Positions 1 to 64,000 of a stretch of 64,000 nt of DNA are shown in pieces. The first letter of the stretch is position 1, and the number at the start of each line of letters is the position of its first letter. The position numbers and the translations under genes were made by a program. This DNA comes from Thermoplasmata archaeon (lineage in GTDB: Archaea > Thermoplasmatota > Thermoplasmata > GCA-020350865). Location: the NCBI GenBank assembly GCA_020348445.1, contig CP070751.1, positions 4,812,506 through 4,876,505 on the forward strand, given 5' to 3'. The notes below the pieces were generated by a model, which did no database searches, was not told the origin of the DNA, and saw only the letters and a program-made list of their open reading frames with translations.

Positions 1-595
1 CAAGTGTGGCTTTACTGATGTTGACCTTTTGTGATAATTGCTCACTGTTTATCTTTTTGGGATAATCGAAATATCCATATTTCTTGGCAGCAATAAGGAC
101 TTCTCGTTGTTTATCTGTTAAAACGGAAAGAATATCATGCTCCTGATATGCCGCTTTTAGGAAGTTCATGTTAACGACATTTCCCATCTTCGTTCTCATC
201 AAATCAACGAACTTTAAAATTTCTTCTTGACTGCCTATACAGCTGTAGGTATGTTTCTCTTCTGTCATTATTATTGGCGTGGTATAAATCAAATCCATAC
301 CGAATTCTTTGAAAACATCTTTGAAATCCTCTGGTTCTACGATTCTAACGAGGCAAGCATGTTTATTACCCTCTGTTTTTAATACATTTAGTATCTCGTA
401 ATGACCTATTTTGTTCAAATCCTGAATATTTAAGCCCTCTTTTAAAACACAATCGGCTAAACATAACCGTTCTCCTTCGTTAAACTCATTCTTAAGCACC
501 TCCAAAACTTCAAAAGAATGAAGTTTTTTCCATAATGGCTTGAGTAATTTTGCCCAATTTTCATTTGGTTCTATTTCCAAGATCAGCTTTCTCAT
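1..595 (-). CDS. HTH_10 (bacterio-opsin-activator-type HTH) transcriptional regulator, copy 1, 3'-truncated by the window edge
   Basis: Not in the ORF track. Manual translation from ATG at 595 gives MRKLILEIEPNENWAKLLKPLW...LTDKQREVLIAAKKYGYFDYPKKINSEQLSQKVNISKATL, open to position 1 and clearly paralogous to the other five. Confidence 0.9.
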   Translation of the reverse strand, partial: MRKLILEIEPNENWAKLLKPLWKKLHSFEVLEVLKNEFNEGERLCLADCVLKEGLNIQDLNKIGHYEILNVLKTEGNKHACLVRIVEPEDFKDVFKEFGMDLIYTTPIIMTEEKHTYSCIGSQEEILKFVDLMRTKMGNVVNMNFLKAAYQEHDILSVLTDKQREVLIAAKKYGYFDYPKKINSEQLSQKVNISKATL

Positions 596-615
596 GGTTA
601 TCCGAATTAACTTCT

Positions 616-651
616 GGGTATTTAAACTACCGTACATACCAGGCTCAAATT
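616..651. promoter_or_regulatory. Conserved divergent-promoter/operator motif, copy 1
   Basis: GGGTATTTAAACTACCGTACATACCAGGCTCAAATT; begins 21 nt from the regulator ATG at 595. Confidence 0.75.
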
Positions 652-680
652 TTAACAAATCCATTTTACATATGGATTAA

Positions 681-1175
681 TTGATGAAAACGAAGGTTAG
701 AAAAATGGTAGCAGGAACTTCGATATTAAGGACTATTTATTATAGCATTATAGGTAAGCTCAGATTTCCAAAGAAATACATTGGAAAAACTGTTCGAATG
801 GAGGACGGATCAAACTATAAGATCTTCAGGCATATGAAGGCCAAACGAAAAAAGAAACTATCTACCGGAGCAATTTTTATTGTGCGTTTCAAGTTTAAGA
901 AATCTGATCATAAATCAAATATGAGAAAATCAAAAATTCCAATACCAATGATCGCTGGCTTTCCTGGTTTTAGGGAAAAATTATGGATGATCGATTATGG
1001 GACAGATTATTGGCAAGGGATGTATCAATTTGATAATACCTCAGAAATTGAAGATTACAAAAAATCTTTTGTGCTTGGTCTTATGAATAAGCGGGCTGTT
1101 AGAAGTACAATATCATATAGAACAATACCATATCTCAATCTTGAAGGTTTTTTGAATGGCATAATGACTGATTAA
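681..1175 (+). CDS. YdhR-like / ABM-type dimeric alpha-beta barrel protein
   Basis: C-terminal PGFREKLWMID...WQGMYQF...EDYKKS pattern resembles the YdhR putative monooxygenase family. Confidence 0.6.
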   Translation: MMKTKVRKMVAGTSILRTIYYSIIGKLRFPKKYIGKTVRMEDGSNYKIFRHMKAKRKKKLSTGAIFIVRFKFKKSDHKSNMRKSKIPIPMIAGFPGFREKLWMIDYGTDYWQGMYQFDNTSEIEDYKKSFVLGLMNKRAVRSTISYRTIPYLNLEGFLNGIMTD

Positions 1176-1239
1176 TTATTATGATAAATATAAAAGACAA
1201 ATGTGGATGAAATAAAAAATACAAAAAATGGTGATAAAT

Positions 1240-1980
1240 ATGGTTGAAAATAATATAGTTAAACAAACTAGAAAAGTTGAAGAACTTGAACAATTTGGCA
1301 AAACTCTCACAGGTCTTCCAAAAGAGACACTGAAGAAGCAAAAAGCTATTGTGATGCGCGAAATCCGAACGAAATATGGATTATTGGGCATACTACCTTT
1401 TTTTATCAAAGTTTCGCAGGAACAAAGAGCGTTAAAAAGGAAATATCCAGAAGCCTACCAGAAGGCGCTTCAATTGAGTGAAGATACAGCTAAGGAAATC
1501 ACTATGTTGATTGGAATGTTCAATGTTATTGCTAAAAAAGAAGGGAAAGAGAATGCATATGAGTTTGTAAAGAGTATCTTCCAAAAGGTTGCGGTTCACA
1601 GCATGCCAGCCCTTTACCAATTTAACGACCTTGTAAAATGTGAGGGCGACACTTTTGAAAACTTCATAAAATTCAACACTGCTTGGTTTAAAGCAATGAA
1701 TGAAGCGGGTACTTGGATAGTTGATGAACTTAAAGAAGAAAAAGACGAGCAGACAATAATAATAACGGAATGTGCAAACTGCGAACTCGGTAATGCTTTT
1801 AATTGTCCTGAAATAGCAAAACTTGGCTGTGATCACGATTTAGCCGGATTTCCTGTAATTCTTGATAAGGTTAATGCAGAATTCAGAAGGCCCCATACAA
1901 TTGCGAAGGGAGATGAGTACTGTGACTTTCATTTCTATCGAAAAGGTACAGCACCAGATACAGAACATTTAAATAAATAA
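1240..1980 (+). CDS. L-2-amino-thiazoline-4-carboxylate hydrolase-like (ATC_hydrolase family) protein
   Basis: ITECANC...IAKLGCDHD...FRRPHTIAKGDEYCDFHF signature; GGTGAT RBS before ATG 1240 (ORF track start 1228). Confidence 0.75.
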   Translation: MVENNIVKQTRKVEELEQFGKTLTGLPKETLKKQKAIVMREIRTKYGLLGILPFFIKVSQEQRALKRKYPEAYQKALQLSEDTAKEITMLIGMFNVIAKKEGKENAYEFVKSIFQKVAVHSMPALYQFNDLVKCEGDTFENFIKFNTAWFKAMNEAGTWIVDELKEEKDEQTIIITECANCELGNAFNCPEIAKLGCDHDLAGFPVILDKVNAEFRRPHTIAKGDEYCDFHFYRKGTAPDTEHLNK

Positions 1981-2001
1981 TATCAAAAAAAGGTGAATAA
2001 A

Positions 2002-2106
2002 ATGAATTCTGATATAAAAAGAAAATTAACCGCTCCGTGCGGATTGGACTGTTTCAATTGCGAAATTTATGGGAAAGCATCTGGGTATTTAAACTACCTG
2101 ATATAA
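2002..2106 (+). pseudogene. Truncated DUF3795-family gene (N-terminal fragment only)
   Basis: AGGTGAAT RBS, then MNSDIKRKLTAPCGLDCFNCEIY, matching LTAPCGLPCFECIVY of 2978..3532. It runs straight into the motif at 2083 and stops. Confidence 0.75.
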
Positions 2107-2118
2107 CTGGCTCAAATT
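2083..2118. promoter_or_regulatory. Conserved motif, copy 2 (orphan, no adjacent regulator)
   Basis: GGGTATTTAAACTACCTGATATAACTGGCTCAAATT. Confidence 0.75.
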
Positions 2119-2146
2119 TTTCATACTTTTTAGTGCATATCATGTT

Positions 2147-2180
2147 TTAGAAATCAAATCGTAAATAGGTGATAAACATG
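2147..2180 (+). repeat. 34-bp direct repeat, copy A (RBS plus ATG)
   Basis: TTAGAAATCAAATCGTAAATAGGTGATAAACATG; 31/34 identical to 2947..2980, exactly 800 bp downstream. Confidence 0.85.
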
Positions 2181-2417
2181 ACGGTGCTCTGTGTGAAACA
2201 TGTCAGGTCACACATTGACAATATGAAAAATAAGGAGGCAAAATAAATGAGTGATGAAAATAGGAATCCCAATTGGGAAAATCCAAATAGTGTCCTGGAA
2301 ATTGAGAGCAGCTGGATAAGGTTCCAGAGATCCGGAAGAGGCGATCCGATTCCGAGAATGATGAGGCAAAAAAGGAGTTCTAAAAGAATCCGATAAATGA
2401 TAAAAGAGGTGAATAAA

Positions 2418-2945
2418 ATGGAAGATAAAATCAAGAATGGAAAACTTTCCCTTGAGGTCACAACCACAGAAAACAGATGTCCAATAGGGGAAAAAGTGGG
2501 AAGTGGAAATGAAACTGAGGGTAAGATCCCGGTTATCTCATGCGAAGGAGGCTGTATCAGGGGCGAAATCGCGCGCCTTGCAGCCAACGCGGTGGCAAAG
2601 GAGGAGCCCTACAGACGCGGTTGCCATGGAGAGTTTCTAACCGTCCCCCACTCGAAAATCGCCCAGTGGATGAATAATTCGGAAAAGATAGTGCTCATTG
2701 ATGGATGTTTCCTTCGATGCCATGGCAGGATCTTGGAGAACATGATAGGGAAGGAGAGACTGGTTCAATTCGATGCCCTTTCCCACTACAAGAAATATAC
2801 CGATAAGTTCGATATCCATGAAGTACCAGAAGAAGAGCGGATTCAGGTGGCTGAGGATGTGGCTGACTGGATACTTGAAACTTTGAGCGGGAGAGAAATT
2901 GAAGACGGTCATACGTCAACCTTTCGAATGAATACCATACCTTGA
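2418..2945 (+). CDS. DGC-domain putative zinc-binding protein
   Basis: SCEGGCIRGEIARLAAN...C...IVLIDGCFLRCHGR; GAGGTG RBS before ATG 2418 (track start 2397). Confidence 0.8.
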   Translation: MEDKIKNGKLSLEVTTTENRCPIGEKVGSGNETEGKIPVISCEGGCIRGEIARLAANAVAKEEPYRRGCHGEFLTVPHSKIAQWMNNSEKIVLIDGCFLRCHGRILENMIGKERLVQFDALSHYKKYTDKFDIHEVPEEERIQVAEDVADWILETLSGREIEDGHTSTFRMNTIP

Positions 2946-2946
2946 A

Positions 2947-2980
2947 TTAGAAACCAAATCGTAAATAGATGATAAATATG
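2947..2980 (+). repeat. 34-bp direct repeat, copy B
   Basis: TTAGAAACCAAATCGTAAATAGATGATAAATATG. Confidence 0.85.
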
Positions 2981-3532
2981 GAAGAAAAAGATATGGATAT
3001 AAAAACAATAGAGAATAATAACGCTCCTCGCGATTCTGGGAACGGATCTGAATCAAAGACAGAAATATTGAATATGGTTCGAGAATATGGAAAAAAGGCT
3101 CGGGCTAAGGTATGGGAACAATCAATTGATTTCGAGAAACTTACGGCTCCGTGCGGGTTGCCCTGCTTTGAATGTATTGTATACCTTGCGGGCTATAGCG
3201 ATGAATTGAAAAAACTGGTTGCGACAGTGTTGCAGATACCTGAAGAGAATTGTGTCTGCCAAGGTTGCCGTGCAGAAAAAGGCATGTGCGGCCCTCTTCC
3301 GGTCAGCTGCCACGTCTATCCATGCGCTCAGGAAAAAAAAGTCCTTACATGTGGCGACTGTGAAGATTTTCCCTGCGACTATCTTCATCCCTATGCGGAC
3401 CAAGCCTTAAAGCCGCACAATACCAAGGTTTTCAACCTATGCCTGATCAAGAAAATGGGGCTAAAAAAATGGGCCGAAGAAAAAGCCGAGAAAGTAATAG
3501 ATACCTATCATTACGAGAAGTGGAGACTCTAA
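2978..3532 (+). CDS. DUF3795-family cysteine-rich protein
   Basis: APCGLPCFEC...CQGCR...C...CHVYPC...CGDCEDFPC cysteine pattern. Confidence 0.75.
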   Translation: MEEKDMDIKTIENNNAPRDSGNGSESKTEILNMVREYGKKARAKVWEQSIDFEKLTAPCGLPCFECIVYLAGYSDELKKLVATVLQIPEENCVCQGCRAEKGMCGPLPVSCHVYPCAQEKKVLTCGDCEDFPCDYLHPYADQALKPHNTKVFNLCLIKKMGLKKWAEEKAEKVIDTYHYEKWRL

Positions 3533-3629
3533 AAGCAATTAAATAACGGGGGAAAAAAAGAAAAATGATTCAATAATCATATCTGACAATATGGCACTAT
3601 ACAATTAATTAAGATAAGGGATTGATAAT

Positions 3630-4010
3630 ATGGAAGAAGAAAACGTTACTTGTGATAACTGCGGAGATTTAGTACGCAAAGAGTGGACCTTTGAAGACAA
3701 TAATGGTATAATCTGCGAAGATTGCTACATAGACAGAAAGCATACGATAAAAATTTGTGATCCATTAGCGGTTAATTCAGCAAAGAGATTTCGCGAACTT
3801 ACTGGGCAAAAAGGAACAGATGGTTTATCAGACCTTCAGAAACAAATATATGATCTTGTTCAATCGAAAGGAAAAGTGGAGCCTGATGAGCTCATCCAGA
3901 CCTTTAATCTATCAACCAAACAATTAGAGAATCAAATTGCAATATTAAGACATTGTGAACTTATAAAAGGAAAAAAAATGGACGGTGAGATATTCTTAGT
4001 GCCATTTTAG
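3630..4010 (+). CDS. Hypothetical protein: CxxC...CxxC zinc-ribbon plus winged-HTH-like C-terminus
   Basis: CDNC...CEDC...C, then LSDLQKQIYDLVQSKGKV...LENQIAILRHCELI; GGGGA RBS. Confidence 0.55.
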   Translation: MEEENVTCDNCGDLVRKEWTFEDNNGIICEDCYIDRKHTIKICDPLAVNSAKRFRELTGQKGTDGLSDLQKQIYDLVQSKGKVEPDELIQTFNLSTKQLENQIAILRHCELIKGKKMDGEIFLVPF

Positions 4011-4031
4011 ATTGTTTGGTAATCATCTTGA

Positions 4032-4682
4032 TCAATACCCTGCCAATATATTTGCCAACAGGCGCTCTTCAGCTTTTCTCAGATGCTCGAGCAATGTGGC
4101 CTTCGAGATACCCACCTTGTTGGAGAGATCCTCGCTTGATATCTTCTTCGGTAAGTCATAGTATCCATTCTTTTTTGCAGCAATAAGGACTTCTCTTTGT
4201 TTGTCGGTTAAAACCGAAAGAATATCATGAGGCTGATATACTGCTTTCTGAAAGTGCATATTAACAACCTTACCGTATTTTTTGATTTTCTCAACAAATT
4301 TCATTAAATTTTCTTGATCACCAATACAACTGTAGATGCGTTTATCTTCTGCTACTGAAGAGGGTGTGGTCCAGATAAGATTTAATTTGAACTCAGTTAA
4401 CATTTGAGTGAACTCTTTTGGTACTTGGATCTTTACGACACATGTATGTTTCCTATTCTCGGATTTCAGAACACTCAGTATTTCCACATTATCTGGGATT
4501 TTTGCCTCGTGAATTGGTATGTTTCTTTTTGTATGACATTCCATTAAACCTATTTTTACGCCCTCTTCATAATCAATTCTCATCATCTCCAAGAGCTCGA
4601 AACGATGAAAGTTTTCAAATATGGGGCTCAGTAATTTTGCCCAATTCTCATTCGGTTCAATTTCAAGGATCAGCTTTCTCAT
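4032..4682 (-). CDS. HTH_10 transcriptional regulator, copy 2
   Basis: C-terminal LTDKQREVLIAAKKNGYYDLPKKISSEDLSNKVGISKATLLEHLRKAE signature. Confidence 0.92.
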   Translation of the reverse strand: MRKLILEIEPNENWAKLLSPIFENFHRFELLEMMRIDYEEGVKIGLMECHTKRNIPIHEAKIPDNVEILSVLKSENRKHTCVVKIQVPKEFTQMLTEFKLNLIWTTPSSVAEDKRIYSCIGDQENLMKFVEKIKKYGKVVNMHFQKAVYQPHDILSVLTDKQREVLIAAKKNGYYDLPKKISSEDLSNKVGISKATLLEHLRKAEERLLANILAGY

Positions 4683-4702
4683 GATAATCTGAATAAGTTT
4701 AT

Positions 4703-4738
4703 GAGTATTTAAACTGCCCTATATAATCGGCTCAAGCC
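4703..4738. promoter_or_regulatory. Conserved motif, copy 3
   Basis: GAGTATTTAAACTGCCCTATATAATCGGCTCAAG; 21 nt from ATG 4682. Confidence 0.75.
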
Positions 4739-4791
4739 TTAACAAAAACGGAGGACATATACTATAATTGAAGGAAAAGAAGGTGAGAAAA

Positions 4792-5034
4792 ATGACAACA
4801 TGGTTGAGAACACAAAAAAGTGTTGAAAATATTCTCTATGTTCTAGATTTTGAACCTTTCGTAGTAAATTATGGAAAACGATGTATGATTAATGCTTCTG
4901 AAGCTCGATTATCTGGTTTACAAAACTTTTTGTTGAAATCCGTAACGATTAGATATAACAACAGAAGCAAGAAAGGTGTTAATTTATCATTAAATTCACC
5001 GTCAATATCAGATAAAGTTGAAAGGACGGGATAA
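4792..5034 (+). CDS. Small hypothetical ORF (80 aa), possibly a gene remnant
   Basis: AAGGTGAG RBS before ATG 4792; no recognisable family. Confidence 0.3.
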   Translation: MTTWLRTQKSVENILYVLDFEPFVVNYGKRCMINASEARLSGLQNFLLKSVTIRYNNRSKKGVNLSLNSPSISDKVERTG

Positions 5035-5195
5035 AATAATGGTTAAGGGCAGAAGTATTTGGAAAAGAAGGAAAAGGTGGGGTAAAATTTGGTATTTGTT
5101 TAAGGAAATGAGCGAATGGTATGGACTGGATTGTTATTATCCATGGGAGAGGAAGAGGCTAAGTGAATCCCTATTCTGATAAGGAGGCAGTGAAA

Positions 5196-7103
5196 ATGAA
5201 AGAGATTCGTATTGGAAAAAATGTCAAGGATATTGATTTCAAATCACTAGAAATTGAGGATATTGGACCTGATCCAAATTTCCTTTTTCGCCCTCCTCAA
5301 TACTTTAATTCGAAATGGATATCAGAGAGAATTGATTATAAATTTAAGAGGATTGCTTATCTTGGAAATGGTCACTCGAGCAAGGTATATAAACTTCAGA
5401 ACACAAAAACAGGAGCTCTTTATGCTGAAAAAGTGAGAATTAGCAGTCAACTTGCAAAATCCGTTTATTCCATCTCCTTTCAGGCCCCGACTCCTGACAG
5501 GAATGAAGATGCTGTGAAGGCAGCCGTCTTAACAAGGAATTTACTTGCCATCCTCACCAAAAAATGGCGTGAAAGGGACGGGAGAATCCCATGTGTTGCT
5601 GATGCATTGGGATATAGATGGGATAATGAGGAAAAAACATACTCTATTATTACAGAATTTATTGATGGCCGAGGTCCTAAACCTCTTACAGATGAGATTT
5701 TCCAACTGACTAATCGTATGGACCTCCTTCAACCCTATCTTTTAGAAGCTGGACTTTATGGACCAGCATGGCAGATCGATAAGAGTAACATGACCTCAAC
5801 TGCAAATTTCAGATACAGTGAGGAGGAGGGGATATGGTATTGGATAGACTCTGAACCGGGCATGGTAGCATTAAAGCTTGGCCCTAAGAAAAAATATATC
5901 TCTGAGGCTAAGAAAGCCGGATTTATACCGCTATTTGCCGATATAGATTTTCTCAGATTGAGAGAATATGTAAAAAAGGAGAGGATAACAGGTGTGGACA
6001 ACATAATTGATTTGCTTGAACAAAGCATGAATGAATGGAAGCAAAGCGAGATAGCCATTTATAGAAATAGAAATATCCATTCGAAAAAAGTAAAGAAATG
6101 GTATATTCGGAACTGGCGATATGAGAGAAAGTTATCTAAAAGAACAGAAAATATGTTAATTAAAAACAACCTTGCGTTTCTTTTATATCTTATATTTGGT
6201 AGACTCGCTAGTTTTAGTCTCAATTCCGAATACAGAGTGAAAAGGATTGAAGATTTCTTTAGAAAATTGGAGAATGAGGATGTTATACCCAAAGGGTATC
6301 GAAAACACTTTGTTTTAAATTACTTTCTTAAAAAGCTCTGTCCAAAAACCATTCATCATTATTTGGTGAATAGATCATTTCGACGTTATATTAATAAGGG
6401 AATTATAAATCGAAATCACAGAATCCATATCGCAAAAGACTACATTGACAATGGAATTGGGGAATGGGAGAAATCAAAAAGGCTCACAAAGAATGAGGCT
6501 AAAGCAATAAGAAAAGAAATTGATGATCAAGTAACAATGGATGTTTATCTGACAGGATTCAGCGTCCATCTGTTATTTAAAGGTTTGACTGTTGTAGGAG
6601 ACCTCTTAGCAATAATTAACATTCTAGGGACATCTGGACTTAAATTTCTCGAACCCCTGACATTAGAATTCCTTCTAATTGATGGCTTGCCGTGGCCATT
6701 AAATGCCATTGGTCCATTATTAATCGGTCCGATTCTACGGATTAGTTATGTATTGTATAGTAAAATACGATGCATTATAGAAGGAAGAAAGGTACCACAC
6801 TCAATTGCAGCTATATTCTCCTTCGGTAAGTTTGGGATAGGGACCATGGCCTTTCCTGCTCAAATGATGTTTTCTGAAAACAAATTCACCATGGAATATC
6901 TACTCTCAAAAATGGGAAAGAAGATCCCCATATTTGGAGGGACCGATAGTCGAATCGAACATTGGTTTATACGAGGGGCAAATATGAAAAACTCCATTGT
7001 ATCCTTCAAAATCAAGATCTCGAATTCAGTTAAATTTGGTCCTTTCAGAAGACCTCCTGTACCGGTGAAGGATGATCAAAAACCAATAGAAGTTAGGGCG
7101 TGA
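5196..7103 (+). CDS. Large hypothetical protein with an N-terminal protein-kinase-like region and a hydrophobic C-terminal region
   Basis: LGNGHSSKVYK (Gly-rich loop), YAEK (VAIK-like Lys), IITEFIDG (hinge-like), WIDSEP (DFG-like); AAGGAGG RBS before ATG 5196. Confidence 0.6.
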   Translation: MKEIRIGKNVKDIDFKSLEIEDIGPDPNFLFRPPQYFNSKWISERIDYKFKRIAYLGNGHSSKVYKLQNTKTGALYAEKVRISSQLAKSVYSISFQAPTPDRNEDAVKAAVLTRNLLAILTKKWRERDGRIPCVADALGYRWDNEEKTYSIITEFIDGRGPKPLTDEIFQLTNRMDLLQPYLLEAGLYGPAWQIDKSNMTSTANFRYSEEEGIWYWIDSEPGMVALKLGPKKKYISEAKKAGFIPLFADIDFLRLREYVKKERITGVDNIIDLLEQSMNEWKQSEIAIYRNRNIHSKKVKKWYIRNWRYERKLSKRTENMLIKNNLAFLLYLIFGRLASFSLNSEYRVKRIEDFFRKLENEDVIPKGYRKHFVLNYFLKKLCPKTIHHYLVNRSFRRYINKGIINRNHRIHIAKDYIDNGIGEWEKSKRLTKNEAKAIRKEIDDQVTMDVYLTGFSVHLLFKGLTVVGDLLAIINILGTSGLKFLEPLTLEFLLIDGLPWPLNAIGPLLIGPILRISYVLYSKIRCIIEGRKVPHSIAAIFSFGKFGIGTMAFPAQMMFSENKFTMEYLLSKMGKKIPIFGGTDSRIEHWFIRGANMKNSIVSFKIKISNSVKFGPFRRPPVPVKDDQKPIEVRA

Positions 7104-7939
7104 ATATAATGAATTGGCCAAAATGGGAGCAAACTGGACTTTTACGAAAGATTATTGCCGTTTTCATATATCTTGTTGTTTTTCTTTATGTATTGATTTT
7201 TCGTGTCTTTGTTAATATCGTGGGTTCCGGCGAACCAGAATTCTTCCCCATTGAAATATTGACAACAGCCTGTATTCTCGCAGCTATTGTTTTTATTTAC
7301 ATGATATACAAAAAAGATGTACTCAGAATCGGAAAAAGTAATACTTTATATCCAATTTTGCTAGTAATATTTTTTTCATATTATCTTGCAGAAAACAACT
7401 GGCTTTTGGGAAGGGATCATTTGGTGGGAGTAATAATATTGGGGGCAATCATAGGATCGGTTTTTATTGTTACTTTATTAAAGATTTGCAAGGTTAATTT
7501 AGAAGCGGGTGTAATCTTTGGTCTGGCCATCTTATTCTTGACTTTTGGTACGCTTGTTGATGCCTCAGCGGATGGATATATCCCGGTTGACTTTGGAATA
7601 AATCGTGCAGGACTTATTGAGGAGGTTTTGGAGCTTTATGCAAGTATGTTCATTTTGCATTCCCTAATCTTGTTACACTATTTTTCAAATCCACGAGATT
7701 ATCTCAATTGCAAAAAAAGGCGCACCTTGGCTGAAGTTTTTATGGGTGCATCGATCCTAAGTTATGGCAACAGTCTTCTTCTATATAATCGGGGAGAACC
7801 GGTGCCTATATCAAGAACATTGACCGGATTATTTATAATCGTACTTACATTGTCTATATTCTATCTCTATTTTATTAGGAAAAAGTCTTTGCAAAATTCA
7901 GATGATATCGATGAAAAAAGCTATGCTTTTTTGGGATGA
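7100..7939 (+). CDS. Multi-pass membrane hypothetical protein
   Basis: Several hydrophobic segments; GTGA overlap with the upstream stop codon. Confidence 0.7.
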   Translation: MNIMNWPKWEQTGLLRKIIAVFIYLVVFLYVLIFRVFVNIVGSGEPEFFPIEILTTACILAAIVFIYMIYKKDVLRIGKSNTLYPILLVIFFSYYLAENNWLLGRDHLVGVIILGAIIGSVFIVTLLKICKVNLEAGVIFGLAILFLTFGTLVDASADGYIPVDFGINRAGLIEEVLELYASMFILHSLILLHYFSNPRDYLNCKKRRTLAEVFMGASILSYGNSLLLYNRGEPVPISRTLTGLFIIVLTLSIFYLYFIRKKSLQNSDDIDEKSYAFLG

Positions 7940-7946
7940 GGACTAC

Positions 7947-8681
7947 ATGAACAAGGATTTGAATTTCCAACTTAAGTCAAAATGGCAAATAATTGTGTCG
8001 TGGTTATTTTTATATTTATTTTTTATTTTATTGACGGTATTTACGTTATTTGGAAGGACGTTATATTTCGATAATCTTATCATGGAAATGTTGAGCTTTC
8101 CCAATGCATATTTTTTAAGGCTTTTTTTCGTTGGTATTTCGCAGTTGAGCTTGTATATGGCCATAATTTTTCCTCCAATTATTGCGTTTTGGTATATACT
8201 CAGAAACAATAAAAGAAAGGGACATTTTGTATTAATAGTAATAGTCGGGAGTGTTTTAATATGGGAGTTTTTCAATATCATCATATCATGGCCTAGGCCA
8301 CAGACATCAATTGTATTAACGCAATCATACAGCTACCCCAGTGGTCATGTATTGGTGGGAGTTTGCTTTTATTTATCTTTGGCCATAACAATTAGTAATT
8401 CTATGGATAATAGAAGGAAAAGGATAATTGCATGGGCAATATCAATTATCATTATTGCGATGATATCTGTTAGTAGAATGTATCTGAGAGCACACTATCC
8501 AACAGATGTCATAGCAGGTATCGTTATTGGGGTTCTGTGGTTGCTTACAGTGGTCCTGTGTTTTGAAAAAATAGAAATTATGTTAATCAAAGTGGAATCT
8601 ACAATACGAAAGGTGTTCAATTTTATGATAACGGATAATGTTAATGCACCGTTAAAACATAGACTTTATTTGGATTATTGA
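7947..8681 (+). CDS. PAP2-family membrane phosphatase
   Basis: WPRP, YPSGH and SRMYLRAHYPTDV motifs; likely start 7947 (track start 7902). Confidence 0.88.
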   Translation: MNKDLNFQLKSKWQIIVSWLFLYLFFILLTVFTLFGRTLYFDNLIMEMLSFPNAYFLRLFFVGISQLSLYMAIIFPPIIAFWYILRNNKRKGHFVLIVIVGSVLIWEFFNIIISWPRPQTSIVLTQSYSYPSGHVLVGVCFYLSLAITISNSMDNRRKRIIAWAISIIIIAMISVSRMYLRAHYPTDVIAGIVIGVLWLLTVVLCFEKIEIMLIKVESTIRKVFNFMITDNVNAPLKHRLYLDY

Positions 8682-8776
8682 TTCACTATTAGAATTAATC
8701 AGGAAAAGACAAAGGTAGGATTTGTTGTGAGCATTAATGGAAATATAACAATAACGACTCATTTTTAATGTTATCT

Positions 8777-9430
8777 CTATTCATACCCTGCCAGTATATT
8801 TGCCATTATCCGCTCTTCCGCCTTTCTTAGATGCTCCACTATCGTAGCCTTGCTAAGGTTGACTTTCTTGGATAGCTGCTCACTGTTAATCTTCTTTGGA
8901 TAACTATAATATCCATACTTCATGGCAGCTATGAGGATATATTTCTGTTTTTCAGTTAAAACTGTAAGGATATCATGCTTCTGGTACGCTGTTTTTTGGA
9001 GTCGTATGTTCTTGACCTCGCCATAATTCTTCATTACCTCAATGAATTTTGATATACTTTCCTGGTCGCCAATACAACTATATGTACGTTTATCCTCTGA
9101 AAAGATAATAGGTGAAGTCCAGATCAGATCAAGTTTGTACTCTGATAACTTTTGTTTGACCTCCTTAAATACTTCGGTTTTAATAACACAGATATGTTTA
9201 TTTCCCTCGGATTTTAGGATGGCGAGTATCTCCATAAAATCAGGTACTTCCACATCCTGAAGTGGAATATCACTTTTTGTATAACATTCCATCACACCTA
9301 TCGTAACACCTTCTTCATAATCTAACCTCAGCACCTCCAAAAGTTCCCAAGAATGAAAGTGTTCAAACATTGGTTTTTGGTCTTCTTGTAACATTTCATT
9401 CGGATAAAAATCTATGATTACCTTTCTCAT
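8777..9430 (-). CDS. HTH_10 transcriptional regulator, copy 3
   Basis: MRKVIIDFYP... start aligns with the paralogs (track start 9499 is too long); LTEKQKYILIAAMKYGYY...KATIVEHLRKAE. Confidence 0.92.
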   Translation of the reverse strand: MRKVIIDFYPNEMLQEDQKPMFEHFHSWELLEVLRLDYEEGVTIGVMECYTKSDIPLQDVEVPDFMEILAILKSEGNKHICVIKTEVFKEVKQKLSEYKLDLIWTSPIIFSEDKRTYSCIGDQESISKFIEVMKNYGEVKNIRLQKTAYQKHDILTVLTEKQKYILIAAMKYGYYSYPKKINSEQLSKKVNLSKATIVEHLRKAEERIMANILAGYE

Positions 9431-9450
9431 AGTTATCAGAATAAACTTCG

Positions 9451-9486
9451 GGGTATATAAGCTACCGTATATGAACGGCACAAGAA
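9451..9486. promoter_or_regulatory. Conserved motif, copy 4
   Basis: GGGTATATAAGCTACCGTATATGAACGGCACAAG; 21 nt from ATG 9430. Confidence 0.72.
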
Positions 9487-9537
9487 TTTCATTTCTCATT
9501 TTATATATACTTAATCATGGAAATGATGGTGAGAAAG

Positions 9538-9651
9538 ATGAGAAAGAATGTGAAATACAAGGTAGGAAAATGGTTTGTAGGAGCCGGTGGAGCTATCCTG
9601 AGCAAGGTAGGAATCTTGCCTATTAAAACGGTCTACATAAGTAGAGTGTAA
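9538..9651 (+). CDS. Small cationic ORF (37 aa)
   Basis: GGTGAG RBS; MRKNVKYKVGKWFVGAGGAILSKVGILPIKTVYISRV; below the length of the ORFs in the track. Confidence 0.4.
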   Translation: MRKNVKYKVGKWFVGAGGAILSKVGILPIKTVYISRV

Positions 9652-9712
9652 AATTATCGATTATTTGGTTGGTGATTGAAAATGATTAAAAATTGTCTAT
9701 AAAAGAAGATGG

Positions 9713-10216
9713 ATGGAAACTTGTTGGGGGATTATAATGCAAAATGAAATATTCATTATAATGATTATTACCCTCCTCGTGGGAATTTCTTTCATTCTTG
9801 ATAAGAATAAAACATTGCAGGGGTTGAAAAATGGAGCAAAACATTTGCATAAAATACTGCCGGAATTCCTATTACTTCTTATTTTTGTAAGTGTTTTTCT
9901 TAGTTTGGTATCACAAAGCACTCTTGTTGGCCTTTTAGGGAGAGAATCGGGACCCTTTGGTATTATGATAGCGGCCGGAATAGGATCTATAGCTTTAATT
10001 CCCGGTGCTATAGCATATCCCTTGGCAGGTGAGCTCATGAGACAAGGGGCATCGTATACAATTTTGGCAACATTCATTACAACGTTGATGATGGTTGGCA
10101 TTCTCACTTTTCCTGTAGAAAGGAAATATCTGGGAAATCGGTTGGCAATTCTCCGAAATGTGATGAGTTTCATTGGAGCCTTGTTGATAAGTGTGCTTGT
10201 GGGAGTTTTACTATGA
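9713..10216 (+). CDS. Predicted permease (ArsP_1-like half-permease), subunit A
   Basis: GIMIAAGIGSIALIPGAIAYPLAGELMRQGASY...FITTLMMVG..FPVERKYLG..LAILRN. Confidence 0.75.
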   Translation: METCWGIIMQNEIFIIMIITLLVGISFILDKNKTLQGLKNGAKHLHKILPEFLLLLIFVSVFLSLVSQSTLVGLLGRESGPFGIMIAAGIGSIALIPGAIAYPLAGELMRQGASYTILATFITTLMMVGILTFPVERKYLGNRLAILRNVMSFIGALLISVLVGVLL

Positions 10217-10746
10217 AACGAATTATCTCCTTTTGGAAATATTTAATTTTCATAGCTTTTTTGTTTATTATGTTTCTTTTAATATACCTTGGCATTGGAG
10301 TCGGACATAGAATGAGCGATAACTTTTATGCCTTCTCTCGTGAAATGATCATAATAGTTCCTTGCATTTTCGTCATTATCGGTCTGATCGATGTCTGGAT
10401 ACCAACAGAATGGATTCAACAACATATCGGTAAAGATTCTGGATTTATGGGAGGGGTTTATGTAATACTGCTAGCAATTTTCCAAGGAGGTCCTATTTAT
10501 TGTGCTTTCCCAGTAGCACATTTACTTTGGAAAAAGGGCACTAGTATGCGTAACGTTTTTTTATATCTGAGTGCTTTTTCGAGCTTAAAAGTTCCAATGC
10601 TGATTTTTGAAGTGGCATTTCTCGGCTGGAAGTTTGCACTGGTCAGGGCAACAGTGGCTCTACCTATATTTGTTCTCATTGCCTTGGCGATGGACGCTTA
10701 TTCTCGAAAAACAGGAATTGAACTGAACGAAATAGAAACAACATAA
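10213..10746 (+). CDS. Predicted permease (ArsP_1-like half-permease), subunit B
   Basis: ATGA overlap with subunit A; GPIYCAFPVAHLLWKKG...FLSAFSSLKVPMLIFEVAFLGWKF. Confidence 0.75.
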   Translation: MKRIISFWKYLIFIAFLFIMFLLIYLGIGVGHRMSDNFYAFSREMIIIVPCIFVIIGLIDVWIPTEWIQQHIGKDSGFMGGVYVILLAIFQGGPIYCAFPVAHLLWKKGTSMRNVFLYLSAFSSLKVPMLIFEVAFLGWKFALVRATVALPIFVLIALAMDAYSRKTGIELNEIETT

Positions 10747-10842
10747 GTATCTGTAGATTGACTCTACTAGCAAGAATCATTTAGATAAGGTATAGTCTCA
10801 GTAATTATATGGGACATTTTCTTAAAAACGACATAAACTTTT

Positions 10843-10878
10843 GGGTATTTAAACTGCCCTATATAACCGGCTTAAAAT
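10843..10878. promoter_or_regulatory. Conserved motif, copy 5 (orphan)
   Basis: GGGTATTTAAACTGCCCTATATAACCGGCTTAAAAT. Confidence 0.75.
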
Positions 10879-10920
10879 TTTTGTATTTTAATGACCATAT
10901 GATGATTTTATACCATAAGG

Positions 10921-11583
10921 TTGAGAATCGCAATGAGACATGATAAAAAAAATTCCTGGAGGGTTCCATCAACCATAGCATTAATCGGTTTCACAGTATT
11001 TTTGTCAATTATCTTTTTGATGCATTTTATCCATCCGGAATTATCTTTCTCGAGCCACTATGTGAGTGAATATGCAAATGAAGAATATGGCTGGATATTG
11101 AACATCGCTATCATTGGAAACCTAATCGGCTCAATTGCCTTTATTATCGCCGTATACCGTGCATATCCCCCTCCTTATCGATCCATGATCTCAATTATAA
11201 TTTACGGGATTGCAACATTTGCAATTCTGACCAATTTCTTTCCAATGGATCCCCCGGGAGAATCCGTTACCTTATCCGGGCAAATTCACAATATGGGTGG
11301 ATTCATCGGAGGGCTAGCCGGTTTGGTGTTCTTTATAATTCACTCGATTCGTTTGCATTCATTTGGTGTATTGCAGGGATTTTATCGAATACTGTTAATT
11401 CTAGCCATATTTGGTTTCATTATGTTCGTGGTCGTACTGATTGCAGCTATTTACGCGGATGGGATTATTGGTATCGTTCAACGCATTTATGTACTGGTTT
11501 TAATGTCTTGGTTAATAATTGCTGCCAACGGAATACGGACAGAAGCTCTGGTCCTAAAAAATCTGAGTATTTGTGACCAATGA
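10921..11583 (+). CDS. DUF998-family membrane protein
   Basis: HP.LS...YVSEYA...FPMDP...G.IH...GIVQR pattern with several hydrophobic segments. Confidence 0.7.
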   Translation: MRIAMRHDKKNSWRVPSTIALIGFTVFLSIIFLMHFIHPELSFSSHYVSEYANEEYGWILNIAIIGNLIGSIAFIIAVYRAYPPPYRSMISIIIYGIATFAILTNFFPMDPPGESVTLSGQIHNMGGFIGGLAGLVFFIIHSIRLHSFGVLQGFYRILLILAIFGFIMFVVVLIAAIYADGIIGIVQRIYVLVLMSWLIIAANGIRTEALVLKNLSICDQ

Positions 11584-11633
11584 TAATGTATTTTATTAAT
11601 AATACGGTAAGATTACCAAGGCTAATATTTTAT

Positions 11634-12287
11634 TCAATTTTGCCCAACCAATATGTTTGCCAACATCCTCTCTTCCGCTTTTCTAAGATGCTCCACTAAG
11701 GTAGCTTTACTGATGTTGACCTTTTGCGATAATTGCTCACTGGTAATCTTCTTTGGATAGGCATAATATCCATATTTGAATGCAGCAATAAGGACTTCTC
11801 GTTGTTTTTCAGTTAAAACCGTTAGGATATCACGCTCCTGGTAGGCTGCTTTTTGGAAACGCATGTTTACTACGTCACCGTAATTCTTTATTGTCTCAAT
11901 GAATTTTGTTAAATTCTCCTGGTCGCCTATACAACTGTATACCCAATTTTCTTCGGACAAGGTAAGAGGTGTTGTCCAAATCAGATCCAATTTGAACTCT
12001 GCAAACATTTTGATTACCTCTTTTGGAATTTGGATTTTAACAATACAGGTATGTTTATTTGACTCGGATTTGAGGATATTGAGGATCTTTGCAAAATCGG
12101 GTAATTTCACATCGTGAACTGGAATGTTTTCTTTTGTTTCTAATACCATGACACCTACCTTAACGCCCTCTTCGAAATCCATTCTCAGCATCTCCAGGAC
12201 CTCGATTGAATGAAAGGTTTCAAATATGGGTTTATACAAATTCTTGATCAAATCACCTGGATTGAATTCCAAGATCAGTTTCCTCAT
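11634..12287 (-). CDS. HTH_10 transcriptional regulator, copy 4
   Basis: MRKLILEFNPG start aligns with the paralogs (track start 12347); LTEKQREVLIAAFKYGYY...KATLVEHLRKAE. Confidence 0.92.
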   Translation of the reverse strand: MRKLILEFNPGDLIKNLYKPIFETFHSIEVLEMLRMDFEEGVKVGVMVLETKENIPVHDVKLPDFAKILNILKSESNKHTCIVKIQIPKEVIKMFAEFKLDLIWTTPLTLSEENWVYSCIGDQENLTKFIETIKNYGDVVNMRFQKAAYQERDILTVLTEKQREVLIAAFKYGYYAYPKKITSEQLSQKVNISKATLVEHLRKAEERMLANILVGQN

Positions 12288-12307
12288 GGTTTTCCGAATT
12301 ATCTTAT

Positions 12308-12343
12308 GAGTATATATACTATCATATGCACAGTTCGGCTTTT
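12308..12343. promoter_or_regulatory. Conserved motif, copy 6 (degenerate)
   Basis: GAGTATATATACTATCATATGCACAGTTCGGCT; 21 nt from ATG 12287. Confidence 0.55.
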
Positions 12344-12482
12344 TCACTCAAATATTGCGTATGATAAAATTGCTGATAATTATGGTAAACTAACAATAGT
12401 ACGCAATACCAAGATAATTTATATTAAGCTCATAAACATTGCAACCTACAGGTTGGTTTAAGACTTACTCTGAGGAAAATTT

Positions 12483-13472
12483 ATGAAAGCCATTGTCTGG
12501 ACAAAATACGGACCTCCAGAGGTCCTTCAACTCAAAGAGGTTCCAAAACCCACCCCCAAGGACAATGAGGTCCTAATCAAGGTCCATGCAACAACGGTAG
12601 CTGCCGGGGACACTGAAATCCGAAATCTCAGGCTCCCCATCGAATATCGGCTTTTATTGCGATTGGTAATAGGTCTAACAAGACCAAAACGTGTAACAAT
12701 TCCAGGTATTGAGGTTGCTGGGAAGATCGAAGCTGTTGGTAAGGAAGTGAAGAGATTCAAGGAAGGTGATGAGGTCTTTGGAGTCACAGGTTTTACCTTC
12801 GGAGCCCATGCTCAGTATGTGTGTCTTCCTGATAAAAATGCCCTGACAATAAAGCCATCCAATATGACTTATGAGGAAGCGGCCAGTGCTGTTATCGGGG
12901 GTATTGAATCTTTGCATTTTCTCAGGGCGGCAAATATCCAAAAAGGTCAAAAGGTCCTTATAGTTGGAGCTTCTGGAAGTATTGGAACGGTTGGTGTGCA
13001 ACTCGCAAAGTACTTTGGTGCCGAGGTTACGGGGGTGTGCAGTACAGACAAGTTGGAAATGGTAAGATCCATTGGAGCCGACTCGGTAATCGATTATACA
13101 AAAGAGGATTATACTAAGGGTGATAAGACCTATGAGGTTATATTTGACGCAATAGGCAAGAGTGATTTTTCAGGATGTAAACGCATACTTAATAAGAATG
13201 GGATTTATCTATTGGCCAACCCCAGACGTTTTCAGAAGATTAGAGGCCTGTGGACATCATTGACAACCAGCAAGAAGATTTATTCCAAGTTAGCTACCTA
13301 TAAAACCGAAGATCTGGACTTCCTCAGGGAACTTATAGAGCAAGGTAAAATAAGATCTATAATTGATAGGAGCTATCCACTGGAAAAGATTCCCGAAGCT
13401 CACAGGTATGTTGAAAAAGGACACAAAGCTGGAAATGTTGTAATAACTGTAGATCATAACAATAAAATCTGA
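12483..13472 (+). CDS. Zinc-independent MDR-family NAD(P)-dependent oxidoreductase, copy 1 (subtype a)
   Basis: [20 protein letters not shown] nucleotide-binding loop, [10 protein letters not shown]; no catalytic-zinc Cys. Confidence 0.92.
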   Translation: MKAIVWTKYGPPEVLQLKEVPKPTPKDNEVLIKVHATTVAAGDTEIRNLRLPIEYRLLLRLVIGLTRPKRVTIPGIEVAGKIEAVGKEVKRFKEGDEVFGVTGFTFGAHAQYVCLPDKNALTIKPSNMTYEEAASAVIGGIESLHFLRAANIQKGQKVLIVGASGSIGTVGVQLAKYFGAEVTGVCSTDKLEMVRSIGADSVIDYTKEDYTKGDKTYEVIFDAIGKSDFSGCKRILNKNGIYLLANPRRFQKIRGLWTSLTTSKKIYSKLATYKTEDLDFLRELIEQGKIRSIIDRSYPLEKIPEAHRYVEKGHKAGNVVITVDHNNKI

Positions 13473-13723
13473 CAAAAAACTGAGGAAAAGACCAGGACAG
13501 TAAATGAAGGAATTTTAGGGTTATATATAAAAAATATAACACCGTTAAGTTAAAATATAGTGAGAATTATTTCCTTTTTAAGCGATTTGTGGTTGAGGTA
13601 ATAAGATAATACTTTACCTGATATGATTTAATTGCATTTCTGAATTGCGTGAACTCAATGCTAGGTTGCTATCAATTCAGATATGAAATCATCTAATATA
13701 AGACAAAAAAGAAGGAGATTAAC

Positions 13724-14686
13724 ATGAAAGCAATTGTATGCACAAAATACGGACCTCCAGAGGTCCTTCAGCTGAAGGAGGTAGAAAAACCCACTCCCAA
13801 GAAAAATGAAATTCGTATTAAGATCCATGCGACCACAGCCACATCAAGTGATTGCATTCTCCGGGGTTTCAACATACCAGCGTGGCACCCAGTGGGACTT
13901 ATGATGGGAATTATGATGGGCTTTGGAAAACCAAGGAACCCCATCCTCGGTTTGGTAGCGGCTGGAGAAGTCGATTCTATGGGAAGTGATGCAAAACGTT
14001 TTAAAATAGGTGATCCAGTTGTTGCCTATACCGCCTTATCACCCACCAAGATCCGATTAGGCACATATGCCCAGTACAATTGTATCCCGGAAGATTGGTT
14101 AGTGGTGCGGAAACCGTCTAATTTAACCTATGAGGAGGCCGCTGCAATCCCCTATCCTGGAGAGCTTGCGATGTTCTTTTTGAAGAAGGGGGATTTCAAA
14201 AATCGGAAGAATGTTCTTATTGTGGGTGCTTCCGGATCCATCGGTACCACTGCAGTGCAGCTTACTAGGCACTTCGGGGCCAATGTGACAGGGGTCTGCA
14301 GTACTTCAAATTTGGAGCTGGTAAGGTCCTTAGGAGCCAAAGAGGTCATCGACTACACAAAAGAGGACTATTCGAAACGCAGTGAGCGATATGATATGAT
14401 ACTGGATGCCGTTCCACAGCAGGTTGCGGATAGGAAAAGATTGAAATCTCAAGCCCAAAACGCACTTACTCCTGATGGGAAGTATGTCTCAATAGATGAT
14501 GGTATAGCCAAGACAAGCTATGAGGATCTTGTTCTAATAATGGACCTTGCGAAGTCTGGTGAGTTCAAACCGGTGATAGACAAAAGCTATCAGCTGGAGC
14601 AGATGGTTGAGGCCCACAGATATGTCGAGACTGGACACAAAAAGGGAAATGTGGTAATAACTGTTAAACAAAACAAAAAAACCTAA
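13724..14686 (+). CDS. Zinc-independent MDR oxidoreductase, copy 2 (subtype b)
   Basis: Same fold motifs; SDCI.RGF and GTTAVQL subtype markers. Confidence 0.92.
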   Translation: MKAIVCTKYGPPEVLQLKEVEKPTPKKNEIRIKIHATTATSSDCILRGFNIPAWHPVGLMMGIMMGFGKPRNPILGLVAAGEVDSMGSDAKRFKIGDPVVAYTALSPTKIRLGTYAQYNCIPEDWLVVRKPSNLTYEEAAAIPYPGELAMFFLKKGDFKNRKNVLIVGASGSIGTTAVQLTRHFGANVTGVCSTSNLELVRSLGAKEVIDYTKEDYSKRSERYDMILDAVPQQVADRKRLKSQAQNALTPDGKYVSIDDGIAKTSYEDLVLIMDLAKSGEFKPVIDKSYQLEQMVEAHRYVETGHKKGNVVITVKQNKKT

Positions 14687-14698
14687 CAAAGTATTGCA
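14681..14698 (+). repeat. Conserved MDR 3' tail ACCTAACAAAGTATTGCA
   Basis: ACCTAAC spans the stop codon; near-identical to 42343..42360. Confidence 0.6.
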
Positions 14699-15299
14699 AA
14701 TAATTAGGGATATGCTGAGTATGAATGCGCTTGAAAGCTGGTTTTCTAAACGAGTAGAGGAGCAATTAAAAGACCTAGCTAGCAAAGTCAGTAGCCATCT
14801 GCGCGTGGCCATCGCCGCTGTGGTTGTTTTAATTCTTATTGTGTTGTACTACATAGCTCATCAATTATCGTCAACAGGTTTTTTTACTGATAAGTTCGGA
14901 CCTTTTGAGATGCTCTTTCTATATGGATCTCTTATTGAATGGATTGTTGTAGCTACATTGGAAGTGTTTGGTCGCAAAGACCTCTCTCGAGATATTGATG
15001 CTTTTGGTGGAATTATTTTTGTCACTATTGGAGGTGCTTGGCTCTTTGTGGTATTTCCCTTTGAATTTGTATATTTTGCTGACATGTTACCAGATTCCCT
15101 CAGATTTCTGTTGCAGTGGATTTCCAACGACATTGCTAAAGTGATAATATTGCTGTGGACCATCTTTCATCTGGTTGCTGCAGTTTATTATGGAATATTG
15201 CGCGTGTTCGTTCGCAAGGCGCGCGCTTTGGAGTCTACCTCAATAGATATAAACGAAGATTTAATACCAGAACAAAGTAATCTTGGAGAATTACCATGA
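14694..15299 (+). CDS. Membrane hypothetical protein
   Basis: About four hydrophobic segments; ATGA overlap with the next MDR gene; start codon uncertain. Confidence 0.65.
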   Translation: MQIIRDMLSMNALESWFSKRVEEQLKDLASKVSSHLRVAIAAVVVLILIVLYYIAHQLSSTGFFTDKFGPFEMLFLYGSLIEWIVVATLEVFGRKDLSRDIDAFGGIIFVTIGGAWLFVVFPFEFVYFADMLPDSLRFLLQWISNDIAKVIILLWTIFHLVAAVYYGILRVFVRKARALESTSIDINEDLIPEQSNLGELP

Positions 15300-16261
15300 A
15301 AGCTATGGTATTTGAAAAATACGGTCAACCAGATGTTCTTCAGCTTAAAGAAGTGGAGAAACCCACTCCCAAGGACGATGAAGTCATGGTAAAGGTCCTC
15401 GCGGCATCTGTAAATGATTGGGACTGGGGTGTCCTGAGAGGCAAGCCACTAGTTAACAGGCTTATATTTGGGCTTACAAGACCAAAAAAAAGTAACATAC
15501 TGGGATGTGACATAGCAGGAAAGGTGGAATCTGTAGAAAAAAATGTAACGAAGTTCAAGCCGGGAGATGAAGTGTTCGGGGACCTTTCCGAGGGTAGTTG
15601 GGGCGGTTATGCCGAGTATGTGTGTGCATCTGAGAATGAATTGGTTCCAAAACCAGCTAAAATGACATTCGAGGAGGCAGCAGCTGTTCCCCAAGTGGGA
15701 TCTATGGTTGTCAAGGGCCTGCTGGATATGGGAAATGTAAAACCTGGACAAAGGGTTTTGTTCAATGGCGCAGGTGGTGGTGTGGGTACATTGGGTGTGC
15801 AGATTGCCAAATCGCTTGGGGCTCATGTGACAGGAGTGGATAAAGCAAGTAAATTGGACATACTACTAAAACTTGGGGCAGACGAGGTAATTGATTACAA
15901 AAAAGAAGATTTCACAAAAAACAGGAAGCAATATGACCTGATTCTTGATGTTATGGTAAACCGTTCAATGTTCGCTTATAAACGTGCACTCAGTCCCAAT
16001 GGAATTTATCTCATGATGGGTGGCTCTATACCTCGAATATTTCTGATTGCTATAGTCTCACCATTGATCATAAGGGGTAAGAAATTGAAAATCTTAGCAT
16101 TGAATCCTAATAAGGGTTTAGATGTATTTTCCGAGCTCTTTGAGGCAGGCAAGGTAAAGCCTGTAATAGATAGAACTTACCCCTTAAGTGAGCTGCCCGA
16201 AGCTCTGGAGTATTTTGGAGAATCGCACCACAAGGGGAAAATAATAATTAAAATTGTATAA
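15296..16261 (+). CDS. Zinc-independent MDR oxidoreductase, copy 3 (subtype c)
   Basis: AASVN.WD, NGAGGGVG, YPLSELPEAL.YF.E.HHKGK. Confidence 0.92.
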   Translation: MKAMVFEKYGQPDVLQLKEVEKPTPKDDEVMVKVLAASVNDWDWGVLRGKPLVNRLIFGLTRPKKSNILGCDIAGKVESVEKNVTKFKPGDEVFGDLSEGSWGGYAEYVCASENELVPKPAKMTFEEAAAVPQVGSMVVKGLLDMGNVKPGQRVLFNGAGGGVGTLGVQIAKSLGAHVTGVDKASKLDILLKLGADEVIDYKKEDFTKNRKQYDLILDVMVNRSMFAYKRALSPNGIYLMMGGSIPRIFLIAIVSPLIIRGKKLKILALNPNKGLDVFSELFEAGKVKPVIDRTYPLSELPEALEYFGESHHKGKIIIKIV

Positions 16262-16277
16262 CTAAAGAATTAGATCA

Positions 16278-16934
16278 TCAGGAATATCCGGCCATTATAT
16301 CGTCAAGTATTCTTCCCTCGGCTTTTCTCAAATGCTGCATCAGTGTGGCTTTACTGACGTTGACCTTTTTTGATAACTGTTCGCTATTGATTTTTTTAGG
16401 GTAGTTATAATATCCGAACTTGTATGCAGCAACAAGAACCTCTCTTTGTTTGTCAGTTAAAATCGAAAGAATATCCTGCCTTTGGTAAGCTGCCTTTTTG
16501 AATGACATATTCAATATTTTACTGCCCTCTTTTCTAAATATCTCGACCAATTTAGTAAGATTTTCATTTTCGCCTATGCAACTATATGTGACTTTTTTTT
16601 CTGAAATTATTGTGGGAGTTGTACTAATTAAATCTAGATCTAGTTCTCTGAAAGAATCCATTTTATCCTCGGTTTCAAAGTATTTAACAAGACATGTATG
16701 TTTATTACCCTCGGATTTTATAACACTCAGTATTTCCATTTTCCCTATGGATTTTATATCATCAATAGATAAATCCTCTTTTAATATACATTCGATCAGA
16801 TCTACACATATTCCTTCCTCATAGTCGATCTTCAGCGCCTCCAAAATCTCATAAGAATGGACCTTTTCAAACATTGGCTTTAGTTCCTCTCTACCCTTTT
16901 CATCCAATTCTATTTCGATGGTCAATTTTCTCAT
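16278..16934 (-). CDS. HTH_10 transcriptional regulator, copy 5
   Basis: LTDKQREVLVAAYKFGYY...KATLMQHLRKAE. Confidence 0.92.
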   Translation of the reverse strand: MRKLTIEIELDEKGREELKPMFEKVHSYEILEALKIDYEEGICVDLIECILKEDLSIDDIKSIGKMEILSVIKSEGNKHTCLVKYFETEDKMDSFRELDLDLISTTPTIISEKKVTYSCIGENENLTKLVEIFRKEGSKILNMSFKKAAYQRQDILSILTDKQREVLVAAYKFGYYNYPKKINSEQLSKKVNVSKATLMQHLRKAEGRILDDIMAGYS

Positions 16935-16959
16935 TATATCATCTACAGAATCAACTTCT

Positions 16960-16995
16960 GGGTATATAAACTATCATACATGTACGGCTCAAATT
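16960..16995. promoter_or_regulatory. Conserved motif, copy 7
   Basis: GGGTATATAAACTATCATACATGTACGGCTCAAATT; 26 nt from ATG 16934; one mismatch to copy 9. Confidence 0.78.
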
Positions 16996-17038
16996 CCTTG
17001 TATTTTCTAGAGCATACACTAAATTAAGGGTGATCAAG

Positions 17039-17170
17039 ATGGAACAAAAACCGAAAAACAAAATCGGCGGATGGATTCCTGGATGGAATCTTCATCGTGT
17101 CTTTGAAAGTGAGAAAGTGGAATACCACCTGAATGGTTGGTCATTTGCAAAACCGAAAATAGCAGTATGA
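17039..17170 (+). CDS. Small ORF (43 aa)
   Basis: GGTGAT RBS; MEQKPKNKIGGWIPGWNLHRVFESEKVEYHLNGWSFAKPKIAV. Confidence 0.4.
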   Translation: MEQKPKNKIGGWIPGWNLHRVFESEKVEYHLNGWSFAKPKIAV

Positions 17171-17236
17171 AACAGGGACAATGATTTCTAGTAGGTGAAC
17201 ATTATGGTAAAGAACGAAGTGAAAGTAAGTGAGGAT

Positions 17237-18139
17237 ATGAAAGCTATTGTATGTGAAAAATTCGGACCACCGGAAGTTCTTAAGCTAAAAGAGGTTCCAA
17301 AACCCACACCCAAGGACAATGAGATATTGGTAAAAATCCATGCAGGAACTGTAACACGAGGGGACCTGCACTTGCGAGGTGCCAATCTTGGGATCAGGTT
17401 CCTCATGCTGATTCTTGGATACAAACAAAAGAAAATAACGGGTCACGAGTTGGCAGGGGAGGTTGAAGCTGTGGGTAAGGACGTTAAAAAGTTCAAAAAA
17501 GGTGACCATGTTTTTGGAACCTCCACTGGATTGATTACCGGTGGTAATGCCGAGTTCATATGTCTGCCTGAAGAATGGAAGAAAGGAGTGGTAGCAACAA
17601 AACCAGCAAACATAACCTTTGAAGAAGCCGCTGCTGTTCCTATCGGTGGAATGACCGCATTACACCTTCTTAGAAAAGGAAATATCCAAAAGGGGCAAAA
17701 GGTCCTTGTATATGGTGCTTCCGGAAGCGTGGGTTCGTACGCAGTTCAGCTGGCAAAGCACTTGGGGGCGGAAGTAACCGGTGTTTGCAGCACCTCGAAT
17801 CTGGAAATGGTGAAGTCCCTGGGAGCGGATTCGGTAATTGATTACAAAAAAGAGGATTTCACAAAAAGCGATCAAAAATATAATTTGATCTTCGATGCTG
17901 TTGGTAAGATTCCCCGTTCAAAAAGAAAAAGGTCGCTTGCCCAAAACGGGTGTTATATATCCATTATGTCCTTAACAACCGAAACCACTGAAAAACTGAT
18001 TTATCTCAAAAAGCTTGTGGAGGCGGGAGAACTAAAAGCGGCTATAGACAGGAGTTATCTATTGGAACAGACGGCTGAGGCCCACAGATATGTTGAAAAG
18101 GGACACAAAAAGGGAAATGTGGTGATCAAAGTTAGATGA
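17237..18139 (+). CDS. Zinc-independent MDR oxidoreductase, copy 4 (subtype d)
   Basis: [27 protein letters not shown]; start aligned at MKAIV (track start 17195). Confidence 0.92.
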
Positions 18140-18159
18140 ATATGGAAGGAGATAGATAA

Positions 18160-18360
18160 TTGACCAATAAGGAAGATAATGAGAGACAAAATCGGTTGAG
18201 AGAGATCGAAGATAGAAAGATAGAGATCCTATTGGAAATCCCCAATGTTAAAGAGAATACTGAAAAGATATCTGAACTTAACTCTGAATATGTACAATTG
18301 GGTGACGAATATTATAATTTGAAAATTGAATTGATAAAGGCAAAATCACAATCAAATTGA
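18160..18360 (+). CDS. Small charged helical hypothetical protein
   Basis: 66 aa, TTG start after a GGAGA RBS. Confidence 0.45.
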   Translation: MTNKEDNERQNRLREIEDRKIEILLEIPNVKENTEKISELNSEYVQLGDEYYNLKIELIKAKSQSN

Positions 18361-18446
18361 AGGATGCTATTTACCACTAATTGCTAATCAAAGATCATTG
18401 AGATTTTAAAAAATAATATATAAATGTATTATAATAAGGCAGTTCT

Positions 18447-19964
18447 ATGAAAAAATCCATAATTATCATAGGAGCTGGAGTTGCAGGCCTATCTGCAGGA
18501 TGCTATGGGCAGATGAACGGCTATAATACTCAAATTTTCGAGATGCACACCTTGCCTGGCGGTGTTTGCACTACCTGGAAACGCAAGGGCTACAAAATAG
18601 ACGGCTGTATTCACTGGCTAACTGGTATTAAACCCGAAACTGATTTCTATCAGATATGGGAAGAATTGGGTGTATTACCCAACAGTAACATAATCGAACA
18701 CGAAGAGTACGCCCGGATTGAAGGAAAGGATGGCAAAGTTTTTATTGTCTACTCTGACATCGATCGACTGGAACAGCATATGAAGGAGCTTGCTCCCGAG
18801 GATAAGGATTTGATTGAGGACTTTTGCAATGGAATTCGAAAGATGATGGATTTTCACATACCCTGGGAAAAGGCAGCCGATCTATTCGGTCCATTAGATG
18901 TAATCAAATTAATGAAAAGTATGATCCCCTTTGGAGGGATCTTTCGAAAGTGGGGCAATAAAACAATCCAGGATGTTGCCCAGCGCTTTAAAAATCCATT
19001 CATGCGGGAGGCTTTTCCCTATATATTTAACCTCGAAAACCCGCCTGAATTCCCAATATTGGCTGTAATGAAGACTTTTGCATGGATGAACCAGAAAACA
19101 ATTGGCTATCCCATAGGAGGCTCCTTAGAGCTCGCTCGAGTTATAGAGCAGCGTTATCTTTCTTTGGGTGGTAAGATTAACTATAAGTCACGGGTTGTAA
19201 AGATCTTGGTAGAAAATAACAAGGCAGTGGGTGTGCGGCTGGCTGATGGAAGTGAGCACCGTGCTAACATCGTCGTCTCTGCAGCTGATGGTCGTACCAC
19301 CATTTTTGATATGCTGGATGGTAAGTATATCAATAAAAAGGTCAGGGGTTATTATGAAAAACTCGGTCTCTTTGCACCGTTGATTTATATAGGTCTGGGT
19401 GTAAACCACCCGTATGAAGAGATACCGTCAACAGTAACAGGGATAAATTTTCCCTTCGATAAACCCATCAAGATTGGAGAGAGGGAACGGAACCACTTAA
19501 GTGTACAGTTTTATACCTTTGATCCTACCTTGGCCCCTGAGGGCAAGACATTTGTGAGAGTCCATTTTCCCTCAGATTATGACTACTGGGAAAAACTAAA
19601 GAAGGACTCAAAGCTCTACAAAGCCGAAAAGGAGAAGATTGCACAAAAAGTGATTGCCCAACTTGATGCACGTTTTCCAGGATTTGCCGCTGATGTAGAG
19701 ATGCATGATGTGGCAACACCAATGACCTGGGTACGCTACACAGGTAACTGGCGGGGCAGTTTTGAGGGTTGGATAGAAACACCAAAGACAATGAGGATGC
19801 GTATGAGTCAAATGCTGCCTGGTCTTTCTAACTTCTATATGGCAGGGCAATGGGTTCAACCAGGGGGCAGCATCCCCGCCGTGGCAGTGTCGGGTCGAAA
19901 TGCTGTTCAAATAATTTGTAAAAAGGACAAGAAGGAGTTTATGACATCTAAGCCAGCAAAATAA
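18447..19964 (+). CDS. FAD-dependent oxidoreductase, phytoene-desaturase (CrtI)-like superfamily
   Basis: IIGAGVAGL...E....GG..T.W.RKGY.ID dinucleotide-binding N-terminus; C-terminal NFYMAGQWVQPGG. Confidence 0.85.
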   Translation: MKKSIIIIGAGVAGLSAGCYGQMNGYNTQIFEMHTLPGGVCTTWKRKGYKIDGCIHWLTGIKPETDFYQIWEELGVLPNSNIIEHEEYARIEGKDGKVFIVYSDIDRLEQHMKELAPEDKDLIEDFCNGIRKMMDFHIPWEKAADLFGPLDVIKLMKSMIPFGGIFRKWGNKTIQDVAQRFKNPFMREAFPYIFNLENPPEFPILAVMKTFAWMNQKTIGYPIGGSLELARVIEQRYLSLGGKINYKSRVVKILVENNKAVGVRLADGSEHRANIVVSAADGRTTIFDMLDGKYINKKVRGYYEKLGLFAPLIYIGLGVNHPYEEIPSTVTGINFPFDKPIKIGERERNHLSVQFYTFDPTLAPEGKTFVRVHFPSDYDYWEKLKKDSKLYKAEKEKIAQKVIAQLDARFPGFAADVEMHDVATPMTWVRYTGNWRGSFEGWIETPKTMRMRMSQMLPGLSNFYMAGQWVQPGGSIPAVAVSGRNAVQIICKKDKKEFMTSKPAK

Positions 19965-19976
19965 TACTTGTTACCA

Positions 19977-20639
19977 TCATTCTGACAAATACCCTGCAAA
20001 TATATTAGCCATGAGCCGTCCTTCCGCTTTTCTCATGTGCTGAACTAATGTTGCCTTACTTAAATTGACCTTTTTGGCTAATTGTTCGCTATTGATCTTC
20101 TTGGGATAATCATAATATCCATGCTTGTTGGCTGCAATGAGGATATCCCTTTGTTTGTCAGTTAAAATCGATATAATATCCTGCTTTTGGTATACTGCCT
20201 TTTTGAATGACATATTTGTAATCGTGCCTCCATATTTTTTTACCAGTTCTACAAATTTGGTAAGGTTCTCATTCTCACCTATATATGATACTGTACATTT
20301 ATCTTCTGTAACTATACTTGGTGTTGATAATATTAAATCGAGGTCAAATTCTTTGAATAACTCCATAGACTCTTCCTCTTCAAAGTATTTTATCAGGCAG
20401 GTGTGTGTATTGCCCTCGGATTTTAAAACGCTCATAATTTCCATTTTGCCTATGGATTTCACATCATCAATGGATATGCCCTCTTTTAATTGCACTTCGA
20501 TGAGATCCACACATAATCCTTCTTCGTAGTTACACTTCAACATATCCAAGATCTGATAAGAGTGGATTTTTTCAAATATAGGTTTTTGCGCTTCTTTTAC
20601 CGTCTCATAGGGTTTGAATTCCAGAATTAACTTTCTCAT
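19977..20639 (-). CDS. HTH_10 transcriptional regulator, copy 6
   Basis: LTDKQRDILIAANKHGYY...KATLVQHMRKAE. Confidence 0.92.
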   Translation of the reverse strand: MRKLILEFKPYETVKEAQKPIFEKIHSYQILDMLKCNYEEGLCVDLIEVQLKEGISIDDVKSIGKMEIMSVLKSEGNTHTCLIKYFEEEESMELFKEFDLDLILSTPSIVTEDKCTVSYIGENENLTKFVELVKKYGGTITNMSFKKAVYQKQDIISILTDKQRDILIAANKHGYYDYPKKINSEQLAKKVNLSKATLVQHMRKAEGRLMANIFAGYLSE

Positions 20640-20659
20640 GGGTATCCAAATGAGGTATA

Positions 20660-20675
20660 GGGTATTTAAACTGCT
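20660..20675. promoter_or_regulatory. Conserved motif, copy 8 (left, TATA-containing half only)
   Basis: GGGTATTTAAACTGC; 21 nt from ATG 20639; the right half is absent. Confidence 0.65.
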
Positions 20676-20950
20676 TGTTTAGGTCATTTCGGGCCATTTC
20701 AGAGGTAGGGGATACAATCTAGATTGCTCTTTATGTATAGTGTGTATATAGTTATTAGATGGTTTGCAGCCGATTTTCAAGGGATTTTCACCTTTTTTTC
20801 AAATAAGTTTGAAATTTCAATATATAAACCCGGGCGCAATAGCCTCAAATAGTGATAAAAATGAGAGAATTTGAGCATATATCGCCCCCTCAAAATGCCC
20901 TTGAAAATGAGAAATTCACAAGAATTTTGCCCGGATTTCAAAAAACGTCT

Positions 20951-20986
20951 GGGTATATAAACTATCATATATGTACGGCTCAAATT
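20951..20986. promoter_or_regulatory. Conserved motif, copy 9 (upstream of the ABC operon)
   Basis: GGGTATATAAACTATCATATATGTACGGCTCAAATT. Confidence 0.78.
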
Positions 20987-21032
20987 TTGAATATTTTTCT
21001 GATTATACTCTGAATTAGAATATGGTGATCAA

Positions 21033-21863
21033 ATGGAAGCGACAATAGAAGTAACAAAAACGGCGCACTTCGATGCGCAAAACAGTGCGATGATCGGGTT
21101 TGAGACCTGGTCTGGGGAAAGTGAGAACAATGGATCGATTGTAAGGTCCAATGGGTTAAAAAAGACCTATGACACTGGTAGAACAAAAGTTGAGGCCCTG
21201 AAAGGAGTAAGTATTTCCATAAAAAAGGGCGAAATGGTTGCAATAATGGGCCCTTCGGGATGCGGAAAGACCACACTTCTTAACACCTTGTCAGGTTTGG
21301 ATTCAATAACTGAAGGCGATGTAATGGTTGACGGGGTCAGCCTAAATCAGCTTTCAGACAATGAGAAAACTGACATCAGGGCAAAGAAGATGGGCTTCAT
21401 CTTTCAGTTCTACAACCTCCTGCCTGTTCTTGAGGCAGTGGAGAACGTGGAGCTGCCTCTGCTGCTTTCCGGTGTAAAGCCCAAGGAGGCAAGGAAGAGA
21501 GCCGAACAGATGCTTGCACTAGTCGGTCTCAAAGGAATGGAGCATCAGAGGCCTGCAGAGCTTTCAGGTGGCCAGAGGCAGAGAGTGACCATAGCAAGAG
21601 CCCTTGTGAACAATCCAGCAATTGTCTGGGGAGACGAACCCACTGGGGATCTGGACTCCAACACAAGCCAGGAGATAATGGATCTCTTGTGCAGGTTGAA
21701 CAGAGAAAACAACCAGACATTTGTGATAGTAACCCACGACCTGAATGTGGCAAAGAGGGCTCACAGGATAATAACAATGAGGAACGGAAGGGTGCACGAG
21801 GAGCTTCCTCCAGGCGTTTTGCCAACAATGGAGTTCCTTGAGGGATCCATGGAAAACCAGTAG
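21033..21863 (+). CDS. ABC transporter ATP-binding protein, LolD/MacB type, copy 1
   Basis: GPSGCGKT Walker A, LSGGQRQR signature, [12 protein letters not shown]; ~35-aa N-terminal extension. Confidence 0.95.
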
Positions 21864-24755
21864 GTGAGGAACATGGATTTCGCAGTGTTATTAACCGTTA
21901 TATTCGCCGTAGTTCTTACGGCGATACTATTATCTGGAGCCCGAAACAGAATAACGTTCAAGATGGGGATGAGGAACATCTGGAGAAGGAAAGTGAACAC
22001 AGTCATTATTCTGTCAGGGCTAATGGTTGGGACGATCATCATCTCCTCGTCCTTTGTTGTCAGGGACACAATGAACGAGTTTGTCACTGACAGTGTTTAT
22101 GATACTTATTATATGGATGATGTAGTCCTTGTGGGAAAGGCCGTAAACGGCGAGGAAGTGTATTTCAACCAGGAAGTAATGGACGATGTCGAGGCTGTTT
22201 GTGGAAAGAACGCAGATGGAGGGCGGGGATATATTAAAGACGAGGTTTCCTTGTCTCACCCGGCCGCGTCCTTGTTCGAGCCAGTTGTGACCATAAACGG
22301 CGTTGGCTACGAGACATCATCCGCTTTCGGACCTTTTGTAAGCAATGGAAACGAGGTAGAAATATCAAGTAACGAGCTTTGGGTGGGAGAAAACCTTGCA
22401 GAGGACCTTGATATAACTTCAGGGAGCTTGGTCATAATCTACGCCATGGGAGCTCAGCACAACATGCTTGTAACAGGAATACTGGATGCTGAAGGAAGGA
22501 CAGAGGATGGTAATGGCATCTTCGTTGCCTTAGAGACTGCTCAGACCATGCTTAACGAGCCCGGCAGGATCAATATGATTGCAATCTCAAATCCTGGTGG
22601 TGTCCGAGATTCAGTTGGTGAAGAGCAGGTAATTGATGCAATTGATGAGGCTGATCTTAAGGATGGAAGCATCACGATAGAGGTTCTTTCCAGCAAGAAG
22701 GCAGATATAGAACTTGAAAAGGAAGCAGCTGAGGGATTCACGAGCATTTTCTTGTTCCTAGGGGTTTTCAGTATCATTACTGGAGTCATTCTAATAATCA
22801 ACATCTTTGTGATGCTTGGTGAGGAGAGAAAATCAGAGATGGGAATGGCAAGAGCCCTTGGCATGCGCCAGAAGGTCCTTAGGAAGCTCTACCTTTATGA
22901 AGGAACAGGATACGCGGTGTTCGCATCCTTTTTAGGAGCCATAATAGGTATCGGGGTCGGTTACGGTGTCATGTATTTCATAAGTGAGTTCATGACTTCT
23001 CCACAACCTGGTGTGCAGTGGAGTTTACTTGAACACTTCACCTATACAGCAGACGGCCTGATAACTGCATTTGTCATGGGATTCTTCATCACCCTTACAA
23101 CCATAATTATTACATCAAGCAGGATAAGTAAAATCAACATCATCAGAGCTGTCCGCAACATCCCTGAGCCTCCAATTGACAAGGGAAGCAAGAAGATGTT
23201 CAGGACTGGATTTGTACTTATTATACTTGGAGCATTACTTGCACTCATGGCTTATTCAGCAGGCGGCCCTGGAACCATGGCATTGTTTGCCGGCGGCATA
23301 ACATCGATCATCTTCGGAACCGGCCTGATACTGAGAAGGTATGTGGGAGATAGAATTGCAATGACCCTGGCAGGAATTGTAGTTCTGGTTATGTTGTCTC
23401 TTCCATTCGAAGCCTGGCCCGGACACCTCGTAGGTGATATGGATATGTTCATCCTAGGTGGTATGTTCAGGATCCTTTCAGCCCTGATGGTTATAATGTT
23501 CAACAGCGACTATGTTGTAAAGTTCATCTCTTTCATTGCAGGCAAGGGAAAGAACGGAAGAAAGGCTCTAGTGAAGATAGCCATCTCCTATCCATTGACA
23601 TCAAAATTCAGAACCGGAATGACAGTGGCAATGTTCGCTTTAATAATCTTCGTGATTACAATAATGCAGGTAATGGTGGGGATGTTCAGCTACAACATTG
23701 ATGCGCAGATTGATGAGGTAAGTGGTGGATACCACATCATTGGAAATACAATCTCCGACACTCCCATCATCATGTTAGAGGAGACCATAGAGCAAAACGA
23801 GCTCCTCGCTCCCGAGGTTGTAGGCTTCTTTGCTCCGATCTCTGGGAACGCAATCATTGAGACTCCTGATTATCCTGACGAGCAACCGTTCCCTAACCAG
23901 TTCGTTGGATTTGATAATGATTCTCTTGAAAATAGCCCCTTCAAGCTTAAAACATACATGGATTCTTACCCTAATGGGGAAGCAGTTTGGAGAGAGCTTA
24001 TGGTCAATGAAAGCGTTGTTGTTGCAGATAGCAGTCTGGCTTATGATGAGTATGCAATGGAAATAACAGGCTACCTGTTGCTTGGTGATAAGATAAATGT
24101 GCTTACTAAGACCGGATCCTATGAGAACCTTACCATCATCGGCTTCATGGATTCCTTTGTTATCAGAGGGATAATACAGCACGAGTCCCTTGTAAAAGAT
24201 GCAGGTATCTATGGCTCTAGCCAGATACTAATAAAGGTTAGGGACGAGGGCAAATCATCAGAAGTTGCCAAGGAGCTTGAAAAGGCATTCCTCGCCAATG
24301 GTCTACAGACCATAGTAATAAGGGAAACCATGGAAGAGCAGCTCGGTGCAATGAATCAGTTCTTTGACCTATTCCAGGCCTATATGAGCATTGGCCTGAT
24401 TGTGGGCATAGCAGGATTGGGCATCATCATAATAAGGGCTGTTACAGAGCGGTTCAAGGAGATTGGGATGATAAGGGCCATAGGCTTCAAGAGAAAGATG
24501 GTACTTTCATCGTTCCTGATAGAATCCACATTTGTTGCGGTCCTAGGGATACTAATAGGCGTTAGTCTGGGAGTAGTCTCTGGTTACAGCTTTTGGCTGG
24601 AGGACTTCAAGGAAATTGGCTGGTCCTTCTACTTGCCTTGGGGAGAGATCGCATTAGTGGGATTCATGGCGCTTGCAGTAAGCCTTCTTTGCACAATCCC
24701 TCCAAGCTACAAGGCAAGCAAGATATCGCCAGCAGAGGCACTGAGGTACGAATAA
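21864..24755 (+). CDS. FtsX/MacB-like ABC permease with a duplicated permease domain, copy 1
   Basis: EERKSEMGMARALG and ERFKEIGMIRAIG FtsX motifs; ends PAEALRYE; start may be ATG 21873. Confidence 0.92.
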   Translation: MRNMDFAVLLTVIFAVVLTAILLSGARNRITFKMGMRNIWRRKVNTVIILSGLMVGTIIISSSFVVRDTMNEFVTDSVYDTYYMDDVVLVGKAVNGEEVYFNQEVMDDVEAVCGKNADGGRGYIKDEVSLSHPAASLFEPVVTINGVGYETSSAFGPFVSNGNEVEISSNELWVGENLAEDLDITSGSLVIIYAMGAQHNMLVTGILDAEGRTEDGNGIFVALETAQTMLNEPGRINMIAISNPGGVRDSVGEEQVIDAIDEADLKDGSITIEVLSSKKADIELEKEAAEGFTSIFLFLGVFSIITGVILIINIFVMLGEERKSEMGMARALGMRQKVLRKLYLYEGTGYAVFASFLGAIIGIGVGYGVMYFISEFMTSPQPGVQWSLLEHFTYTADGLITAFVMGFFITLTTIIITSSRISKINIIRAVRNIPEPPIDKGSKKMFRTGFVLIILGALLALMAYSAGGPGTMALFAGGITSIIFGTGLILRRYVGDRIAMTLAGIVVLVMLSLPFEAWPGHLVGDMDMFILGGMFRILSALMVIMFNSDYVVKFISFIAGKGKNGRKALVKIAISYPLTSKFRTGMTVAMFALIIFVITIMQVMVGMFSYNIDAQIDEVSGGYHIIGNTISDTPIIMLEETIEQNELLAPEVVGFFAPISGNAIIETPDYPDEQPFPNQFVGFDNDSLENSPFKLKTYMDSYPNGEAVWRELMVNESVVVADSSLAYDEYAMEITGYLLLGDKINVLTKTGSYENLTIIGFMDSFVIRGIIQHESLVKDAGIYGSSQILIKVRDEGKSSEVAKELEKAFLANGLQTIVIRETMEEQLGAMNQFFDLFQAYMSIGLIVGIAGLGIIIIRAVTERFKEIGMIRAIGFKRKMVLSSFLIESTFVAVLGILIGVSLGVVSGYSFWLEDFKEIGWSFYLPWGEIALVGFMALAVSLLCTIPPSYKASKISPAEALRYE

Positions 24756-24785
24756 AGCGGGAAAATGATGACCATTTGATCGCCG

Positions 24786-24809
24786 GGGCGGGGGTTCCCC
24801 GCCCTTTTT
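24786..24809 (+). terminator. GC hairpin plus T-tract (intrinsic-terminator-like)
   Basis: GGGCGGGG-GTT-CCCCGCCC-TTTTT, 30 bp after the permease stop. Confidence 0.7.
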
Positions 24810-24842
24810 ATATATTTGATTAACATTAAAGAGGTGAAAAAT

Positions 24843-25748
24843 ATGAAAGTAATTGTATATGAAAAATATGGACCACCAGAGGTCCTTCATTTCAAAGAGG
24901 TTCCAAAACCCACTCCGTCGGACAATGAGATACTGATAAAAGTTCACGCCACAACAGTAACCTTTGGGGACATGAGTATTCGAAGTTTCAAATTTCCTAT
25001 ATTATTCTGGCTCCCTATGCGAATATTTTTTGGATTCACAAAACCAAGAAAAAAGATATTGGGTCATGAACTGGCCGGGGAAATTGAATCCGTAGGCAAA
25101 GATGTGAAATTATTCAAAAAAGGCGATCAAGTCTTTGCTTCAACCGGTTTTGCTGGTGGTGCCTATGCCGAGTACATATGCCTTCCTGAAAATGGTATAA
25201 TCGCAAAAAAACCTGACAATATGACCTATGAGGAAGCTGCGGCGGTTCCCGTTGGGGGAAATACAGCATTGCAGATTCTTAGAAAAGCGAATATTAAGAA
25301 AGGACAGAAGGTCCTTATCTATGGAGCATCCGGATCGGTAGGTTCCTATGCAGTACAGTTTGCCAAGTACTTTGGCGCAGAGGTCACCGGTGTCTGCAGC
25401 ACTTCACATTTGGAATTCGTAAGATCCCTGGGTGCAGATTCTGTAATTGATTACACCAAAGAGGATTTTACCGAAATCAGCGAAACCTACGACGTTATTT
25501 TCGACGCGGTGAGGAAGATCCCATCTTCCTTTAAGAAAAAATCGCTAAAGAAAAATGGTTTCTTTATTTCTGCTATGTCCATGGCACCCGAATCCCCTGA
25601 AAATCTATATTTTATCAAAGAGCTTATCGAGGCAGGATCGGTCAAAGCAGCAATAGATAGAAGCTATCCCTTTGAACAGATAGTCGAGGCCCACAGGTAT
25701 GTGGATAAAGGACACAAAAAGGGGAATGTGGCAATAACGATGAGGTAA
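24843..25748 (+). CDS. Zinc-independent MDR oxidoreductase, copy 5
   Basis: [26 protein letters not shown] (track start 24816). Confidence 0.92.
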
Positions 25749-25757
25749 AATCGCAAA

Positions 25758-25768
25758 ACCTAACAAAG
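25758..25768 (+). repeat. Conserved MDR 3' tail ACCTAACAAAG (non-coding here)
   Basis: Lies 10 nt downstream of the current stop codon. Confidence 0.55.
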
Positions 25769-25918
25769 AACAGCACCAGAAGGATTCGAAAAATATTATA
25801 TGAGACTACCTTATTCCCCTTTAAGCAGATGATAGGAGAATCATGACTTTTGAGCATAATAATTGAACCAAACTAGGTAACTATATAGGGCAATTTAAAA
25901 TAAGAAGGAGATGAAGAA

Positions 25919-26374
25919 ATGGTTGAGGATAAAGAGAAACAAGAAGCAGAAAAGGTGAAAGAAGAAGAAAAAGTGATTACAGATCGCTTAGTAGATCCGA
26001 AGATCAATATTAGGATATTACTTGCAGCATTTTGGATATCACATTTCTTACTCTGGACATTTGGAGATATGGTAGCCCTTCTGCAACATAAAAATCCTGA
26101 TCCAGTCTCAAACGATTTATTAACATTTCTCGCAGCACCGCTTGCGATCATTCAAACATTCATGATTGTATTCTCTTTAATAGGAAAGCCCAAATTGGTT
26201 CGTTGGGTAAACATAATTATGGCCATAGTATTTTTATTATTTAATATAGGGTATTTAAGCGAGGCTGTTGATGGTTGGGAATATCTATTAGGAATTGCAT
26301 ATGTTCTGTTCAATGTTCTAATGATTTGGACTGCTTGGATGTGGCCTAAACTTGAAGTTAGCACAAAGATGTGA
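25919..26374 (+). CDS. DUF6326-like membrane protein with an acidic N-terminal leader
   Basis: [16 protein letters not shown]...MIVFSL...RWVNII; about four TM segments; GTGA overlap with the MDR copy 6 reading frame. Confidence 0.55.
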
Positions 26375-26379
26375 TTTAC

Positions 26380-27303
26380 ATGAAAGGCATGGTATACGAA
26401 AAATACGGAGGGCCTGATGTTTTCCATCTTAAGGAGGTCCCCAAACCCACTCCCAAAGACAATGAACTACTAGTAAAAGTTCATGCAACAACAGTAAATG
26501 CAGCCACAAGGTGGGCACGAACCGGCAAACACCCCGATTCAGCATTCTTTACCTTTATGACACGAGTGTTCTTCGGCTTCACAAAACCGAAAAAACCCAT
26601 AATAGGGTATGAGCTGTCAGGGGAAGTTGAAGAGGTGGGAAAGGCAGTAAAACGATTCAAGAAAGGAGATCAGATCTATGCATCCACTACAGGGCTTGCG
26701 GCCGGAGCCTATGCCGAGTATGTATGCATTCCTGAAGAATGGAAAAAAGGTGTGGTGGCCATAAAACCTTCCAATGCTACCCATGCGGAAGCCGCCTGTG
26801 TTCCAGTGGCGGGTATGGCAGCGTTGCACATTCTCAGAAAAGCAAACATTCAGAAAGGACAAAAGGTCCTTATCTATGGAGCTTCTGGGAGCTTGGGCAC
26901 CTATGGGGTTCAGCTTGCCAAGTACTTTGGAGCAGATGTAACCGGGGTATGCAGCCATCGGCATCTAGAAAAGGTAAAATCAATCGGAGCCAGTAGAGTA
27001 ATTGATTATACAAAAGAGGATTTCACAAAAGACGGGAAGATCTATGACGTGGTTTTTGAAGCAGTAGGTAAGATCTCACCAAAGATTTGTAAAATGGTCC
27101 TAAAAAAAGATGGAACCTATCTTACCTCGAAAACTCTAACAAGCGAAACTACTGAGAAGATGGACTTTCTCAGAGAACTTATTGAAGGAGGAAAGATAAA
27201 ACCAGTCATAGATAGAACCTATCCCCTAGAACAAACCGCTGAGGCTCATAGATATGTAGATAAAGGACACAAATGGGGAAATGTGGTAATAACTGTGGCG
27301 TAA
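26380..27303 (+). CDS. Zinc-independent MDR oxidoreductase, copy 6 (d-like)
   Basis: [11 protein letters not shown] and TSETTEK shared with copy 4 (track start 26371). Confidence 0.92.
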
Positions 27304-27312
27304 GTTGATAAA

Positions 27313-27321
27313 ACCTAACAA
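27313..27321 (+). repeat. Conserved MDR 3' tail ACCTAACAA (non-coding here)
   Basis: Lies 10 nt downstream of the current stop codon. Confidence 0.55.
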
Positions 27322-27364
27322 TTAAGCGTAATAGTGATAATTTCAATAGAAGGATGTGAGAGAA

Positions 27365-28093
27365 ATGGTTGAGGAAGAGGAGAAAAAGGAACCTGAGGAT
27401 AAAAAGGAAGAAAAAAAGGATTATTACAGAAAGACCGCAATAATTGTGGGAGTATTATTTATAACTGCTACGGCTATTACCATAGTTGGCATTGTTTTTA
27501 TGGGATCCTCTTTAGAGGACGATCCGGTTGACCTTGTCAAGGTAGCTGATAATGAAACCGGGTTAATAATTGCTGGTATATGCTGTATAATCCTTGCCAT
27601 TTCAGTTGCTGGTATTGGGTTTTTTATGCATCCAATCCTAAAAAAATACCATGAAGGTTTGTCCCTTGGATATGTTTCTTTCAGGCTTATCGAGACAATT
27701 TTAATTCTTGCAGCTGTAATCAGCCTCCAATCACTTTTGACATTAAGTCAGGAGTTTGTAGAAGGAGAGTTATCTGCCGCAGATTATGAACCTTCAGTAA
27801 CCTTATTGATGGCATTATTTAACTGGTCCTTTATAATCGGCACAATGATCTTCTTGGGATTGGGAGGCCTGGTGCTTAATTTTATGTTGTTCAAATTGAA
27901 GCTTGTTCCTTCATGGTTATCGATCTGGGGTTTTATTGGAGGAGCATGTGTTTTATTGTATGGCCTGATAAGTTTGTTCGGGCATGATCCTGCCATTCTG
28001 GCTGCTCCCATAGCTTTCCAGGAAATGGTGTTTGCGGTATGGATCATAGCCAAAGGTTTTGATACAACTGTAATGGATTCTAAGGAGGGATAA
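27365..28093 (+). CDS. DUF4386-family membrane protein with an acidic N-terminal leader
   Basis: RKTAIIVGVLFI...GYVSFRLIE...LVPSWLSIWG...EMVFAVWIIAKGF (track start 27356). Confidence 0.78.
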   Translation: MVEEEEKKEPEDKKEEKKDYYRKTAIIVGVLFITATAITIVGIVFMGSSLEDDPVDLVKVADNETGLIIAGICCIILAISVAGIGFFMHPILKKYHEGLSLGYVSFRLIETILILAAVISLQSLLTLSQEFVEGELSAADYEPSVTLLMALFNWSFIIGTMIFLGLGGLVLNFMLFKLKLVPSWLSIWGFIGGACVLLYGLISLFGHDPAILAAPIAFQEMVFAVWIIAKGFDTTVMDSKEG

Positions 28094-28099
28094 ATAAAC

Positions 28100-29020
28100 A
28101 TGAAAGCTGTTATAACCACAAAATACGGACCGCCGGAGGTTCTCAAGTTTGAAGAGATAGAAAAACCTATCCCTAAAGATAATGAAGTGCTTATAAAGAT
28201 TCATGCAACATCGGCACATATAGGGGACACTCGAATACGAAAGCCTGATCCATGGGCTGTAAGACTTATGTTTGGTCTTTTTAGGCCAAAAAGAATCCCT
28301 ATATTGGGGATGGAGTTAGCTGGGGAAATTGAGAAAGCGGGCAAAGATGTAAAAATGTTTAAGAAGGGAGATGAGGTCTTTGCATTTGCTGGTTTTGGTT
28401 TTGGAGCTTATGCTGAATACATATGTCTACCTGAAAAACCTGAGAAAGGAACCATTGAAAGAAAGGGATTGGTGGCAATGAAACCCAATAATTTAACCTA
28501 TGAGGAAGCCGCCTGCGTTCCTGCTGGAGGAATTACAGTAGTAAGAGTTTTTGAAAAGGGAAATATCCAGAAAGGACAAAAAGTCATGATCTACGGAGCC
28601 TCTGGAAGTTTGGGAACCTATTCCGTACAGATGGCTAAATACTATGGGGCAGAGGTTACAGGGGTATGCAGTACCTCGAATTTAGAGATGGTGAAATCTA
28701 TTGGAGCAGATTCGGTAATTGACTACACCAAAGGGGATTTTACCAAAAGCGGTGGGACCTATGATGTTATTTTCGATGCAGTAGGGAAGACTTCGCGTTC
28801 ACGTTGTAAACCCTTACTAAAAAACAATGGAGTTTATCTTAACACAAACGGTCTAGGAAAAATCAAAGCTGAGGATCTAAATTTCCTAAAAGAACTTATT
28901 GAGAAGGGAAAGCTAAGACCAGTTATTGATAGAACGTATATGCTAGAACAGATTGTCGAGGCTCATAAGTATGTGGACAAAGGGCATAAAAAGGGAAATG
29001 TGGCAATAACTGTTGTATGA
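28100..29020 (+). CDS. Zinc-independent MDR oxidoreductase, copy 7
   Basis: GMELAGE, GASGSLG; [12 protein letters not shown] insertion. Confidence 0.92.
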
Positions 29021-29096
29021 AATAATAAAAGTTATATAAAGAAATGGTGTTCAATGCTCACTTGATGCAAAATTCTAGATTTAATGAGGGATATTC

Positions 29097-29588
29097 ATGG
29101 AGATAGACCAAGTATTATCTATATCAGCAATAATAGCAGCTATAAGCGTAGTAGTGGGTGTGATTTTTGCCATCTTACAGATGCGTCAAGCAACAAAGAT
29201 GAGATACACTGGACTCGTTATACAACTGAATCCGGCATTAAGGACTAGTATTAACGACCTTATTGAAGCCTCAAAAATAATGGATCTGGAATTTGAGAAC
29301 TATGAAGAATATTCAGAAAAATATGGTAAACCAACATCTGACAAAGCGTTAGTTACACTTGCAGGTTACTACGATGGACTTGGATTTCTGCTACACAAAC
29401 GGCTCATCGCTATCGATTTAATTGAGTACCGTAATCTTGCAATTACAAGTACATGGGAAAAATTAAAACCTATCATAATAGGATTACGAAAGGAAACAGG
29501 TTTACCAGAATTATTCGAGTGGTTTGAATATCTCTACAATGAAATAACAAAAAGAAAAACCAATGTTTATCTCTCTCCTAATTCTTAA
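29097..29588 (+). CDS. DUF4760-like protein with an N-terminal TM helix
   Basis: N-terminal TM helix; YYDGLG.L....I..D.I...WEKLKPII...R....ELFEWFEYL. Confidence 0.55.
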   Translation: MEIDQVLSISAIIAAISVVVGVIFAILQMRQATKMRYTGLVIQLNPALRTSINDLIEASKIMDLEFENYEEYSEKYGKPTSDKALVTLAGYYDGLGFLLHKRLIAIDLIEYRNLAITSTWEKLKPIIIGLRKETGLPELFEWFEYLYNEITKRKTNVYLSPNS

Positions 29589-29695
29589 CCTCTTACTAAC
29601 TTTCTCAAAAATCAACACCATTAATTAATTGATTGCTTTGGTTTTACTATAAAAGGAAGTGAATAGAAATATAAGAATAGATTGGAGGAACCCCA

Positions 29696-30358
29696 TTGAA
29701 TATTGCGATGATGTTATCTGGTTTTCTCTTTTTGTTAATTATTATAGTCTTAACTCTAGCAACCAGTAGATTCGGTTACGAAATATATAGTGATCTAGAC
29801 TCAGAGGCTCTGCTGCAGAAAATCAACAAAGATCCAAAGAAGTTCAGAATAGGTGTTAAGTTAGTAATCTTTGAACACATTATCATTATTACTTTAGCTA
29901 TAATGATGTTTATTGCTTTTAATTCTTATAATATAATTCTTGCAGTTGTCTGGACAATCTCTCGAGCAGGAGAAGGCACAATCCAAATCTACAATAAGAA
30001 AAGTTACTTTGGACTTATTAATCTTGCGAAACAATACTCAGGTTCTAGTGGCGCTGTAAAAAAAGGATTAATAGATAATGGTCTCAGCATTCTCAAATCG
30101 AAAAACTCTGTTTTCTCGTTTGCACAGATACTATTTTCCATTGGTACGCTTTCGTACTGTATCCTGTTTATAATCTATGAAGTTGTACCTCCAATCATAG
30201 GATGGCTTGGGCTTGTTGCCGCCCTTATCTACCTCTTCGGTAACGGGATAAGATTTGTAAAACCTAACTTTAACGCCCTTTGGAACCTCGGGGGTCTATT
30301 GATTTGGATTTTCGAACTAGTTTTGGGTGGATGGTTATTGTTCTATCCCCTTTTCTAG
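29696..30358 (+). CDS. DUF4386-like membrane protein, tandem copy 1
   Basis: TTG start after GGAGG; LAVVWTISRAGEG...PPIIGWLG...FELVLGGWLL. Confidence 0.7.
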   Translation: MNIAMMLSGFLFLLIIIVLTLATSRFGYEIYSDLDSEALLQKINKDPKKFRIGVKLVIFEHIIIITLAIMMFIAFNSYNIILAVVWTISRAGEGTIQIYNKKSYFGLINLAKQYSGSSGAVKKGLIDNGLSILKSKNSVFSFAQILFSIGTLSYCILFIIYEVVPPIIGWLGLVAALIYLFGNGIRFVKPNFNALWNLGGLLIWIFELVLGGWLLFYPLF

Positions 30359-30435
30359 TAAGGTGAAAAAATGGAGAATACAGAGAAAATGAAAAAAATT
30401 GGTTGTGAATAATATGGTAAAATGGAGGATTCCAT

Positions 30436-31101
30436 TTGATTGTTGAATTGATGTTATCCGGTTTTCTCTTTCTATTTATTTTGATACTTACTCTCGTAAT
30501 GGGGCTTTTAGGTTATTCAATGGAAGGAGATGATTATGAACCTGATGCTGATCTGCAGAAGATATCCAAAAATCCAAAAAAATTTCAGACAAGCATGATA
30601 TTAGCTTTCATTCACAATGGCTGTGTCATCGCACTTCCCATACTGTTGTTTATTGCTTTTAGTCACTATAACCTGATACTTGGAATTGTTTGGACCATTT
30701 TTCGAATTGGGGAAGGGACGATCTTATTCATTAATGATAAAAACTACTGGGGATTTCTTAATATCGCAAGACAATACTCGGATTCCAGTGGGGATGAAAA
30801 AAAAGCTTTGAGCGATTCAGCTCGAAACATTTTTAAAACAAAAGACTATAGATTCAAAATTGCTATTGTCTGCTGGTCTATAGGTACATTCGCTTTCTCA
30901 ATCGTGATAGTAACCTCTGATGTTGTACCGACAATTATAGGATGGCTAGGGATAGTTGCAAGCATTCTAGTTGGTTTCTATAATGGGATAAAACTTGTAA
31001 AGCCTAGCTATAAAGGACCGTTAAATCTGGTAGGGGGATTATCAGCAATTATATTCGAAATAATAATCGGAGGATGGTTATTGTTCTATCCACTTATATA
31101 G
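30436..31101 (+). CDS. DUF4386-like membrane protein, tandem copy 2
   Basis: Paralog of 29696..30358 (MLSGFLFL, GWLLFYPL). Confidence 0.7.
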   Translation: MIVELMLSGFLFLFILILTLVMGLLGYSMEGDDYEPDADLQKISKNPKKFQTSMILAFIHNGCVIALPILLFIAFSHYNLILGIVWTIFRIGEGTILFINDKNYWGFLNIARQYSDSSGDEKKALSDSARNIFKTKDYRFKIAIVCWSIGTFAFSIVIVTSDVVPTIIGWLGIVASILVGFYNGIKLVKPSYKGPLNLVGGLSAIIFEIIIGGWLLFYPLI

Positions 31102-31132
31102 GAAGGCAATAAAGATGAGGAATAAGAAGAAA

Positions 31133-31248
31133 ATGAAAGCAGTTATACATAAAAAATACAGACCGCCGATGCTATCAGGTATGTAGACAAAGAGTACAAA
31201 AAGGGGAATGTGGCTACAACTGTGGTAAAGAATGACAGCAGAACCTGA
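31133..31248 (+). pseudogene. Internally deleted MDR remnant (copy 12)
   Basis: MKAVIHKKYRPP (MDR N-terminus) is joined out of frame to RYVDKEYKKGNVATTVVKNDSRT* (MDR C-terminus); the body of the gene is missing. Confidence 0.85.
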
Positions 31249-31387
31249 TTTCAAATATACAAAATTATAAGGATTGGACCGAAACCTTTTGGATTCTGTA
31301 GTTATAGCTGTGGTACAAAATAAGAAAAAGCTAATAATGTTTGATTCATTGTCCCAGTTCAAGAAATGTGAATTTTGAGGTGAGGTA

Positions 31388-32077
31388 ATGGCAAGTATTA
31401 TTTCAGCAAAGAATGTGCATAAAACATATGATACCGGTAAAATCCAGGTGAAAGCCCTGAGAGGGATAGATCTTGAGATTGAACCGGGAGAGATGGTAGC
31501 AGTAATGGGCCCTTCGGGGTGTGGTAAAACCACCCTTTTGAACTGTCTTTCGGGACTGGATGACCTAACAGAGGGCCGTGTTTTAATAGAGGATAAGGAT
31601 GTCCATGCAATGAAGGACAATGCGAGAACGGACTATCGGGCAAGGAAAATGGGCTTTATCTTCCAAAGCTTCAATCTCCTTCCTGTACTCACAGCTGTTG
31701 AAAATGTGGAACTGCCATTACTCGTAACGGGCATTCGTCTAAAGGATGCCAGAAAGAAAGCTGAATCGGCCCTTGAGCTTGTTGACCTTTCGGAATGGAA
31801 GGACCATAAACCCTCGGAACTATCTGGAGGGCAGCGTCAACGAGTCACCATAGCAAGGAGCCTTGTGAATGAGCCTACAATTGTTTGGGGAGACGAACCT
31901 ACAGGTAATCTAGATACCGAAAATTCCAATGATGTCATGGACCTTTTGTTACGTTTGAACAGGGAGAACAAACAAACCTTTGTTTTAATCACACATGATC
32001 CTTCAATAGGAAAAAGATGTCAGCGCACAATCAATATGCAAAGTGGCCTTATAATCAATCAGAATTCAAACAAGTAG
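31388..32077 (+). CDS. ABC transporter ATP-binding protein, LolD/MacB type, copy 2
   Basis: [24 protein letters not shown]. Confidence 0.95.
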
Positions 32078-32090
32078 AGGAGGTTTTAAA

Positions 32091-35000
32091 TTGGATATAA
32101 TCATGTTATTGATGTTGCTTTTTGTCATCATCATCGCCGTCTTTATCGCGGTTATGGCTGCCACCAACCGTATTATCTTTAAGATGGCTGTCCGTAACTT
32201 CTCGCGTCGAAAGCTCCAAAGCCTAACCGTGATCTGCGGCCTTATGATTGGAACTGCTATCATATCAAGTTCACTTGCTGTGCAGGATACCATGGTCTAC
32301 ATGTCCGAGGTAGACGTTTATCGTTCTTTAGGAGAGGTTGATGAAGAGATCTGGGGATTGAATTCTTTCGGGACTGTGGAGTATTTCAATGAATCAATCT
32401 ATGAAACACTTGCGGAAAATCTTTCCTCGGTTGATGGAATCGAAGCAGTTGCACCAGTGATTTCTGATTTGGGTGCTGTGTTTGATAAAACTACGGAGCT
32501 GGGTGATCCTTTTGTTGCGATACTGGGCCTCGATTCGGAAGTTTTAAAGACTACAAGTTTCGGAGATCTTGACGGCGATCACTTCTATCCAGATTTGTTA
32601 GGACCGGATGAAGTGGCAATCAACTCAAGGCTGGCTGATGAGATAGATGCTTTAGAGGGACACGTGATAAATTTATCATACGGGGCCAGAAATCCCCTAA
32701 ATCCCTTTGAGCCCGAACTTCGGGTGACGAATTTTACTATCACCAAAATCATCCAGGAAGAGGACCTTTGGGGCAAGGCCAATTATAATCTGAGAAAAAC
32801 GGTATTCCTCGAGATCGACACTCTTCAACTCATGCTCAATAGACCGGGAGAGATCAATTATATATGGATTTCAAATGATGGGGATTATCGGAGTGGTGAA
32901 TCCCTTACAAAAAAAGTGAATAAAACAATCGAATCCGAACTGGAGCTGGCTGTGAATAGGGATAATGATCTTACCGGAAGAAACCTGGTGTTGGAAGTAC
33001 ATAATGTCAAGGCCGATAATCTGGAGGCGGCCAGAGTAGGTGCCGAATCCATCGGGATCATGTTCTTTATCTTGGGCTCCTTTGCTATTATTGCCGGAAT
33101 TGTTTTGATCATTAATATTTTCGTAATGCTAGGCGAGGAGCGCAAGAGTGAAATGGGTATGGCAAGGGCTGTTGGCATGAAAAGCAAGCATCTGGTGCGG
33201 ATGTATGTTTTTGAAGGTAGCCTTTACGCGTTCGTAGCAGCGTTCATTGGTGTATTTCTGGGTCTGTTTTTCGGATGGATTATTATTCAGGCCTTCGAGT
33301 ATATTTTTGGCTCATCTGAAGGATTTGTGGAAGGTGCATCTAACATTCAATTTTACTTTACTTGGGGCAGTGTAATTATTGCTTTCTGTGCGGGATTGCT
33401 TCTTACTTTTGCCACGATATTTCTAATAAGCACCAGAATTACCAAACTGAACATCATTCGTGCAATTAGACGTATTCCTGAACCAAGAACATCGGGCACA
33501 AAAAAGCGTTCACACATAATGGGTGCAGTTCTTGCGATTTTGGGTATTCTTTCCTGCTTTATTGGTTATAGTACAGATGCGGGTGCAGGTTGGATGTTGG
33601 GCCTACCTTTCCTTTTTATTGGTTCCGCTTTGGTTATATACAAATGGATCAGGTTTCGTGTTGCCATAACAGTGGCCAGTATTCTCATCATTTTCTTCTT
33701 GATATCTCCCTTTGATATCCCGGTAATTTCAGAAGCAGATTATTCAGGGGCAGAATCATTCATTCTTGGCGGTGTCTTTCTCGTTCTGGCTGGGGTATTT
33801 TTAGTGATGTTCAATTCAGATATATTATTGATTATGCTGCAACGGTTATTTAGTTGGGATAAAACTTCACGTGCTGTTTTTAAAACCGCTATTTCTTATC
33901 CTATGGCCAGTAAAATGAAAACTGGCATGACCTTGGGAATGTTCGCGCTTATTATTTTCACTGTGACTGTTATCGCAATGTTCTCATCTATTTTAGCTTC
34001 ACAAAGCGACGCAATGCTAGAAGAGCAGAGTGGCGGGTATGATATTATGGGCACAACCAATCCCAGAACGCCCTTTGAGAATTTATCTATGGATACACTT
34101 CCAAGCGAACTTCAGGATTATGATATTAAACAGTTAGAAACCATAACTAGTGCAGTAGTCACAGTAGAAGAATATGATGTAACCAAATCAGAAGGAAATG
34201 ATTTCGTGGTACCTGGAACAATGAAGGTGGAACAATACCAATTGCTTGGTGCAAGCGATGCATTCCTTTCCAACAATGGCTTTACACTGATAGAAAGGGA
34301 TGATAGATATGAAACTGACGGTGATGCATGGGAAGCACTTAGTGAAAATAGTTCGTATTGTATTATCGATGGCACGAAACTCGGGTATATGGAAGGCGAT
34401 GTGGATCCTTCAGAAACAATTGATATTGTCGGAGCTTTTGTGGGAGGAACAATAACTATCACTGATATGGGCGGATCTAATCGAACTCGGGTTTTAACTG
34501 TTATCGGAATCATGGACCAGATGTTTTTCTTTCAAGGTATTTTGGTACAAAAGGATGTTGTTAGGAACGAATATGGTGGTGTGGACAGCCTAGTGTTAAT
34601 AGAACTCGGTGAGGGTGAGGACACAGATACTGTAGCAAAAGCATTCGAAAAACATTATCTCGAGCTTGGGCTGCAAACATCTGATCTTGCCGGTATAATC
34701 AATAGCTTTATTTCGCTTTTCAACAACATGTTGTATTTAATGGAAGGTTTTCTGGGAATCGGTCTGCTCGTTGGAATTGCAGGCATAGGTATAATTTCAT
34801 ATAGAAACGTTATCGAACGCCGCCAGCAGATCGGGATGCTTCGCGCAATAGGTTTTAAAAGAAGGATGATCGCCAAATCGTTTCTAATTGAGACCTCGTT
34901 TATAACAATTCTTGGCATATTAATCGGAATCGCTCTCGGGATTGGGGTGGGTTACCAAATGTATGTTGACTTTTATAAAGAGGAGGGTTCTCGTTTTGTC

Positions 35001-35126
35001 ATCCCCTGGTTGAACCTGATCGCCATATCAGTCATAGCCTATCTCGCCACAATCATCTTTACATTCTATCCCAGCGTCCAGGCAGCGAAGATTCCACCCG
35101 CGGAGGCGCTGAGGTATATTGAATAA
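32091..35126 (+). CDS. FtsX/MacB-like ABC permease, copy 2
   Basis: EERKSEMGMARAVG and ERRQQIGMLRAIG; ends PAEALRYIE; paralog of 21864..24755. Confidence 0.92.
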   Translation: MDIIMLLMLLFVIIIAVFIAVMAATNRIIFKMAVRNFSRRKLQSLTVICGLMIGTAIISSSLAVQDTMVYMSEVDVYRSLGEVDEEIWGLNSFGTVEYFNESIYETLAENLSSVDGIEAVAPVISDLGAVFDKTTELGDPFVAILGLDSEVLKTTSFGDLDGDHFYPDLLGPDEVAINSRLADEIDALEGHVINLSYGARNPLNPFEPELRVTNFTITKIIQEEDLWGKANYNLRKTVFLEIDTLQLMLNRPGEINYIWISNDGDYRSGESLTKKVNKTIESELELAVNRDNDLTGRNLVLEVHNVKADNLEAARVGAESIGIMFFILGSFAIIAGIVLIINIFVMLGEERKSEMGMARAVGMKSKHLVRMYVFEGSLYAFVAAFIGVFLGLFFGWIIIQAFEYIFGSSEGFVEGASNIQFYFTWGSVIIAFCAGLLLTFATIFLISTRITKLNIIRAIRRIPEPRTSGTKKRSHIMGAVLAILGILSCFIGYSTDAGAGWMLGLPFLFIGSALVIYKWIRFRVAITVASILIIFFLISPFDIPVISEADYSGAESFILGGVFLVLAGVFLVMFNSDILLIMLQRLFSWDKTSRAVFKTAISYPMASKMKTGMTLGMFALIIFTVTVIAMFSSILASQSDAMLEEQSGGYDIMGTTNPRTPFENLSMDTLPSELQDYDIKQLETITSAVVTVEEYDVTKSEGNDFVVPGTMKVEQYQLLGASDAFLSNNGFTLIERDDRYETDGDAWEALSENSSYCIIDGTKLGYMEGDVDPSETIDIVGAFVGGTITITDMGGSNRTRVLTVIGIMDQMFFFQGILVQKDVVRNEYGGVDSLVLIELGEGEDTDTVAKAFEKHYLELGLQTSDLAGIINSFISLFNNMLYLMEGFLGIGLLVGIAGIGIISYRNVIERRQQIGMLRAIGFKRRMIAKSFLIETSFITILGILIGIALGIGVGYQMYVDFYKEEGSRFVIPWLNLIAISVIAYLATIIFTFYPSVQAAKIPPAEALRYIE

Positions 35127-35233
35127 TCGTGCTCAGGATAATCAATCCCTTAAATCAATCATGAATTATTTAATTTAATAAAAAAAATATTACTACATGA
35201 TTTGATATCCTGATAAAGAGGATAAGGGAAAAC

Positions 35234-36367
35234 ATGAAAAGAAAAAAAGATAAACCAATCCTAGAGGATCGAGAAAAATACGACAGGAGGCTATTAATTT
35301 TCTTTTCCTTTTGGGTTCTTTTAGGTCTCTTTTTCAACATAATGGGTATATTCATAATTAGGGAACAAAGTTTAGGCTCTTTAATCCCTGGTCTTCTTGA
35401 GAGTTTGAGCTTTGCCTTCTTCATTACGGGATTACTTGCTATTAAATATCACCGTAAAAGGGGAATAATCCCCGGAAAAAGGATCTTGAAATGGTTTGCA
35501 AAGATCTCATTGGTCATTGGTTTGGTGGTTGCTGTGGGGATGACCTTGCTCGCTACACAGACAACGATTTTTGAAGACCAATTTATTGGATTGAGTGGAG
35601 TCGAAGTGATCGGATTGTTCATCGTTATGTATATCTTTGGGTTTTTTTTTGGTTTTGTCTTCCCGCTTTTTTTTATGATCGCGGGTTTTGGTATGATAGG
35701 GGTCTTGTCTGCTCTTATAAGACTCAAAACAGCCGATCTTTTGGTGGAAATAACGAAAATTACCCCCAATACATCGGATTCAGTGAAAGAAAAGGACAAA
35801 AAAACATACATGGGATACATCTGGTTAGGATGGGCATTCAATATTCCGGATGTTCTTGATACGAGAGCACTTGACATAAATAGAGGCGAGCCAAAAAAAA
35901 AGATACCCTGGCCAATACTCAAACAGGCGGTAATATGGCAGATATTTTTCGGCCTCGTTATTGTGATTTATATCAGTTTCAGTCCATTCTTTTTGGATAT
36001 CACGGAAATGGGGTTTATGTTCAGCATAGCCTCAAATGTAACCAACTTTATTCCGATATTCATTCTTCCATGGTTCATATATCTAAGGCTCGATGCTAAA
36101 ATCAAGGGTATAGTAAAGGACTTCAAGCTCTTTGACGGGTTAAAATCCCGAATGTTACAGACTATTGTGGCCTTCAGCACACTCATCCTCTTTGTTCGGA
36201 TGGCATTGGTGCGTCCAGGTTTTAAAGATATTATTGGCGACTTCCTTGGCTACTTCATGCTCTTTATAATAACTGTAATAGTGACAACGTTCGTATACTT
36301 CAACTACTTCGAAAATGACCTTGCATACGACATTGCACGAAAATATGAAGAGATAAAGATAAGATAG
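35234..36367 (+). CDS. Multi-pass membrane hypothetical protein
   Basis: Many hydrophobic segments; family not recognised. Confidence 0.7.
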   Translation: MKRKKDKPILEDREKYDRRLLIFFSFWVLLGLFFNIMGIFIIREQSLGSLIPGLLESLSFAFFITGLLAIKYHRKRGIIPGKRILKWFAKISLVIGLVVAVGMTLLATQTTIFEDQFIGLSGVEVIGLFIVMYIFGFFFGFVFPLFFMIAGFGMIGVLSALIRLKTADLLVEITKITPNTSDSVKEKDKKTYMGYIWLGWAFNIPDVLDTRALDINRGEPKKKIPWPILKQAVIWQIFFGLVIVIYISFSPFFLDITEMGFMFSIASNVTNFIPIFILPWFIYLRLDAKIKGIVKDFKLFDGLKSRMLQTIVAFSTLILFVRMALVRPGFKDIIGDFLGYFMLFIITVIVTTFVYFNYFENDLAYDIARKYEEIKIR

Positions 36368-36426
36368 CTTCAGATATAATAAAGCCTAAATAAATACAGA
36401 ATATCTACTGCATGGGAGAAATATTC

Positions 36427-37341
36427 ATGAAAGCAATTTTATATGAAAAATCCGGCCCACCGGAGGTTCTTCAGCTCAAAGAGGTTCCAAAACCCACACC
36501 AAAGGACAATGAGATACTAGTAAAAATTCATGCTGGAACAGTAACGAGAGGAGATGTGATGCTTCGTGGAGCTGGTCTATTTATCAACTTCATGATGTTG
36601 ATATTGGGATTCAAAAAGAAGAAAATACCAGGGCATGAGTTGGCCGGGGAAATTGAAGCAGTGGGCAAGGATGTAAAACTTTTTAAGAAAGGTGACCAGA
36701 TCTTTGGAACCAGTACAGGATTGGTTTATGGAGGCAATGCCCAATACGTTTGTCTTCCTGAACAATGGAAACAAGGGGTTGTGACAAAAAAACCGGTTAA
36801 TATTACCTTTGAGGAGGCTGCGGCGGTTCCGATAGGAGGTATGACCGCCCTTTGGATCCTTAGAAAAGGAAATATCAAGAAAGGACAAAAGGTCCTTGTT
36901 TATGGGGCCTCTGGAAGTGTAGGTACGTATGCTGTCCAGCTTGCCAAGCACTTCGGGGCAGAAGTAACAGGGGTATGCAGTACCAAGAATTTGGAAATGG
37001 TGAAATCAATTGGAGCGGATTCGGTAATAGATTACACAAAAGAGGATTTTTCCAAAGGAAGTACCAAGTATGACATTATCTTCGATGCTGTAGGGAAAGT
37101 TAAATCCTCCCAGAGAAAAGTTTCGTTAAATAAAAATGGAAAATATGTCTCCATTAGATCCCTTACAAAAGAAAAGACAGAAAATCTGCTATTTCTTAAG
37201 GAGCTTGTGGAGAAGGGAAGGATAAAACCGGTCATAGATAAACGCTATACAATGGAACAGATCGTCGAGGCTCATAGGTATGTCGAAACCGGTCACAAAA
37301 GGGGGAATGTGGTAATTACTGTGGCGCATAACAAAACCTAA
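36427..37341 (+). CDS. Zinc-independent MDR oxidoreductase, copy 8 (subtype d)
   Basis: Closest to copy 4 ([21 protein letters not shown]); track start 36412. Confidence 0.92.
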
Positions 37342-37344
37342 CAA
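37336..37344 (+). repeat. Conserved MDR 3' tail ACCTAACAA
   Basis: Spans the stop codon. Confidence 0.55.
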
Positions 37345-37360
37345 CCTTGGAGAAAAACTC

Positions 37361-38353
37361 ATGAAAGCCATAGTCTGGACAAAATACGGATCCCCGGATT
37401 ATCTAAAGCTCCAAGAGGTTGACAAACCCACTCCAAAGGACAATGAAGTACTGATAAAAATACATGCAACAACAGTAACGGCAGGTGATACTGAGGTTCG
37501 AAGACTGAAGTTACCCATGGGTCTGGGATTTCTCATGCGCATGTTTGTAGGTCTAAGAAGACCAAAAAGGTTAACCATTCTTGGCCAGGAACTGGCTGGT
37601 GAAATTGAAGCTGTGGGCAAGGATGTAAAACGATTTAAGAAAGGCGATCATGTTTTTGGATCTCCGGGTTTTAATATGGGTGCTTATGCTGAATATAAAA
37701 GCATGCCTGCAAATCCAGAAGATGGGGTGCTGGCAAAAAAGCCCGCCAATATGACATTCGAGGAGGCCGCTAGTGTAATTATAGGAGGAATGGAATCAAT
37801 GCATTTTCTTGGAAAAGCAAACATCCAAAGCGGGGAAAAGGTTCTGATCAATGGTGCCGGTGGTAGTATAGGAACTTTTGGGGTACAGTTTGCAAAATCA
37901 CTAGGTGCCGAGGTTACTGCCGTGGATAGTACACGAAAAATGGATATGTTGTGGGAGATCGGGGCGGATGAGGTCATTGATTATACCAAAGAAGATTTTA
38001 CCAAAAGCGGCAAGACCTATGATGTCATCTTTGATGTCGTAGGCAAGGCTCCATATTCTGGATGTATAAATTCGCTTAAGCAAAATGGGCGCTATCAGTT
38101 GGCCAATCCCAGGATATCAAAGATTATTCGAGGGAAATTGATTTCAAAGAAAAGCGGCAAGAAGGTAACAACTGCCGTGGCAAACTACAAAACTGAAGAT
38201 CTGATTGCTATAAAAGAACTAATTGAGGAAGGGAAAGTACGATCTGTTATCGACAGATGCTATCCTCTGGAACAAATTCCCGAGGCCCATAGATATGTTG
38301 AAAAGGGTGGTAAAAAGGGAAATGTGGTAATCACGCTTGGGCATGACAAATAA
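37361..38353 (+). CDS. Zinc-independent MDR oxidoreductase, copy 9 (subtype a)
   Basis: Closest to copy 1 (MKAIVWTKYG, AGDTE, LANPR, YKTEDL). Confidence 0.92.
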   Translation: MKAIVWTKYGSPDYLKLQEVDKPTPKDNEVLIKIHATTVTAGDTEVRRLKLPMGLGFLMRMFVGLRRPKRLTILGQELAGEIEAVGKDVKRFKKGDHVFGSPGFNMGAYAEYKSMPANPEDGVLAKKPANMTFEEAASVIIGGMESMHFLGKANIQSGEKVLINGAGGSIGTFGVQFAKSLGAEVTAVDSTRKMDMLWEIGADEVIDYTKEDFTKSGKTYDVIFDVVGKAPYSGCINSLKQNGRYQLANPRISKIIRGKLISKKSGKKVTTAVANYKTEDLIAIKELIEEGKVRSVIDRCYPLEQIPEAHRYVEKGGKKGNVVITLGHDK

Positions 38354-38368
38354 AAAGAGGCTACGGCA

Positions 38369-38842
38369 ATGAAAACTATACTAGTCCTGTATTCGTATCA
38401 TCACATGAACACTGAGAAGGTCGCAAAGGTGATGGCTAAGGTCCTAGATGCACAGATAAAAACACCACAGGAAATAGATCCAAAAGATCTTAGGGAATAT
38501 GATCTTGTGGGTTTTGGATCGGGAATATATGGTGAAAAACATCATAAATTTTTGCTTGATCTTGCAGACAAATTACCACATGTTGCTAACAAGAAAGGAT
38601 TCATTTTCTCAACCAGCGCCATCATGGGAAAGGACAAGGTCGCCGAAGATCATGCGACCCTCAGAAAAAAACTGCAATCCAAAGGTTACATCATCGTTGA
38701 TGAATTTGCCTGTAAAGGTTTTAACACAAATAGCTTTCTTAAATATTTCGGGGGAATGAACAAGGGCAGGCCCAATACCAGGGACCTGGAAAATGCAAAG
38801 GAGTTTGCTCAAAAGCTAATTCAGAAAGCAAAGGGCTCATAG
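38369..38842 (+). CDS. Flavodoxin-family protein
   Basis: YSYHHMNTEKVA FMN loop; YDLVGFGSGIYG; KGRPN..DLE.AKEFA. Confidence 0.85.
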   Translation: MKTILVLYSYHHMNTEKVAKVMAKVLDAQIKTPQEIDPKDLREYDLVGFGSGIYGEKHHKFLLDLADKLPHVANKKGFIFSTSAIMGKDKVAEDHATLRKKLQSKGYIIVDEFACKGFNTNSFLKYFGGMNKGRPNTRDLENAKEFAQKLIQKAKGS

Positions 38843-38870
38843 CTATATGGATAAGAATTGAGGTAAGATT

Positions 38871-39686
38871 GTGATAATAGACGGACATGCTCATGCGTGT
38901 GGCGGTTACTTAAATGCAGAATCAATAAAGATTAAAATTGATCAAACAGGTGTTGATAAGGTAGTTCTCGTTCCGGGCCAGCTTAACAGTTCTAAAACAT
39001 ACAAACTTAAAGACTATACAAAAAAGGATCCCCATAAGGATGTTGTAAAGAGGACGAACAAGATCATAAGATTTGGAATTACTCTATTAAGGGTCCACAA
39101 GACCATCCCAAAGGGAAATGAACATGTATATTCCCTGGCAAAGGCCCTTCCGGATAATGTTATTCAGTTCTTCTGGGTCACCAAAGCACAAGTGGGGGAG
39201 ATTGATGCGAAATACATGGAAATGATTTTTAAAGGACTCAAGTTACACCAATGCTGGGAGTATTTCAAAGTCGATTCCAATTATTTTAAAACCGTTGCCA
39301 ATTGGGCAACACGAAATGATATGCCCCTTTTCATTCATTTATATTCATACAAAGATGTTGCAGATCTTATAGAATACTTAAAACACAACCAGAATATCAA
39401 ACTGATAAATGGTCATTTGTTCGGCCTTGAGCTTTTTATGAAAGAAGATATCGATATTCTAAATAACGTGTACTTTGATGTTTCAAATAATTGCTTCATA
39501 TCGAATGAACGATTTGAAAAAGCACTAAAACATTTTAGCAGCAAAAAACTATTAATGGGATCTGATATCCCTTACGGGGAGAAAAGTCTGGAGAGAGTGA
39601 TTTCCCGGATCAAGGGCCTTGGAATTTCTAAGGATAAAAGAGAAGAAATTCTTGGTAATAATATGAAGAGATTATTATCTATATAA
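38871..39686 (+). CDS. Amidohydrolase-family metalloenzyme (Amidohydro_2-like)
   Basis: IDGHAH, GLKLH, PLFIH, GHL, YFDVS and MGSDIP motifs. Confidence 0.85.
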   Translation: MIIDGHAHACGGYLNAESIKIKIDQTGVDKVVLVPGQLNSSKTYKLKDYTKKDPHKDVVKRTNKIIRFGITLLRVHKTIPKGNEHVYSLAKALPDNVIQFFWVTKAQVGEIDAKYMEMIFKGLKLHQCWEYFKVDSNYFKTVANWATRNDMPLFIHLYSYKDVADLIEYLKHNQNIKLINGHLFGLELFMKEDIDILNNVYFDVSNNCFISNERFEKALKHFSSKKLLMGSDIPYGEKSLERVISRIKGLGISKDKREEILGNNMKRLLSI

Positions 39687-39719
39687 TAAACGATCCATAA
39701 CAATGATTGAGGGGTGTTC

Positions 39720-40667
39720 ATGAAAGCCATCGTATGCATAAAATACGGGCCGCCGGAAGTTCTTAAACTGAAAGATGTTCCCAAACCCACTCCAAAGAAC
39801 AATGAGGTCCTCATAAAGATTCGCACAACACAAGTAACGGCAAGCGACTGCATAGTTCGTGGTTTTAAACTGTCGCGTTGGTCCCCTTTAGGATTCATGA
39901 TGGGACTTGCATTAGGTTTTAGAAAACCGAGACAACCAATACTAGGTATGGTCTTAGCTGGAGAAATCGAATCTGTAGGTAGAGATGTTAAGCGATTTAA
40001 GAAGGGTGATGCGGTCTATGGAATGACCGGTTTAAGTTTTGCTACCTATGCCGAGTATAAAAGTATTTCCGAGAAAGAATGCCTGGTAAAAAAACCATCC
40101 AGTGTAAGTTATGAGGAAGCCGCTGCAGCCGCTTATGGAGGAATCATAGCAGGTCATTTTATTAAGAAAGCAAACATCCAAAAGGGACAGAAGGTGCTTA
40201 TCTATGGAGCTTCCGGGGCAAATGGAACCACCGCGGTGCAGCTTGCCAAGTATTACGGGGCCGAGGTCACTGGCGTATGTAGTACAAAGAATTTGGAGAT
40301 GGTAAGGTCCCTGGGAGCCGATTCCGCTATTGATTATACAAAAGAGGATCTGTTAAGCAGGGGAGAACGGTACGATCTTGTCTTTGATGCCGTTGGAAAC
40401 AAGAAAACCTCGAAATTGAAATCACAGTGCAAGAAAGTGCTAACCAAGAGCGGGAAATATATGTCAGTGGATAAAGGATCACCAAAATCCATACCCGAAC
40501 ATCTTGAATTGCTAAATAAATTATTTGAAGAGGGAAAATACAAAGCCGTTATAGACAGAACCTATCCACTGGGACAGATGATTGAGGCTCATAGGTATGT
40601 TGACAAAGGGCATAAAAAGGGGAATGTGGTAATAACTGTGGGACAGAATAATAAAACTGAAACTTAG
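39720..40667 (+). CDS. Zinc-independent MDR oxidoreductase, copy 10 (subtype b)
   Basis: Closest to copy 2 (SDCIVRGF, W.P.G.MMG, LKSQ). Confidence 0.92.
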   Translation: MKAIVCIKYGPPEVLKLKDVPKPTPKNNEVLIKIRTTQVTASDCIVRGFKLSRWSPLGFMMGLALGFRKPRQPILGMVLAGEIESVGRDVKRFKKGDAVYGMTGLSFATYAEYKSISEKECLVKKPSSVSYEEAAAAAYGGIIAGHFIKKANIQKGQKVLIYGASGANGTTAVQLAKYYGAEVTGVCSTKNLEMVRSLGADSAIDYTKEDLLSRGERYDLVFDAVGNKKTSKLKSQCKKVLTKSGKYMSVDKGSPKSIPEHLELLNKLFEEGKYKAVIDRTYPLGQMIEAHRYVDKGHKKGNVVITVGQNNKTET

Positions 40668-40678
40668 TAGGAATTCAG

Positions 40679-41317
40679 ATGGATAAATCAGAGAAGATCT
40701 GGGACAAAATCGCAGATAATTATGATAAATCTGAAAAGCGTTTTGAACCCATTCACAAAAAGACTATCGAGAACACCAAAAAATACCTCAATTCAACTGA
40801 TATTGTTTTAGATTACGGATGTGCCACAGGAACAAAAGCCCTTGAACTTGCCAGCAGTGTGAAAAGGATTCAGGGCATTGATATATCGTCAAAAATGATC
40901 GAAGCTGCAAAAAGAAAGGCAGTTGAGCGTAAAATCGAGAATGTGGTTTTTACACATGCAATTATTTTTGATGAGAGGTATAAAAGAGAATCATTTGATG
41001 TGATACTGGCCTTTAATATTCTGCATTCATTAGAAGGCCACAAGCAGGTTCTGAAAAGAATAAACGAACTTTTAAAGCCGGGAGGTTTATTTATTTCTGT
41101 AACCCCGTGTCTGAAGGAAAAAATGGCCATTAGGAATAGATTAGAATTATCTTTCTTCCGTCTACTGATAATAATCAGAGTATTTCCGAATATTTTAACA
41201 AGATTTAAAATCCCTGAATTGGAGGATCTAATAACTAGTGGAAATTTTCAAATAATTGAAACTGAAAATATATTTCATAGGATGACTAGTTATTTTGTTA
41301 CTGCAAAGAAGATATAG
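40679..41317 (+). CDS. Class I SAM-dependent methyltransferase
   Basis: VLDYGCATG motif I, GIDISSKMI, FDVILAFNILH, LKPGGLFI. Confidence 0.9.
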   Translation: MDKSEKIWDKIADNYDKSEKRFEPIHKKTIENTKKYLNSTDIVLDYGCATGTKALELASSVKRIQGIDISSKMIEAAKRKAVERKIENVVFTHAIIFDERYKRESFDVILAFNILHSLEGHKQVLKRINELLKPGGLFISVTPCLKEKMAIRNRLELSFFRLLIIIRVFPNILTRFKIPELEDLITSGNFQIIETENIFHRMTSYFVTAKKI

Positions 41318-41361
41318 AGAACATGACAATCACTGGATCGAAAAAAGTAGGAAGGATACTC

Positions 41362-42348
41362 ATGAAAGCTGTCGTGTGCAAAAGATACGGATCACCAATG
41401 AAAGTCCTAAAGCTCAAAGAGGCCCCAAAACCCACACCTAGGGACAACGAGGTCCTGGTAAAGATCCATGCTGCCTCGGTAAATGCAGCCGATGTGGAGA
41501 TCCTAAGAGGTGCCTGGACTGCCCGAATGACAGGGCCTTTAAGACCAAGAAGCAGGATACCTGGATCAGACGTTGCGGGAGTTGTTGAATCAGTTGGTAA
41601 GAACGTTACGAAGTTCAAGCCAGGAGATGAGGTGTTCGGAGACACGTTCATGAAAGGTTTTGGAGCTTTTGCAGAGTATAAAAGTGCACCCGAAAAGGAA
41701 TTGTATATCAAACCAAAGGGTATGACCTTCGAACAAGCATCTTGTTATCCTCAATCTGGGATCATTGCCCTCCAGGGTCTAAGGAACAAACACCCTATCA
41801 AACCTGGACAAACTGTACTTATCAACGGTGCAGGTGGTGGTATGGGTACCTTTGCAGTGCAAATCGCTAAGCACTATGGGGCAGAGGTGACCGCAGTGGA
41901 TCATACAAGTAAAATCGACATGCTGCATTCAATTGGTGCAGACCATGTTATGGATTACACAAAAGAGGATTACACAAAAACCGGAAAGACCTACAACCTG
42001 ATCCTTGATGTTGTGGCCGGTCGAAAGGTTAAGGACTATGAACGTGCTTTGAGTGATTACGGAAATTTTGTCATAGTAGGAGGTTCCAGGGCTACGATCT
42101 TCAAGGTTATTTTCCTTGGTCCTATTGTTACAAGAAAAAGTAACAAGAAGATGGGGCTCAATGATTGGAGTTCAGACAAAAATGAAGATATGAGATTTTT
42201 AATGGAATTATTTGAGGCGGGCAAAGTAAAACCTGTAATAGATAAACATTACCCGTTAAGGGAGGTTCCTGAGGCCTATCGGTATCTTGAGGAGGGACAT
42301 GTAAAGGGGAAATTGGTTATAACTATGGGACATGACAACAAAACCTAA
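41362..42348 (+). CDS. Zinc-independent MDR oxidoreductase, copy 11 (subtype c)
   Basis: Closest to copy 3 (AASVN, NGAGGG.GT, YPL.E.PEA); track start 41323. Confidence 0.92.
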   Translation: MKAVVCKRYGSPMKVLKLKEAPKPTPRDNEVLVKIHAASVNAADVEILRGAWTARMTGPLRPRSRIPGSDVAGVVESVGKNVTKFKPGDEVFGDTFMKGFGAFAEYKSAPEKELYIKPKGMTFEQASCYPQSGIIALQGLRNKHPIKPGQTVLINGAGGGMGTFAVQIAKHYGAEVTAVDHTSKIDMLHSIGADHVMDYTKEDYTKTGKTYNLILDVVAGRKVKDYERALSDYGNFVIVGGSRATIFKVIFLGPIVTRKSNKKMGLNDWSSDKNEDMRFLMELFEAGKVKPVIDKHYPLREVPEAYRYLEEGHVKGKLVITMGHDNKT

Positions 42349-42360
42349 CAAAGCACTGCA
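42343..42360 (+). repeat. Conserved MDR 3' tail ACCTAACAAAGCACTGCA
   Basis: 16/18 identical to 14681..14698. Confidence 0.6.
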
Positions 42361-42368
42361 GAGGATGC

Positions 42369-42896
42369 TTAACCTTCACCCTTGTTTTTGAGCCCTTCCC
42401 ATGGCTTTCGACGTGGTATCCACCTTGGGACATTCTTCATATACTGAACATAATCTTCTCCAAATCTTTTAATGAGATCAGGTTCTTCATACTTAGTAAA
42501 TAGCAGATGGTGGCCAATCAAGAGAAAGAGAAAATATGGAACAAGAGAAAGCGATCCAAAAATCATGATTTCCCCGAAAACGGTGATCAATATACCAAAT
42601 ATCATAGGGTTTCTCATATAACGGTAAATGCCGCGGACCACAAGTTTCTTTGGAGGGGCCCAGTGGGCAACTGTACCTTCTCCAATTTTTGAAAATAATA
42701 TGGTGGTTTTTATTACAAGGAATGTACCCACAACAATAAGCACCAAACCCAAAACAATCAGGAGAACATTCATGGGAAATACCCATAACCAGCTGGGATG
42801 AAGTCCTCTAAATAATATAAGAAATATTATTGGGACAGTAAAAATGGCGCTTAAGGGCATTAAGATAAACATTGTAATGTCATGCCATTTTCCCAT
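42369..42896 (-). CDS. Isoprenylcysteine carboxylmethyltransferase / PEMT-family membrane methyltransferase
   Basis: GEGT..W.PPKKLVVRGIYRYMRNPM...EE..L..RFGEDY..Y...VPRWIPR; GAGGTG RBS before ATG 42896 (track start 43079). Confidence 0.85.
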   Translation of the reverse strand: MGKWHDITMFILMPLSAIFTVPIIFLILFRGLHPSWLWVFPMNVLLIVLGLVLIVVGTFLVIKTTILFSKIGEGTVAHWAPPKKLVVRGIYRYMRNPMIFGILITVFGEIMIFGSLSLVPYFLFLLIGHHLLFTKYEEPDLIKRFGEDYVQYMKNVPRWIPRRKPWEGLKNKGEG

Positions 42897-43147
42897 GGAA
42901 GACACCTCATTGTTCAAGGGAGTAGATGGTGCAATTAAAGGGATTTTATTTATATATTTTTGCATGGCTGTTAAAACGTATGTAGATAATATATATAGTC
43001 TATTGAAATATGGTGAATCAGAATCATACCATTTTAGCAAGAAATATTTTATATTAAAGGACAATATCCCCAAGCCCAAGGTTGACTATCATCTGATATT
43101 ATAATCCTCTGGAGGATGCACAGATTACAAATAAAAGCTCGATACCA

Positions 43148-44389
43148 TTGAAAAAAGCATCATCTAAACTCAAGAGCGATTTGGAAAAACTCGATCCAAA
43201 TTTTGCTCGCATGATATTTCCATGGATTATTCGTAACCCGAGATATATCAGGGCCGCAATTAGACTCATGCGGTCTGTTAAAAAAGCTAAAAAAAAGCGT
43301 GTGGAAGCCCAGGAGAATGGATTGCTTGTACCACCCTTTTTAATTATTAGCATTACCTCAAAATGCAATCTATTTTGCACTGGATGTTATGCAGCAGCCA
43401 CCGGGACCATTAATGATAGAAATTCAGAGATAAACTCAAAAATAATCAATCCCCTTAAAACGGAGCAGTGGCGAAAAATTATTGGTGAGGCCAGGGAGCT
43501 AGGAGTGATAGGATTTGTGGTTGCTGGTGGTGAGCCTTTTTTGTATCCAGGACTTTTAGATCTTTGCGAAGAGTTCAAAGATAGACTGTTTCTGATATTG
43601 ACCAATGGAACTGCATTTACAAAGGCAGATTATAAACGTCTAAAACGATTGACAAATCTCGCCATCATTGTGAGCGTTGAAGGCGGACCAGAGCTCACAA
43701 ATTCACGAAGAGGTGAAGGTGTTTACGAGAAGGCAATGGACACACTTGCTCAACTCAATAAGATGGGTATGCTTACCGGCATATCAGCAACTATCACCAG
43801 AATTAACTACAGGTACTGGATGGATTCCAAGCTAATAGATGATCTCATTTCGAAAGGAGTTCGATTCGGTGTTTTTATCGAATACATTCCCCTTACACCT
43901 GGAATAGGGCCTGATTCAGGGATTCCCTCTCTTCCAGTTGGAAAAATCAAGGACAAATCTAAGACAGAGATGGATAGCATCAAATGGGATACCAAAAATG
44001 ATCATGCACTCATGCTAACACCAGAGGAACGAGCTGAGTTCAGAGCGCAAATGCTTACTTATCGCGAAACAAAACCAATTTATATTGTTCATTCTCCTGG
44101 GGATGAGGAGTACTTTGGGGGATGTATATCTGCGGGAAGAGGGTTTGCGCATATAACACCTACAGGTGATCTGACACCCTGTCCTGTCTCCAATATAGCA
44201 ACCCACAATCTTACAACTACCACATTACGCGAGGGTCTTGAAAGCCCCCTGTTTAAGGAGGTTCGTAAAAATGAGCATTTACTTGAGACAGAGGGAATGC
44301 CCTGTGCGCTGTTTGCGCATCCGAAAGAAGTGGATGATCTTGTCAAATCTGTTGGTGCATACAGGACAAATTCGAAAGTGGAAATATGA
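43148..44389 (+). CDS. Radical SAM protein with a SPASM/twitch-like C-terminus
   Basis: CNLFCTGC (CxxxCxxC), AGGEPF, CISAGRGFAHITPTGDLTPCP. Confidence 0.9.
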   Translation: MKKASSKLKSDLEKLDPNFARMIFPWIIRNPRYIRAAIRLMRSVKKAKKKRVEAQENGLLVPPFLIISITSKCNLFCTGCYAAATGTINDRNSEINSKIINPLKTEQWRKIIGEARELGVIGFVVAGGEPFLYPGLLDLCEEFKDRLFLILTNGTAFTKADYKRLKRLTNLAIIVSVEGGPELTNSRRGEGVYEKAMDTLAQLNKMGMLTGISATITRINYRYWMDSKLIDDLISKGVRFGVFIEYIPLTPGIGPDSGIPSLPVGKIKDKSKTEMDSIKWDTKNDHALMLTPEERAEFRAQMLTYRETKPIYIVHSPGDEEYFGGCISAGRGFAHITPTGDLTPCPVSNIATHNLTTTTLREGLESPLFKEVRKNEHLLETEGMPCALFAHPKEVDDLVKSVGAYRTNSKVEI

Positions 44390-44527
44390 GAGGGAGATTA
44401 CCAGGAAGATGTATATCAGCATTTTTTGATTCTTCAGAAGGATTTAAGTATTTTGAAATATGTTGCTTACTAATGCAGTGATGAAAAAGATGTTCTCAGA
44501 CTAGGATTATCATAAAAGGTGAAGAAA

Positions 44528-45379
44528 ATGAAAGATAAAGAAATAAAGAAGGTAGTGAGAAAAAATTATGCAGATATTGCAAAACAAGATAAATCCTGTT
44601 GCGGACCTCAGGTGCCTGTATTACCAACAAAGGCAAGCTCCTGCTGTGGAGCCCCACCTACAGCATCTGACATGAGCAAGAAAATGGGATACTCTGAAGA
44701 AGAGCTTTCAAAGCTTCCTGAAGGTGCAAACCTGGGCCTTGGCTGCGGAAACCCCGTTGCCCTGGCCTATTTAAAAGAGGGTGACACATATGTTGACCTT
44801 GGTTCGGGTGCAGGAATAGACTGCTTTTTGGCAGCAGATAAAGTTGGAAAATCTGGAAAGGTCATTGGGGTAGACATGACGCCTGAGATGATCGACCGAG
44901 CAAGGGAGAATGCAAAAAAGGCTGGTCTTGAAAACGTGGAGTTTCGATTAGGGGAAATCGAGCATTTGCCAGTTGCCGATAACTCAGTGGATGTGATCAC
45001 ATCTAACTGTGTAATTAACCTATCCCCAGATAAGATAGCAGTGTTCAAAGACGCATTTAGAGTTATAAAACCCGGGGGCAGGCTCATGATATCTGATATC
45101 GTTCTTTTAAAGGAGCTCCCCGAGGCTGTACTTCAGTCTGTTGAAGCATACGTCGGCTGTGTTTCTGGTGCAATGCTTAAGGAGGAATATCTGAAAATCG
45201 TCGAGGAAGTGGGATTTGAAAATGTTGAGGTTGTGAACGAGAGTTCAGCAGGTGATATCTGGGTAAATGATCCATTAGCTCTTTCCATTATCGAGAAGCT
45301 GGGGATTACGATCGAAGAGGCCAAGGAATTGGGAAAGTCCATTGTGAGCATTAAATTCTCGGCAGTGAAACCAATGTAA
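44528..45379 (+). CDS. arsM: Arsenite S-adenosylmethyltransferase
   Basis: N-terminal SCCG repeats, GANLGLGCGNP, DLGSGAGIDC, SNCVINLSPDK, YVGCVSGA; AGGTGA RBS before ATG 44528. Confidence 0.9.
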   Translation: MKDKEIKKVVRKNYADIAKQDKSCCGPQVPVLPTKASSCCGAPPTASDMSKKMGYSEEELSKLPEGANLGLGCGNPVALAYLKEGDTYVDLGSGAGIDCFLAADKVGKSGKVIGVDMTPEMIDRARENAKKAGLENVEFRLGEIEHLPVADNSVDVITSNCVINLSPDKIAVFKDAFRVIKPGGRLMISDIVLLKELPEAVLQSVEAYVGCVSGAMLKEEYLKIVEEVGFENVEVVNESSAGDIWVNDPLALSIIEKLGITIEEAKELGKSIVSIKFSAVKPM

Positions 45380-45392
45380 ACCATAATTATGG

Positions 45393-48300
45393 CTATCCTT
45401 TTAAACCCTCCCATTCCCACATCCGCACTTCATGAACGGCCTCTACCAAACCAGTGATTTCTATTTCATCCCGTGCCCACAACCATATATCATCACCAGC
45501 CCACACCGCACCCGAGATCATTATATCGACTCCTCCCCATATCCTCACGTCATAACCAGCCCATACCGTACCTGCGACTTCCACTTTATCCTGTGCCCGC
45601 AAACACACGTCATAACTTGCACTGATATGACCTTGATCACCGGTATGCGTTTCCTCGGTAACATAAATCGAACCGTCCGCTTGTAGTGAGACATATGCAT
45701 TCTTCGCACCCGAACCGGTGCTTATATAGCCTACATTGATGTCTTCGTACTTGGATCTGAGCTTTATATTGTTGCCCATGGAGTTTAAATAAAGTACGTT
45801 GATCGTACCGTCTGCCGTTATTTCCATTTTGCCATTTACGACTAAGAAAAGATCCAGGTCACCTTTTACATTCAAATTCAGATTTGGTTCATTTACTTTA
45901 ATCAGGTCTCCTAAATCGTACTCAAGATTCAGGTTGCGATTGCGCTTACTGCCGATTTGACCACCAGCGAAAAGGATGCCCATATAACCGATGAGGTCAT
46001 CGTCCTTATCATACATATCTACCTCGCGGATATCACCCTCGGTAGCACATAGGCTAATTTGACCGTTAGTGCGGCCAACTGCGATATAGTCCACAAGAAT
46101 ATCTCCCTGAGTTGTCACCAAGCTGACATTACCTCCCGGTGAATCTATCTGTGACTCCACATAAAGGGCTGTGATGGTATTATCTGCAAGCAATCTGAAG
46201 GCACCGTTTGCAACGACCACTTCCTCCAGAACGAGCGCATCATTCTCTTCGATCCACAGGTCTCCCGGTCCAAACACCAGAGCGTTTAGGGTTGTCACTT
46301 CTGTTATGAGATAGACGTCAGCTCCTGCGTTTATATTCAGAACAGCAGCAAGAATCGGGATTTCATTAGTAGTATATATTCTGCCCTGCGCCGTCAAGGT
46401 AACGACGCCTACTGTTTGATCTGCAGAAAGTGAACCTGAATCGATTATTGTTATAGACTCCCCAGATGTCAAATCGAGAGCATACTGGGTTGTGACAGCT
46501 CCCTGCACCAGAATATCACCACCAGCAGTCACAGAAATTGACCCATCCACGGTCTCCAGGTCCTTAAGCAGGATATCATCGGCCTCAATCACCACTATGT
46601 CTAATCCGGCACTTGCTTCCAAAGTGTCCACCGCAGTATCCAGCACCATGGAGCCACCTGCAACGGCCACCAGATCTATGGCGATCACCTGGCCAACTGT
46701 GATGTTTCCATCTGCAAGCAGCTCCACAGTTTGTGCTACAATATTACCAGGCAGGTCTGTGATATCGCCATCAGCGGACAGCATTACCACCTGAGCCTCG
46801 ATCTGGCCAGCTTCGATATCACCAAGCGCATCAAGTGTTACATCACCTGACAGCGCCAACACCTCCACCGCTGAAATCGTACCACCTGCTGTCACCGAAA
46901 TCGATCCAGCTAGGCTCTCCAACTGTAACAGGGTGATGTCATCACTCTCAGTAACCACGATATCAAACCCAGCTGTCCCCATCAATGTTGCGACTGCTGT
47001 ATCTAGTATCATCGAGCCACCTGCAACTGCCACCAAGTCAATAGCCAGCACCTGGCTGATCGTTATGTTACCACCCGCAACCAGCTCCACAGACTGTGCT
47101 TCGATATTACCCACCAGGTCAGTGATATCGCCACCAGCAGTTAACATCACCATCTGGGCCTCAATCTGACCGGCTTGGATATCGCCAACCGCATCAAGCA
47201 TTACCTCACCAGATAGCGCCTGTACGTCCAACGCGGTAATCGTTCCCCCAGCAGTCACATATATTGATCCAGCTAAGCTAACCAACTGTGTCAAGATGAT
47301 GTCATCAGTCTCAGTAACCACTATATCACCAACAGCTATAGCCTCAAGGTTCACTACCTTAGTATCTAGTATCATATAGCCACCTGCATCGGCCACAAGA
47401 TCTATGGCCACTACCAGGCCAACTGTGATGTTACCATCTGCATCCAGTAATACCGTCTGTGCTTCAATATTACCCAGCAGGTCCGTGATATCGCCATCTG
47501 TATACAGCATCACCATCTGCGCCTCGATCTGACCGGCTTGGATCCCTCCAATGGCATCAAGTGTTACCTCACCAGACAGCGCTTGCACCTCCACCGCTGA
47601 AATCGTACCTCCTGCTGTCACCGAAATCGATTCAGCTAGGCTAACCAATTGCGTCAATATGATGTCATCAGTCTCTGTAACCACGATCTCGAGCCCGGCT
47701 GTTGCAATCATGGTTTCAACTGCCGTATCTAGCATCATGGAACCGCCTGCATCGGCAATCAAATCAATGGCCACCACCTGGCTAAGCGTGATGTTACCAT
47801 TCGCAACAAGCTCTACCGTCAGGGCTTCAATATTACCCGCTAGGTCCATGATATCGCCATCTGTATACAGCATCACCATTTGTGCCTCGATCTGGCCCGC
47901 TTCGATATCGCCAAGGGCATCAAGCGTTACGACACCTGAGAGCGCCATTACATCCAGCGCAGTAATCGTTCCTCCGGCTGTCACCGAGATCGATCCAGCA
48001 AGGCTAACTAACTGTGTCAGTGTGATATCATCGGTTTCCGTAACCACAATATCACCAACAGCTGTTGCCTCAAGGTTTACTACCGCTGTGTCCAGCAATA
48101 TAGAACCGCCCGCATCGGCCACCAGATCCATGGCCACCACCTGGCCAACCGCGATGTTACCACCTGCATCAAGCACTACCATCTGTGCTTCAATATTGCC
48201 TGCCAGGTCCGTGATATCGCTTCCCGTATACAGCATCACTATCTGTGCCCCGATCTGACCTGCTTCGATATCGCCAATTGCATCAAGCAATACAAAACCA

Positions 48301-51300
48301 GACAGCACAAGCACCTCCAATGCTGAAATCGTTCCCCCGGCTGTCACTGTCACCATACCAAAAGTCAACTCTACATACTCCAATACCAGATCATCGCTTT
48401 CCTGCACATTTAGTGAACCGATTGCGCTAATCGTGACACTCAAAGTCTCTAAGGCAGTAACCAGATTTACAGAATTTGGAGCCTGAACATCAACTCTTCC
48501 CCCGATAACTGTTAGGTCCACCGTACTCTGGGAGGTTATTGTATTATCACCTTGCCCTACATCAACAACTCCTGTAACGTAGTTACCTGGTCCCAAAAGG
48601 AAAGCATCGGCAGCTGGGCCTCCAACCAGATTCTCTATTGAACTGAAGTAAAGCCAATTGTTCAAGATGCCCTCATCGGTCCCAGTGAGCTGCCAGGTGT
48701 TGGGCTGGTTGAGACCTTCCAAAGTATCAGAATTGGATCCGCCAATCAGGTTCTCTGCATGGTTTTCCCCATGATATACACGATTACTTCCTTCGGTAAT
48801 TGTAAGACTTCCAACGCTTGCATAAATGCTGCTTGTTACTCCTGAGAAGTCCAGAGTATCATTACCTTCTCCAGCTAGCTCGACAACTGTATCATCTCCC
48901 CAGTTATCTGTGAAAATGTAGATATCATTATTTGCGCCACCATACAATTGATCATTACCAGATTCGCCGATCAGTGTGTCTTCTCCATCACCACCCCTCA
49001 ACATATCATTGCCCAATCCTCCTGTCAGAGTGTCGTTTCCATTGTCACCATACAACTCATCATTACCAGATTCACCGCTCAGCATATCGATCCCATCACC
49101 ACCCCTTAACACATCATCCCCTGAGCCTCCGGTCAGTGTGTCGTTTCCATTGTCACCCATCAACTCATCATTACCAGATTCGCCAATCAGCGTGTCGGTT
49201 CCATCACCACCTCTCAACACATCATCGTCAGGCCCGCCGATCAACGTATCGTTTCCATTGTCACCCATCAACTCATCATTTCCAGATTCGCCAATCAGCG
49301 TGTCGTCTCCATCACCACCCCTCAACACATCATCGTCTGGCCCGCCGATCAATGTATCGTTTCCATTGTCACCCATCAACTCATCATTACCAGATTCGCC
49401 AATCAGCGTGTCGGTTCCATCACCACCCCTCAACACATCATCGTCAGGCCCACCAATCAACGTATCGTTTCCATTGTCACCCATCAACTCATCAATACCA
49501 GATTCGCCGGTCAGCATGTCGGTTCCATCACCACCCCTCAACACATCATCGTCAGGCCCACCAATCAACGTATCGTTTCCATTGTCCCCATACAAATCAT
49601 CGTTACCAGATTCACCGCTCAGCATATCGATCCCATCACCACCCCTTAACACATCATCCCCTGATCCTCCATTCAGTGTGTCGTTTCCATTGTCGCCATA
49701 CAATTCATCATGACCAGATTCACCGGTCAGACTATCGGTTCCATCACCACCCCTCAACACATCATTCCCGGACCCTCCATTCAGTGTGTCGTTTCCATTG
49801 TCACCATACATTTCATCATCACCAGATTCGCCAGTCAGAGTGTCATTCCCGCCGTTACCGATCAATACATCATCGTCAGGCCCCCCAATTAGCGTATCGT
49901 TTCCATTGCCACCCTCCAATTCGTCATGGCCAAATCCGCCATTCAGGTAATCACTGCCCGCTCCTCCATAAAGAACATCATCACCATCACCACCGTAGAG
50001 TGTTGCCACACCTAAACAGCCGCTTGCATCCAATTCATCATCTCCGCTGCCGCCATTAAGGGAAACATTGGAGAGTACCCCGCTGTCTATAAGGATATAA
50101 TCCTCGCCAGATCCGGCATCATAGGCTACAATCCGACTGACATTAGTGTATACCTGTACATAACCTAAGGCAGAGACTTGAATATCCTCATCTCCTGCTG
50201 AACCGCCGACGTGAGAGATAATATAGGACTCGTTGATAGTGCCATCATTACCTCGGGCACCTGCATCAATACCCATGTTCAACCGCAGCGTGCGATCGGG
50301 CCAAAGGCGCGTGGCCAGATTAGGTGGTGGGGGAGGGGGATCACCCACTGATTGAAGGTTGTACAGCACAACATTGATGTGGGCTGTTTTTGTCCTCCAG
50401 GGTTTCCAAAATGTAGGAGCCCAGTACGTGAATGACATATTCAGTTTGCATTGCGTACTTGTCAGGTAGGCATCACCTGAAAGCCCGAAAAGTTTGACGT
50501 TGGCCACATAGGCTCCGCCGTCGAAATGACCCTCAAAGCCCGAATGTGATAGCCTGATATCTAGGGAGCCCTTGGCTCCAATGACCTTGGGATTCAGCAG
50601 CGTAACGTTCATCTTAAACGATATGTCGAATCGACCATTGGACTGGAGGTAACCCGACATCTTGAACTCGAATATACCCAATATTTTGAATGTCAAGGGA
50701 TCCCACGTTGGTACATCGATTCTGAAAATATTGTTAGTGTACTTAATAGACACACTGCCAGAGAGGCTGAAACCCAGGATATTGATCTTGACATTTGCCA
50801 CCGATATCTTGAACGTACTCGGTGGTACGCCGTAATGATATGTCCATATTGCTGTATTGATCTGGAGTTCGAACTTCCCTGCGATATGGAAACCGCTGGC
50901 ATGAATGCCTATATCTTCACTGTTGCCGAGTTTGAGCTTGAATTTCAGAGCCAGGCAGGGATCTGATCCGCCGAAGATACCAGCGCCCCCTTCGACTTTC
51001 AGTGTCGTACCGAACACCGTAGCCGTGGCCTCTAGGTTCATATCAAAGCCCGATGAGGCACTGAGCAAAATCTCGAACTTGCCCTTGATCTCGAACCCGT
51101 TAAAGATTTTCAGTTGTCCTCCCATGAACAGGCGGAAGGAGTTTGGGGGAAGGAGAACAGTCTCCCTTGTTGAATATTGTACATTACCGGTATTGAGATT
51201 TACCTGGTATCTCTCGATATCTGCATCGTCATTGGTGGTATTCACCTCCAGTTGGAACAGACCGATTAACGTAAACCCGTTTGCTGACAACTCCTGATCT

Positions 51301-54300
51301 GTGCTTGCGCCCACCTGCAAGGCCGCAACGATGCCGTCGGTGGTTCCCAAGAACGTTGCATCCACTGTCACGGTCCCCAGGGGGTTCAAGGTCATTAGGC
51401 CGTCGACGTGGATAAAAACGTGACCTTGAGGTAAGTCCACTACTCCATCCCCTGTGTTTCCTCCACCGGAACTGTCATTGGTAGTGAGGCTTACAGTAAA
51501 TGGAATGGAGCCGTTGGAATTCACTGCATCCTTGATATTGTTTGCAGTGGAAAAGCCGTCTTCGATGGCGATCTCAATTACTGTAATACCTTCACTATCT
51601 ACGTAATAATCTGTCTCAACAGTCCCAGGTCCACCACGATCCTTGAACCTTATCTCCACGTCATTATAATCAGCGCCTTTGTTTTTGGCTTCGAAGATCA
51701 GATCGTTGTCATCGCCGTCTATTGTGAGGGTCACAGAGGCTTCTGTATCGGGATCACCTCCCCCTGTGGTTGCATCTGAAATCGCAAGATAGACCTCGGT
51801 ACTGATGTTACCCACTATTGCTAATATGGTGTCGCCGCTTGAGTCCACCAACTTGAAGATACCGCTGGCATCGAATTTGAAGTAAGGACCTGCAGGTAGT
51901 GTCACGATGTTGATACCCTCTCCAAGGGTGACATCATGGTCTGACGTGTTGACTTCCAGGGTTGCGGTGAGGGTAAGTTCCAAACCGGGTATAGAGAGGG
52001 GCTCATCCCCAGTACCCAGTGAGGCGTAAACAGCTAATCCGTCTGTGCTAATCAGAAAAGCTGCGTCGCCGAAATTCTTGGTCGTGGCCTCGATAGTAAC
52101 TCCGACGCCCAAGGCACCGCCCTTCATCACCAGATCACCGTTTGGCTCCTCCCTTATCTCCAGGTAGAGGATATTAATTGAGAGTGATTTCCCCATAGCC
52201 GAGATGGAAGCAGGATTAGGGCTTGTGCCAGTTAGAGCAAATCGGAAATAGGGTCCCGCATCCAGGCTGATTGTTTGACCGCCGATCTCCTCAAAGACTT
52301 CCTCGTTCGTCGTGTTAATCTCCAATGTTATCTTCCCATCAATACCGATGTCGAGTTCATCCTCATCCAGGAGCGTATCCGTGGATGCTGCATCGAACTC
52401 TAACTCTAACTTGCCCACAAGACGCTCCTCATCAATAAGCAGTGCACCCACTGTGGTGAACACGAACAGGGGTTTAAGGCTCGGGTCCAGGCTCACAACT
52501 AGGCTGGTGTCGAATCCTATCTCCAGAAATGCCTCATCAGCTATCTCCAGAGCGGCTAGTCTGGCTATGAAATCAAAGGTCCCGTTAAATTCAACACCAA
52601 TGAACGAAAGCTCGCCTTCGGCATGTATCTTCAACTCTCCTTGGTAGAGCGGAATAGGGGTATCCACACCCTCCACATCCCAAATGACCTCTTGTTCCTC
52701 ACCTGTGGTGTTGATTAGAAGTATGAACTGACCAGAAAGCTCGAAGTCGAAGAGGCCAGCAACCTCATTATTCAGTATGATTACACCGTCTTCGCGGCCG
52801 TCGTTGAGCCATTCCGCCCCTACTGTCCATTCAGGAAGAGCATTCACGGCATTGATTACCTTGCTTCGTACTGTAACACCATCTTCAATCTTGATAACGA
52901 TCTCGTTGTTAGAATAGGCTCCGGTGGCGCTCCCGTCTATGATGGAGCCATCATCGATAATCCTGACCTCGACATTGTTGTATGGTGTTCCTGAAACTCC
53001 ACCAGAAGTCGGTTCGGCGCTCAACGAGTCCATGTCGATTACGCTAGCTCTGTTTGTGGCAGAAGCCCAGAACGTTCCCTCGGCTGTTATGGCGTCCGCA
53101 ACCTGGGCTGCGATTGTCACACCGTCCTCCACAATGATTGTCAGGACCTTGTGGAACATGGAAGAGTCGTCATAGACCACTATCTCTTCTCCGGCAATGC
53201 CACCGTCGATGAACTCGATGATCACATCGTTGAGGTCTACGCCTGGCTCCATGGCTTCCAGATAAATTTCAAAGTCATTGAAGGAGGAAGTCACTGTTGT
53301 TGTGGCTTTTACCATAACACTATCGATACGGAAATCGTTGTCCAATCCAGGGGATATGACCTCAACACGTGCCGGAGACATTGCACTGCCACCTGCAGTC
53401 CGTCCTTCGAGGCCAGACATCCATTTTAGTAGAATGCCGCCATAGAGCCCCTCGTCGCTTAACGAGAACTCACCGTCGGCTGTAAATCTCAGGCCAAAGA
53501 GCATAGCTGTACCTTCCAGTTCAAAGGAAAGCCCCTCATCCTTGTCTTTTATGAGCTCGACATAGAAATCTGACAGTGTAAGGAGGTTGGAATCTGAGCT
53601 GAGGCCAGGAATGGACAGGTTGGGTATGGAGGCACGGGCGATGAAGTTCGGGATAAGGATGGTGGTTAGGTCTGTTGATTCCAGGGGATTGAAGAGCTCA
53701 ATTTCGAACTCGAACCATGCATCCTCGATAAGGCCTTTGATATCCAGGGCTCCCTGGAGTATGAATCCACCGTTCCGCTTAACCCCGATGTCCTCTGGTT
53801 CTCCGAAACCAGGTGTGTAGGCTCCAAAGAAGATTTCATATGATGACAATTCCTCGGCTACAGTGACAACTTCCTCAGGTAAGTCGAAATTTTCAGTCAA
53901 CCAAACAAGGAAATTTTTAGAGGTGAGAAATGCCTCGAAACCTGCAATTGGATATGTTATATCAAAATCGTCCAGCGCAGGATCAAGGAGGAAATCAAAG
54001 AATTCTGCAAGGTCCTCATCCAGGTCGATACCAAGCAGGTCCACAACTGCCTCGGCTATGGGCGAGGTCACAAGGTCATAGAGCAGCTGATTGCGGCTTG
54101 CTGTCTTCCATCCTGTTTCAAGACTTGCTACGAGTCCTGCAAGCCACGGTATTTCAGCCTCGGCGCGGATTCCGTTAATGGTGCCTTCTATGAAAGTCTC
54201 ACCCAGGTCGATGCCTAATAATCTCAGTTCGCTGTAACCCTCGATGTAGCCCGCATTCAGTATCTCTATTAACTCATTCTGTTTTTCTTCCAGTAAGTTG

Positions 54301-57300
54301 TTAAAGTCAATTGGGGTTGCTTTCTCCTCGATGTATCCGCCAGAAGTCGTCTCCTCGCTTAGGGAGTCAAAGTCCATCTCCCATCCCTCATTCGTTGTCC
54401 AGGCTGTGAACGTCCCCTCATTATTGATGGCATCCGCGACCTCTTTGGCCTTGGTCACACCGTCTATGATTGTTATCCGCAGGACCTTATTCTCGGGATC
54501 GGTTGTGTCGTATACGACGCTGAGGGCGCTTCCTGAGACGAACTCGATTTTTACATCGTTATAATCATATCCAAATTCACTGGCCTCGATCCTCAGCTCG
54601 AAATCGGCATTTGAGGATGATGTCACAGTGGCATGGGCTGCCGCTGCCGAATCAAGATAGTCTCCCAGGTTGAAAAGCTTCGCAAATGATGGTATGTAAA
54701 TCTGGAGCTTGGCCCACTCGCTCTGACGGGTCAATCCCTCGAATATCTGCGTTATATAGTCTTTTATCTTGTCGACATCTTCTTTGATGGACATCCAGTC
54801 TATAGAATCGAAATCAATAACAGGAAGTGTCCAGTCGATTCCATTAACTCCACCTGATATCAATGGTGGATTTACAGAGTTGATGTTAATCGCACTGGTT
54901 CCCTTGATTACAGTTACATCGAACGTTCCTTCTGCATCAATTGCCGCTGCAACTTGAGAAGCTGTGGTTATGCCGTCTTCAACAGCAATTCGCATGACCG
55001 GATGTGAGGGATTTGTCTTGTCAAAGAATGCGGACTCTTCTCCGGCAGTGACGCGGTTTTCGAATATAAATACCACTTCATTGAATTCACTACCAGTCAT
55101 TGTGGCCTTGATGTCCAGTTTAAAACCAATGGCATTGGATCCTATAGTTAATGTTGCATATTTTGGATTATCACCAGAAGCTCCACCGGACGTTTGCGAT
55201 GGATTTACAGAGGCTAGGTCGATTACGCTGGTTTCTACGGTGGCCTCTGCTGTGAATGTTCCTTCGTTGTTGATGGCCTCTGCAATATCCCCAGCAGTGC
55301 TAACTCCATCTTCCACAGTGACAATGAGAACCTTGTGTCGCACATTTGATACATCATATACCACAGACTCCGCCTCTGCACTGCCCTCCTCGTGAATGAA
55401 CCTGACACACACTCCATTGAAGTTTGGCCCAAATTCTGCAGATGTAATTGTGAGTTCAAAATCGCTGGTAGACGATGATATGGTTGTTGTGGCTTTCAAA
55501 GGAGCTGTGGTAATCACGTTTATTGGGTCGCTGATGATGTCAGGGAGGAATAGCTGGCCCGTGAGCAATATGCCTCCGAACTTCACGATGTTATCGAACT
55601 GCTCCTGTGTGTTAACTGGGATTAAATTGGACTCATCCATGGTCCTCTGGAGCTTATCAGGATCAGGGGTACTATCTTCGGGATCATCGGGTGTGCTGTC
55701 AAGACATATGACCCTGTCCTCGAAAACAGGTGTGGGGTCGTAATCTCCTACCTTGTTGAGTTGTGGACCAAAAAAGAAGCCGCTTACCGAGCCCAGCTTG
55801 AATCCGTTGAAGGTGATTGTGCTGGCGAAGAGAACCTCCCAGCCAGAGAATGGATTGATGGCGTCTATGAGCATATCAAGCAGCCCAACTGTCTGGCCAG
55901 AATCATCCTTAGCCAGGCCCGCAATGATAGCGGTAATCAGCTCATCCGGAAGGTCAAGCGTGAATGCGAAAGAAGTGTAATCATTGAATCCCTCGAGACC
56001 TGGTGGTAGGTTTGCAAGGATGTCCCCGCCAAACTGCTTGAATATTGTATTCAAGAGGAGGTCACGAATGCTTCCCTCGAAGGAGAAAGACAAGACATCC
56101 TTGTTGAGGAACAGGTCCACAGAAACATCGGGTTTTCCCAGGGGTATTCCAAAGATAACAGGTTGGATTTCGCCAGTGATCTTAAGTGAGGGATTGAAGG
56201 TATCCCACCCCTTGTCAAGGCCCGTGATAGCAGCTTCTATTACAACGTCAGCCAGGTCTTTAAAGAACTTATCCCAATCAAATCCATCCGGGGGATTATC
56301 CAGGTTCAGCATATAAGTTGCTTTGTTGATCAGGGCGGGAACGAGCTCGATAATGAGATCAAGTGCTTGCTCTACTTTTTCTGGAGTCAGATTTCCCAAA
56401 GCTGTGAAACTTAGAGGCAGGATCCCTTCGATATTGTTGGTGGAGTCGCCTATGATGCGATCCACCATGAACTCGCTTGTAATGACCTGCTCGTCCTCAT
56501 CTGAATCCACAGTGCCACTACCGTCGACATCCAAGAGCAATTGGGCCAGAGTAATTGAATGATCTCCCTCCAGGTCCTGGGCTACATCCTCCACCAAAAG
56601 TTCCAGTGTTCCCTCAAAAGCCTCTTCTATGAAAACGGCCAGTCCTACAATGGGCATTTCAATGATCCCGCTGGTGTCAAGGCTCGCCGTTAATGTGATC
56701 TGTGTGGGGAAGAGAAATCCCAGTGGATTACCGGGAGCAGGAACACTGTAGGCCAGGTCGATCTGGGGAACTAAGATATCCGAAAGATCGATTAAAAGAG
56801 CGGCAAAGCCCATGGGCATACCAAGGGCATCGATGGTGCCGTTTACAAGCAACTTCAATCCTGCATCCTCGCCTGAAAAACCGATGTTTGCAGCAATGGT
56901 CACATTGCCTTCGAGCATTCCCTGGACGTAGAGGTTCGTGATGTTACCTGTTGCCGCCATTGTGAATGAATTATTCCAGGTGGGCTCATGTTCCTGGACC
57001 GCTTGCTCCACACGTGTTTTGATGGTGTCGAGGTCGATATCGAAAGGATCGGAGAATACGGGATTTTCAAGCAATTCACTGGGATCGTCAATAGAAGGCC
57101 ACGGTTCACCTCCGAAGCTGAATCCCCCATCCTCGATACCGAGGACAAATCCAGTGGGTCCAAGAACTAGACCACCGATGGAAAACTTGGCCAATATAGG
57201 TCCATATTCGCAGACTATGAGGCTGAGGCCTCCTCCGATTCCGCTGTACGAGAACTTGCCCTCGATGCCTCCATAAAAGGCTGTTTCCTCCCCAGAATCT

Positions 57301-60300
57301 GTTTCCACAGTAACCATACCCAAAGTCAAGCCACCACCGATCGTCACCGGTCCCAGGTCAAAGTCATCTATACCAATTTGGAATCCTCCCAGGTCGACAA
57401 TGGGAAATTCCCCATTCGCCAGTTTGCCGATATCTATCTCCATTCCGTCCACAAGACATGTTATTGGCCATACGTCATTACCTGCAAGCCCACCTGAGAA
57501 TTTGATGGTGAAATCAGTGGGATCCAGCAATTCGTGGGTGTCTGTATCAATGGCACCTGGATTGAATTTAAAGCTGATCAGTTCTACCGCTATTGGAAGG
57601 AATGAGGGCAGGTGAAAAGCAGTGGCATCTGACGGTCCAGTGATGGTAGCTTCAAAGCCAGGAAGGACATGTAAGCTTAAGTTTGCACTGATGGCAAAAT
57701 TGCTGACACTGCCACCCCAACCGCTTATTAATGGGAAATCCTCATTAAAGGCAATTTCCAGCCCACCATCTTCTTCTCCTCCAAAGGTGACAAGATATTC
57801 ACTACCTGTTGCAGTAAAGTCAAATTTAACGTTCTCAGCCTTGAAGTATACATATTGGCCCAGCACAATTTTCAAAAGTAAAATTTCCACAGTCAACCAA
57901 AAACTGTCGAATTCAATGAGAACTGATGAATCAACGCCCGTTTCCACCTCCAAACCATTGGTATCAGGGTAACTTGCCAGGAAGTCTACAACTGTATTAT
58001 TATCATTATCGTCTTTTGTGCCACCCCCAGTGTTGAACATTACTGAAATGCCGCCTGTGAGAGTCAGCTCGTCCAATCCGACAAATCCCACCTCGTCCAC
58101 ACTGGCTGACATGGCAGTCCAGTTCCGAAGATCAGTTTCAGTTTCTGGATTGGCCGTCTTTACCTTCATCACAGCCAGGGCAAACTCAAAATTGCTAATG
58201 GATAATCCCATGGCAGTATCGCTCTTCTCCCCCTCGTCCATAATAAGATCGCCATCGGTGTCGTCCCAGTAGGGACCGTTAACACCTGCAAATGCATGGA
58301 TGACCGTGGCACCCACTGTTAGCAGCTCAACAGTCACATCCTCTACGTTAGTACCATCTGTTACCTTTACATTTGCACTGGTCTTCTTGAAGGCAAATGA
58401 GCCATAGAGATAGAAGAAATCGTAAAGTTTCAGTTTCAATACCCCTCCGACACTTAGGTAATCGAATTCAAAATCCAAGAGCATAGGTGAACCGTCACCA
58501 GTATCCACCTCCAATCCACTGGTGTTCGGGAAACTTGCCACAAAGTCCACGATCTTATCGTTATCAACATCGTCTTTTGTGCCGCCACCTGTGTTGATCT
58601 TCACAGAAACACCTCCTGCAAGGATCAGATTCTCCAATCCAACGAACTCCACCTCGCTTACCACTGCCTTAAGGGCAGTCCAGCTCCTCAGATCTGTCTC
58701 TGTCTCAGGAGTTTCAGTCTTAACCTTCATCACAGCCAGTGCAAACTCCACAGTGCTCAGTGAAAGTCCCATTGCAGAATCGTTTGTCTCGCCATCGTCT
58801 ATCTCACCATTGTCATTGGTGTCCTCTCGCCAGTAGGGACCATTTACACCGGCAAAGGCATGCTCCACCTCGACTCCAATGGTCAATAGCTCCACATTGA
58901 CAGATTCATTGTTTTGAGGATCGATTGTGTCCGTTACAGTGACATTGGCACTGGTCTTCTCAAATGCAAAACTTCCGTTTACATAGAAGAAACCAAATAT
59001 ATCAAGTGTTAGATTTCCCTGTACCCTTAAGTAATCAGTACTAAAGTCAAGCAAAATCGGTGTACCTTCGGCATCTCCTGTTTCAATTTCTAAACCGTCT
59101 GTATCAGGGAAACTTGCAGGGAAATCAACGACTTTATCGTTCTCGACATCGTCTTTTGTGCCGCCACCTGTGTTGATTTTCACTGCCGCACCGCCCTCCA
59201 CTGTCAGGCCCTCGATTCCTACGAACGCAACCTCGTCCACTTCTGCCGAAAGAGCTGTCCAGCTCCTAAGATCGGTTTCGGTTTCAGGAGTGCCCGTCTT
59301 GTATTTCATCAAGGCAAGGCCAAACTCCACTCCACTTAAGGACAGTCCCATGGCGGCATCGTTGGTCTCGCCATCGTCTATCTCACCATTGTCATTGGTG
59401 TCCTCACGCCAATAGGGTCCATTCATACCCGCGAAAGCATGTGTGACTACCAATCCCAGGGTCAATATCTCTACAGACACATCCTCTTCGGTATTCGGAG
59501 GATCTGCACCATCGGTAACAGTTACAGATGTGCTGGTCTTCTTTAAGGCAAAGCTTCCGTCAACATAAAAGAAACCGAACACATCGAGCTTCAATGCTCC
59601 TTTGACTCTCAGATAATCAGTATCAAAATCAAGTAAGATCGGTGTACCGTCGGCATCACCTGTTTCAACTTTCAAACCACCGTCGTCAGGGAAACTTGTT
59701 GGGAAGTCAACAACCTTGTTGTTCTCAACATCGTCTTTTGTACCAGAACCTGTGTTTATCTGCACCTCAACACTGCCCTCTGCAGTCAGGCCTTCTATTC
59801 CAACAAACGCAATCTCGCCCACTTCTGCCGAAAGTGCGGTCCAGCTCCTCAGATCTGTCTCTGTCTCAGGAGTGTTCGTCTTGATCTTCATCAGGGCAAG
59901 ACCAAACTCCACTCCGGAAAGCGATAATCCCATGGCTGCATCATTTGTCTCACCCTCGTCTATTTCACCATTGTCATTGGTATCTTCCCGCCAGTAGGGT
60001 CCGTTCATTCCAACGAAGGCATGGTCCACTACCACTCCAATAGTCAGAAGCTCCACATTGACTGATTCATCGTTTAAAGGATCGAGTCCATCGGTGACTG
60101 TTACAGAGGTACTGGTCTTCTCAAAGGCAAAACTTCCATCAACATAGAAGAAACCGAACAAATCTAGCTTCAATGAACCTTGAACTCTCAGGTACTCATC
60201 TTCAAAGCTTAACGTAATCGAAGTGTTCTCACCTGTTTTCACCTCCAAACCATCAGTTGGGAAGCTTGTGGGGAAGTCAACGAACTTGTCATTATCCACA

Positions 60301-63300
60301 GTTCCGTTCTGACCACCACCGGTATTGATCTGTACAGCAACGCTTCCCTCTGCAGTTAGGCCTTCGATTCCCACAAACTCAACAGATTGAACCTCTGCCG
60401 AAAGGGCAGTCCAATCCCTCAGGTCGGTCTCGTTTTCAGGATCGTCAGTCTTGACCTTCATCAATGCCAACGCAAATTCCACATTGCTGAGAGAAAGTCC
60501 CATTGCAGCATCGTTTGTCTCTCCTTCGTCTATTTCACTATTGTTATTTGTGTCCTCCCGCCAGTAGGGTCCGTTCATCCCAGCAAATGCATGTGTGACA
60601 TTTACTCCCAGGGTCAGAAGATCCACATCCACAGATTCATCATTATTAGGATCAATGCCATCGGTAACAGTTACAGTCTTAGTGGTCTTCTCAAAGGTAA
60701 AGCTCCCATCCACATAAAAGAAACCGAACAGGTCCATGGTCAGTTCGCCTGTGGCCCGGAGTAAATCGTCATTGTGTTCTATCAAATGTCCCCCCACACT
60801 TACCTCGTCTTCATCTCCTATAAATGAAGTTCCATCAGTGGAATCGGCATCCAGATTCACAGAAGTCGTCCAGTCAAGCACATCATCAGGTGCTTCAACA
60901 ATACCAGCAAATGCCATGTTGATTTCCACACCTAGGCTTCCAATTAAAGTCAAGCCTTCAATTCCGGTGAGCTCGGCATTGGTAACCGATGCGTCCACTA
61001 CCAACCAACTGCGGTTATCTGCCACAGGATCAGAGGGTTTGATTGTGGCCAGTGCTAAATACCCGCTCTCAAGGGCAAATCCTATACTATCTGGTATCCC
61101 TGCGAAAACATCCTTAACCTGAATATCCATCATTACCAGCTCGGCATCGTCAAGATCGCCGTCTGCAGTTGAAAAGTTGCCATCCCCATCAGCATCCACA
61201 TCCACCTCTTGTTGAAGAAACTCGAAGCTCACACTGGCCCTTACAAAATCAAACAAATTTATTATCAAATCACCTGAGACCTGTAAAAAATCAACAGTAT
61301 GCTCTATTGTATGGCCACCCACAATTACATCGTCTTCGTCTCCGATAAAGGACGTCTCATCAGTGGAATCATAATCCAGGTTCACATTGGCTGTCCAGTC
61401 TAGGGCATCCCCTGGTGTAATATCAGTTCCAGAAAACGCTTTGTTTATTTCTACAATAAAACCTCCTTTTGCAGTCAAGCCCTCGATCCCAGTCAGCTCG
61501 GCATCGGTTATTGAGGCACTCATTGCCAACCAACTACGGTCATCTGTATCAGGATCCGAGGGTCTGATCGTGGCCAGGGCCAACATGCCCTCTGAAAGCG
61601 AGAAACCAATGCTGTCGGGCACTCCAATAAATACATCTGTGACATCAAGCTTGAGCAATAATATATCGGCATCGTCGAGATCCCCATTGGCTATGGAGAA
61701 GAATCCATTATCGTCTGCATCCACATCCGCCTTCTGTGGTTTGATTTCGAAGCCCACAGTGCCTGTAACAAATCCAAATATATCCAGGGAGGTTAGGCTT
61801 CCGGCAACCCTTAAAAATTCGGTGGTGTATGTGATGTCCATGTCAACAGGTGTGGGGAGCAACTCACCGGGATCCACAACACCAGCGCTCACATAACCAT
61901 CTGCAGGATCAGTATCCACTGCCGTTGTCCAGTTAAGTGCAGTGGTTCCTCCCTCTACCCTGTTGATCTCAAAGCCAATATCAGAAACAGTGGCGCTAAC
62001 GCCTGGGAGGGTTAGCGTTGCAGTAATCCCCGAAGCATTCACCGCCACCCATTTCATACTTCCTGATTCGATGGCTGCAAAACCTACTGTCCCGTCGCTA
62101 ACTGAGATACCAAAGCCGCTTGGACCTACCTTCAGGTTCAGGGAATCCAATGCAAATGTAATGAGAGTGGCGTCATCATACTGAGTTCCAGTCTGACCAT
62201 CTCCATCACCGTCAGAATCCACATCAACAAGCTGCTTATTCACTGCAAAGTTGGCTCCACCTGTGATCAATCCAAAGATGTCAATATCAGAAAGCGAGCC
62301 CGATACCCTCACAATTCCTGAGGTGTAGGTGACCTGATCACCTGTTGTGCCTGTGTCCCCGTCAAAATCCACGAGATCATCAGGATCTTCACCGTATGTA
62401 CCGTCATCGTCTAAATCCAGTGCCAGGCTCCAGTTTAGAGCCGAGGCTCCGCCATAACCTTTGTTGATCTTCACGGCCAACGAATCCAAACTCCCACTTA
62501 TGCTAGGAAGTGTCAGGGTGCCTCCAATGTCCTGGGCTAACACTGCCAGCCATGAACTGCCACCCGAATCCTTCAAACTCGCCACGCCGAGCTCGCCGCT
62601 GGTAATATAAAGGCCAAATCCGCTCTTACCTACATATATCATGGGACTGCTTAGTGAGAAGGTGATCAGTGTTGCATCTTCATATTGATCATCTGTTGTA
62701 CCTGTGTTGCCGTCCAAATCCACATCCACAACCTCCTTGGAAACAGAAAAACTGGCACTACCGGAAATCAGACCCAGGATATCCATGTTCTCTAGTGAGC
62801 CCGAGTAGGAGGTGTCTGAAAAATGGTCGCAAAATACTTTACCGATACCAATGGCATGGGTACCTATTGCTTTGAGTTTAAATCCTCCGCCTCCAAATTG
62901 CTTTACCTCGAGCTGCACCTTGGTATCGGTCTTGACAATCTCAAAATAAAGATCTCCGTCTCCGAATCCGAAGAGCCCTGTTGCATCATCGAAGACATCT
63001 GATATCGTCCCAGAGGAGCCCTCTTTTAGGACAAGGAAATCAAACTTTTGACCAACTTGGGGATTGAAGTCATTGATGAGGATTACTTTGAGCATCCCGC
63101 CAAGTTTGATATTTCCATTGACTATTATTTGATCATAGCCATTATCTACAACGGGATCTCCTGGCCCAGGAGTAAGGCCTCCAATTTCGATCTCCAGTGT
63201 TCCCACCGTATCGCCCTTGGGCGGATCCTGGTAGTCATCGTTGATAACATCGGGATCGCCGCTCTTGATAATCAAGTTGCCATTGATGTTAACTATACCT

Positions 63301-63998
63301 GGCGAGTGACCCGGGCTAAAGAGACCCGAAACAACTACATCACTGTTGATGGTGCCACTTCCCTCAAGAGTATCGGAAGGTCTCACCGTGAGAATATCAT
63401 CAATGAATATGTCTCCAGATTCAGTTTTTCTCATCCGAAGTGTAAGACCGCTGTCATTTGGGTCATCCGAAATTGCCACCAAGATTTCGTCTGTTGGATC
63501 GGCAACTTCTAATGCATCTTCCAGATTGGTATAGGCGTCTTTCCAAGAGCTGCCGTCTCCGATCCCCGTGGCAGCCTGATGGACATAGAATATTCCCCTA
63601 TCTAGAATTGTTGTGAAGCTACTCTCTTGGGTGTAATAGGTGTAATCTTTGCCTACAGCTTTCATCCGGTAATAGTAAGTAGTCTGCTGAGTGAGACCTG
63701 TAATTGGCTCGCAAAAAGATCCAGTCGTGACCACTTTGCGGGGACAGGTTTCGTAGGCATAGGGTGGGTCTGGGTCTAATCCCCACTCAAAGGAAACGTC
63801 TAGGGGGCCGATTCCCTCAGGGTCGTTAACCTCACCGCTCAGAATAGCTGAGGATTCTGTGATGTCTGTGGCATCATCCACAGATATGAGGTTTTTATAG
63901 GAATAAAAAGGGTTTTCAGTGTCTACATTAATCTGCATTGCCGTAAACACAGATATGATCATTAAAAAGACCAAAAGAAATCCAATTACCTTATTTTT
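45393..63998 (-). CDS. Giant (>6200 aa) acidic, repeat-rich, probably secreted protein with RTX-type Ca-binding repeats; 5'-partial
   Basis: Single 6193-aa ORF in the track. The frame stays open to the window edge, adding KNKVIGFLL before [11 protein letters not shown] (signal-peptide-like). Domain order: FN3-like, beta-solenoid-like, ~9 acidic modules, flagellin-IN-like modules, RTX block, 121-aa repeats. Confidence 0.9.
46400..48420 (-). repeat. 363-bp (121-aa) tandem repeats, about 5-6 copies, in the C-terminus of the giant ORF
   Basis: VVTETDD-equivalent markers at 48403, 48040, 47677, 47314, 46951 and 46588, an exact 363-bp period. Confidence 0.9.
48918..49994 (-). repeat. 40 consecutive RTX nonapeptides organised as a 108-bp (4 x 9 aa) higher-order repeat
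   Basis: TCGTTTCCATTG recurs at 49033, 49141, 49249, 49357, 49465, 49573, 49681, 49789 and 49897; unit [36 protein letters not shown]. Confidence 0.95.
57880..62800 (-). repeat. Graded series of about nine 166-194-aa acidic modules in the giant ORF
   Basis: FFY(V/L) markers at about 60712, 60142, 59563, 58981 and 58408 (570-582 bp apart); VDV markers at about 62722, 62221, 61723 and 61198 (498-525 bp apart). Confidence 0.85.
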
Positions 63999-64000
63999 CT

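Follow-up and report, generated by a model that had tools for sequence, protein, structure and literature searches.

The window analysed here, a 64-kb stretch of DNA from an uncultured sediment archaeon of the Thermoplasmata, contains six paralogous HTH_10 regulators at positions 2-20639, all on the minus strand and head to tail, each with plus-strand cargo genes divergent from it. The question raised by this locus is whether a single regulator-plus-promoter module was amplified locally and its copies reloaded with different cargo, as the initial annotation had proposed, or whether the array has another history. We conclude that the locus is an unusually dense stack of ordinary regulator-operon pairs. 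The modules are 2857-4748 bp long, with tail-to-tail gaps of 21, 95, 50, 16, and 12 bp between successive modules; both the lengths and the 12-95 bp range of the gaps agree with what had been claimed. The regulators are as follows.

2..595, minus strand: regulator 1, 198 of ~217 aa, 3' end cut at base 1; HTH_10 E 6e-14
4032..4682, minus strand: regulator 2, 216 aa; HTH_10 E 1e-20
8777..9430, minus strand: regulator 3, 217 aa; HTH_10 E 1.4e-17
11634..12287, minus strand: regulator 4, 217 aa; HTH_10 E 2.5e-20
16278..16934, minus strand: regulator 5, 218 aa; HTH_10 E 5e-21; protein modelled
19977..20639, minus strand: regulator 6, 220 aa; HTH_10 E 1.5e-18

Integrity of the assembled array

The source record is a MAG whose contigs were concatenated via 100-N spacers (completeness 81.7%, contamination 3.8%). 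Base 1 of the window is the first base of its contig, with a 100-N spacer immediately to the left; regulator 1 is therefore truncated by the assembly and not by biology, and its missing 3' end was found on contig L002, which overlaps the start of the window by 99 nt. The left end of the window is a fork in the assembly graph, with this 99-nt overlap shared with two contigs, which suggests that the array extends leftwards. A seventh paralog probably lies on a contig overlapping this end.

The origin in a concatenated, partly contaminated MAG, the fork at the left end, a contig of bacterial type adjoining the window in the record, and alternative joints present in the Logan contigs are all features that would be expected if the array were an assembly or binning artefact, with paralogs of several strains or loci stitched through shared sequence. 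We nevertheless hold such an artefact to be extremely improbable, and an assembly chimera is an unlikely source of the array. The 64 kb contain zero N, and the longest exact repeat in positions 1-26000 is only 29 bp. Logan contigs from a sediment-metagenome run span 9555-13426 and 15180-17588 with zero mismatches, joining regulators 4 and 5 each to both neighbours, and a second run from the same study also covers this stretch, which no RNA run contains. Read depth is even (~30x and ~7x in the two runs), and a closed relative has a partly syntenic stretch carrying two tandem regulators.

The regulator family

The six regulators share a conserved MRK start and can be aligned over their entire length, with pairwise identities of 50-67%. 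Pfam HTH_10 (PF04967) was matched at the C-terminus of all six with 52-74.6 bits, the gathering score being 23.1 bits, such that their identification in the initial annotation as six minus-strand HTH_10 paralogs with these starts was borne out (E 6e-14 to 5e-21). The same domain was matched in 106 of 106 aligned relatives, and full-length relatives of ~215 aa are widespread, with 382 representative clusters at E <= 1e-10. Among the six regulators of the array, the recognition helix (SKATLxxHLRKAE) hardly varies.

The N-terminal residues 1-150 matched no Pfam family at E <= 0.01 in any of the 106 members; weak ALS_ss_C matches were seen in 2 of the 106. In an AlphaFold2 model of regulator 5 (pLDDT 91.7), the C-terminal part resembles sigma region 4 (Z ~8.5), i.e., a sigma-region-4/LuxR-like fold, and the best structural match overall to the N-domain is Ta1207 (Z 8.6 over 132 residues). 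Comparisons of the N-domain by VIA-align with the NikR C-domain, a GcvR-like protein, and the AHAS small subunit gave Z 6.5-7.5 over 58-63 residues, so that all fold matches of this domain are middling (Z below 9), a Foldseek search returned nothing at E <= 1e-3, and Atlas leads to BAT and HVO_*_N clusters were weak (scores of 0.76-0.81). The fold prediction that the initial annotation had suggested for this domain points to the N-terminal ~150 aa probably being an ACT/ferredoxin-like domain, a putative sensor. It has diverged more than the HTH, with a mean identity among the six of 49% (range 42-65%) vs. 76%.

Cargo of the six modules

The plus-strand genes facing the regulators are listed here, where MDR stands for medium-chain dehydrogenase/reductase.

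705-1175, plus strand: ydhR-like gene with an SD-linked ATG (module 1; Pfam)
1228-1980, plus strand: ATC_hydrolase (module 1; Pfam)
2002..2106, plus strand: truncated 5' fragment of a DUF3795 gene, ending where a solo cassette starts
2397..4010, plus strand: DGC-domain protein, intact DUF3795, and small Cys-rich/HTH-like 126-aa protein, behind the solo cassette (Pfam)
4792..8681, plus strand: 80-aa ORF, 635-aa protein, 276-aa protein, and PAP2 phosphatase (module 2)
9517..10746, plus strand: 44-aa SD-linked ORF and two ArsP_1-type half-permeases (module 3)
10933..11583, plus strand: DUF998 membrane protein (Pfam E 2.7e-23)
12483..16261, plus strand: MDR1, MDR2, 195-aa membrane protein, and MDR3 (module 4; Pfam)
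17039..19964, plus strand: 43-aa SD-linked ORF, MDR4, and CrtI-like flavin oxidoreductase (module 5)
21033..24755, plus strand: MacB/LolD-type ABC ATPase and 963-aa FtsX/MacB_PCD permease (module 6)

The cargo families named in the initial annotation were recovered, but its description of each module as carrying different cargo does not hold, as modules 4 and 5 both contain MDR genes (four in all), and ten MDR paralogs are present in the 64-kb window. MDR3 is of the PIG3-like quinone oxidoreductase type, its best NCBIfam match, TIGR02824, scoring below that family's cutoff. In module 2, the 635-aa protein, originally described as kinase-like, has no Pfam or NCBIfam match, and no family was assigned to the 276-aa protein. 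The island continues to ~41 kb, where additional MDR genes, genes of the DUF4386 and DUF6326-like types, and another ABC/FtsX pair are found.

A promoter cassette accompanies the regulators

Between regulators and cargo lies a cassette with the core consensus ggTATtTAAAcTAcc-atAcATGtat-GGCtCAAatt and weaker conservation for ~25 nt beyond. Its elements are, in order, a near-palindromic TATA box, a 14-bp palindrome, CCATACATGTATGG, which is the consensus of 39 non-identical copies, and GGCTCAA, ~24.5 nt past the TATA centre. The window holds nine copies, all on the plus strand and all within the array; a pattern scan at <=3 mismatches gave 15 matches where 3.1 were expected. The regulator-plus-promoter unit assumed in the initial annotation does exist, in that six copies lie at a fixed distance from a regulator ATG (21 nt, or 26 nt for regulator 5) and three are solo copies before cargo.

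615..653, plus strand: copy 1, 21 nt from the regulator 1 ATG; 0 mismatches, PWM 45.5 bits
2075..2150, plus strand: copy 2, solo, no regulator beside it; pattern and PWM matches
4702..4740, plus strand: copy 3, 21 nt from the regulator 2 ATG; 1 mismatch, PWM 39.5 bits
9450..9488, plus strand: copy 4, 21 nt from the regulator 3 ATG; pattern and PWM matches
10842..10880, plus strand: copy 5, solo, before DUF998; 0 mismatches, PWM 39.9 bits
12307..12345, plus strand: copy 6, 21 nt from the regulator 4 ATG; 2 mismatches, below the PWM threshold
16959..16997, plus strand: copy 7, 26 nt from the regulator 5 ATG; nearest to consensus, PWM 52.7 bits
20659..20697, plus strand: copy 8, 21 nt from the regulator 6 ATG; TATA part kept
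20950..20988, plus strand: copy 9, solo, before the ABC exporter; pattern and PWM matches

The central positions of the palindrome vary between copies. Copy 6 is degenerate past the TATA box, and the regulator-proximal copies at 12307 and 20659 have both lost the palindrome and GGCTCAA. Copy 8 is followed by ~290 bp of non-coding DNA in which no gene remnants were detectable.

Archaeal TATA boxes centre ~26 nt upstream of the start site. With the geometry of the cassette, the cargo mRNA would have its initiator and start site at GGCTCAA, the palindrome would be a candidate operator at about -17 to -4 from that predicted start, and copy 1 would be the promoter of the ydhR-like gene. On the other side, the regulator ATG lies mostly at one of two distances from the TATA centre, 25.5-28.5 nt in 18 of 39 cases and 32.5-34.5 nt in 16 of 39.

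The cassette also follows the regulator family beyond the window. All nine perfect copies found genome-wide are within 4.1 kb of a family regulator, and a PWM scan of 520 kb gave matches solely at family regulators or as solo copies nearby. At least 15 other genomes or contigs, drawn from several families of Thermoplasmata, have the same cassette upstream of a family regulator, and in closed relatives it occurs only beside its regulator. This distribution bears on a rival reading, namely that the cassette is a mere strong core promoter (BRE, TATA, and initiator) inherited with its genes and unbound by these regulators, which would then act elsewhere or via other sites. Its TATA box is canonical and at the right distance from a pyrimidine-purine step, and its conservation extends into the 5' leader, as that reading would have it. 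However, a generic promoter would be expected at many genes, whereas in every genome examined the cassette keeps to the vicinity of this family, and no copy with <=2 mismatches occurs in the remaining 43 kb of the window; core promoter function also has no need of a 14-bp perfect-consensus palindrome. As such, we regard a mere core promoter as very improbable.

Re-use of the cassette

The solo cassette at 2075-2150 is identical in 74 of 76 nt (97.4%) to a cassette on contig L003, and the two have different flanks: a regulator on one side and a 4-oxalocrotonate tautomerase on the other in L003, and the DUF3795 fragment upstream and the DGC block downstream in the array. The fragment, KLTAPCGLDCFNCEIY, matches the intact DUF3795 (2969-3532; blastp E 8e-8), and the DUF3795 gene is cut off by the solo cassette. 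These sequence comparisons support re-use of the cassette by copying in front of new genes. The remaining copies are only 60-81% identical in pairwise comparisons and are therefore old, not recent; the closest of these is copy 9, which is 81% identical over 74 nt to the copy of regulator 5.

Promoter re-use in prokaryotes has been described as putative mobile promoters (Nijveen, Matus-Garcia, van Passel 2012; PMC3575422), defined as upstream non-coding sequences of ~92% identity or more over 50 bp or more before non-homologous genes. The 2075-2150 and L003 pair falls within this definition, and other pairs, at 60-81%, do not. As in that study, near-identical non-coding DNA precedes non-homologous genes here, with one copy interrupting a gene. 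In contrast to those promoters, the re-used promoter carries the predicted operator of a regulator family and travels beside that regulator.

Ancestry of the regulators

A tree of the six regulators with their homologs, as the initial annotation had called for, did not return one clade. A topology uniting the six was rejected by the AU test (p 3.3e-7, with a delta lnL of 341), and 170 of the 229 tree rows fall into the smallest clade enclosing them. For each of the six, sequences from other samples, 71-78% identical to it, are well-supported sisters. On this phylogeny the six are ancient paralogs; other organisms have orthologs of each, and in this genome they were either assembled or retained side by side. 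Recent local amplification is largely refuted, as the six form no single clade and each has closer relatives in other samples.

The initial annotation had named two patterns in related genomes that would speak against it, and each was found in part. Regulators are scattered in relatives, with 1-3 per genome in 24 of 401 genomes of the class, and a closed genome of the same genus has two copies 1.27 Mb apart. Several pairings with cargo are also conserved: regulators of the 5/6 type recur with DUF6326-MDR-MDR, ABC ATPase partners and a 646-aa protein recur as well, and in the same-genus genome a protein 65% identical to the 635-aa one is encoded divergently from a family regulator. The cargo kinds near regulators elsewhere are DUF4386/DUF6326 membrane proteins, MDRs, ABC ATPases, and MMPL/RND transporters.

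With six or seven pairs stacked head to tail, each regulator is also the convergent neighbour of the preceding operon. In other genomes CrtI or an MDR recurs as the convergent neighbour of a regulator, the regulator often being conserved next to a convergent MDR, and the regulator 1 ortholog of the same-genus genome has a cassette only on the operon converging on it. The assignment of cargo to regulator is therefore ambiguous.

Taken as a whole, amplification of one module with reloading of its copies into an independent inducible bank is improbable. It would account for the head-to-tail order, the fixed regulator-cassette spacing, the copying of the cassette before different genes, the presence of at least 8-10 family regulators in the source genome vs. 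1-3 elsewhere, and the cargo of modules 1-3, which has no counterpart beside regulators elsewhere except the 646-aa protein. Set against this are the rejected single clade with closer relatives in other samples, N-domains sharing only the identities given above, MDR, ABC, CrtI, and DUF6326 partners conserved across genomes, and a near-invariant recognition helix, which speaks against independent units. Of the original claim, re-use of the cassette stands (a 97.4% copy with different flanks), and the local burst does not.

Predicted mode of regulation

The account that we favour, with moderate confidence, is that of a dense stack of local one-component regulator-operon pairs formed by ancient paralogs, with predicted ligand-released repression and a cassette that has been copied onward. 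Repression is the usual effect of archaeal factors bound between TATA box and start site, and the candidate operator lying between the TATA box and the predicted start suggests that these are ligand-released repressors of export and quinone-reductase-type genes. A regulator dimer would bind the palindrome and block recruitment of RNA polymerase; the N-domain would take a small ligand, the regulator would be released, and the adjacent export, membrane-protein, and NAD(P)H-oxidoreductase genes would be switched on. Transcription of the regulator would also depend on this TATA box but run the other way, giving an mRNA with no leader or almost none. The repressor sign is suggested by a single feature, the operator position. 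Bat, the only well-studied HTH_10 protein, is an activator, and the family regulators may therefore activate instead.

Because the recognition helix is near-invariant and the operator cores resemble one another, the array may not amount to six independent switches, and cross-talk or a shared regulon among the six regulators is possible. In its full form, such sharing would make the array a multi-input sensor bank with one DNA specificity, feeding one export/oxidoreductase regulon and possibly consisting of Bat-like activators. The greater conservation of the HTH than of the sensor domain, an operator consensus common to all modules and to other genomes, the ABC promoter copy at 20950 being closer to the regulator 5 copy than to that of regulator 6, and the recurrence of related cargo families across modules are all in keeping with it. 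However, the varying central positions of the palindrome could confer specificity, the restriction of the cassette to its own regulator in closed relatives is as in dedicated local control, and an operator in this position is unusual for an activator. We consider the shared regulon unlikely on balance.

Returning to local control by adjacent pairs, we also entertain, tentatively and as something short of probable, that the cassette is a portable regulated archaeal promoter with a bidirectional TATA box, copied onto new genes. A leaderless regulator mRNA would be made one way and an operator-gated cargo mRNA the other, and copying of the whole unit or of the cassette alone would amount to promoter propagation in an archaeon. 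With one recognition helix kept and the sensor domains diverged, the result would therefore be a multi-ligand sensor bank on one operator code.

Comparison with known systems

The Bat-type/HTH_10 regulators of Halobacteria share the C-terminal HTH_10 with the present Thermoplasmata family, and both are archaeal one-component regulators. In contrast to the Bat-type proteins, which have a GAF/PAS sensor and a BAT domain (PF15915) before HTH_10, the present regulators are only ~217 aa long and lack these domains; Bat activates, whereas the operator position here suggests repression. That position is the same as for the archaeal MDR1, Phr, and TrmB-type repressors, which bind between the TATA box and the start site, although the protein family is unrelated and the likeness is one of inferred geometry.

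TetR-, MarR-, and LysR-type divergons likewise have a regulator divergent from its target operon, a short control region, and a palindromic operator, with efflux or detoxification cargo; here the cargo is exporters and oxidoreductases, and the cassette is found only beside the regulator family. The present system differs from them in its fold family and its archaeal TATA/TFB promoter logic, and one near-palindromic TATA box may serve both directions. The Msr proteins of Methanosarcina, described as ArsR-family (bioRxiv 10.1101/2025.05.05.652248), are also paralogous archaeal regulators adjoining operons that they control. The present proteins fall outside that group: their best domain is HTH_10, with HTH_5 (ArsR) just a weak secondary match in 20 of 106 members, and they come from another archaeal class. 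With divergent regulator/operon pairs and promoter re-use (PMC3575422) both known, the earlier statement that no description of this architecture exists was overstated.

Significance for Thermoplasmata

What is new is the conserved promoter/candidate-operator cassette that accompanies this regulator family across Thermoplasmata genomes. To our knowledge, operators have been established for only a few transcription factors of archaea, and for almost none beyond model halophiles, methanogens, and thermophiles. For a widespread, uncharacterised ACT-like plus HTH_10 architecture, a candidate binding site can here be given precisely, together with its spacing from TATA box and predicted start site, and nine natural site variants together with six protein variants provide material for gel shifts, footprints, and in vitro transcription. 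The locus is also a concrete archaeal case of promoter re-use, and it lends itself to testing whether two divergent genes can be served by one TATA box. Its cargo of ten quinone-reductase-like MDRs, small membrane proteins, and MacB-/MMPL-type exporters would indicate that sediment Thermoplasmata have a large inducible system with which they handle compounds that are hydrophobic or electrophilic.

The regulator array and its cargo

The initial annotation had described six paralogous HTH_10 regulators on the minus strand at the left end of the window, and this was borne out by both the ORF listing and Pfam, which places HTH_10 at the C-terminus of each protein. The six regulators can be aligned in full from a common MRK start and share 50-67% identity, and the modules of the array, each pairing a regulator with a divergent plus-strand cargo operon, measure 2857-4748 bp. 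The regulators are listed here with three solo copies, i.e., copies adjoining no regulator, of a conserved intergenic cassette.

Regulators and solo cassettes of the array
2-595, minus strand, regulator 1 (Pfam HTH_10, C-terminal)
4032-4682, minus strand, regulator 2 (Pfam HTH_10, C-terminal)
8777-9430, minus strand, regulator 3 (Pfam HTH_10, C-terminal)
11634-12287, minus strand, regulator 4 (Pfam HTH_10, C-terminal)
16278-16934, minus strand, regulator 5 (Pfam HTH_10, C-terminal)
19977-20639, minus strand, regulator 6 (Pfam HTH_10, C-terminal)
2083, plus strand, solo cassette (pattern match)
10843, plus strand, solo cassette before DUF998 (pattern match)
20951, plus strand, solo cassette before the ABC exporter (pattern match)

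The short tail-to-tail gaps between each regulator and the preceding cargo stop were likewise confirmed, at 21, 95, 50, 16, and 12 bp, and comparison of these junctions found no shared conserved sequence. The cargo families proposed earlier agree with ours, except that the 635-aa protein called kinase-like has no match among Pfam or NCBIfam families. An Rfam search of window positions 1-26000 returned no match at E ≤ 0.1. At the end of module 1 (3630-4010, plus strand) lies a 126-aa protein whose N-terminus has a CxxC...CxxC motif (weakly matching DUF7573) and whose C-terminus is weakly HTH-like; it may be a second small regulator.

Integrity and left end of the array

The source MAG (5.16 Mb, 81.7% completeness, 3.8% contamination) consists of contigs, many of about 1.2 kb, concatenated with 100-N spacers; such spacers lie at 13325-13424 and 15407-15506 of the compared locus L001, and locus L003 contains ten 100-N runs. 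The source names of homologs put the organism in Thermoplasmata, under the label 'Methanomassiliicoccales archaeon'. To the extent that it can be tested, the array is no assembly chimera. The window contains no N, exact repeats in 1-26000 reach at most 29 bp, and Logan contigs with zero mismatch span 9555-13426 and 15180-17588. The window DNA is present in two sediment-metagenome runs of one study, with even read depth in both and coverage holes in run X1 at 6.0-9.3 kb.

Base 1 of the window is the first base of its contig, and regulator 1 is therefore cut by the assembly. The first 99 nt of the window, within the conserved HTH coding region, are an exact overlap with 9111-9209 of locus L002 and with 5757-5855 of L003, such that the right end of L002 overlaps both the window start and the start of the 1.2-kb contig in L003. 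This overlap of one contig end with two contigs marks an assembly-graph fork, implying two strains or two loci. In L002, one strand bears a cassette followed by genes for an MMPL transporter and a 305-aa protein, and a regulator gene converges on them; next come another cassette, DUF4386, MDR (medium-chain dehydrogenase/reductase), and GNAT genes, and finally the 3' end that regulator 1 lacks in the window. Because L002 carries this further regulator along with the missing end, the array probably holds at least seven. The contig to the left of the window is unrelated; its genes for a TonB-dependent receptor beta-barrel and a YfiR/HmsC-like protein are of bacterial type, although the bin is archaeal.

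A conserved cassette accompanies the regulators

A repeat search revealed a conserved intergenic element, the cassette, which is new in this analysis. Its pattern, GGGTATWTAAACTRYC, has nine matches with at most 2 mismatches, all on the plus strand and within the array, and none in the remaining 43 kb of the window; at up to 3 mismatches, 15 were found versus 3.1 expected. Six copies begin 21 nt from a regulator ATG (26 nt for regulator 5). By alignment, conservation extends over ~75-100 nt, up to a GGTGA Shine-Dalgarno sequence and the cargo ATG.

Alignment of 39 non-identical copies gives the consensus ggTATtTAAAcTAcc-atA.ATg.at-GGCtCAAatt, in which a TATA box is followed by the palindrome CCATACATGTATGG and then by GGCTCAA. 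The TATA centre lies 24.5 nt from the A of GGCTCAA, as is usual in archaea between TATA box and start site. Its distance to the regulator ATG clusters at 25.5-28.5 nt in 18 cases and at 32.5-34.5 nt in 16, which would fit a single TATA box serving both directions, with the regulator mRNA leaderless or bearing a short leader.

The cassette accompanies the regulator family wherever we searched. Across the MAG, none of the nine perfect copies is more than 4.1 kb from a family regulator, and the matches from a position weight matrix scan of 520 kb were confined to regulators and nearby solo copies. The closed relatives carry it only beside family regulators: bin983 has four copies and three regulators, and the same-genus genome two strong copies and two regulators. 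Family regulators of further Thermoplasmata genomes and of metagenome contigs also have it upstream.

The cassette has been re-used in new gene surroundings. The solo copy at 2075-2150 is 97.4% identical to a cassette in L003 with unrelated flanks: the L003 copy has a regulator 1-like gene on one side and a 4-oxalocrotonate tautomerase on the other, while a DUF3795 5' fragment at 2002-2106 of the window ends at the start of the solo cassette. The gaps behind cassettes 7 and 8, and the other non-coding gaps, contained no gene remnants. Directly behind cassettes 4 and 7, upstream of the first annotated cargo gene of their modules, are two small Shine-Dalgarno-linked ORFs, one of 44 aa (9517-9651, plus strand) and one of 43 aa (17039-17170, plus strand). 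Neither resembles DUF6326, and they could be either leader peptides or fortuitous ORFs.

Predicted structure of the regulators

An AlphaFold2 model built from a 106-row alignment (pLDDT 91.7) has a C-terminal region, residues 151-218, similar to sigma-70 region 4 and LuxR-type HTH domains (Z ~8.5). For residues 1-149 the best match is to the C-terminal half of Thermoplasma Ta1207, with 132 residues aligned at Z 8.6, followed by ACT/ferredoxin-like regulatory domains at Z 6.5-7.5. Foldseek of the model against the PDB gave no match at E ≤ 1e-3, PDB sequence searches with one protein and with the 106-row profile gave no meaningful match, none of the 106 relatives has a Pfam family assigned to its N-domain, and NCBIfam had no name for the regulators. 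Full-length relatives are abundant, with 382 representative clusters at E ≤ 1e-10. Among the six regulators, mean identity is 49% in the N-domain and 76% in the HTH, and the recognition helix SKATLxxHLRKAE is close to invariant. A homodimer prediction scored 0.29 against a mark of 0.42, which counts neither for nor against a dimer. An Msr-family assignment was abandoned, as Msr proteins are described as ArsR-family (bioRxiv 10.1101/2025.05.05.652248), and HdrR was ruled out as a relative, being an unrelated N-terminal winged-helix protein. Our literature search found no description of this HTH_10 subfamily or its operator, and none of Ta1207.

Ancestry of the regulators and their partner genes

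The initial annotation had proposed that a regulator-plus-promoter module was amplified and reloaded with different cargo. Trees of homologs gathered by two queries and one profile speak against a recent amplification: the six regulators are not one clade, and the smallest clade with all six holds 170 of 229 rows. On a 53-row tree, the AU test rejected their monophyly (delta lnL 341, p 3.3e-7), and every one of the six groups, with good support, with sequences of other samples: the same-genus ortholog for regulator 1 (73% identity) and, for instance, homologs P0277/P0279 for regulator 4, P0003/P0004/P0008 for regulator 5, and P0005 for regulator 6. In a sample of 401 genomes of the class, 24 have the family, at 1-3 copies each, versus at least eight in this MAG. 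Metagenome contigs of 49.5, 15.8, 14.5, and 7.7 kb appear to carry two paralogs apiece, judging from equal sizes.

The synteny survey was small, as the genome and metagenome scans gave 7 and 15 loci. DUF6326-MDR-MDR operons diverge from regulator 5/6-type regulators in other genomes, where DUF4386 membrane proteins, ABC ATPases, and an MMPL transporter operon are also recurrent partners, as is, in the same-genus genome, a homolog of the 646-aa protein. Elsewhere the convergent neighbour of the regulator is CrtI (81% identity) or an MDR3-like gene, at eleven loci. In loci of other genomes, an MDR lies tail-to-tail with a regulator, as MDR3 (the PIG3-like gene of module 4) does with regulator 5, at L007, L009, L018, L019, L027, L028, L030, L031, L032, L035, and L036, and in L031 this convergent MDR has its own solo cassette. 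Synteny with bin983 is partial, comprising FtsX-ABC, a cassette, MDR-MDR-DUF4386, two tandem regulators, and a convergent CrtI. Together, the trees and the recurrent partner genes show that the modules are old and the cargo classes not arbitrary.

The surrounding gene island

The plus-strand island runs on beyond the array to ~41 kb with six more MDRs, three DUF4386 genes, DUF6326-like and DUF4760 genes, and a second ABC/FtsX pair; cassettes are absent from all of these. In all, ten paralogous MDRs occupy less than 30 kb (12483-40667, plus strand), interleaved with small membrane proteins, including DUF998 and a 195-aa protein of no family, and two MacB-type ABC/FtsX pairs. These MDRs are closest to PIG3-type NAD(P)H quinone oxidoreductases, yet fall below the family cutoff. 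At the island's right edge is a radical SAM protein (43148-44389, plus strand); GC climbs from ~0.40 to ~0.49 at ~45 kb, and a giant ORF exceeding 6200 aa (45393-64000, minus strand) continues beyond the window.

Probable regulatory logic of the array

The best-supported reading of these sequences is that the array stacks local one-component regulators, which would act on a common type of promoter-operator cassette. The regulators would most likely be ligand-released repressors of export and oxidoreductase genes, and the candidate target of each is ambiguous between the divergent and the convergent neighbouring operon. Divergent regulator-operon pairs and promoter re-use are known (PMC3575422), and the array follows this ordinary regulatory logic. 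What is unusual is a regulator family without prior study and its dense stacking, as would be, if true, a single TATA box serving both directions.

Follow-up and report, generated by a model that had tools for sequence, protein, structure and literature searches.

Closest Known Enzymes and Arrays

Several oxidoreductases related to the enzymes discussed here have been characterized, with different roles. The plant enzyme ceQORH takes part in oxylipin detoxification and the Fragaria enone oxidoreductase FaEO in flavour biosynthesis; FaEO and Arabidopsis AOR carry out the NADPH-dependent reduction of alpha,beta-unsaturated carbonyls. By both sequence and fold, RTN4IP1 (2vn8), FaEO (4ida), Coxiella QOR (3tqh) and ceQORH (5a3j) are the best solved relatives of the MDRs that form a tandem array in a window of 64,000 nt of a Thermoplasmata archaeon genome (contig CP070751.1, positions 4,812,506 to 4,876,505; coordinates below are those of the window). 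No NCBIfam equivalog reaches its cut-off among the array MDRs, and their chemistry is therefore assigned at the family level only.

The ceQORH protein is a chloroplast-envelope gamma-ketol/oxoene reductase of Arabidopsis (PDB 5A3J/5A4D), an NADPH-using peripheral membrane enzyme whose ligand site is large, poorly conserved and serves long-chain unsaturated carbonyls (PMC5343027). Like the array enzymes it is a zinc-free QOR-type MDR; however, identity is only ~29-33%, ceQORH is encoded by a lone plant gene, neither arrayed nor, unlike the array MDRs, partnered by a membrane-protein gene, and the insert that follows the GD motif, cationic and hydrophobic, is longer in the array paralogues. RTN4IP1 (OPA10; PDB 2VN8) is a human mitochondrial NADPH oxidoreductase of CoQ biosynthesis (PMC10830421). 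It is the top profile match of the array (E 3.8e-58), has, like the array MDRs, the VT.VCS signature behind beta-2 and a long insert at the corresponding position, and acts in the metabolism of a lipid-soluble quinone, which we count as a further likeness, but it is eukaryotic and single-copy, and the island shows no link to quinone synthesis. FaEO and AOR (PDB 4IDA-4IDF) belong to the same clade, with ~30% identity over the full length. A loop near their active site sets substrate size (PMC5343027), and the array paralogues vary in the length of the same loop; the plant enzymes differ in being soluble, in acting on small substrates and in having neither an array nor a membrane partner.

Arrays of the same kind occur in other genomes. 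In an Anaerolineales bin (L014), a stretch of 21 kb contains nine MDR ORFs that represent several subtypes; eight of the nine fall in its first 11 kb, and two DUF6326 genes, one DUF4386 gene and a MacB/ABC pair, kinds of gene also found here, accompany them. A relative from the same phylum (G096) has six MDR copies on one contig. In both, the copies are co-oriented and subtypes are shared with the present array, although each array has fewer copies. The L014 regulator is of the bacterial MalT/LuxR type and not HTH_10, so that the regulators are host-specific and the cargo shared. No description of such tandem MDR arrays was found in the literature searched. The first-pass annotation had nevertheless gone too far in proposing an undescribed system, since tandem arrays recur and the enzymes belong to a known family of very wide distribution (9898 clusters at E<=1e-30). 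A resemblance of concept only is offered by the SAR202 Chloroflexota, aerobic marine bacteria for which catabolic paralogue expansions have been proposed (PMC10444878): many old paralogues of one oxidoreductase family are kept, presumably widening the range of compounds, but the enzyme families are others and the comparison is an analogy.

Composition of the MDR Array

Eleven intact MDR genes and one deleted stub lie within 30 kb, all on the + strand; this confirms the eleven intact, co-oriented genes of 300-330 aa, plus one remnant, noted at first reading. All 11 ORFs match ADH_N and ADH_zinc_N_2/ADH_zinc_N, and all 11 copies carry the A/GxxGxxG motif. Lengths are counted from a conserved MKA(I/V)V start preceded by an SD-like GGAG/GAGG, and the ORF opens at the first coordinate unless another is given. 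In order, and with the tripeptide at the GxE position, the genes are MDR1 (12483..13472, 329 aa, GIE), in a starred clade with Chloroflexota, Asgard and Actinomycetota sequences; MDR2 (13724..14686, 320 aa, GLV), of a subtype common to MDR10, Anaerolineae and Ignavibacteria; MDR3 (15296..16261, 321 aa, GCD), in deep clade A of the tree; MDR4 (17237..18139, ORF from 17195, 300 aa, GHE); MDR5 (24843..25748, ORF from 24816, 301 aa, GHE); MDR6 (26380..27303, ORF from 26371, 307 aa, GYE), in a starred clade with Asgard sequences; MDR7 (28100..29020, 306 aa, GME), with an 86% identical orthologue in the same-genus genome G001; MDR8 (36427..37341, ORF from 36412, 304 aa, GHE); MDR9 (37361..38353, 330 aa, GQE); MDR10 (39720..40667, ORF from 39714, 315 aa, GMV); and MDR11 (41362..42348, ORF from 41323, 328 aa, GSD), again of deep clade A. 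Pairwise protein identity among MDR1-MDR11 is 40-76%. The stub (31133-31248, + strand) is internally deleted: 12 N-terminal codons (MKAVIHKKYRPP) are fused out of frame with the final 27 codons (containing IRYVDKEYKKGNVATTVV), ~270 codons being gone. A family HMM finds 13 MDR copies in the single-contig genome of 5.16 Mb (E 1e-117 to 1e-157), and 11 of these 13 fall within the 30 kb, or 0.6% of the genome, a clustering far beyond chance.

When the 11 copies were aligned with the zinc-type MDRs of the same genome (which have GVCHTD or GICGSD, GHE and a four-Cys lobe), the catalytic Cys and the entire structural-zinc lobe of ~30 columns were absent from every one of them, in agreement with the zinc independence claimed at first reading, and the earlier list of GxE variants matches the alignment as well. 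The GxE residue behaves as a subtype signature retained across phyla, GYE being kept in five of six MDR6 relatives and GQE in 10 of 15 MDR9 relatives. Entropy among the paralogues peaks at MDR5 residues 52-78 and 144-153, segments that align both with the Cys46/His67/Cys174 regions of zinc-type MDRs and with the ligand-site residues and mobile loop (Leu97-Gly103) of ceQORH (PMC5343027); the subtypes were thereby shown to diverge most in the segments lining the MDR active site. The hypervariable segment is hydrophobic with a net charge of +2 to +6, and whole array MDRs have net charges of +6 to +21, to be read against a background of raw ORFs and with paralogues that are not independent.

Origin, Selection and Distribution

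An origin of the array MDRs as one clade is rejected by the AU test (delta-lnL 729, p 3.9e-5), and ~10 label changes are required on a 266-row MDR tree. MDR4 and MDR8 apart, each copy is closer to a protein from another phylum than to any other from its own genome, the nearest relatives of most copies being found in Anaerolineae, Asgard archaea, Bathyarchaeia or Ignavibacteria. MDR4 and MDR8 are 76% identical and form a local duplicate in the tree; only this pair, with MDR5, resembles the product of local duplication, and two or three such events are seen. Orthologues of each subtype exist in other phyla; at least eight subtypes pre-date the array there and were accumulated, most of the diversity not having been made locally.

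Each MDR copy is maintained intact by purifying selection. The dN/dS ratio is 0.13-0.18 in five of six paralogue pairs (0.14 for MDR4/8) and 0.29 for MDR3/MDR11, and the comparison of MDR7 with its G001 orthologue, in which dS is unsaturated (0.63), gives 0.13. The first-pass annotation had taken the copies for a retained, diversified set and not a recent amplification, a view that the rejection of monophyly and the mostly low dN/dS values uphold. Its phrase "diversified reductase library" holds for the retention and divergence of the copies but not for where the diversity arose, which was mostly elsewhere, given at least eight pre-existing subtypes. Same-genus genomes have 0-1 copies of the family versus 13 here, and in a sample of 301 genomes of the phylum, 25 have any MDR of the family. 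Gain and loss of MDRs continue, because stubs exist in both this genome and a congener.

Membrane Proteins, Exporters and Regulators

A point not raised before is the recurrent coupling of MDRs with small membrane proteins, seen both in this genome and across at least seven phyla. A 4-TM protein detected by TM scan (unk201; 14694..15299, +), with no Pfam family, overlaps the MDR3 start with its stop (ATGA); a divergent DUF6326 protein with three hydrophobic stretches by scan (25919..26374, +) lies 5 nt before MDR6, and DUF4386 protein a (27356..28093, +; Pfam E 3.8e-36) 6 nt before MDR7, the gaps of these pairs being -4, 5 and 6 nt. After MDR7 follow, by Pfam, a DUF4760 single-TM protein (29097..29588, +) and the tandem DUF4386 proteins b and c (29696..31101, +), whose nearest relatives are in three Asgard loci (L011, L027 and L057), and a 7-TM protein, also from the TM scan and without a Pfam family (35234..36367, +), lies upstream of MDR8. 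Although the DUF6326-like copy itself has no Pfam match, PF19851 is matched by 10 of the 13 homologues in the alignment, and its kind adjoins MDRs in 10 loci. All four DUF4386 genes of the genome, and both the DUF6326-like gene and its one paralogue (found with the window gene as query), lie <=2.4 kb from an MDR, two off-island loci included; a further DUF6326 gene by Pfam, at 2.65 Mb, is not near any MDR. Among 85 external loci, 26 such genes were counted in 19 loci from at least seven phyla, 26/26 co-oriented with the nearest MDR and 14 within 150 bp of it. In eight plasmid loci of aerobic bacteria DUF4386 has no MDR within 3-4 kb, and it is therefore not tied to MDRs in general.

Two exporters interrupt the array. 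Exporter 1 (21033..24755, +; ABC_tran, FtsX and MacB_PCD by Pfam) consists of an ABC ATPase and a duplicated FtsX/MacB-type permease and is followed by a GC hairpin with a T-run, then TTTATATA and then MDR5; exporter 2 (31388..35126, +; Pfam) pairs an ABC ATPase with a MacB-type permease. Other neighbours are a CrtI-family FAD oxidoreductase (18447..19964, +; Pfam Amino_oxidase, with NCBIfam crtI_fam under its cut-off), flavodoxin-like and TatD/amidohydrolase-like proteins (38369..39686, +; Pfam), a class I SAM methyltransferase (40679..41317, +; Pfam) and a PEMT/ICMT-like membrane methyltransferase (42369..43079, -; PEMT E 4e-12, NCBIfam matches weak). The idea that these neighbours fit the array is sustained in part: the CrtI-like and SAM-methyltransferase genes recur beside MDRs elsewhere, whereas the ICMT/PEMT-like gene mostly does not. 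The MDR->CrtI-like pair is also present in a Spirochaetales bin (L074; E 1e-131), and methyltransferase homologues occur in seven MDR loci, with strong matches (E 1e-51 to 1e-63) in five; among the four strong loci mapped, two (L045, L070) abut the MDR and two (L006, L022) are ~1 kb away. Colinear MDR8-MDR9 pairs occur in L018 (Asgard), L024, L073 and G029; a flavodoxin follows the MDR pair in L024 as well, and L025 has a close flavodoxin homologue.

Control of the array would involve three HTH_10 regulators on the - strand. That of unit d (11634..12347; Pfam E 2.5e-20) diverges from MDR1-MDR2-unk201-MDR3, with a promoter motif at its 5' end (12308). That of unit e (16278..16934; Pfam E 5e-21) is separated from MDR4 by a promoter/operator cassette of 74 nt (16953..17026, +; beginning GGGTATATAAACTATC), of which a second copy stands ahead of the first ABC gene (20944..21017, +). 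That of unit f (19977..20639; Pfam) has the motif at 20660, with a TATA box ~24 nt ahead of its ATG. The cassette belongs to repeat family D17 (13 matches versus 1.7 expected), and throughout the genome every strong HTH_10 paralogue has the motif at its 5' end. The unit HTH_10 | DUF4386->MDR recurs at 1.036 Mb and in the genome G024.

Possible Functions of the Island

With a probability of about 0.5, the region would be an accreted island of old zinc-free MDR subtypes that serves as an inducible battery for the reduction and export of reactive hydrophobic compounds. Each MDR would draw on NAD(P)H and act on a different lipophilic, membrane-partitioning substrate, an enone, alkenal, ketol or quinone whose activated C=C or C=O it would reduce; handling of the compounds at the membrane would fall to the DUF4386, DUF6326-like, 4-TM and 7-TM proteins together with both MacB-type ABC exporters, and the divergent HTH_10 regulators would switch on each unit through the shared promoter cassette. 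Hydrophobic MDR substrates are plausible but unproven, given the relatives ceQORH, FaEO and RTN4IP1, the membrane-protein coupling and the exporters. The MacB-type exporters, an MMPL transporter and a GNAT acetyltransferase at an off-island MDR unit, and nearby genes for ArsM (above its NCBIfam cut-off) and ArsP-like permeases are counted as lending the neighbourhood a putative detoxification flavour, yet detoxification is only one of several options, because the closest characterized relatives do different jobs. Counting against a battery, the tight run ABC2-MacB2-7TM-MDR8-MDR9-flavodoxin-amidohydrolase-MDR10-methyltransferase-MDR11 looks more like a pathway than like stand-alone enzymes.

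It is possible, if unlikely, that the reductases form a catabolic or electron-sink library which prepares or consumes recalcitrant detrital material (enones and quinones of lignin or humic origin) for carbon or for redox balance, a use that may be likened to the SAR202 expansions and not to cell protection (PMC10444878). Besides this precedent, the family and its arrays are found mainly in anaerobic sediment heterotrophs (Anaerolineae, Bathyarchaeia, Asgard archaea and Ignavibacteria), the genome is far larger than those of its kin (5.16 versus 2.3-3.7 Mb) and rich in accessory genes, and a flavodoxin and an amidohydrolase lie inside the operon. However, the transporters are of exporter type (MacB/FtsX, MMPL) and not for uptake, the island has no thiolases, CoA ligases, ring-cleavage enzymes or other downstream catabolic enzymes, and soluble NAD(P)H-consuming reductases alone conserve no energy.

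More doubtful still is a biosynthetic cluster, or clusters, for a modified lipid, isoprenoid or quinone, in which the MDRs would be successive enoyl or double-bond reductases acting with the CrtI-like protein, the methyltransferases, the PEMT/ICMT-like protein and PAP2, the product leaving through the MacB pumps. RTN4IP1 supports coenzyme Q synthesis (PMC10830421), the PKS enoyl reductases CurK and JamJ are detectable relatives, the MDR->CrtI-like and MDR->SAM-methyltransferase pairs recur in bacteria, and packing is close from the 7-TM gene through MDR11 (gaps of 11-59 nt, with 107 nt before the 7-TM gene). Nevertheless, the 30 kb is not conserved as a unit in the external loci, where only two- or three-gene sub-modules recur and the full gene set nowhere; each MDR subtype is also found alone or in other combinations, and genes for a prenyltransferase, a PKS or an enzyme that forms a scaffold are absent from the island. 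Almost none of the island is present in same-genus genomes, which does not fit a core lipid or quinone pathway. A multi-strain chimera, a collapsed repeat or silent, neutrally drifting copies are extremely improbable: estimates give the genome a completeness of only 82% and a contamination of 3.8%, and one copy is already a stub, but the completeness estimate for G001 is equally low, pointing to a lineage effect on the marker set, and the sequence evidence argues against an artefact, as the copies differ by 24-60% in protein, far over strain variation, the genome is one contig, GC and GC3 of the region are uniform and genome-typical, all 11 frames are open with dN/dS ~0.13, the left flank and several island genes are 70-85% identical to G001 homologues, like the core flank (77%), and the same kind of array is present in independent assemblies from other phyla.

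Taken together, the region is best described as a predicted accessory island that would combine two or three local duplicates with at least eight subtypes that diverged long ago within a single zinc-free MDR subfamily, assigned to the RTN4IP1/ceQORH/alkenone-reductase clade. The island is unusual in size, not in kind, and, if it serves as a reduce-and-export battery, its targets may be reactive hydrophobic compounds encountered in sediment organic matter.

Gene Content and Zinc-Free State

The eleven co-oriented genes of the island (12483-42348), designated MDR1 to MDR11, were identified as plus-strand ORFs of the window, all of which match ADH_N together with ADH_zinc_N or ADH_zinc_N_2 above the Pfam cut-offs (11/11). 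An SD-like GGAG/GAGG precedes a conserved MKA(I/V)V start, and from that start the proteins measure 300-330 aa; in a MAFFT alignment they share 40-76% pairwise identity. A further locus (31133-31248), recognized by tblastn, is a deleted MDR stub in which 12 N-terminal codons are fused out of frame to the last 27 codons, with the loss of ~270 codons. The Pfam and tblastn results thus confirm the eleven paralogs and one remnant in 30 kb that the first-pass annotation had described. According to a family HMM, the 5.16-Mb single-contig genome harbors 13 copies, eleven of them within 30 kb and two at 1.037 and 1.826 Mb.

For the zinc comparison, the eleven copies were aligned with three zinc-type MDRs of the same genome, which present GVCHTD or GICGSD, GHE and a four-Cys lobe. 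In this alignment no copy (0/11) has a cysteine at the Cys46 position, and the four-Cys structural-zinc lobe is absent from all eleven, appearing as a gap of ~30 columns. From MDR1 to MDR11, the tripeptide at the classical GHE position (GxE) reads GIE, GLV, GCD, GHE, GHE, GYE, GME, GHE, GQE, GMV and GSD, the same variation that had been noted before; three copies keep the His of GHE, and the other catalytic-zinc ligands (the Cys46/His67/Cys174 equivalents) are missing there. Since neither the catalytic ligand set nor the structural lobe is present in the alignment, the earlier description of the copies as zinc-independent holds. The A/GxxGxxG dinucleotide-binding motif is found in 11/11 copies, as GASGS(I/V/L)G, GAGG(G/S)xG or GASGANG.

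Enzyme Identity and Variable Segments

The best structures in the profile search were 2vn8 (E 3.8e-58), 4ida (9.7e-58), 3tqh (1.1e-55) and 5a3j (7.3e-55), which are RTN4IP1, a strawberry enone oxidoreductase, a Coxiella quinone oxidoreductase and the chloroplast gamma-ketol reductase ceQORH, respectively; a Foldseek search with an AF2 model returned QOR folds at E 1e-22 to 1e-24, with the same four structures on top. Profile, sequence and fold searches agree on these four as the nearest solved relatives, and the MDRs belong to the zinc-free QOR-type branch, within the RTN4IP1/ceQORH/AOR clade. The named NCBIfam families considered were the PIG3 quinone reductase TIGR02824, Qor NF008024 and the acrylyl/crotonyl-CoA reductases. 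For MDR5 no listed family reached its cut-off, the best being TIGR02824 with 160 bits versus 297; the best TIGR02824 E-value among the eleven copies was 6.6e-53, and the ten copies other than MDR5 gave E-values of similar magnitude. As the scores are below the cut-off, no specific enzyme name was assigned. NAD(P)H-dependent enone, alkenal or quinone reduction is predicted for the MDRs, the residues after beta-2 (VCS(T/H) versus VD) being taken as a hint only; NADPH is the predicted cofactor of the VCS(T/H) copies, and NADH possibly that of MDR3, MDR9 and MDR11.

The end of beta-2 reads VCS(T/H) in eight copies, as in RTN4IP1, and VD in MDR3, MDR9 and MDR11. A cofactor-domain insert of ~20 residues is kept in MDR3 (15296), MDR9 (37361) and MDR11 (41362), as well as in MDR1, and is absent elsewhere. 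In ceQORH and E. coli QOR the zone of this insert concerns dimer contacts (PMC5343027); judging from these sequence differences, both the preferred cofactor and the oligomeric state may vary from copy to copy.

Three regions vary most among the paralogues: a 22-31-residue insert after a conserved GD, the segment after EEAA and the C-terminal part of the cofactor domain. Of these, the insert and the post-EEAA segment align with the Cys46/His67 and Cys174 regions of zinc MDRs, which line the active site in those enzymes. In ceQORH, site residues and a ligand-contacting mobile loop correspond to these same two segments (PMC5343027). AOR/FaEO possess a loop that limits substrate length, and the length of the same loop varies among the island MDRs. 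The post-GD insert is hydrophobic and strongly cationic, the net charge of the eleven proteins being +6 to +21; by analogy with ceQORH, such an insert would suit docking on an anionic membrane surface.

Origin and Spread of the Array

The family comprises 9898 clusters (50% identity) at E<=1e-30. The best reference-genome matches, 55-69% identical, come from Anaerolineae and other Chloroflexota, Asgard archaea, Bathyarchaeia, Ignavibacteria, Bacillales and others, and every copy except MDR4/MDR8 has a relative in another phylum that is closer to it than any copy of its own genome. A 266-row FastTree phylogeny needs about 10 label changes to accommodate the 13 own-genome copies, and a 55-row IQ-TREE phylogeny places the own copies in two deep clades, each with 100% support (MDR3 with MDR11 in one, clade A, and the other nine in clade B), and in several subtypes. 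Local duplicates recovered in both trees are limited to MDR4/8 (with MDR5); MDR1 and MDR9 are sisters in the FastTree run only, and in the IQ-TREE phylogeny a Methanomassiliicoccaceae sequence adjoins MDR11. AU tests rejected monophyly of the eleven copies (delta-lnL 729, p 3.9e-5) and also of the nine copies in clade B (p 3e-105), which rules out a recent tandem amplification in one local burst. Together with the closer relatives in other phyla, this result bears out the earlier claim of a diversified set rather than a recent amplification.

The middle residue of GxE tracks subtype across phyla: the MDR6 type has GYE, the MDR9 type GQE, the MDR8 type GHE, the MDR2/10 type G(M/L)V and the MDR3/11 type G(S/A)D. 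MDR8-MDR9-type gene pairs are old as well, DNA-level colinearity of the pair being seen in three bins, one of them Asgard, and in one class relative. From the cross-phylum relatives, the subtype-tracking GxE and the old pairs it follows that local duplications number two or three and that the rest of the "library" consists mainly of accumulated pre-existing subtypes. These evolutionary conclusions are demonstrated.

The array is lineage-specific: same-genus genomes contain 0-1 MDR copies, and any copy at all was found in 5/31 relatives and in 25/301 sampled phylum genomes. In the same-genus genome G001, the MDR7 orthologue of locus L082 (743-2424, minus strand) is followed by a DUF6326-like gene (81% identical) and this in turn by an MDR stub of 39 codons that most resembles MDR5/MDR6; the locus is a decayed mini-array, and MDR birth and death are ongoing. 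Other arrays comprise six copies on one contig of a phylum relative and nine copies in 21 kb of one Anaerolineales bin, the eleven copies of the present island forming the largest single cluster among those examined. The Anaerolineales locus (L014; JBFFEL010000024.1, 156-20897) is a bacterial counterpart of the island, its nine MDR ORFs of several subtypes being accompanied by two DUF6326 genes, one DUF4386 gene, a convergent MacB/ABC pair, a MalT/LuxR STAND regulator, a beta-lactamase-family gene and an acyltransferase_3 gene.

Neighbouring Membrane-Protein Genes

Small membrane genes repeatedly precede the MDRs, with very short or overlapping junctions: a 4-TM gene overlaps MDR3 (ATGA), the DUF6326-like gene lies 5 nt before MDR6 and DUF4386a 6 nt before MDR7, DUF4386c precedes the remnant and a 7-TM gene precedes MDR8. 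Genome-wide, 4/4 DUF4386 genes adjoin an MDR, as do the DUF6326-like gene of the window and its one paralogue; the off-island units read HTH_10 / DUF4386, MDR, GNAT, behind an MMPL transporter, and DUF6326, MDR. A Pfam DUF6326 match at 2.65 Mb has no MDR nearby. The single DUF4386 gene found in 30 relatives also lies beside an MDR. In the control search, matches to both DUF4386 and DUF6326 came up in Methanosarcina acetivorans. In 85 external loci, which were selected for their MDRs, 26 DUF4386/DUF6326-type genes occur in 19 loci of at least seven phyla; 14 are within 150 bp of an MDR, and all 26 are co-oriented with the nearest one. DUF4386 is probably not bound to MDRs in general, as in eight plasmid loci of aerobic bacteria it has no MDR nearby (0/8), two of them having a divergent TetR instead.

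A protein-cluster search with DUF4386a returned DUF4386 clusters only, and hhalign of the DUF6326-like protein against DUF4386 gave 82% probability and E 1e-5 over TM-rich columns, on which no homology is claimed. Complex prediction for MDR7 and DUF4386a with their own alignments scored 0.00, which is neither support nor counter-evidence for binding. In the literature library that was searched, nothing was found on DUF4386, DUF6326, PF14329 or PF19851. It could be speculated, and we consider it rather improbable, that the repeated unit is a two-part module, in which a small integral membrane protein (DUF4386, DUF6326 or an unnamed 4-7-TM protein) precedes a peripheral MDR and would extract a lipid-phase substrate (quinone, isoprenoid or oxidised lipid) or present it to a cationic, membrane-docking NAD(P)H reductase; the island would then be a combinatorial module library common to anoxic-sediment archaea and bacteria. 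If true, this would constitute an undescribed class of membrane-surface reductase systems.

Regulators, Promoters and Other Neighbours

Six minus-strand HTH_10 regulators each face a plus-strand cargo unit. Every strong HTH_10 paralogue of the genome has at its 5' end a 74-nt cassette with the motif GGGTATWTAAACTAYC, of which extra copies occur without a regulator nearby; the motif lies at 616, 2083, 4703, 9451, 10843, 12308, 16960, 20660 and 20951 in the window and at genome positions 1036491, 1967378, 4208789 and 1031785. Directly beside the TATA box the motif contains a dyad such as CCGTATATGAACGG, a candidate operator, and the TATA box is located ~24 nt before the start codons of three HTH_10 regulators, a spacing that fits leaderless mRNAs. 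Between the promoter cassette and MDR4, a 43-codon plus-strand ORF (MEQKPKNKIGGW..., 17040-17171) could encode a leader peptide or a small protein, or be there by chance.

Downstream of exporter 1 (ABC1/MacB1, 21033-24755), the interval 24756-24842 contains a GC-rich hairpin, GGGGCGGGG-TT-CCCCGCCC, with a T-run, and directly after it a consensus TTTATATA box that precedes the start of MDR5 by 36 nt; the interval looks like a terminator-promoter junction splitting the long plus-strand run. A single 21-kb operon (21033-42348) is ruled out by these elements between MacB1 and MDR5 and by gaps of 107-251 nt elsewhere.

Beside MDRs elsewhere, genes for a SAM methyltransferase, a flavodoxin, a CrtI-like oxidoreductase and MacB-type ABC pairs recur. 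The whole gene set and order are not kept in other genomes, which rules out a single conserved biosynthetic cluster; what recurs are sub-modules, namely MDR8-MDR9(-flavodoxin), MDR followed by SAM methyltransferase, MDR followed by CrtI-like, and DUF4386/DUF6326 followed by MDR.

Beyond the MDRs, 43148-45379 holds an ArsM gene (NCBIfam NF008823, 361 bits versus a cut-off of 263) after a radical SAM/SPASM gene, and 35 kb to its left two adjacent ORFs (9713-10746) match the ArsP_1 permease, at E 2.6e-4, below the Pfam cut-off, and 1.5e-8; the ArsM and ArsP-like genes, which border the island, may together serve to detoxify organoarsenicals. On the minus strand, a giant ORF of >6200 aa (45393-64000) runs off the window, with a GC of 0.47-0.50, richer than the island.

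Functional Interpretation and Alternatives

The best-supported interpretation is a battery of NAD(P)H reductases whose pockets differ and which the local regulators control; alongside the membrane proteins and exporters, the enzymes would have as targets lipophilic compounds with an activated C=C or C=O bond. We infer this chemistry, as well as the part played by the membrane proteins and the inducibility of the system. The packed MDR8-to-MDR11 run is the best argument for a rival reading, in which the enzymes serve one or more biosynthetic pathways, and a catabolic or electron-sink library is a further rival to the regulated battery.

That the array is an artefact is very unlikely, since the divergence of the copies at the protein level (24-60%) greatly exceeds strain variation, their GC and GC3 are typical, they evolve at low dN/dS and several island genes have homologues in G001. 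The GC of the MDRs is 0.40-0.46, and both GC and GC3 lie inside the genome distribution (0.43 +/- 0.04), which also rules out a recent horizontal transfer of the copies. Neutral drift of silent copies, which the first-pass annotation had named as a refutation of a retained library, was not borne out: dN/dS is 0.13 for MDR7 and its G001 orthologue (86% identical; dS 0.63, unsaturated) and 0.14 for the MDR4/MDR8 pair. Colinearity with G001, at 77% identity, covers the left flank of the island, and homologues of several island genes are present in G001 at 70-85%; the island genes therefore belong to this lineage. Synteny with G001 breaks ~10 kb to the left of the window, the counterparts of island genes being scattered in G001.

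A block at 5163-8681, encoding a 646-aa protein without a Pfam family, a membrane protein and a PAP2 phosphatase, is colinear with a G001 block at 73-80% DNA identity, the G001 counterpart being located at an unrelated genome position. No tRNA was found in the window or within 20 kb on either side, nor an integrase among the annotated genes, and the island was accordingly not called an integrative element. The genome, with 5.16 Mb, compares with 2.3-3.7 Mb in four congeners and 1.2-2.3 Mb in most of the class; its estimated completeness is 82%, the same as in G001, and 35,300 bases of the analysed sequence read N.

Significance for the Reductase Family

A literature search on MDR paralogues in archaea returned general MDR reviews and the SAR202 analogy only. 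The proposal of an undescribed system goes too far: the enzyme family and paralogue arrays are of known kinds, and what is new is the scale of the array, the proof of an ancient cross-domain collection of subtypes and the recurrent coupling with DUF4386/DUF6326. Should the enzymes be ordinary broad-range quinone reductases, the finding would shrink to a large, unremarkable accessory island.

Zinc-free MDRs of the RTN4IP1/ceQORH clade are poorly understood, and loss of the human member, RTN4IP1, leads to optic atrophy. The island offers eleven diversified natural versions side by side, with differences concentrated in active-site segments and with cross-phylum orthologues for each, and hence a ready-made comparative panel for substrate choice in the clade. 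DUF4386 and DUF6326 gain a first consistent functional context, beside reductases, under local regulators and near exporters. The island further suggests that a shared toolkit against reactive hydrophobic compounds is exchanged among uncultured archaea and bacteria of sediments.
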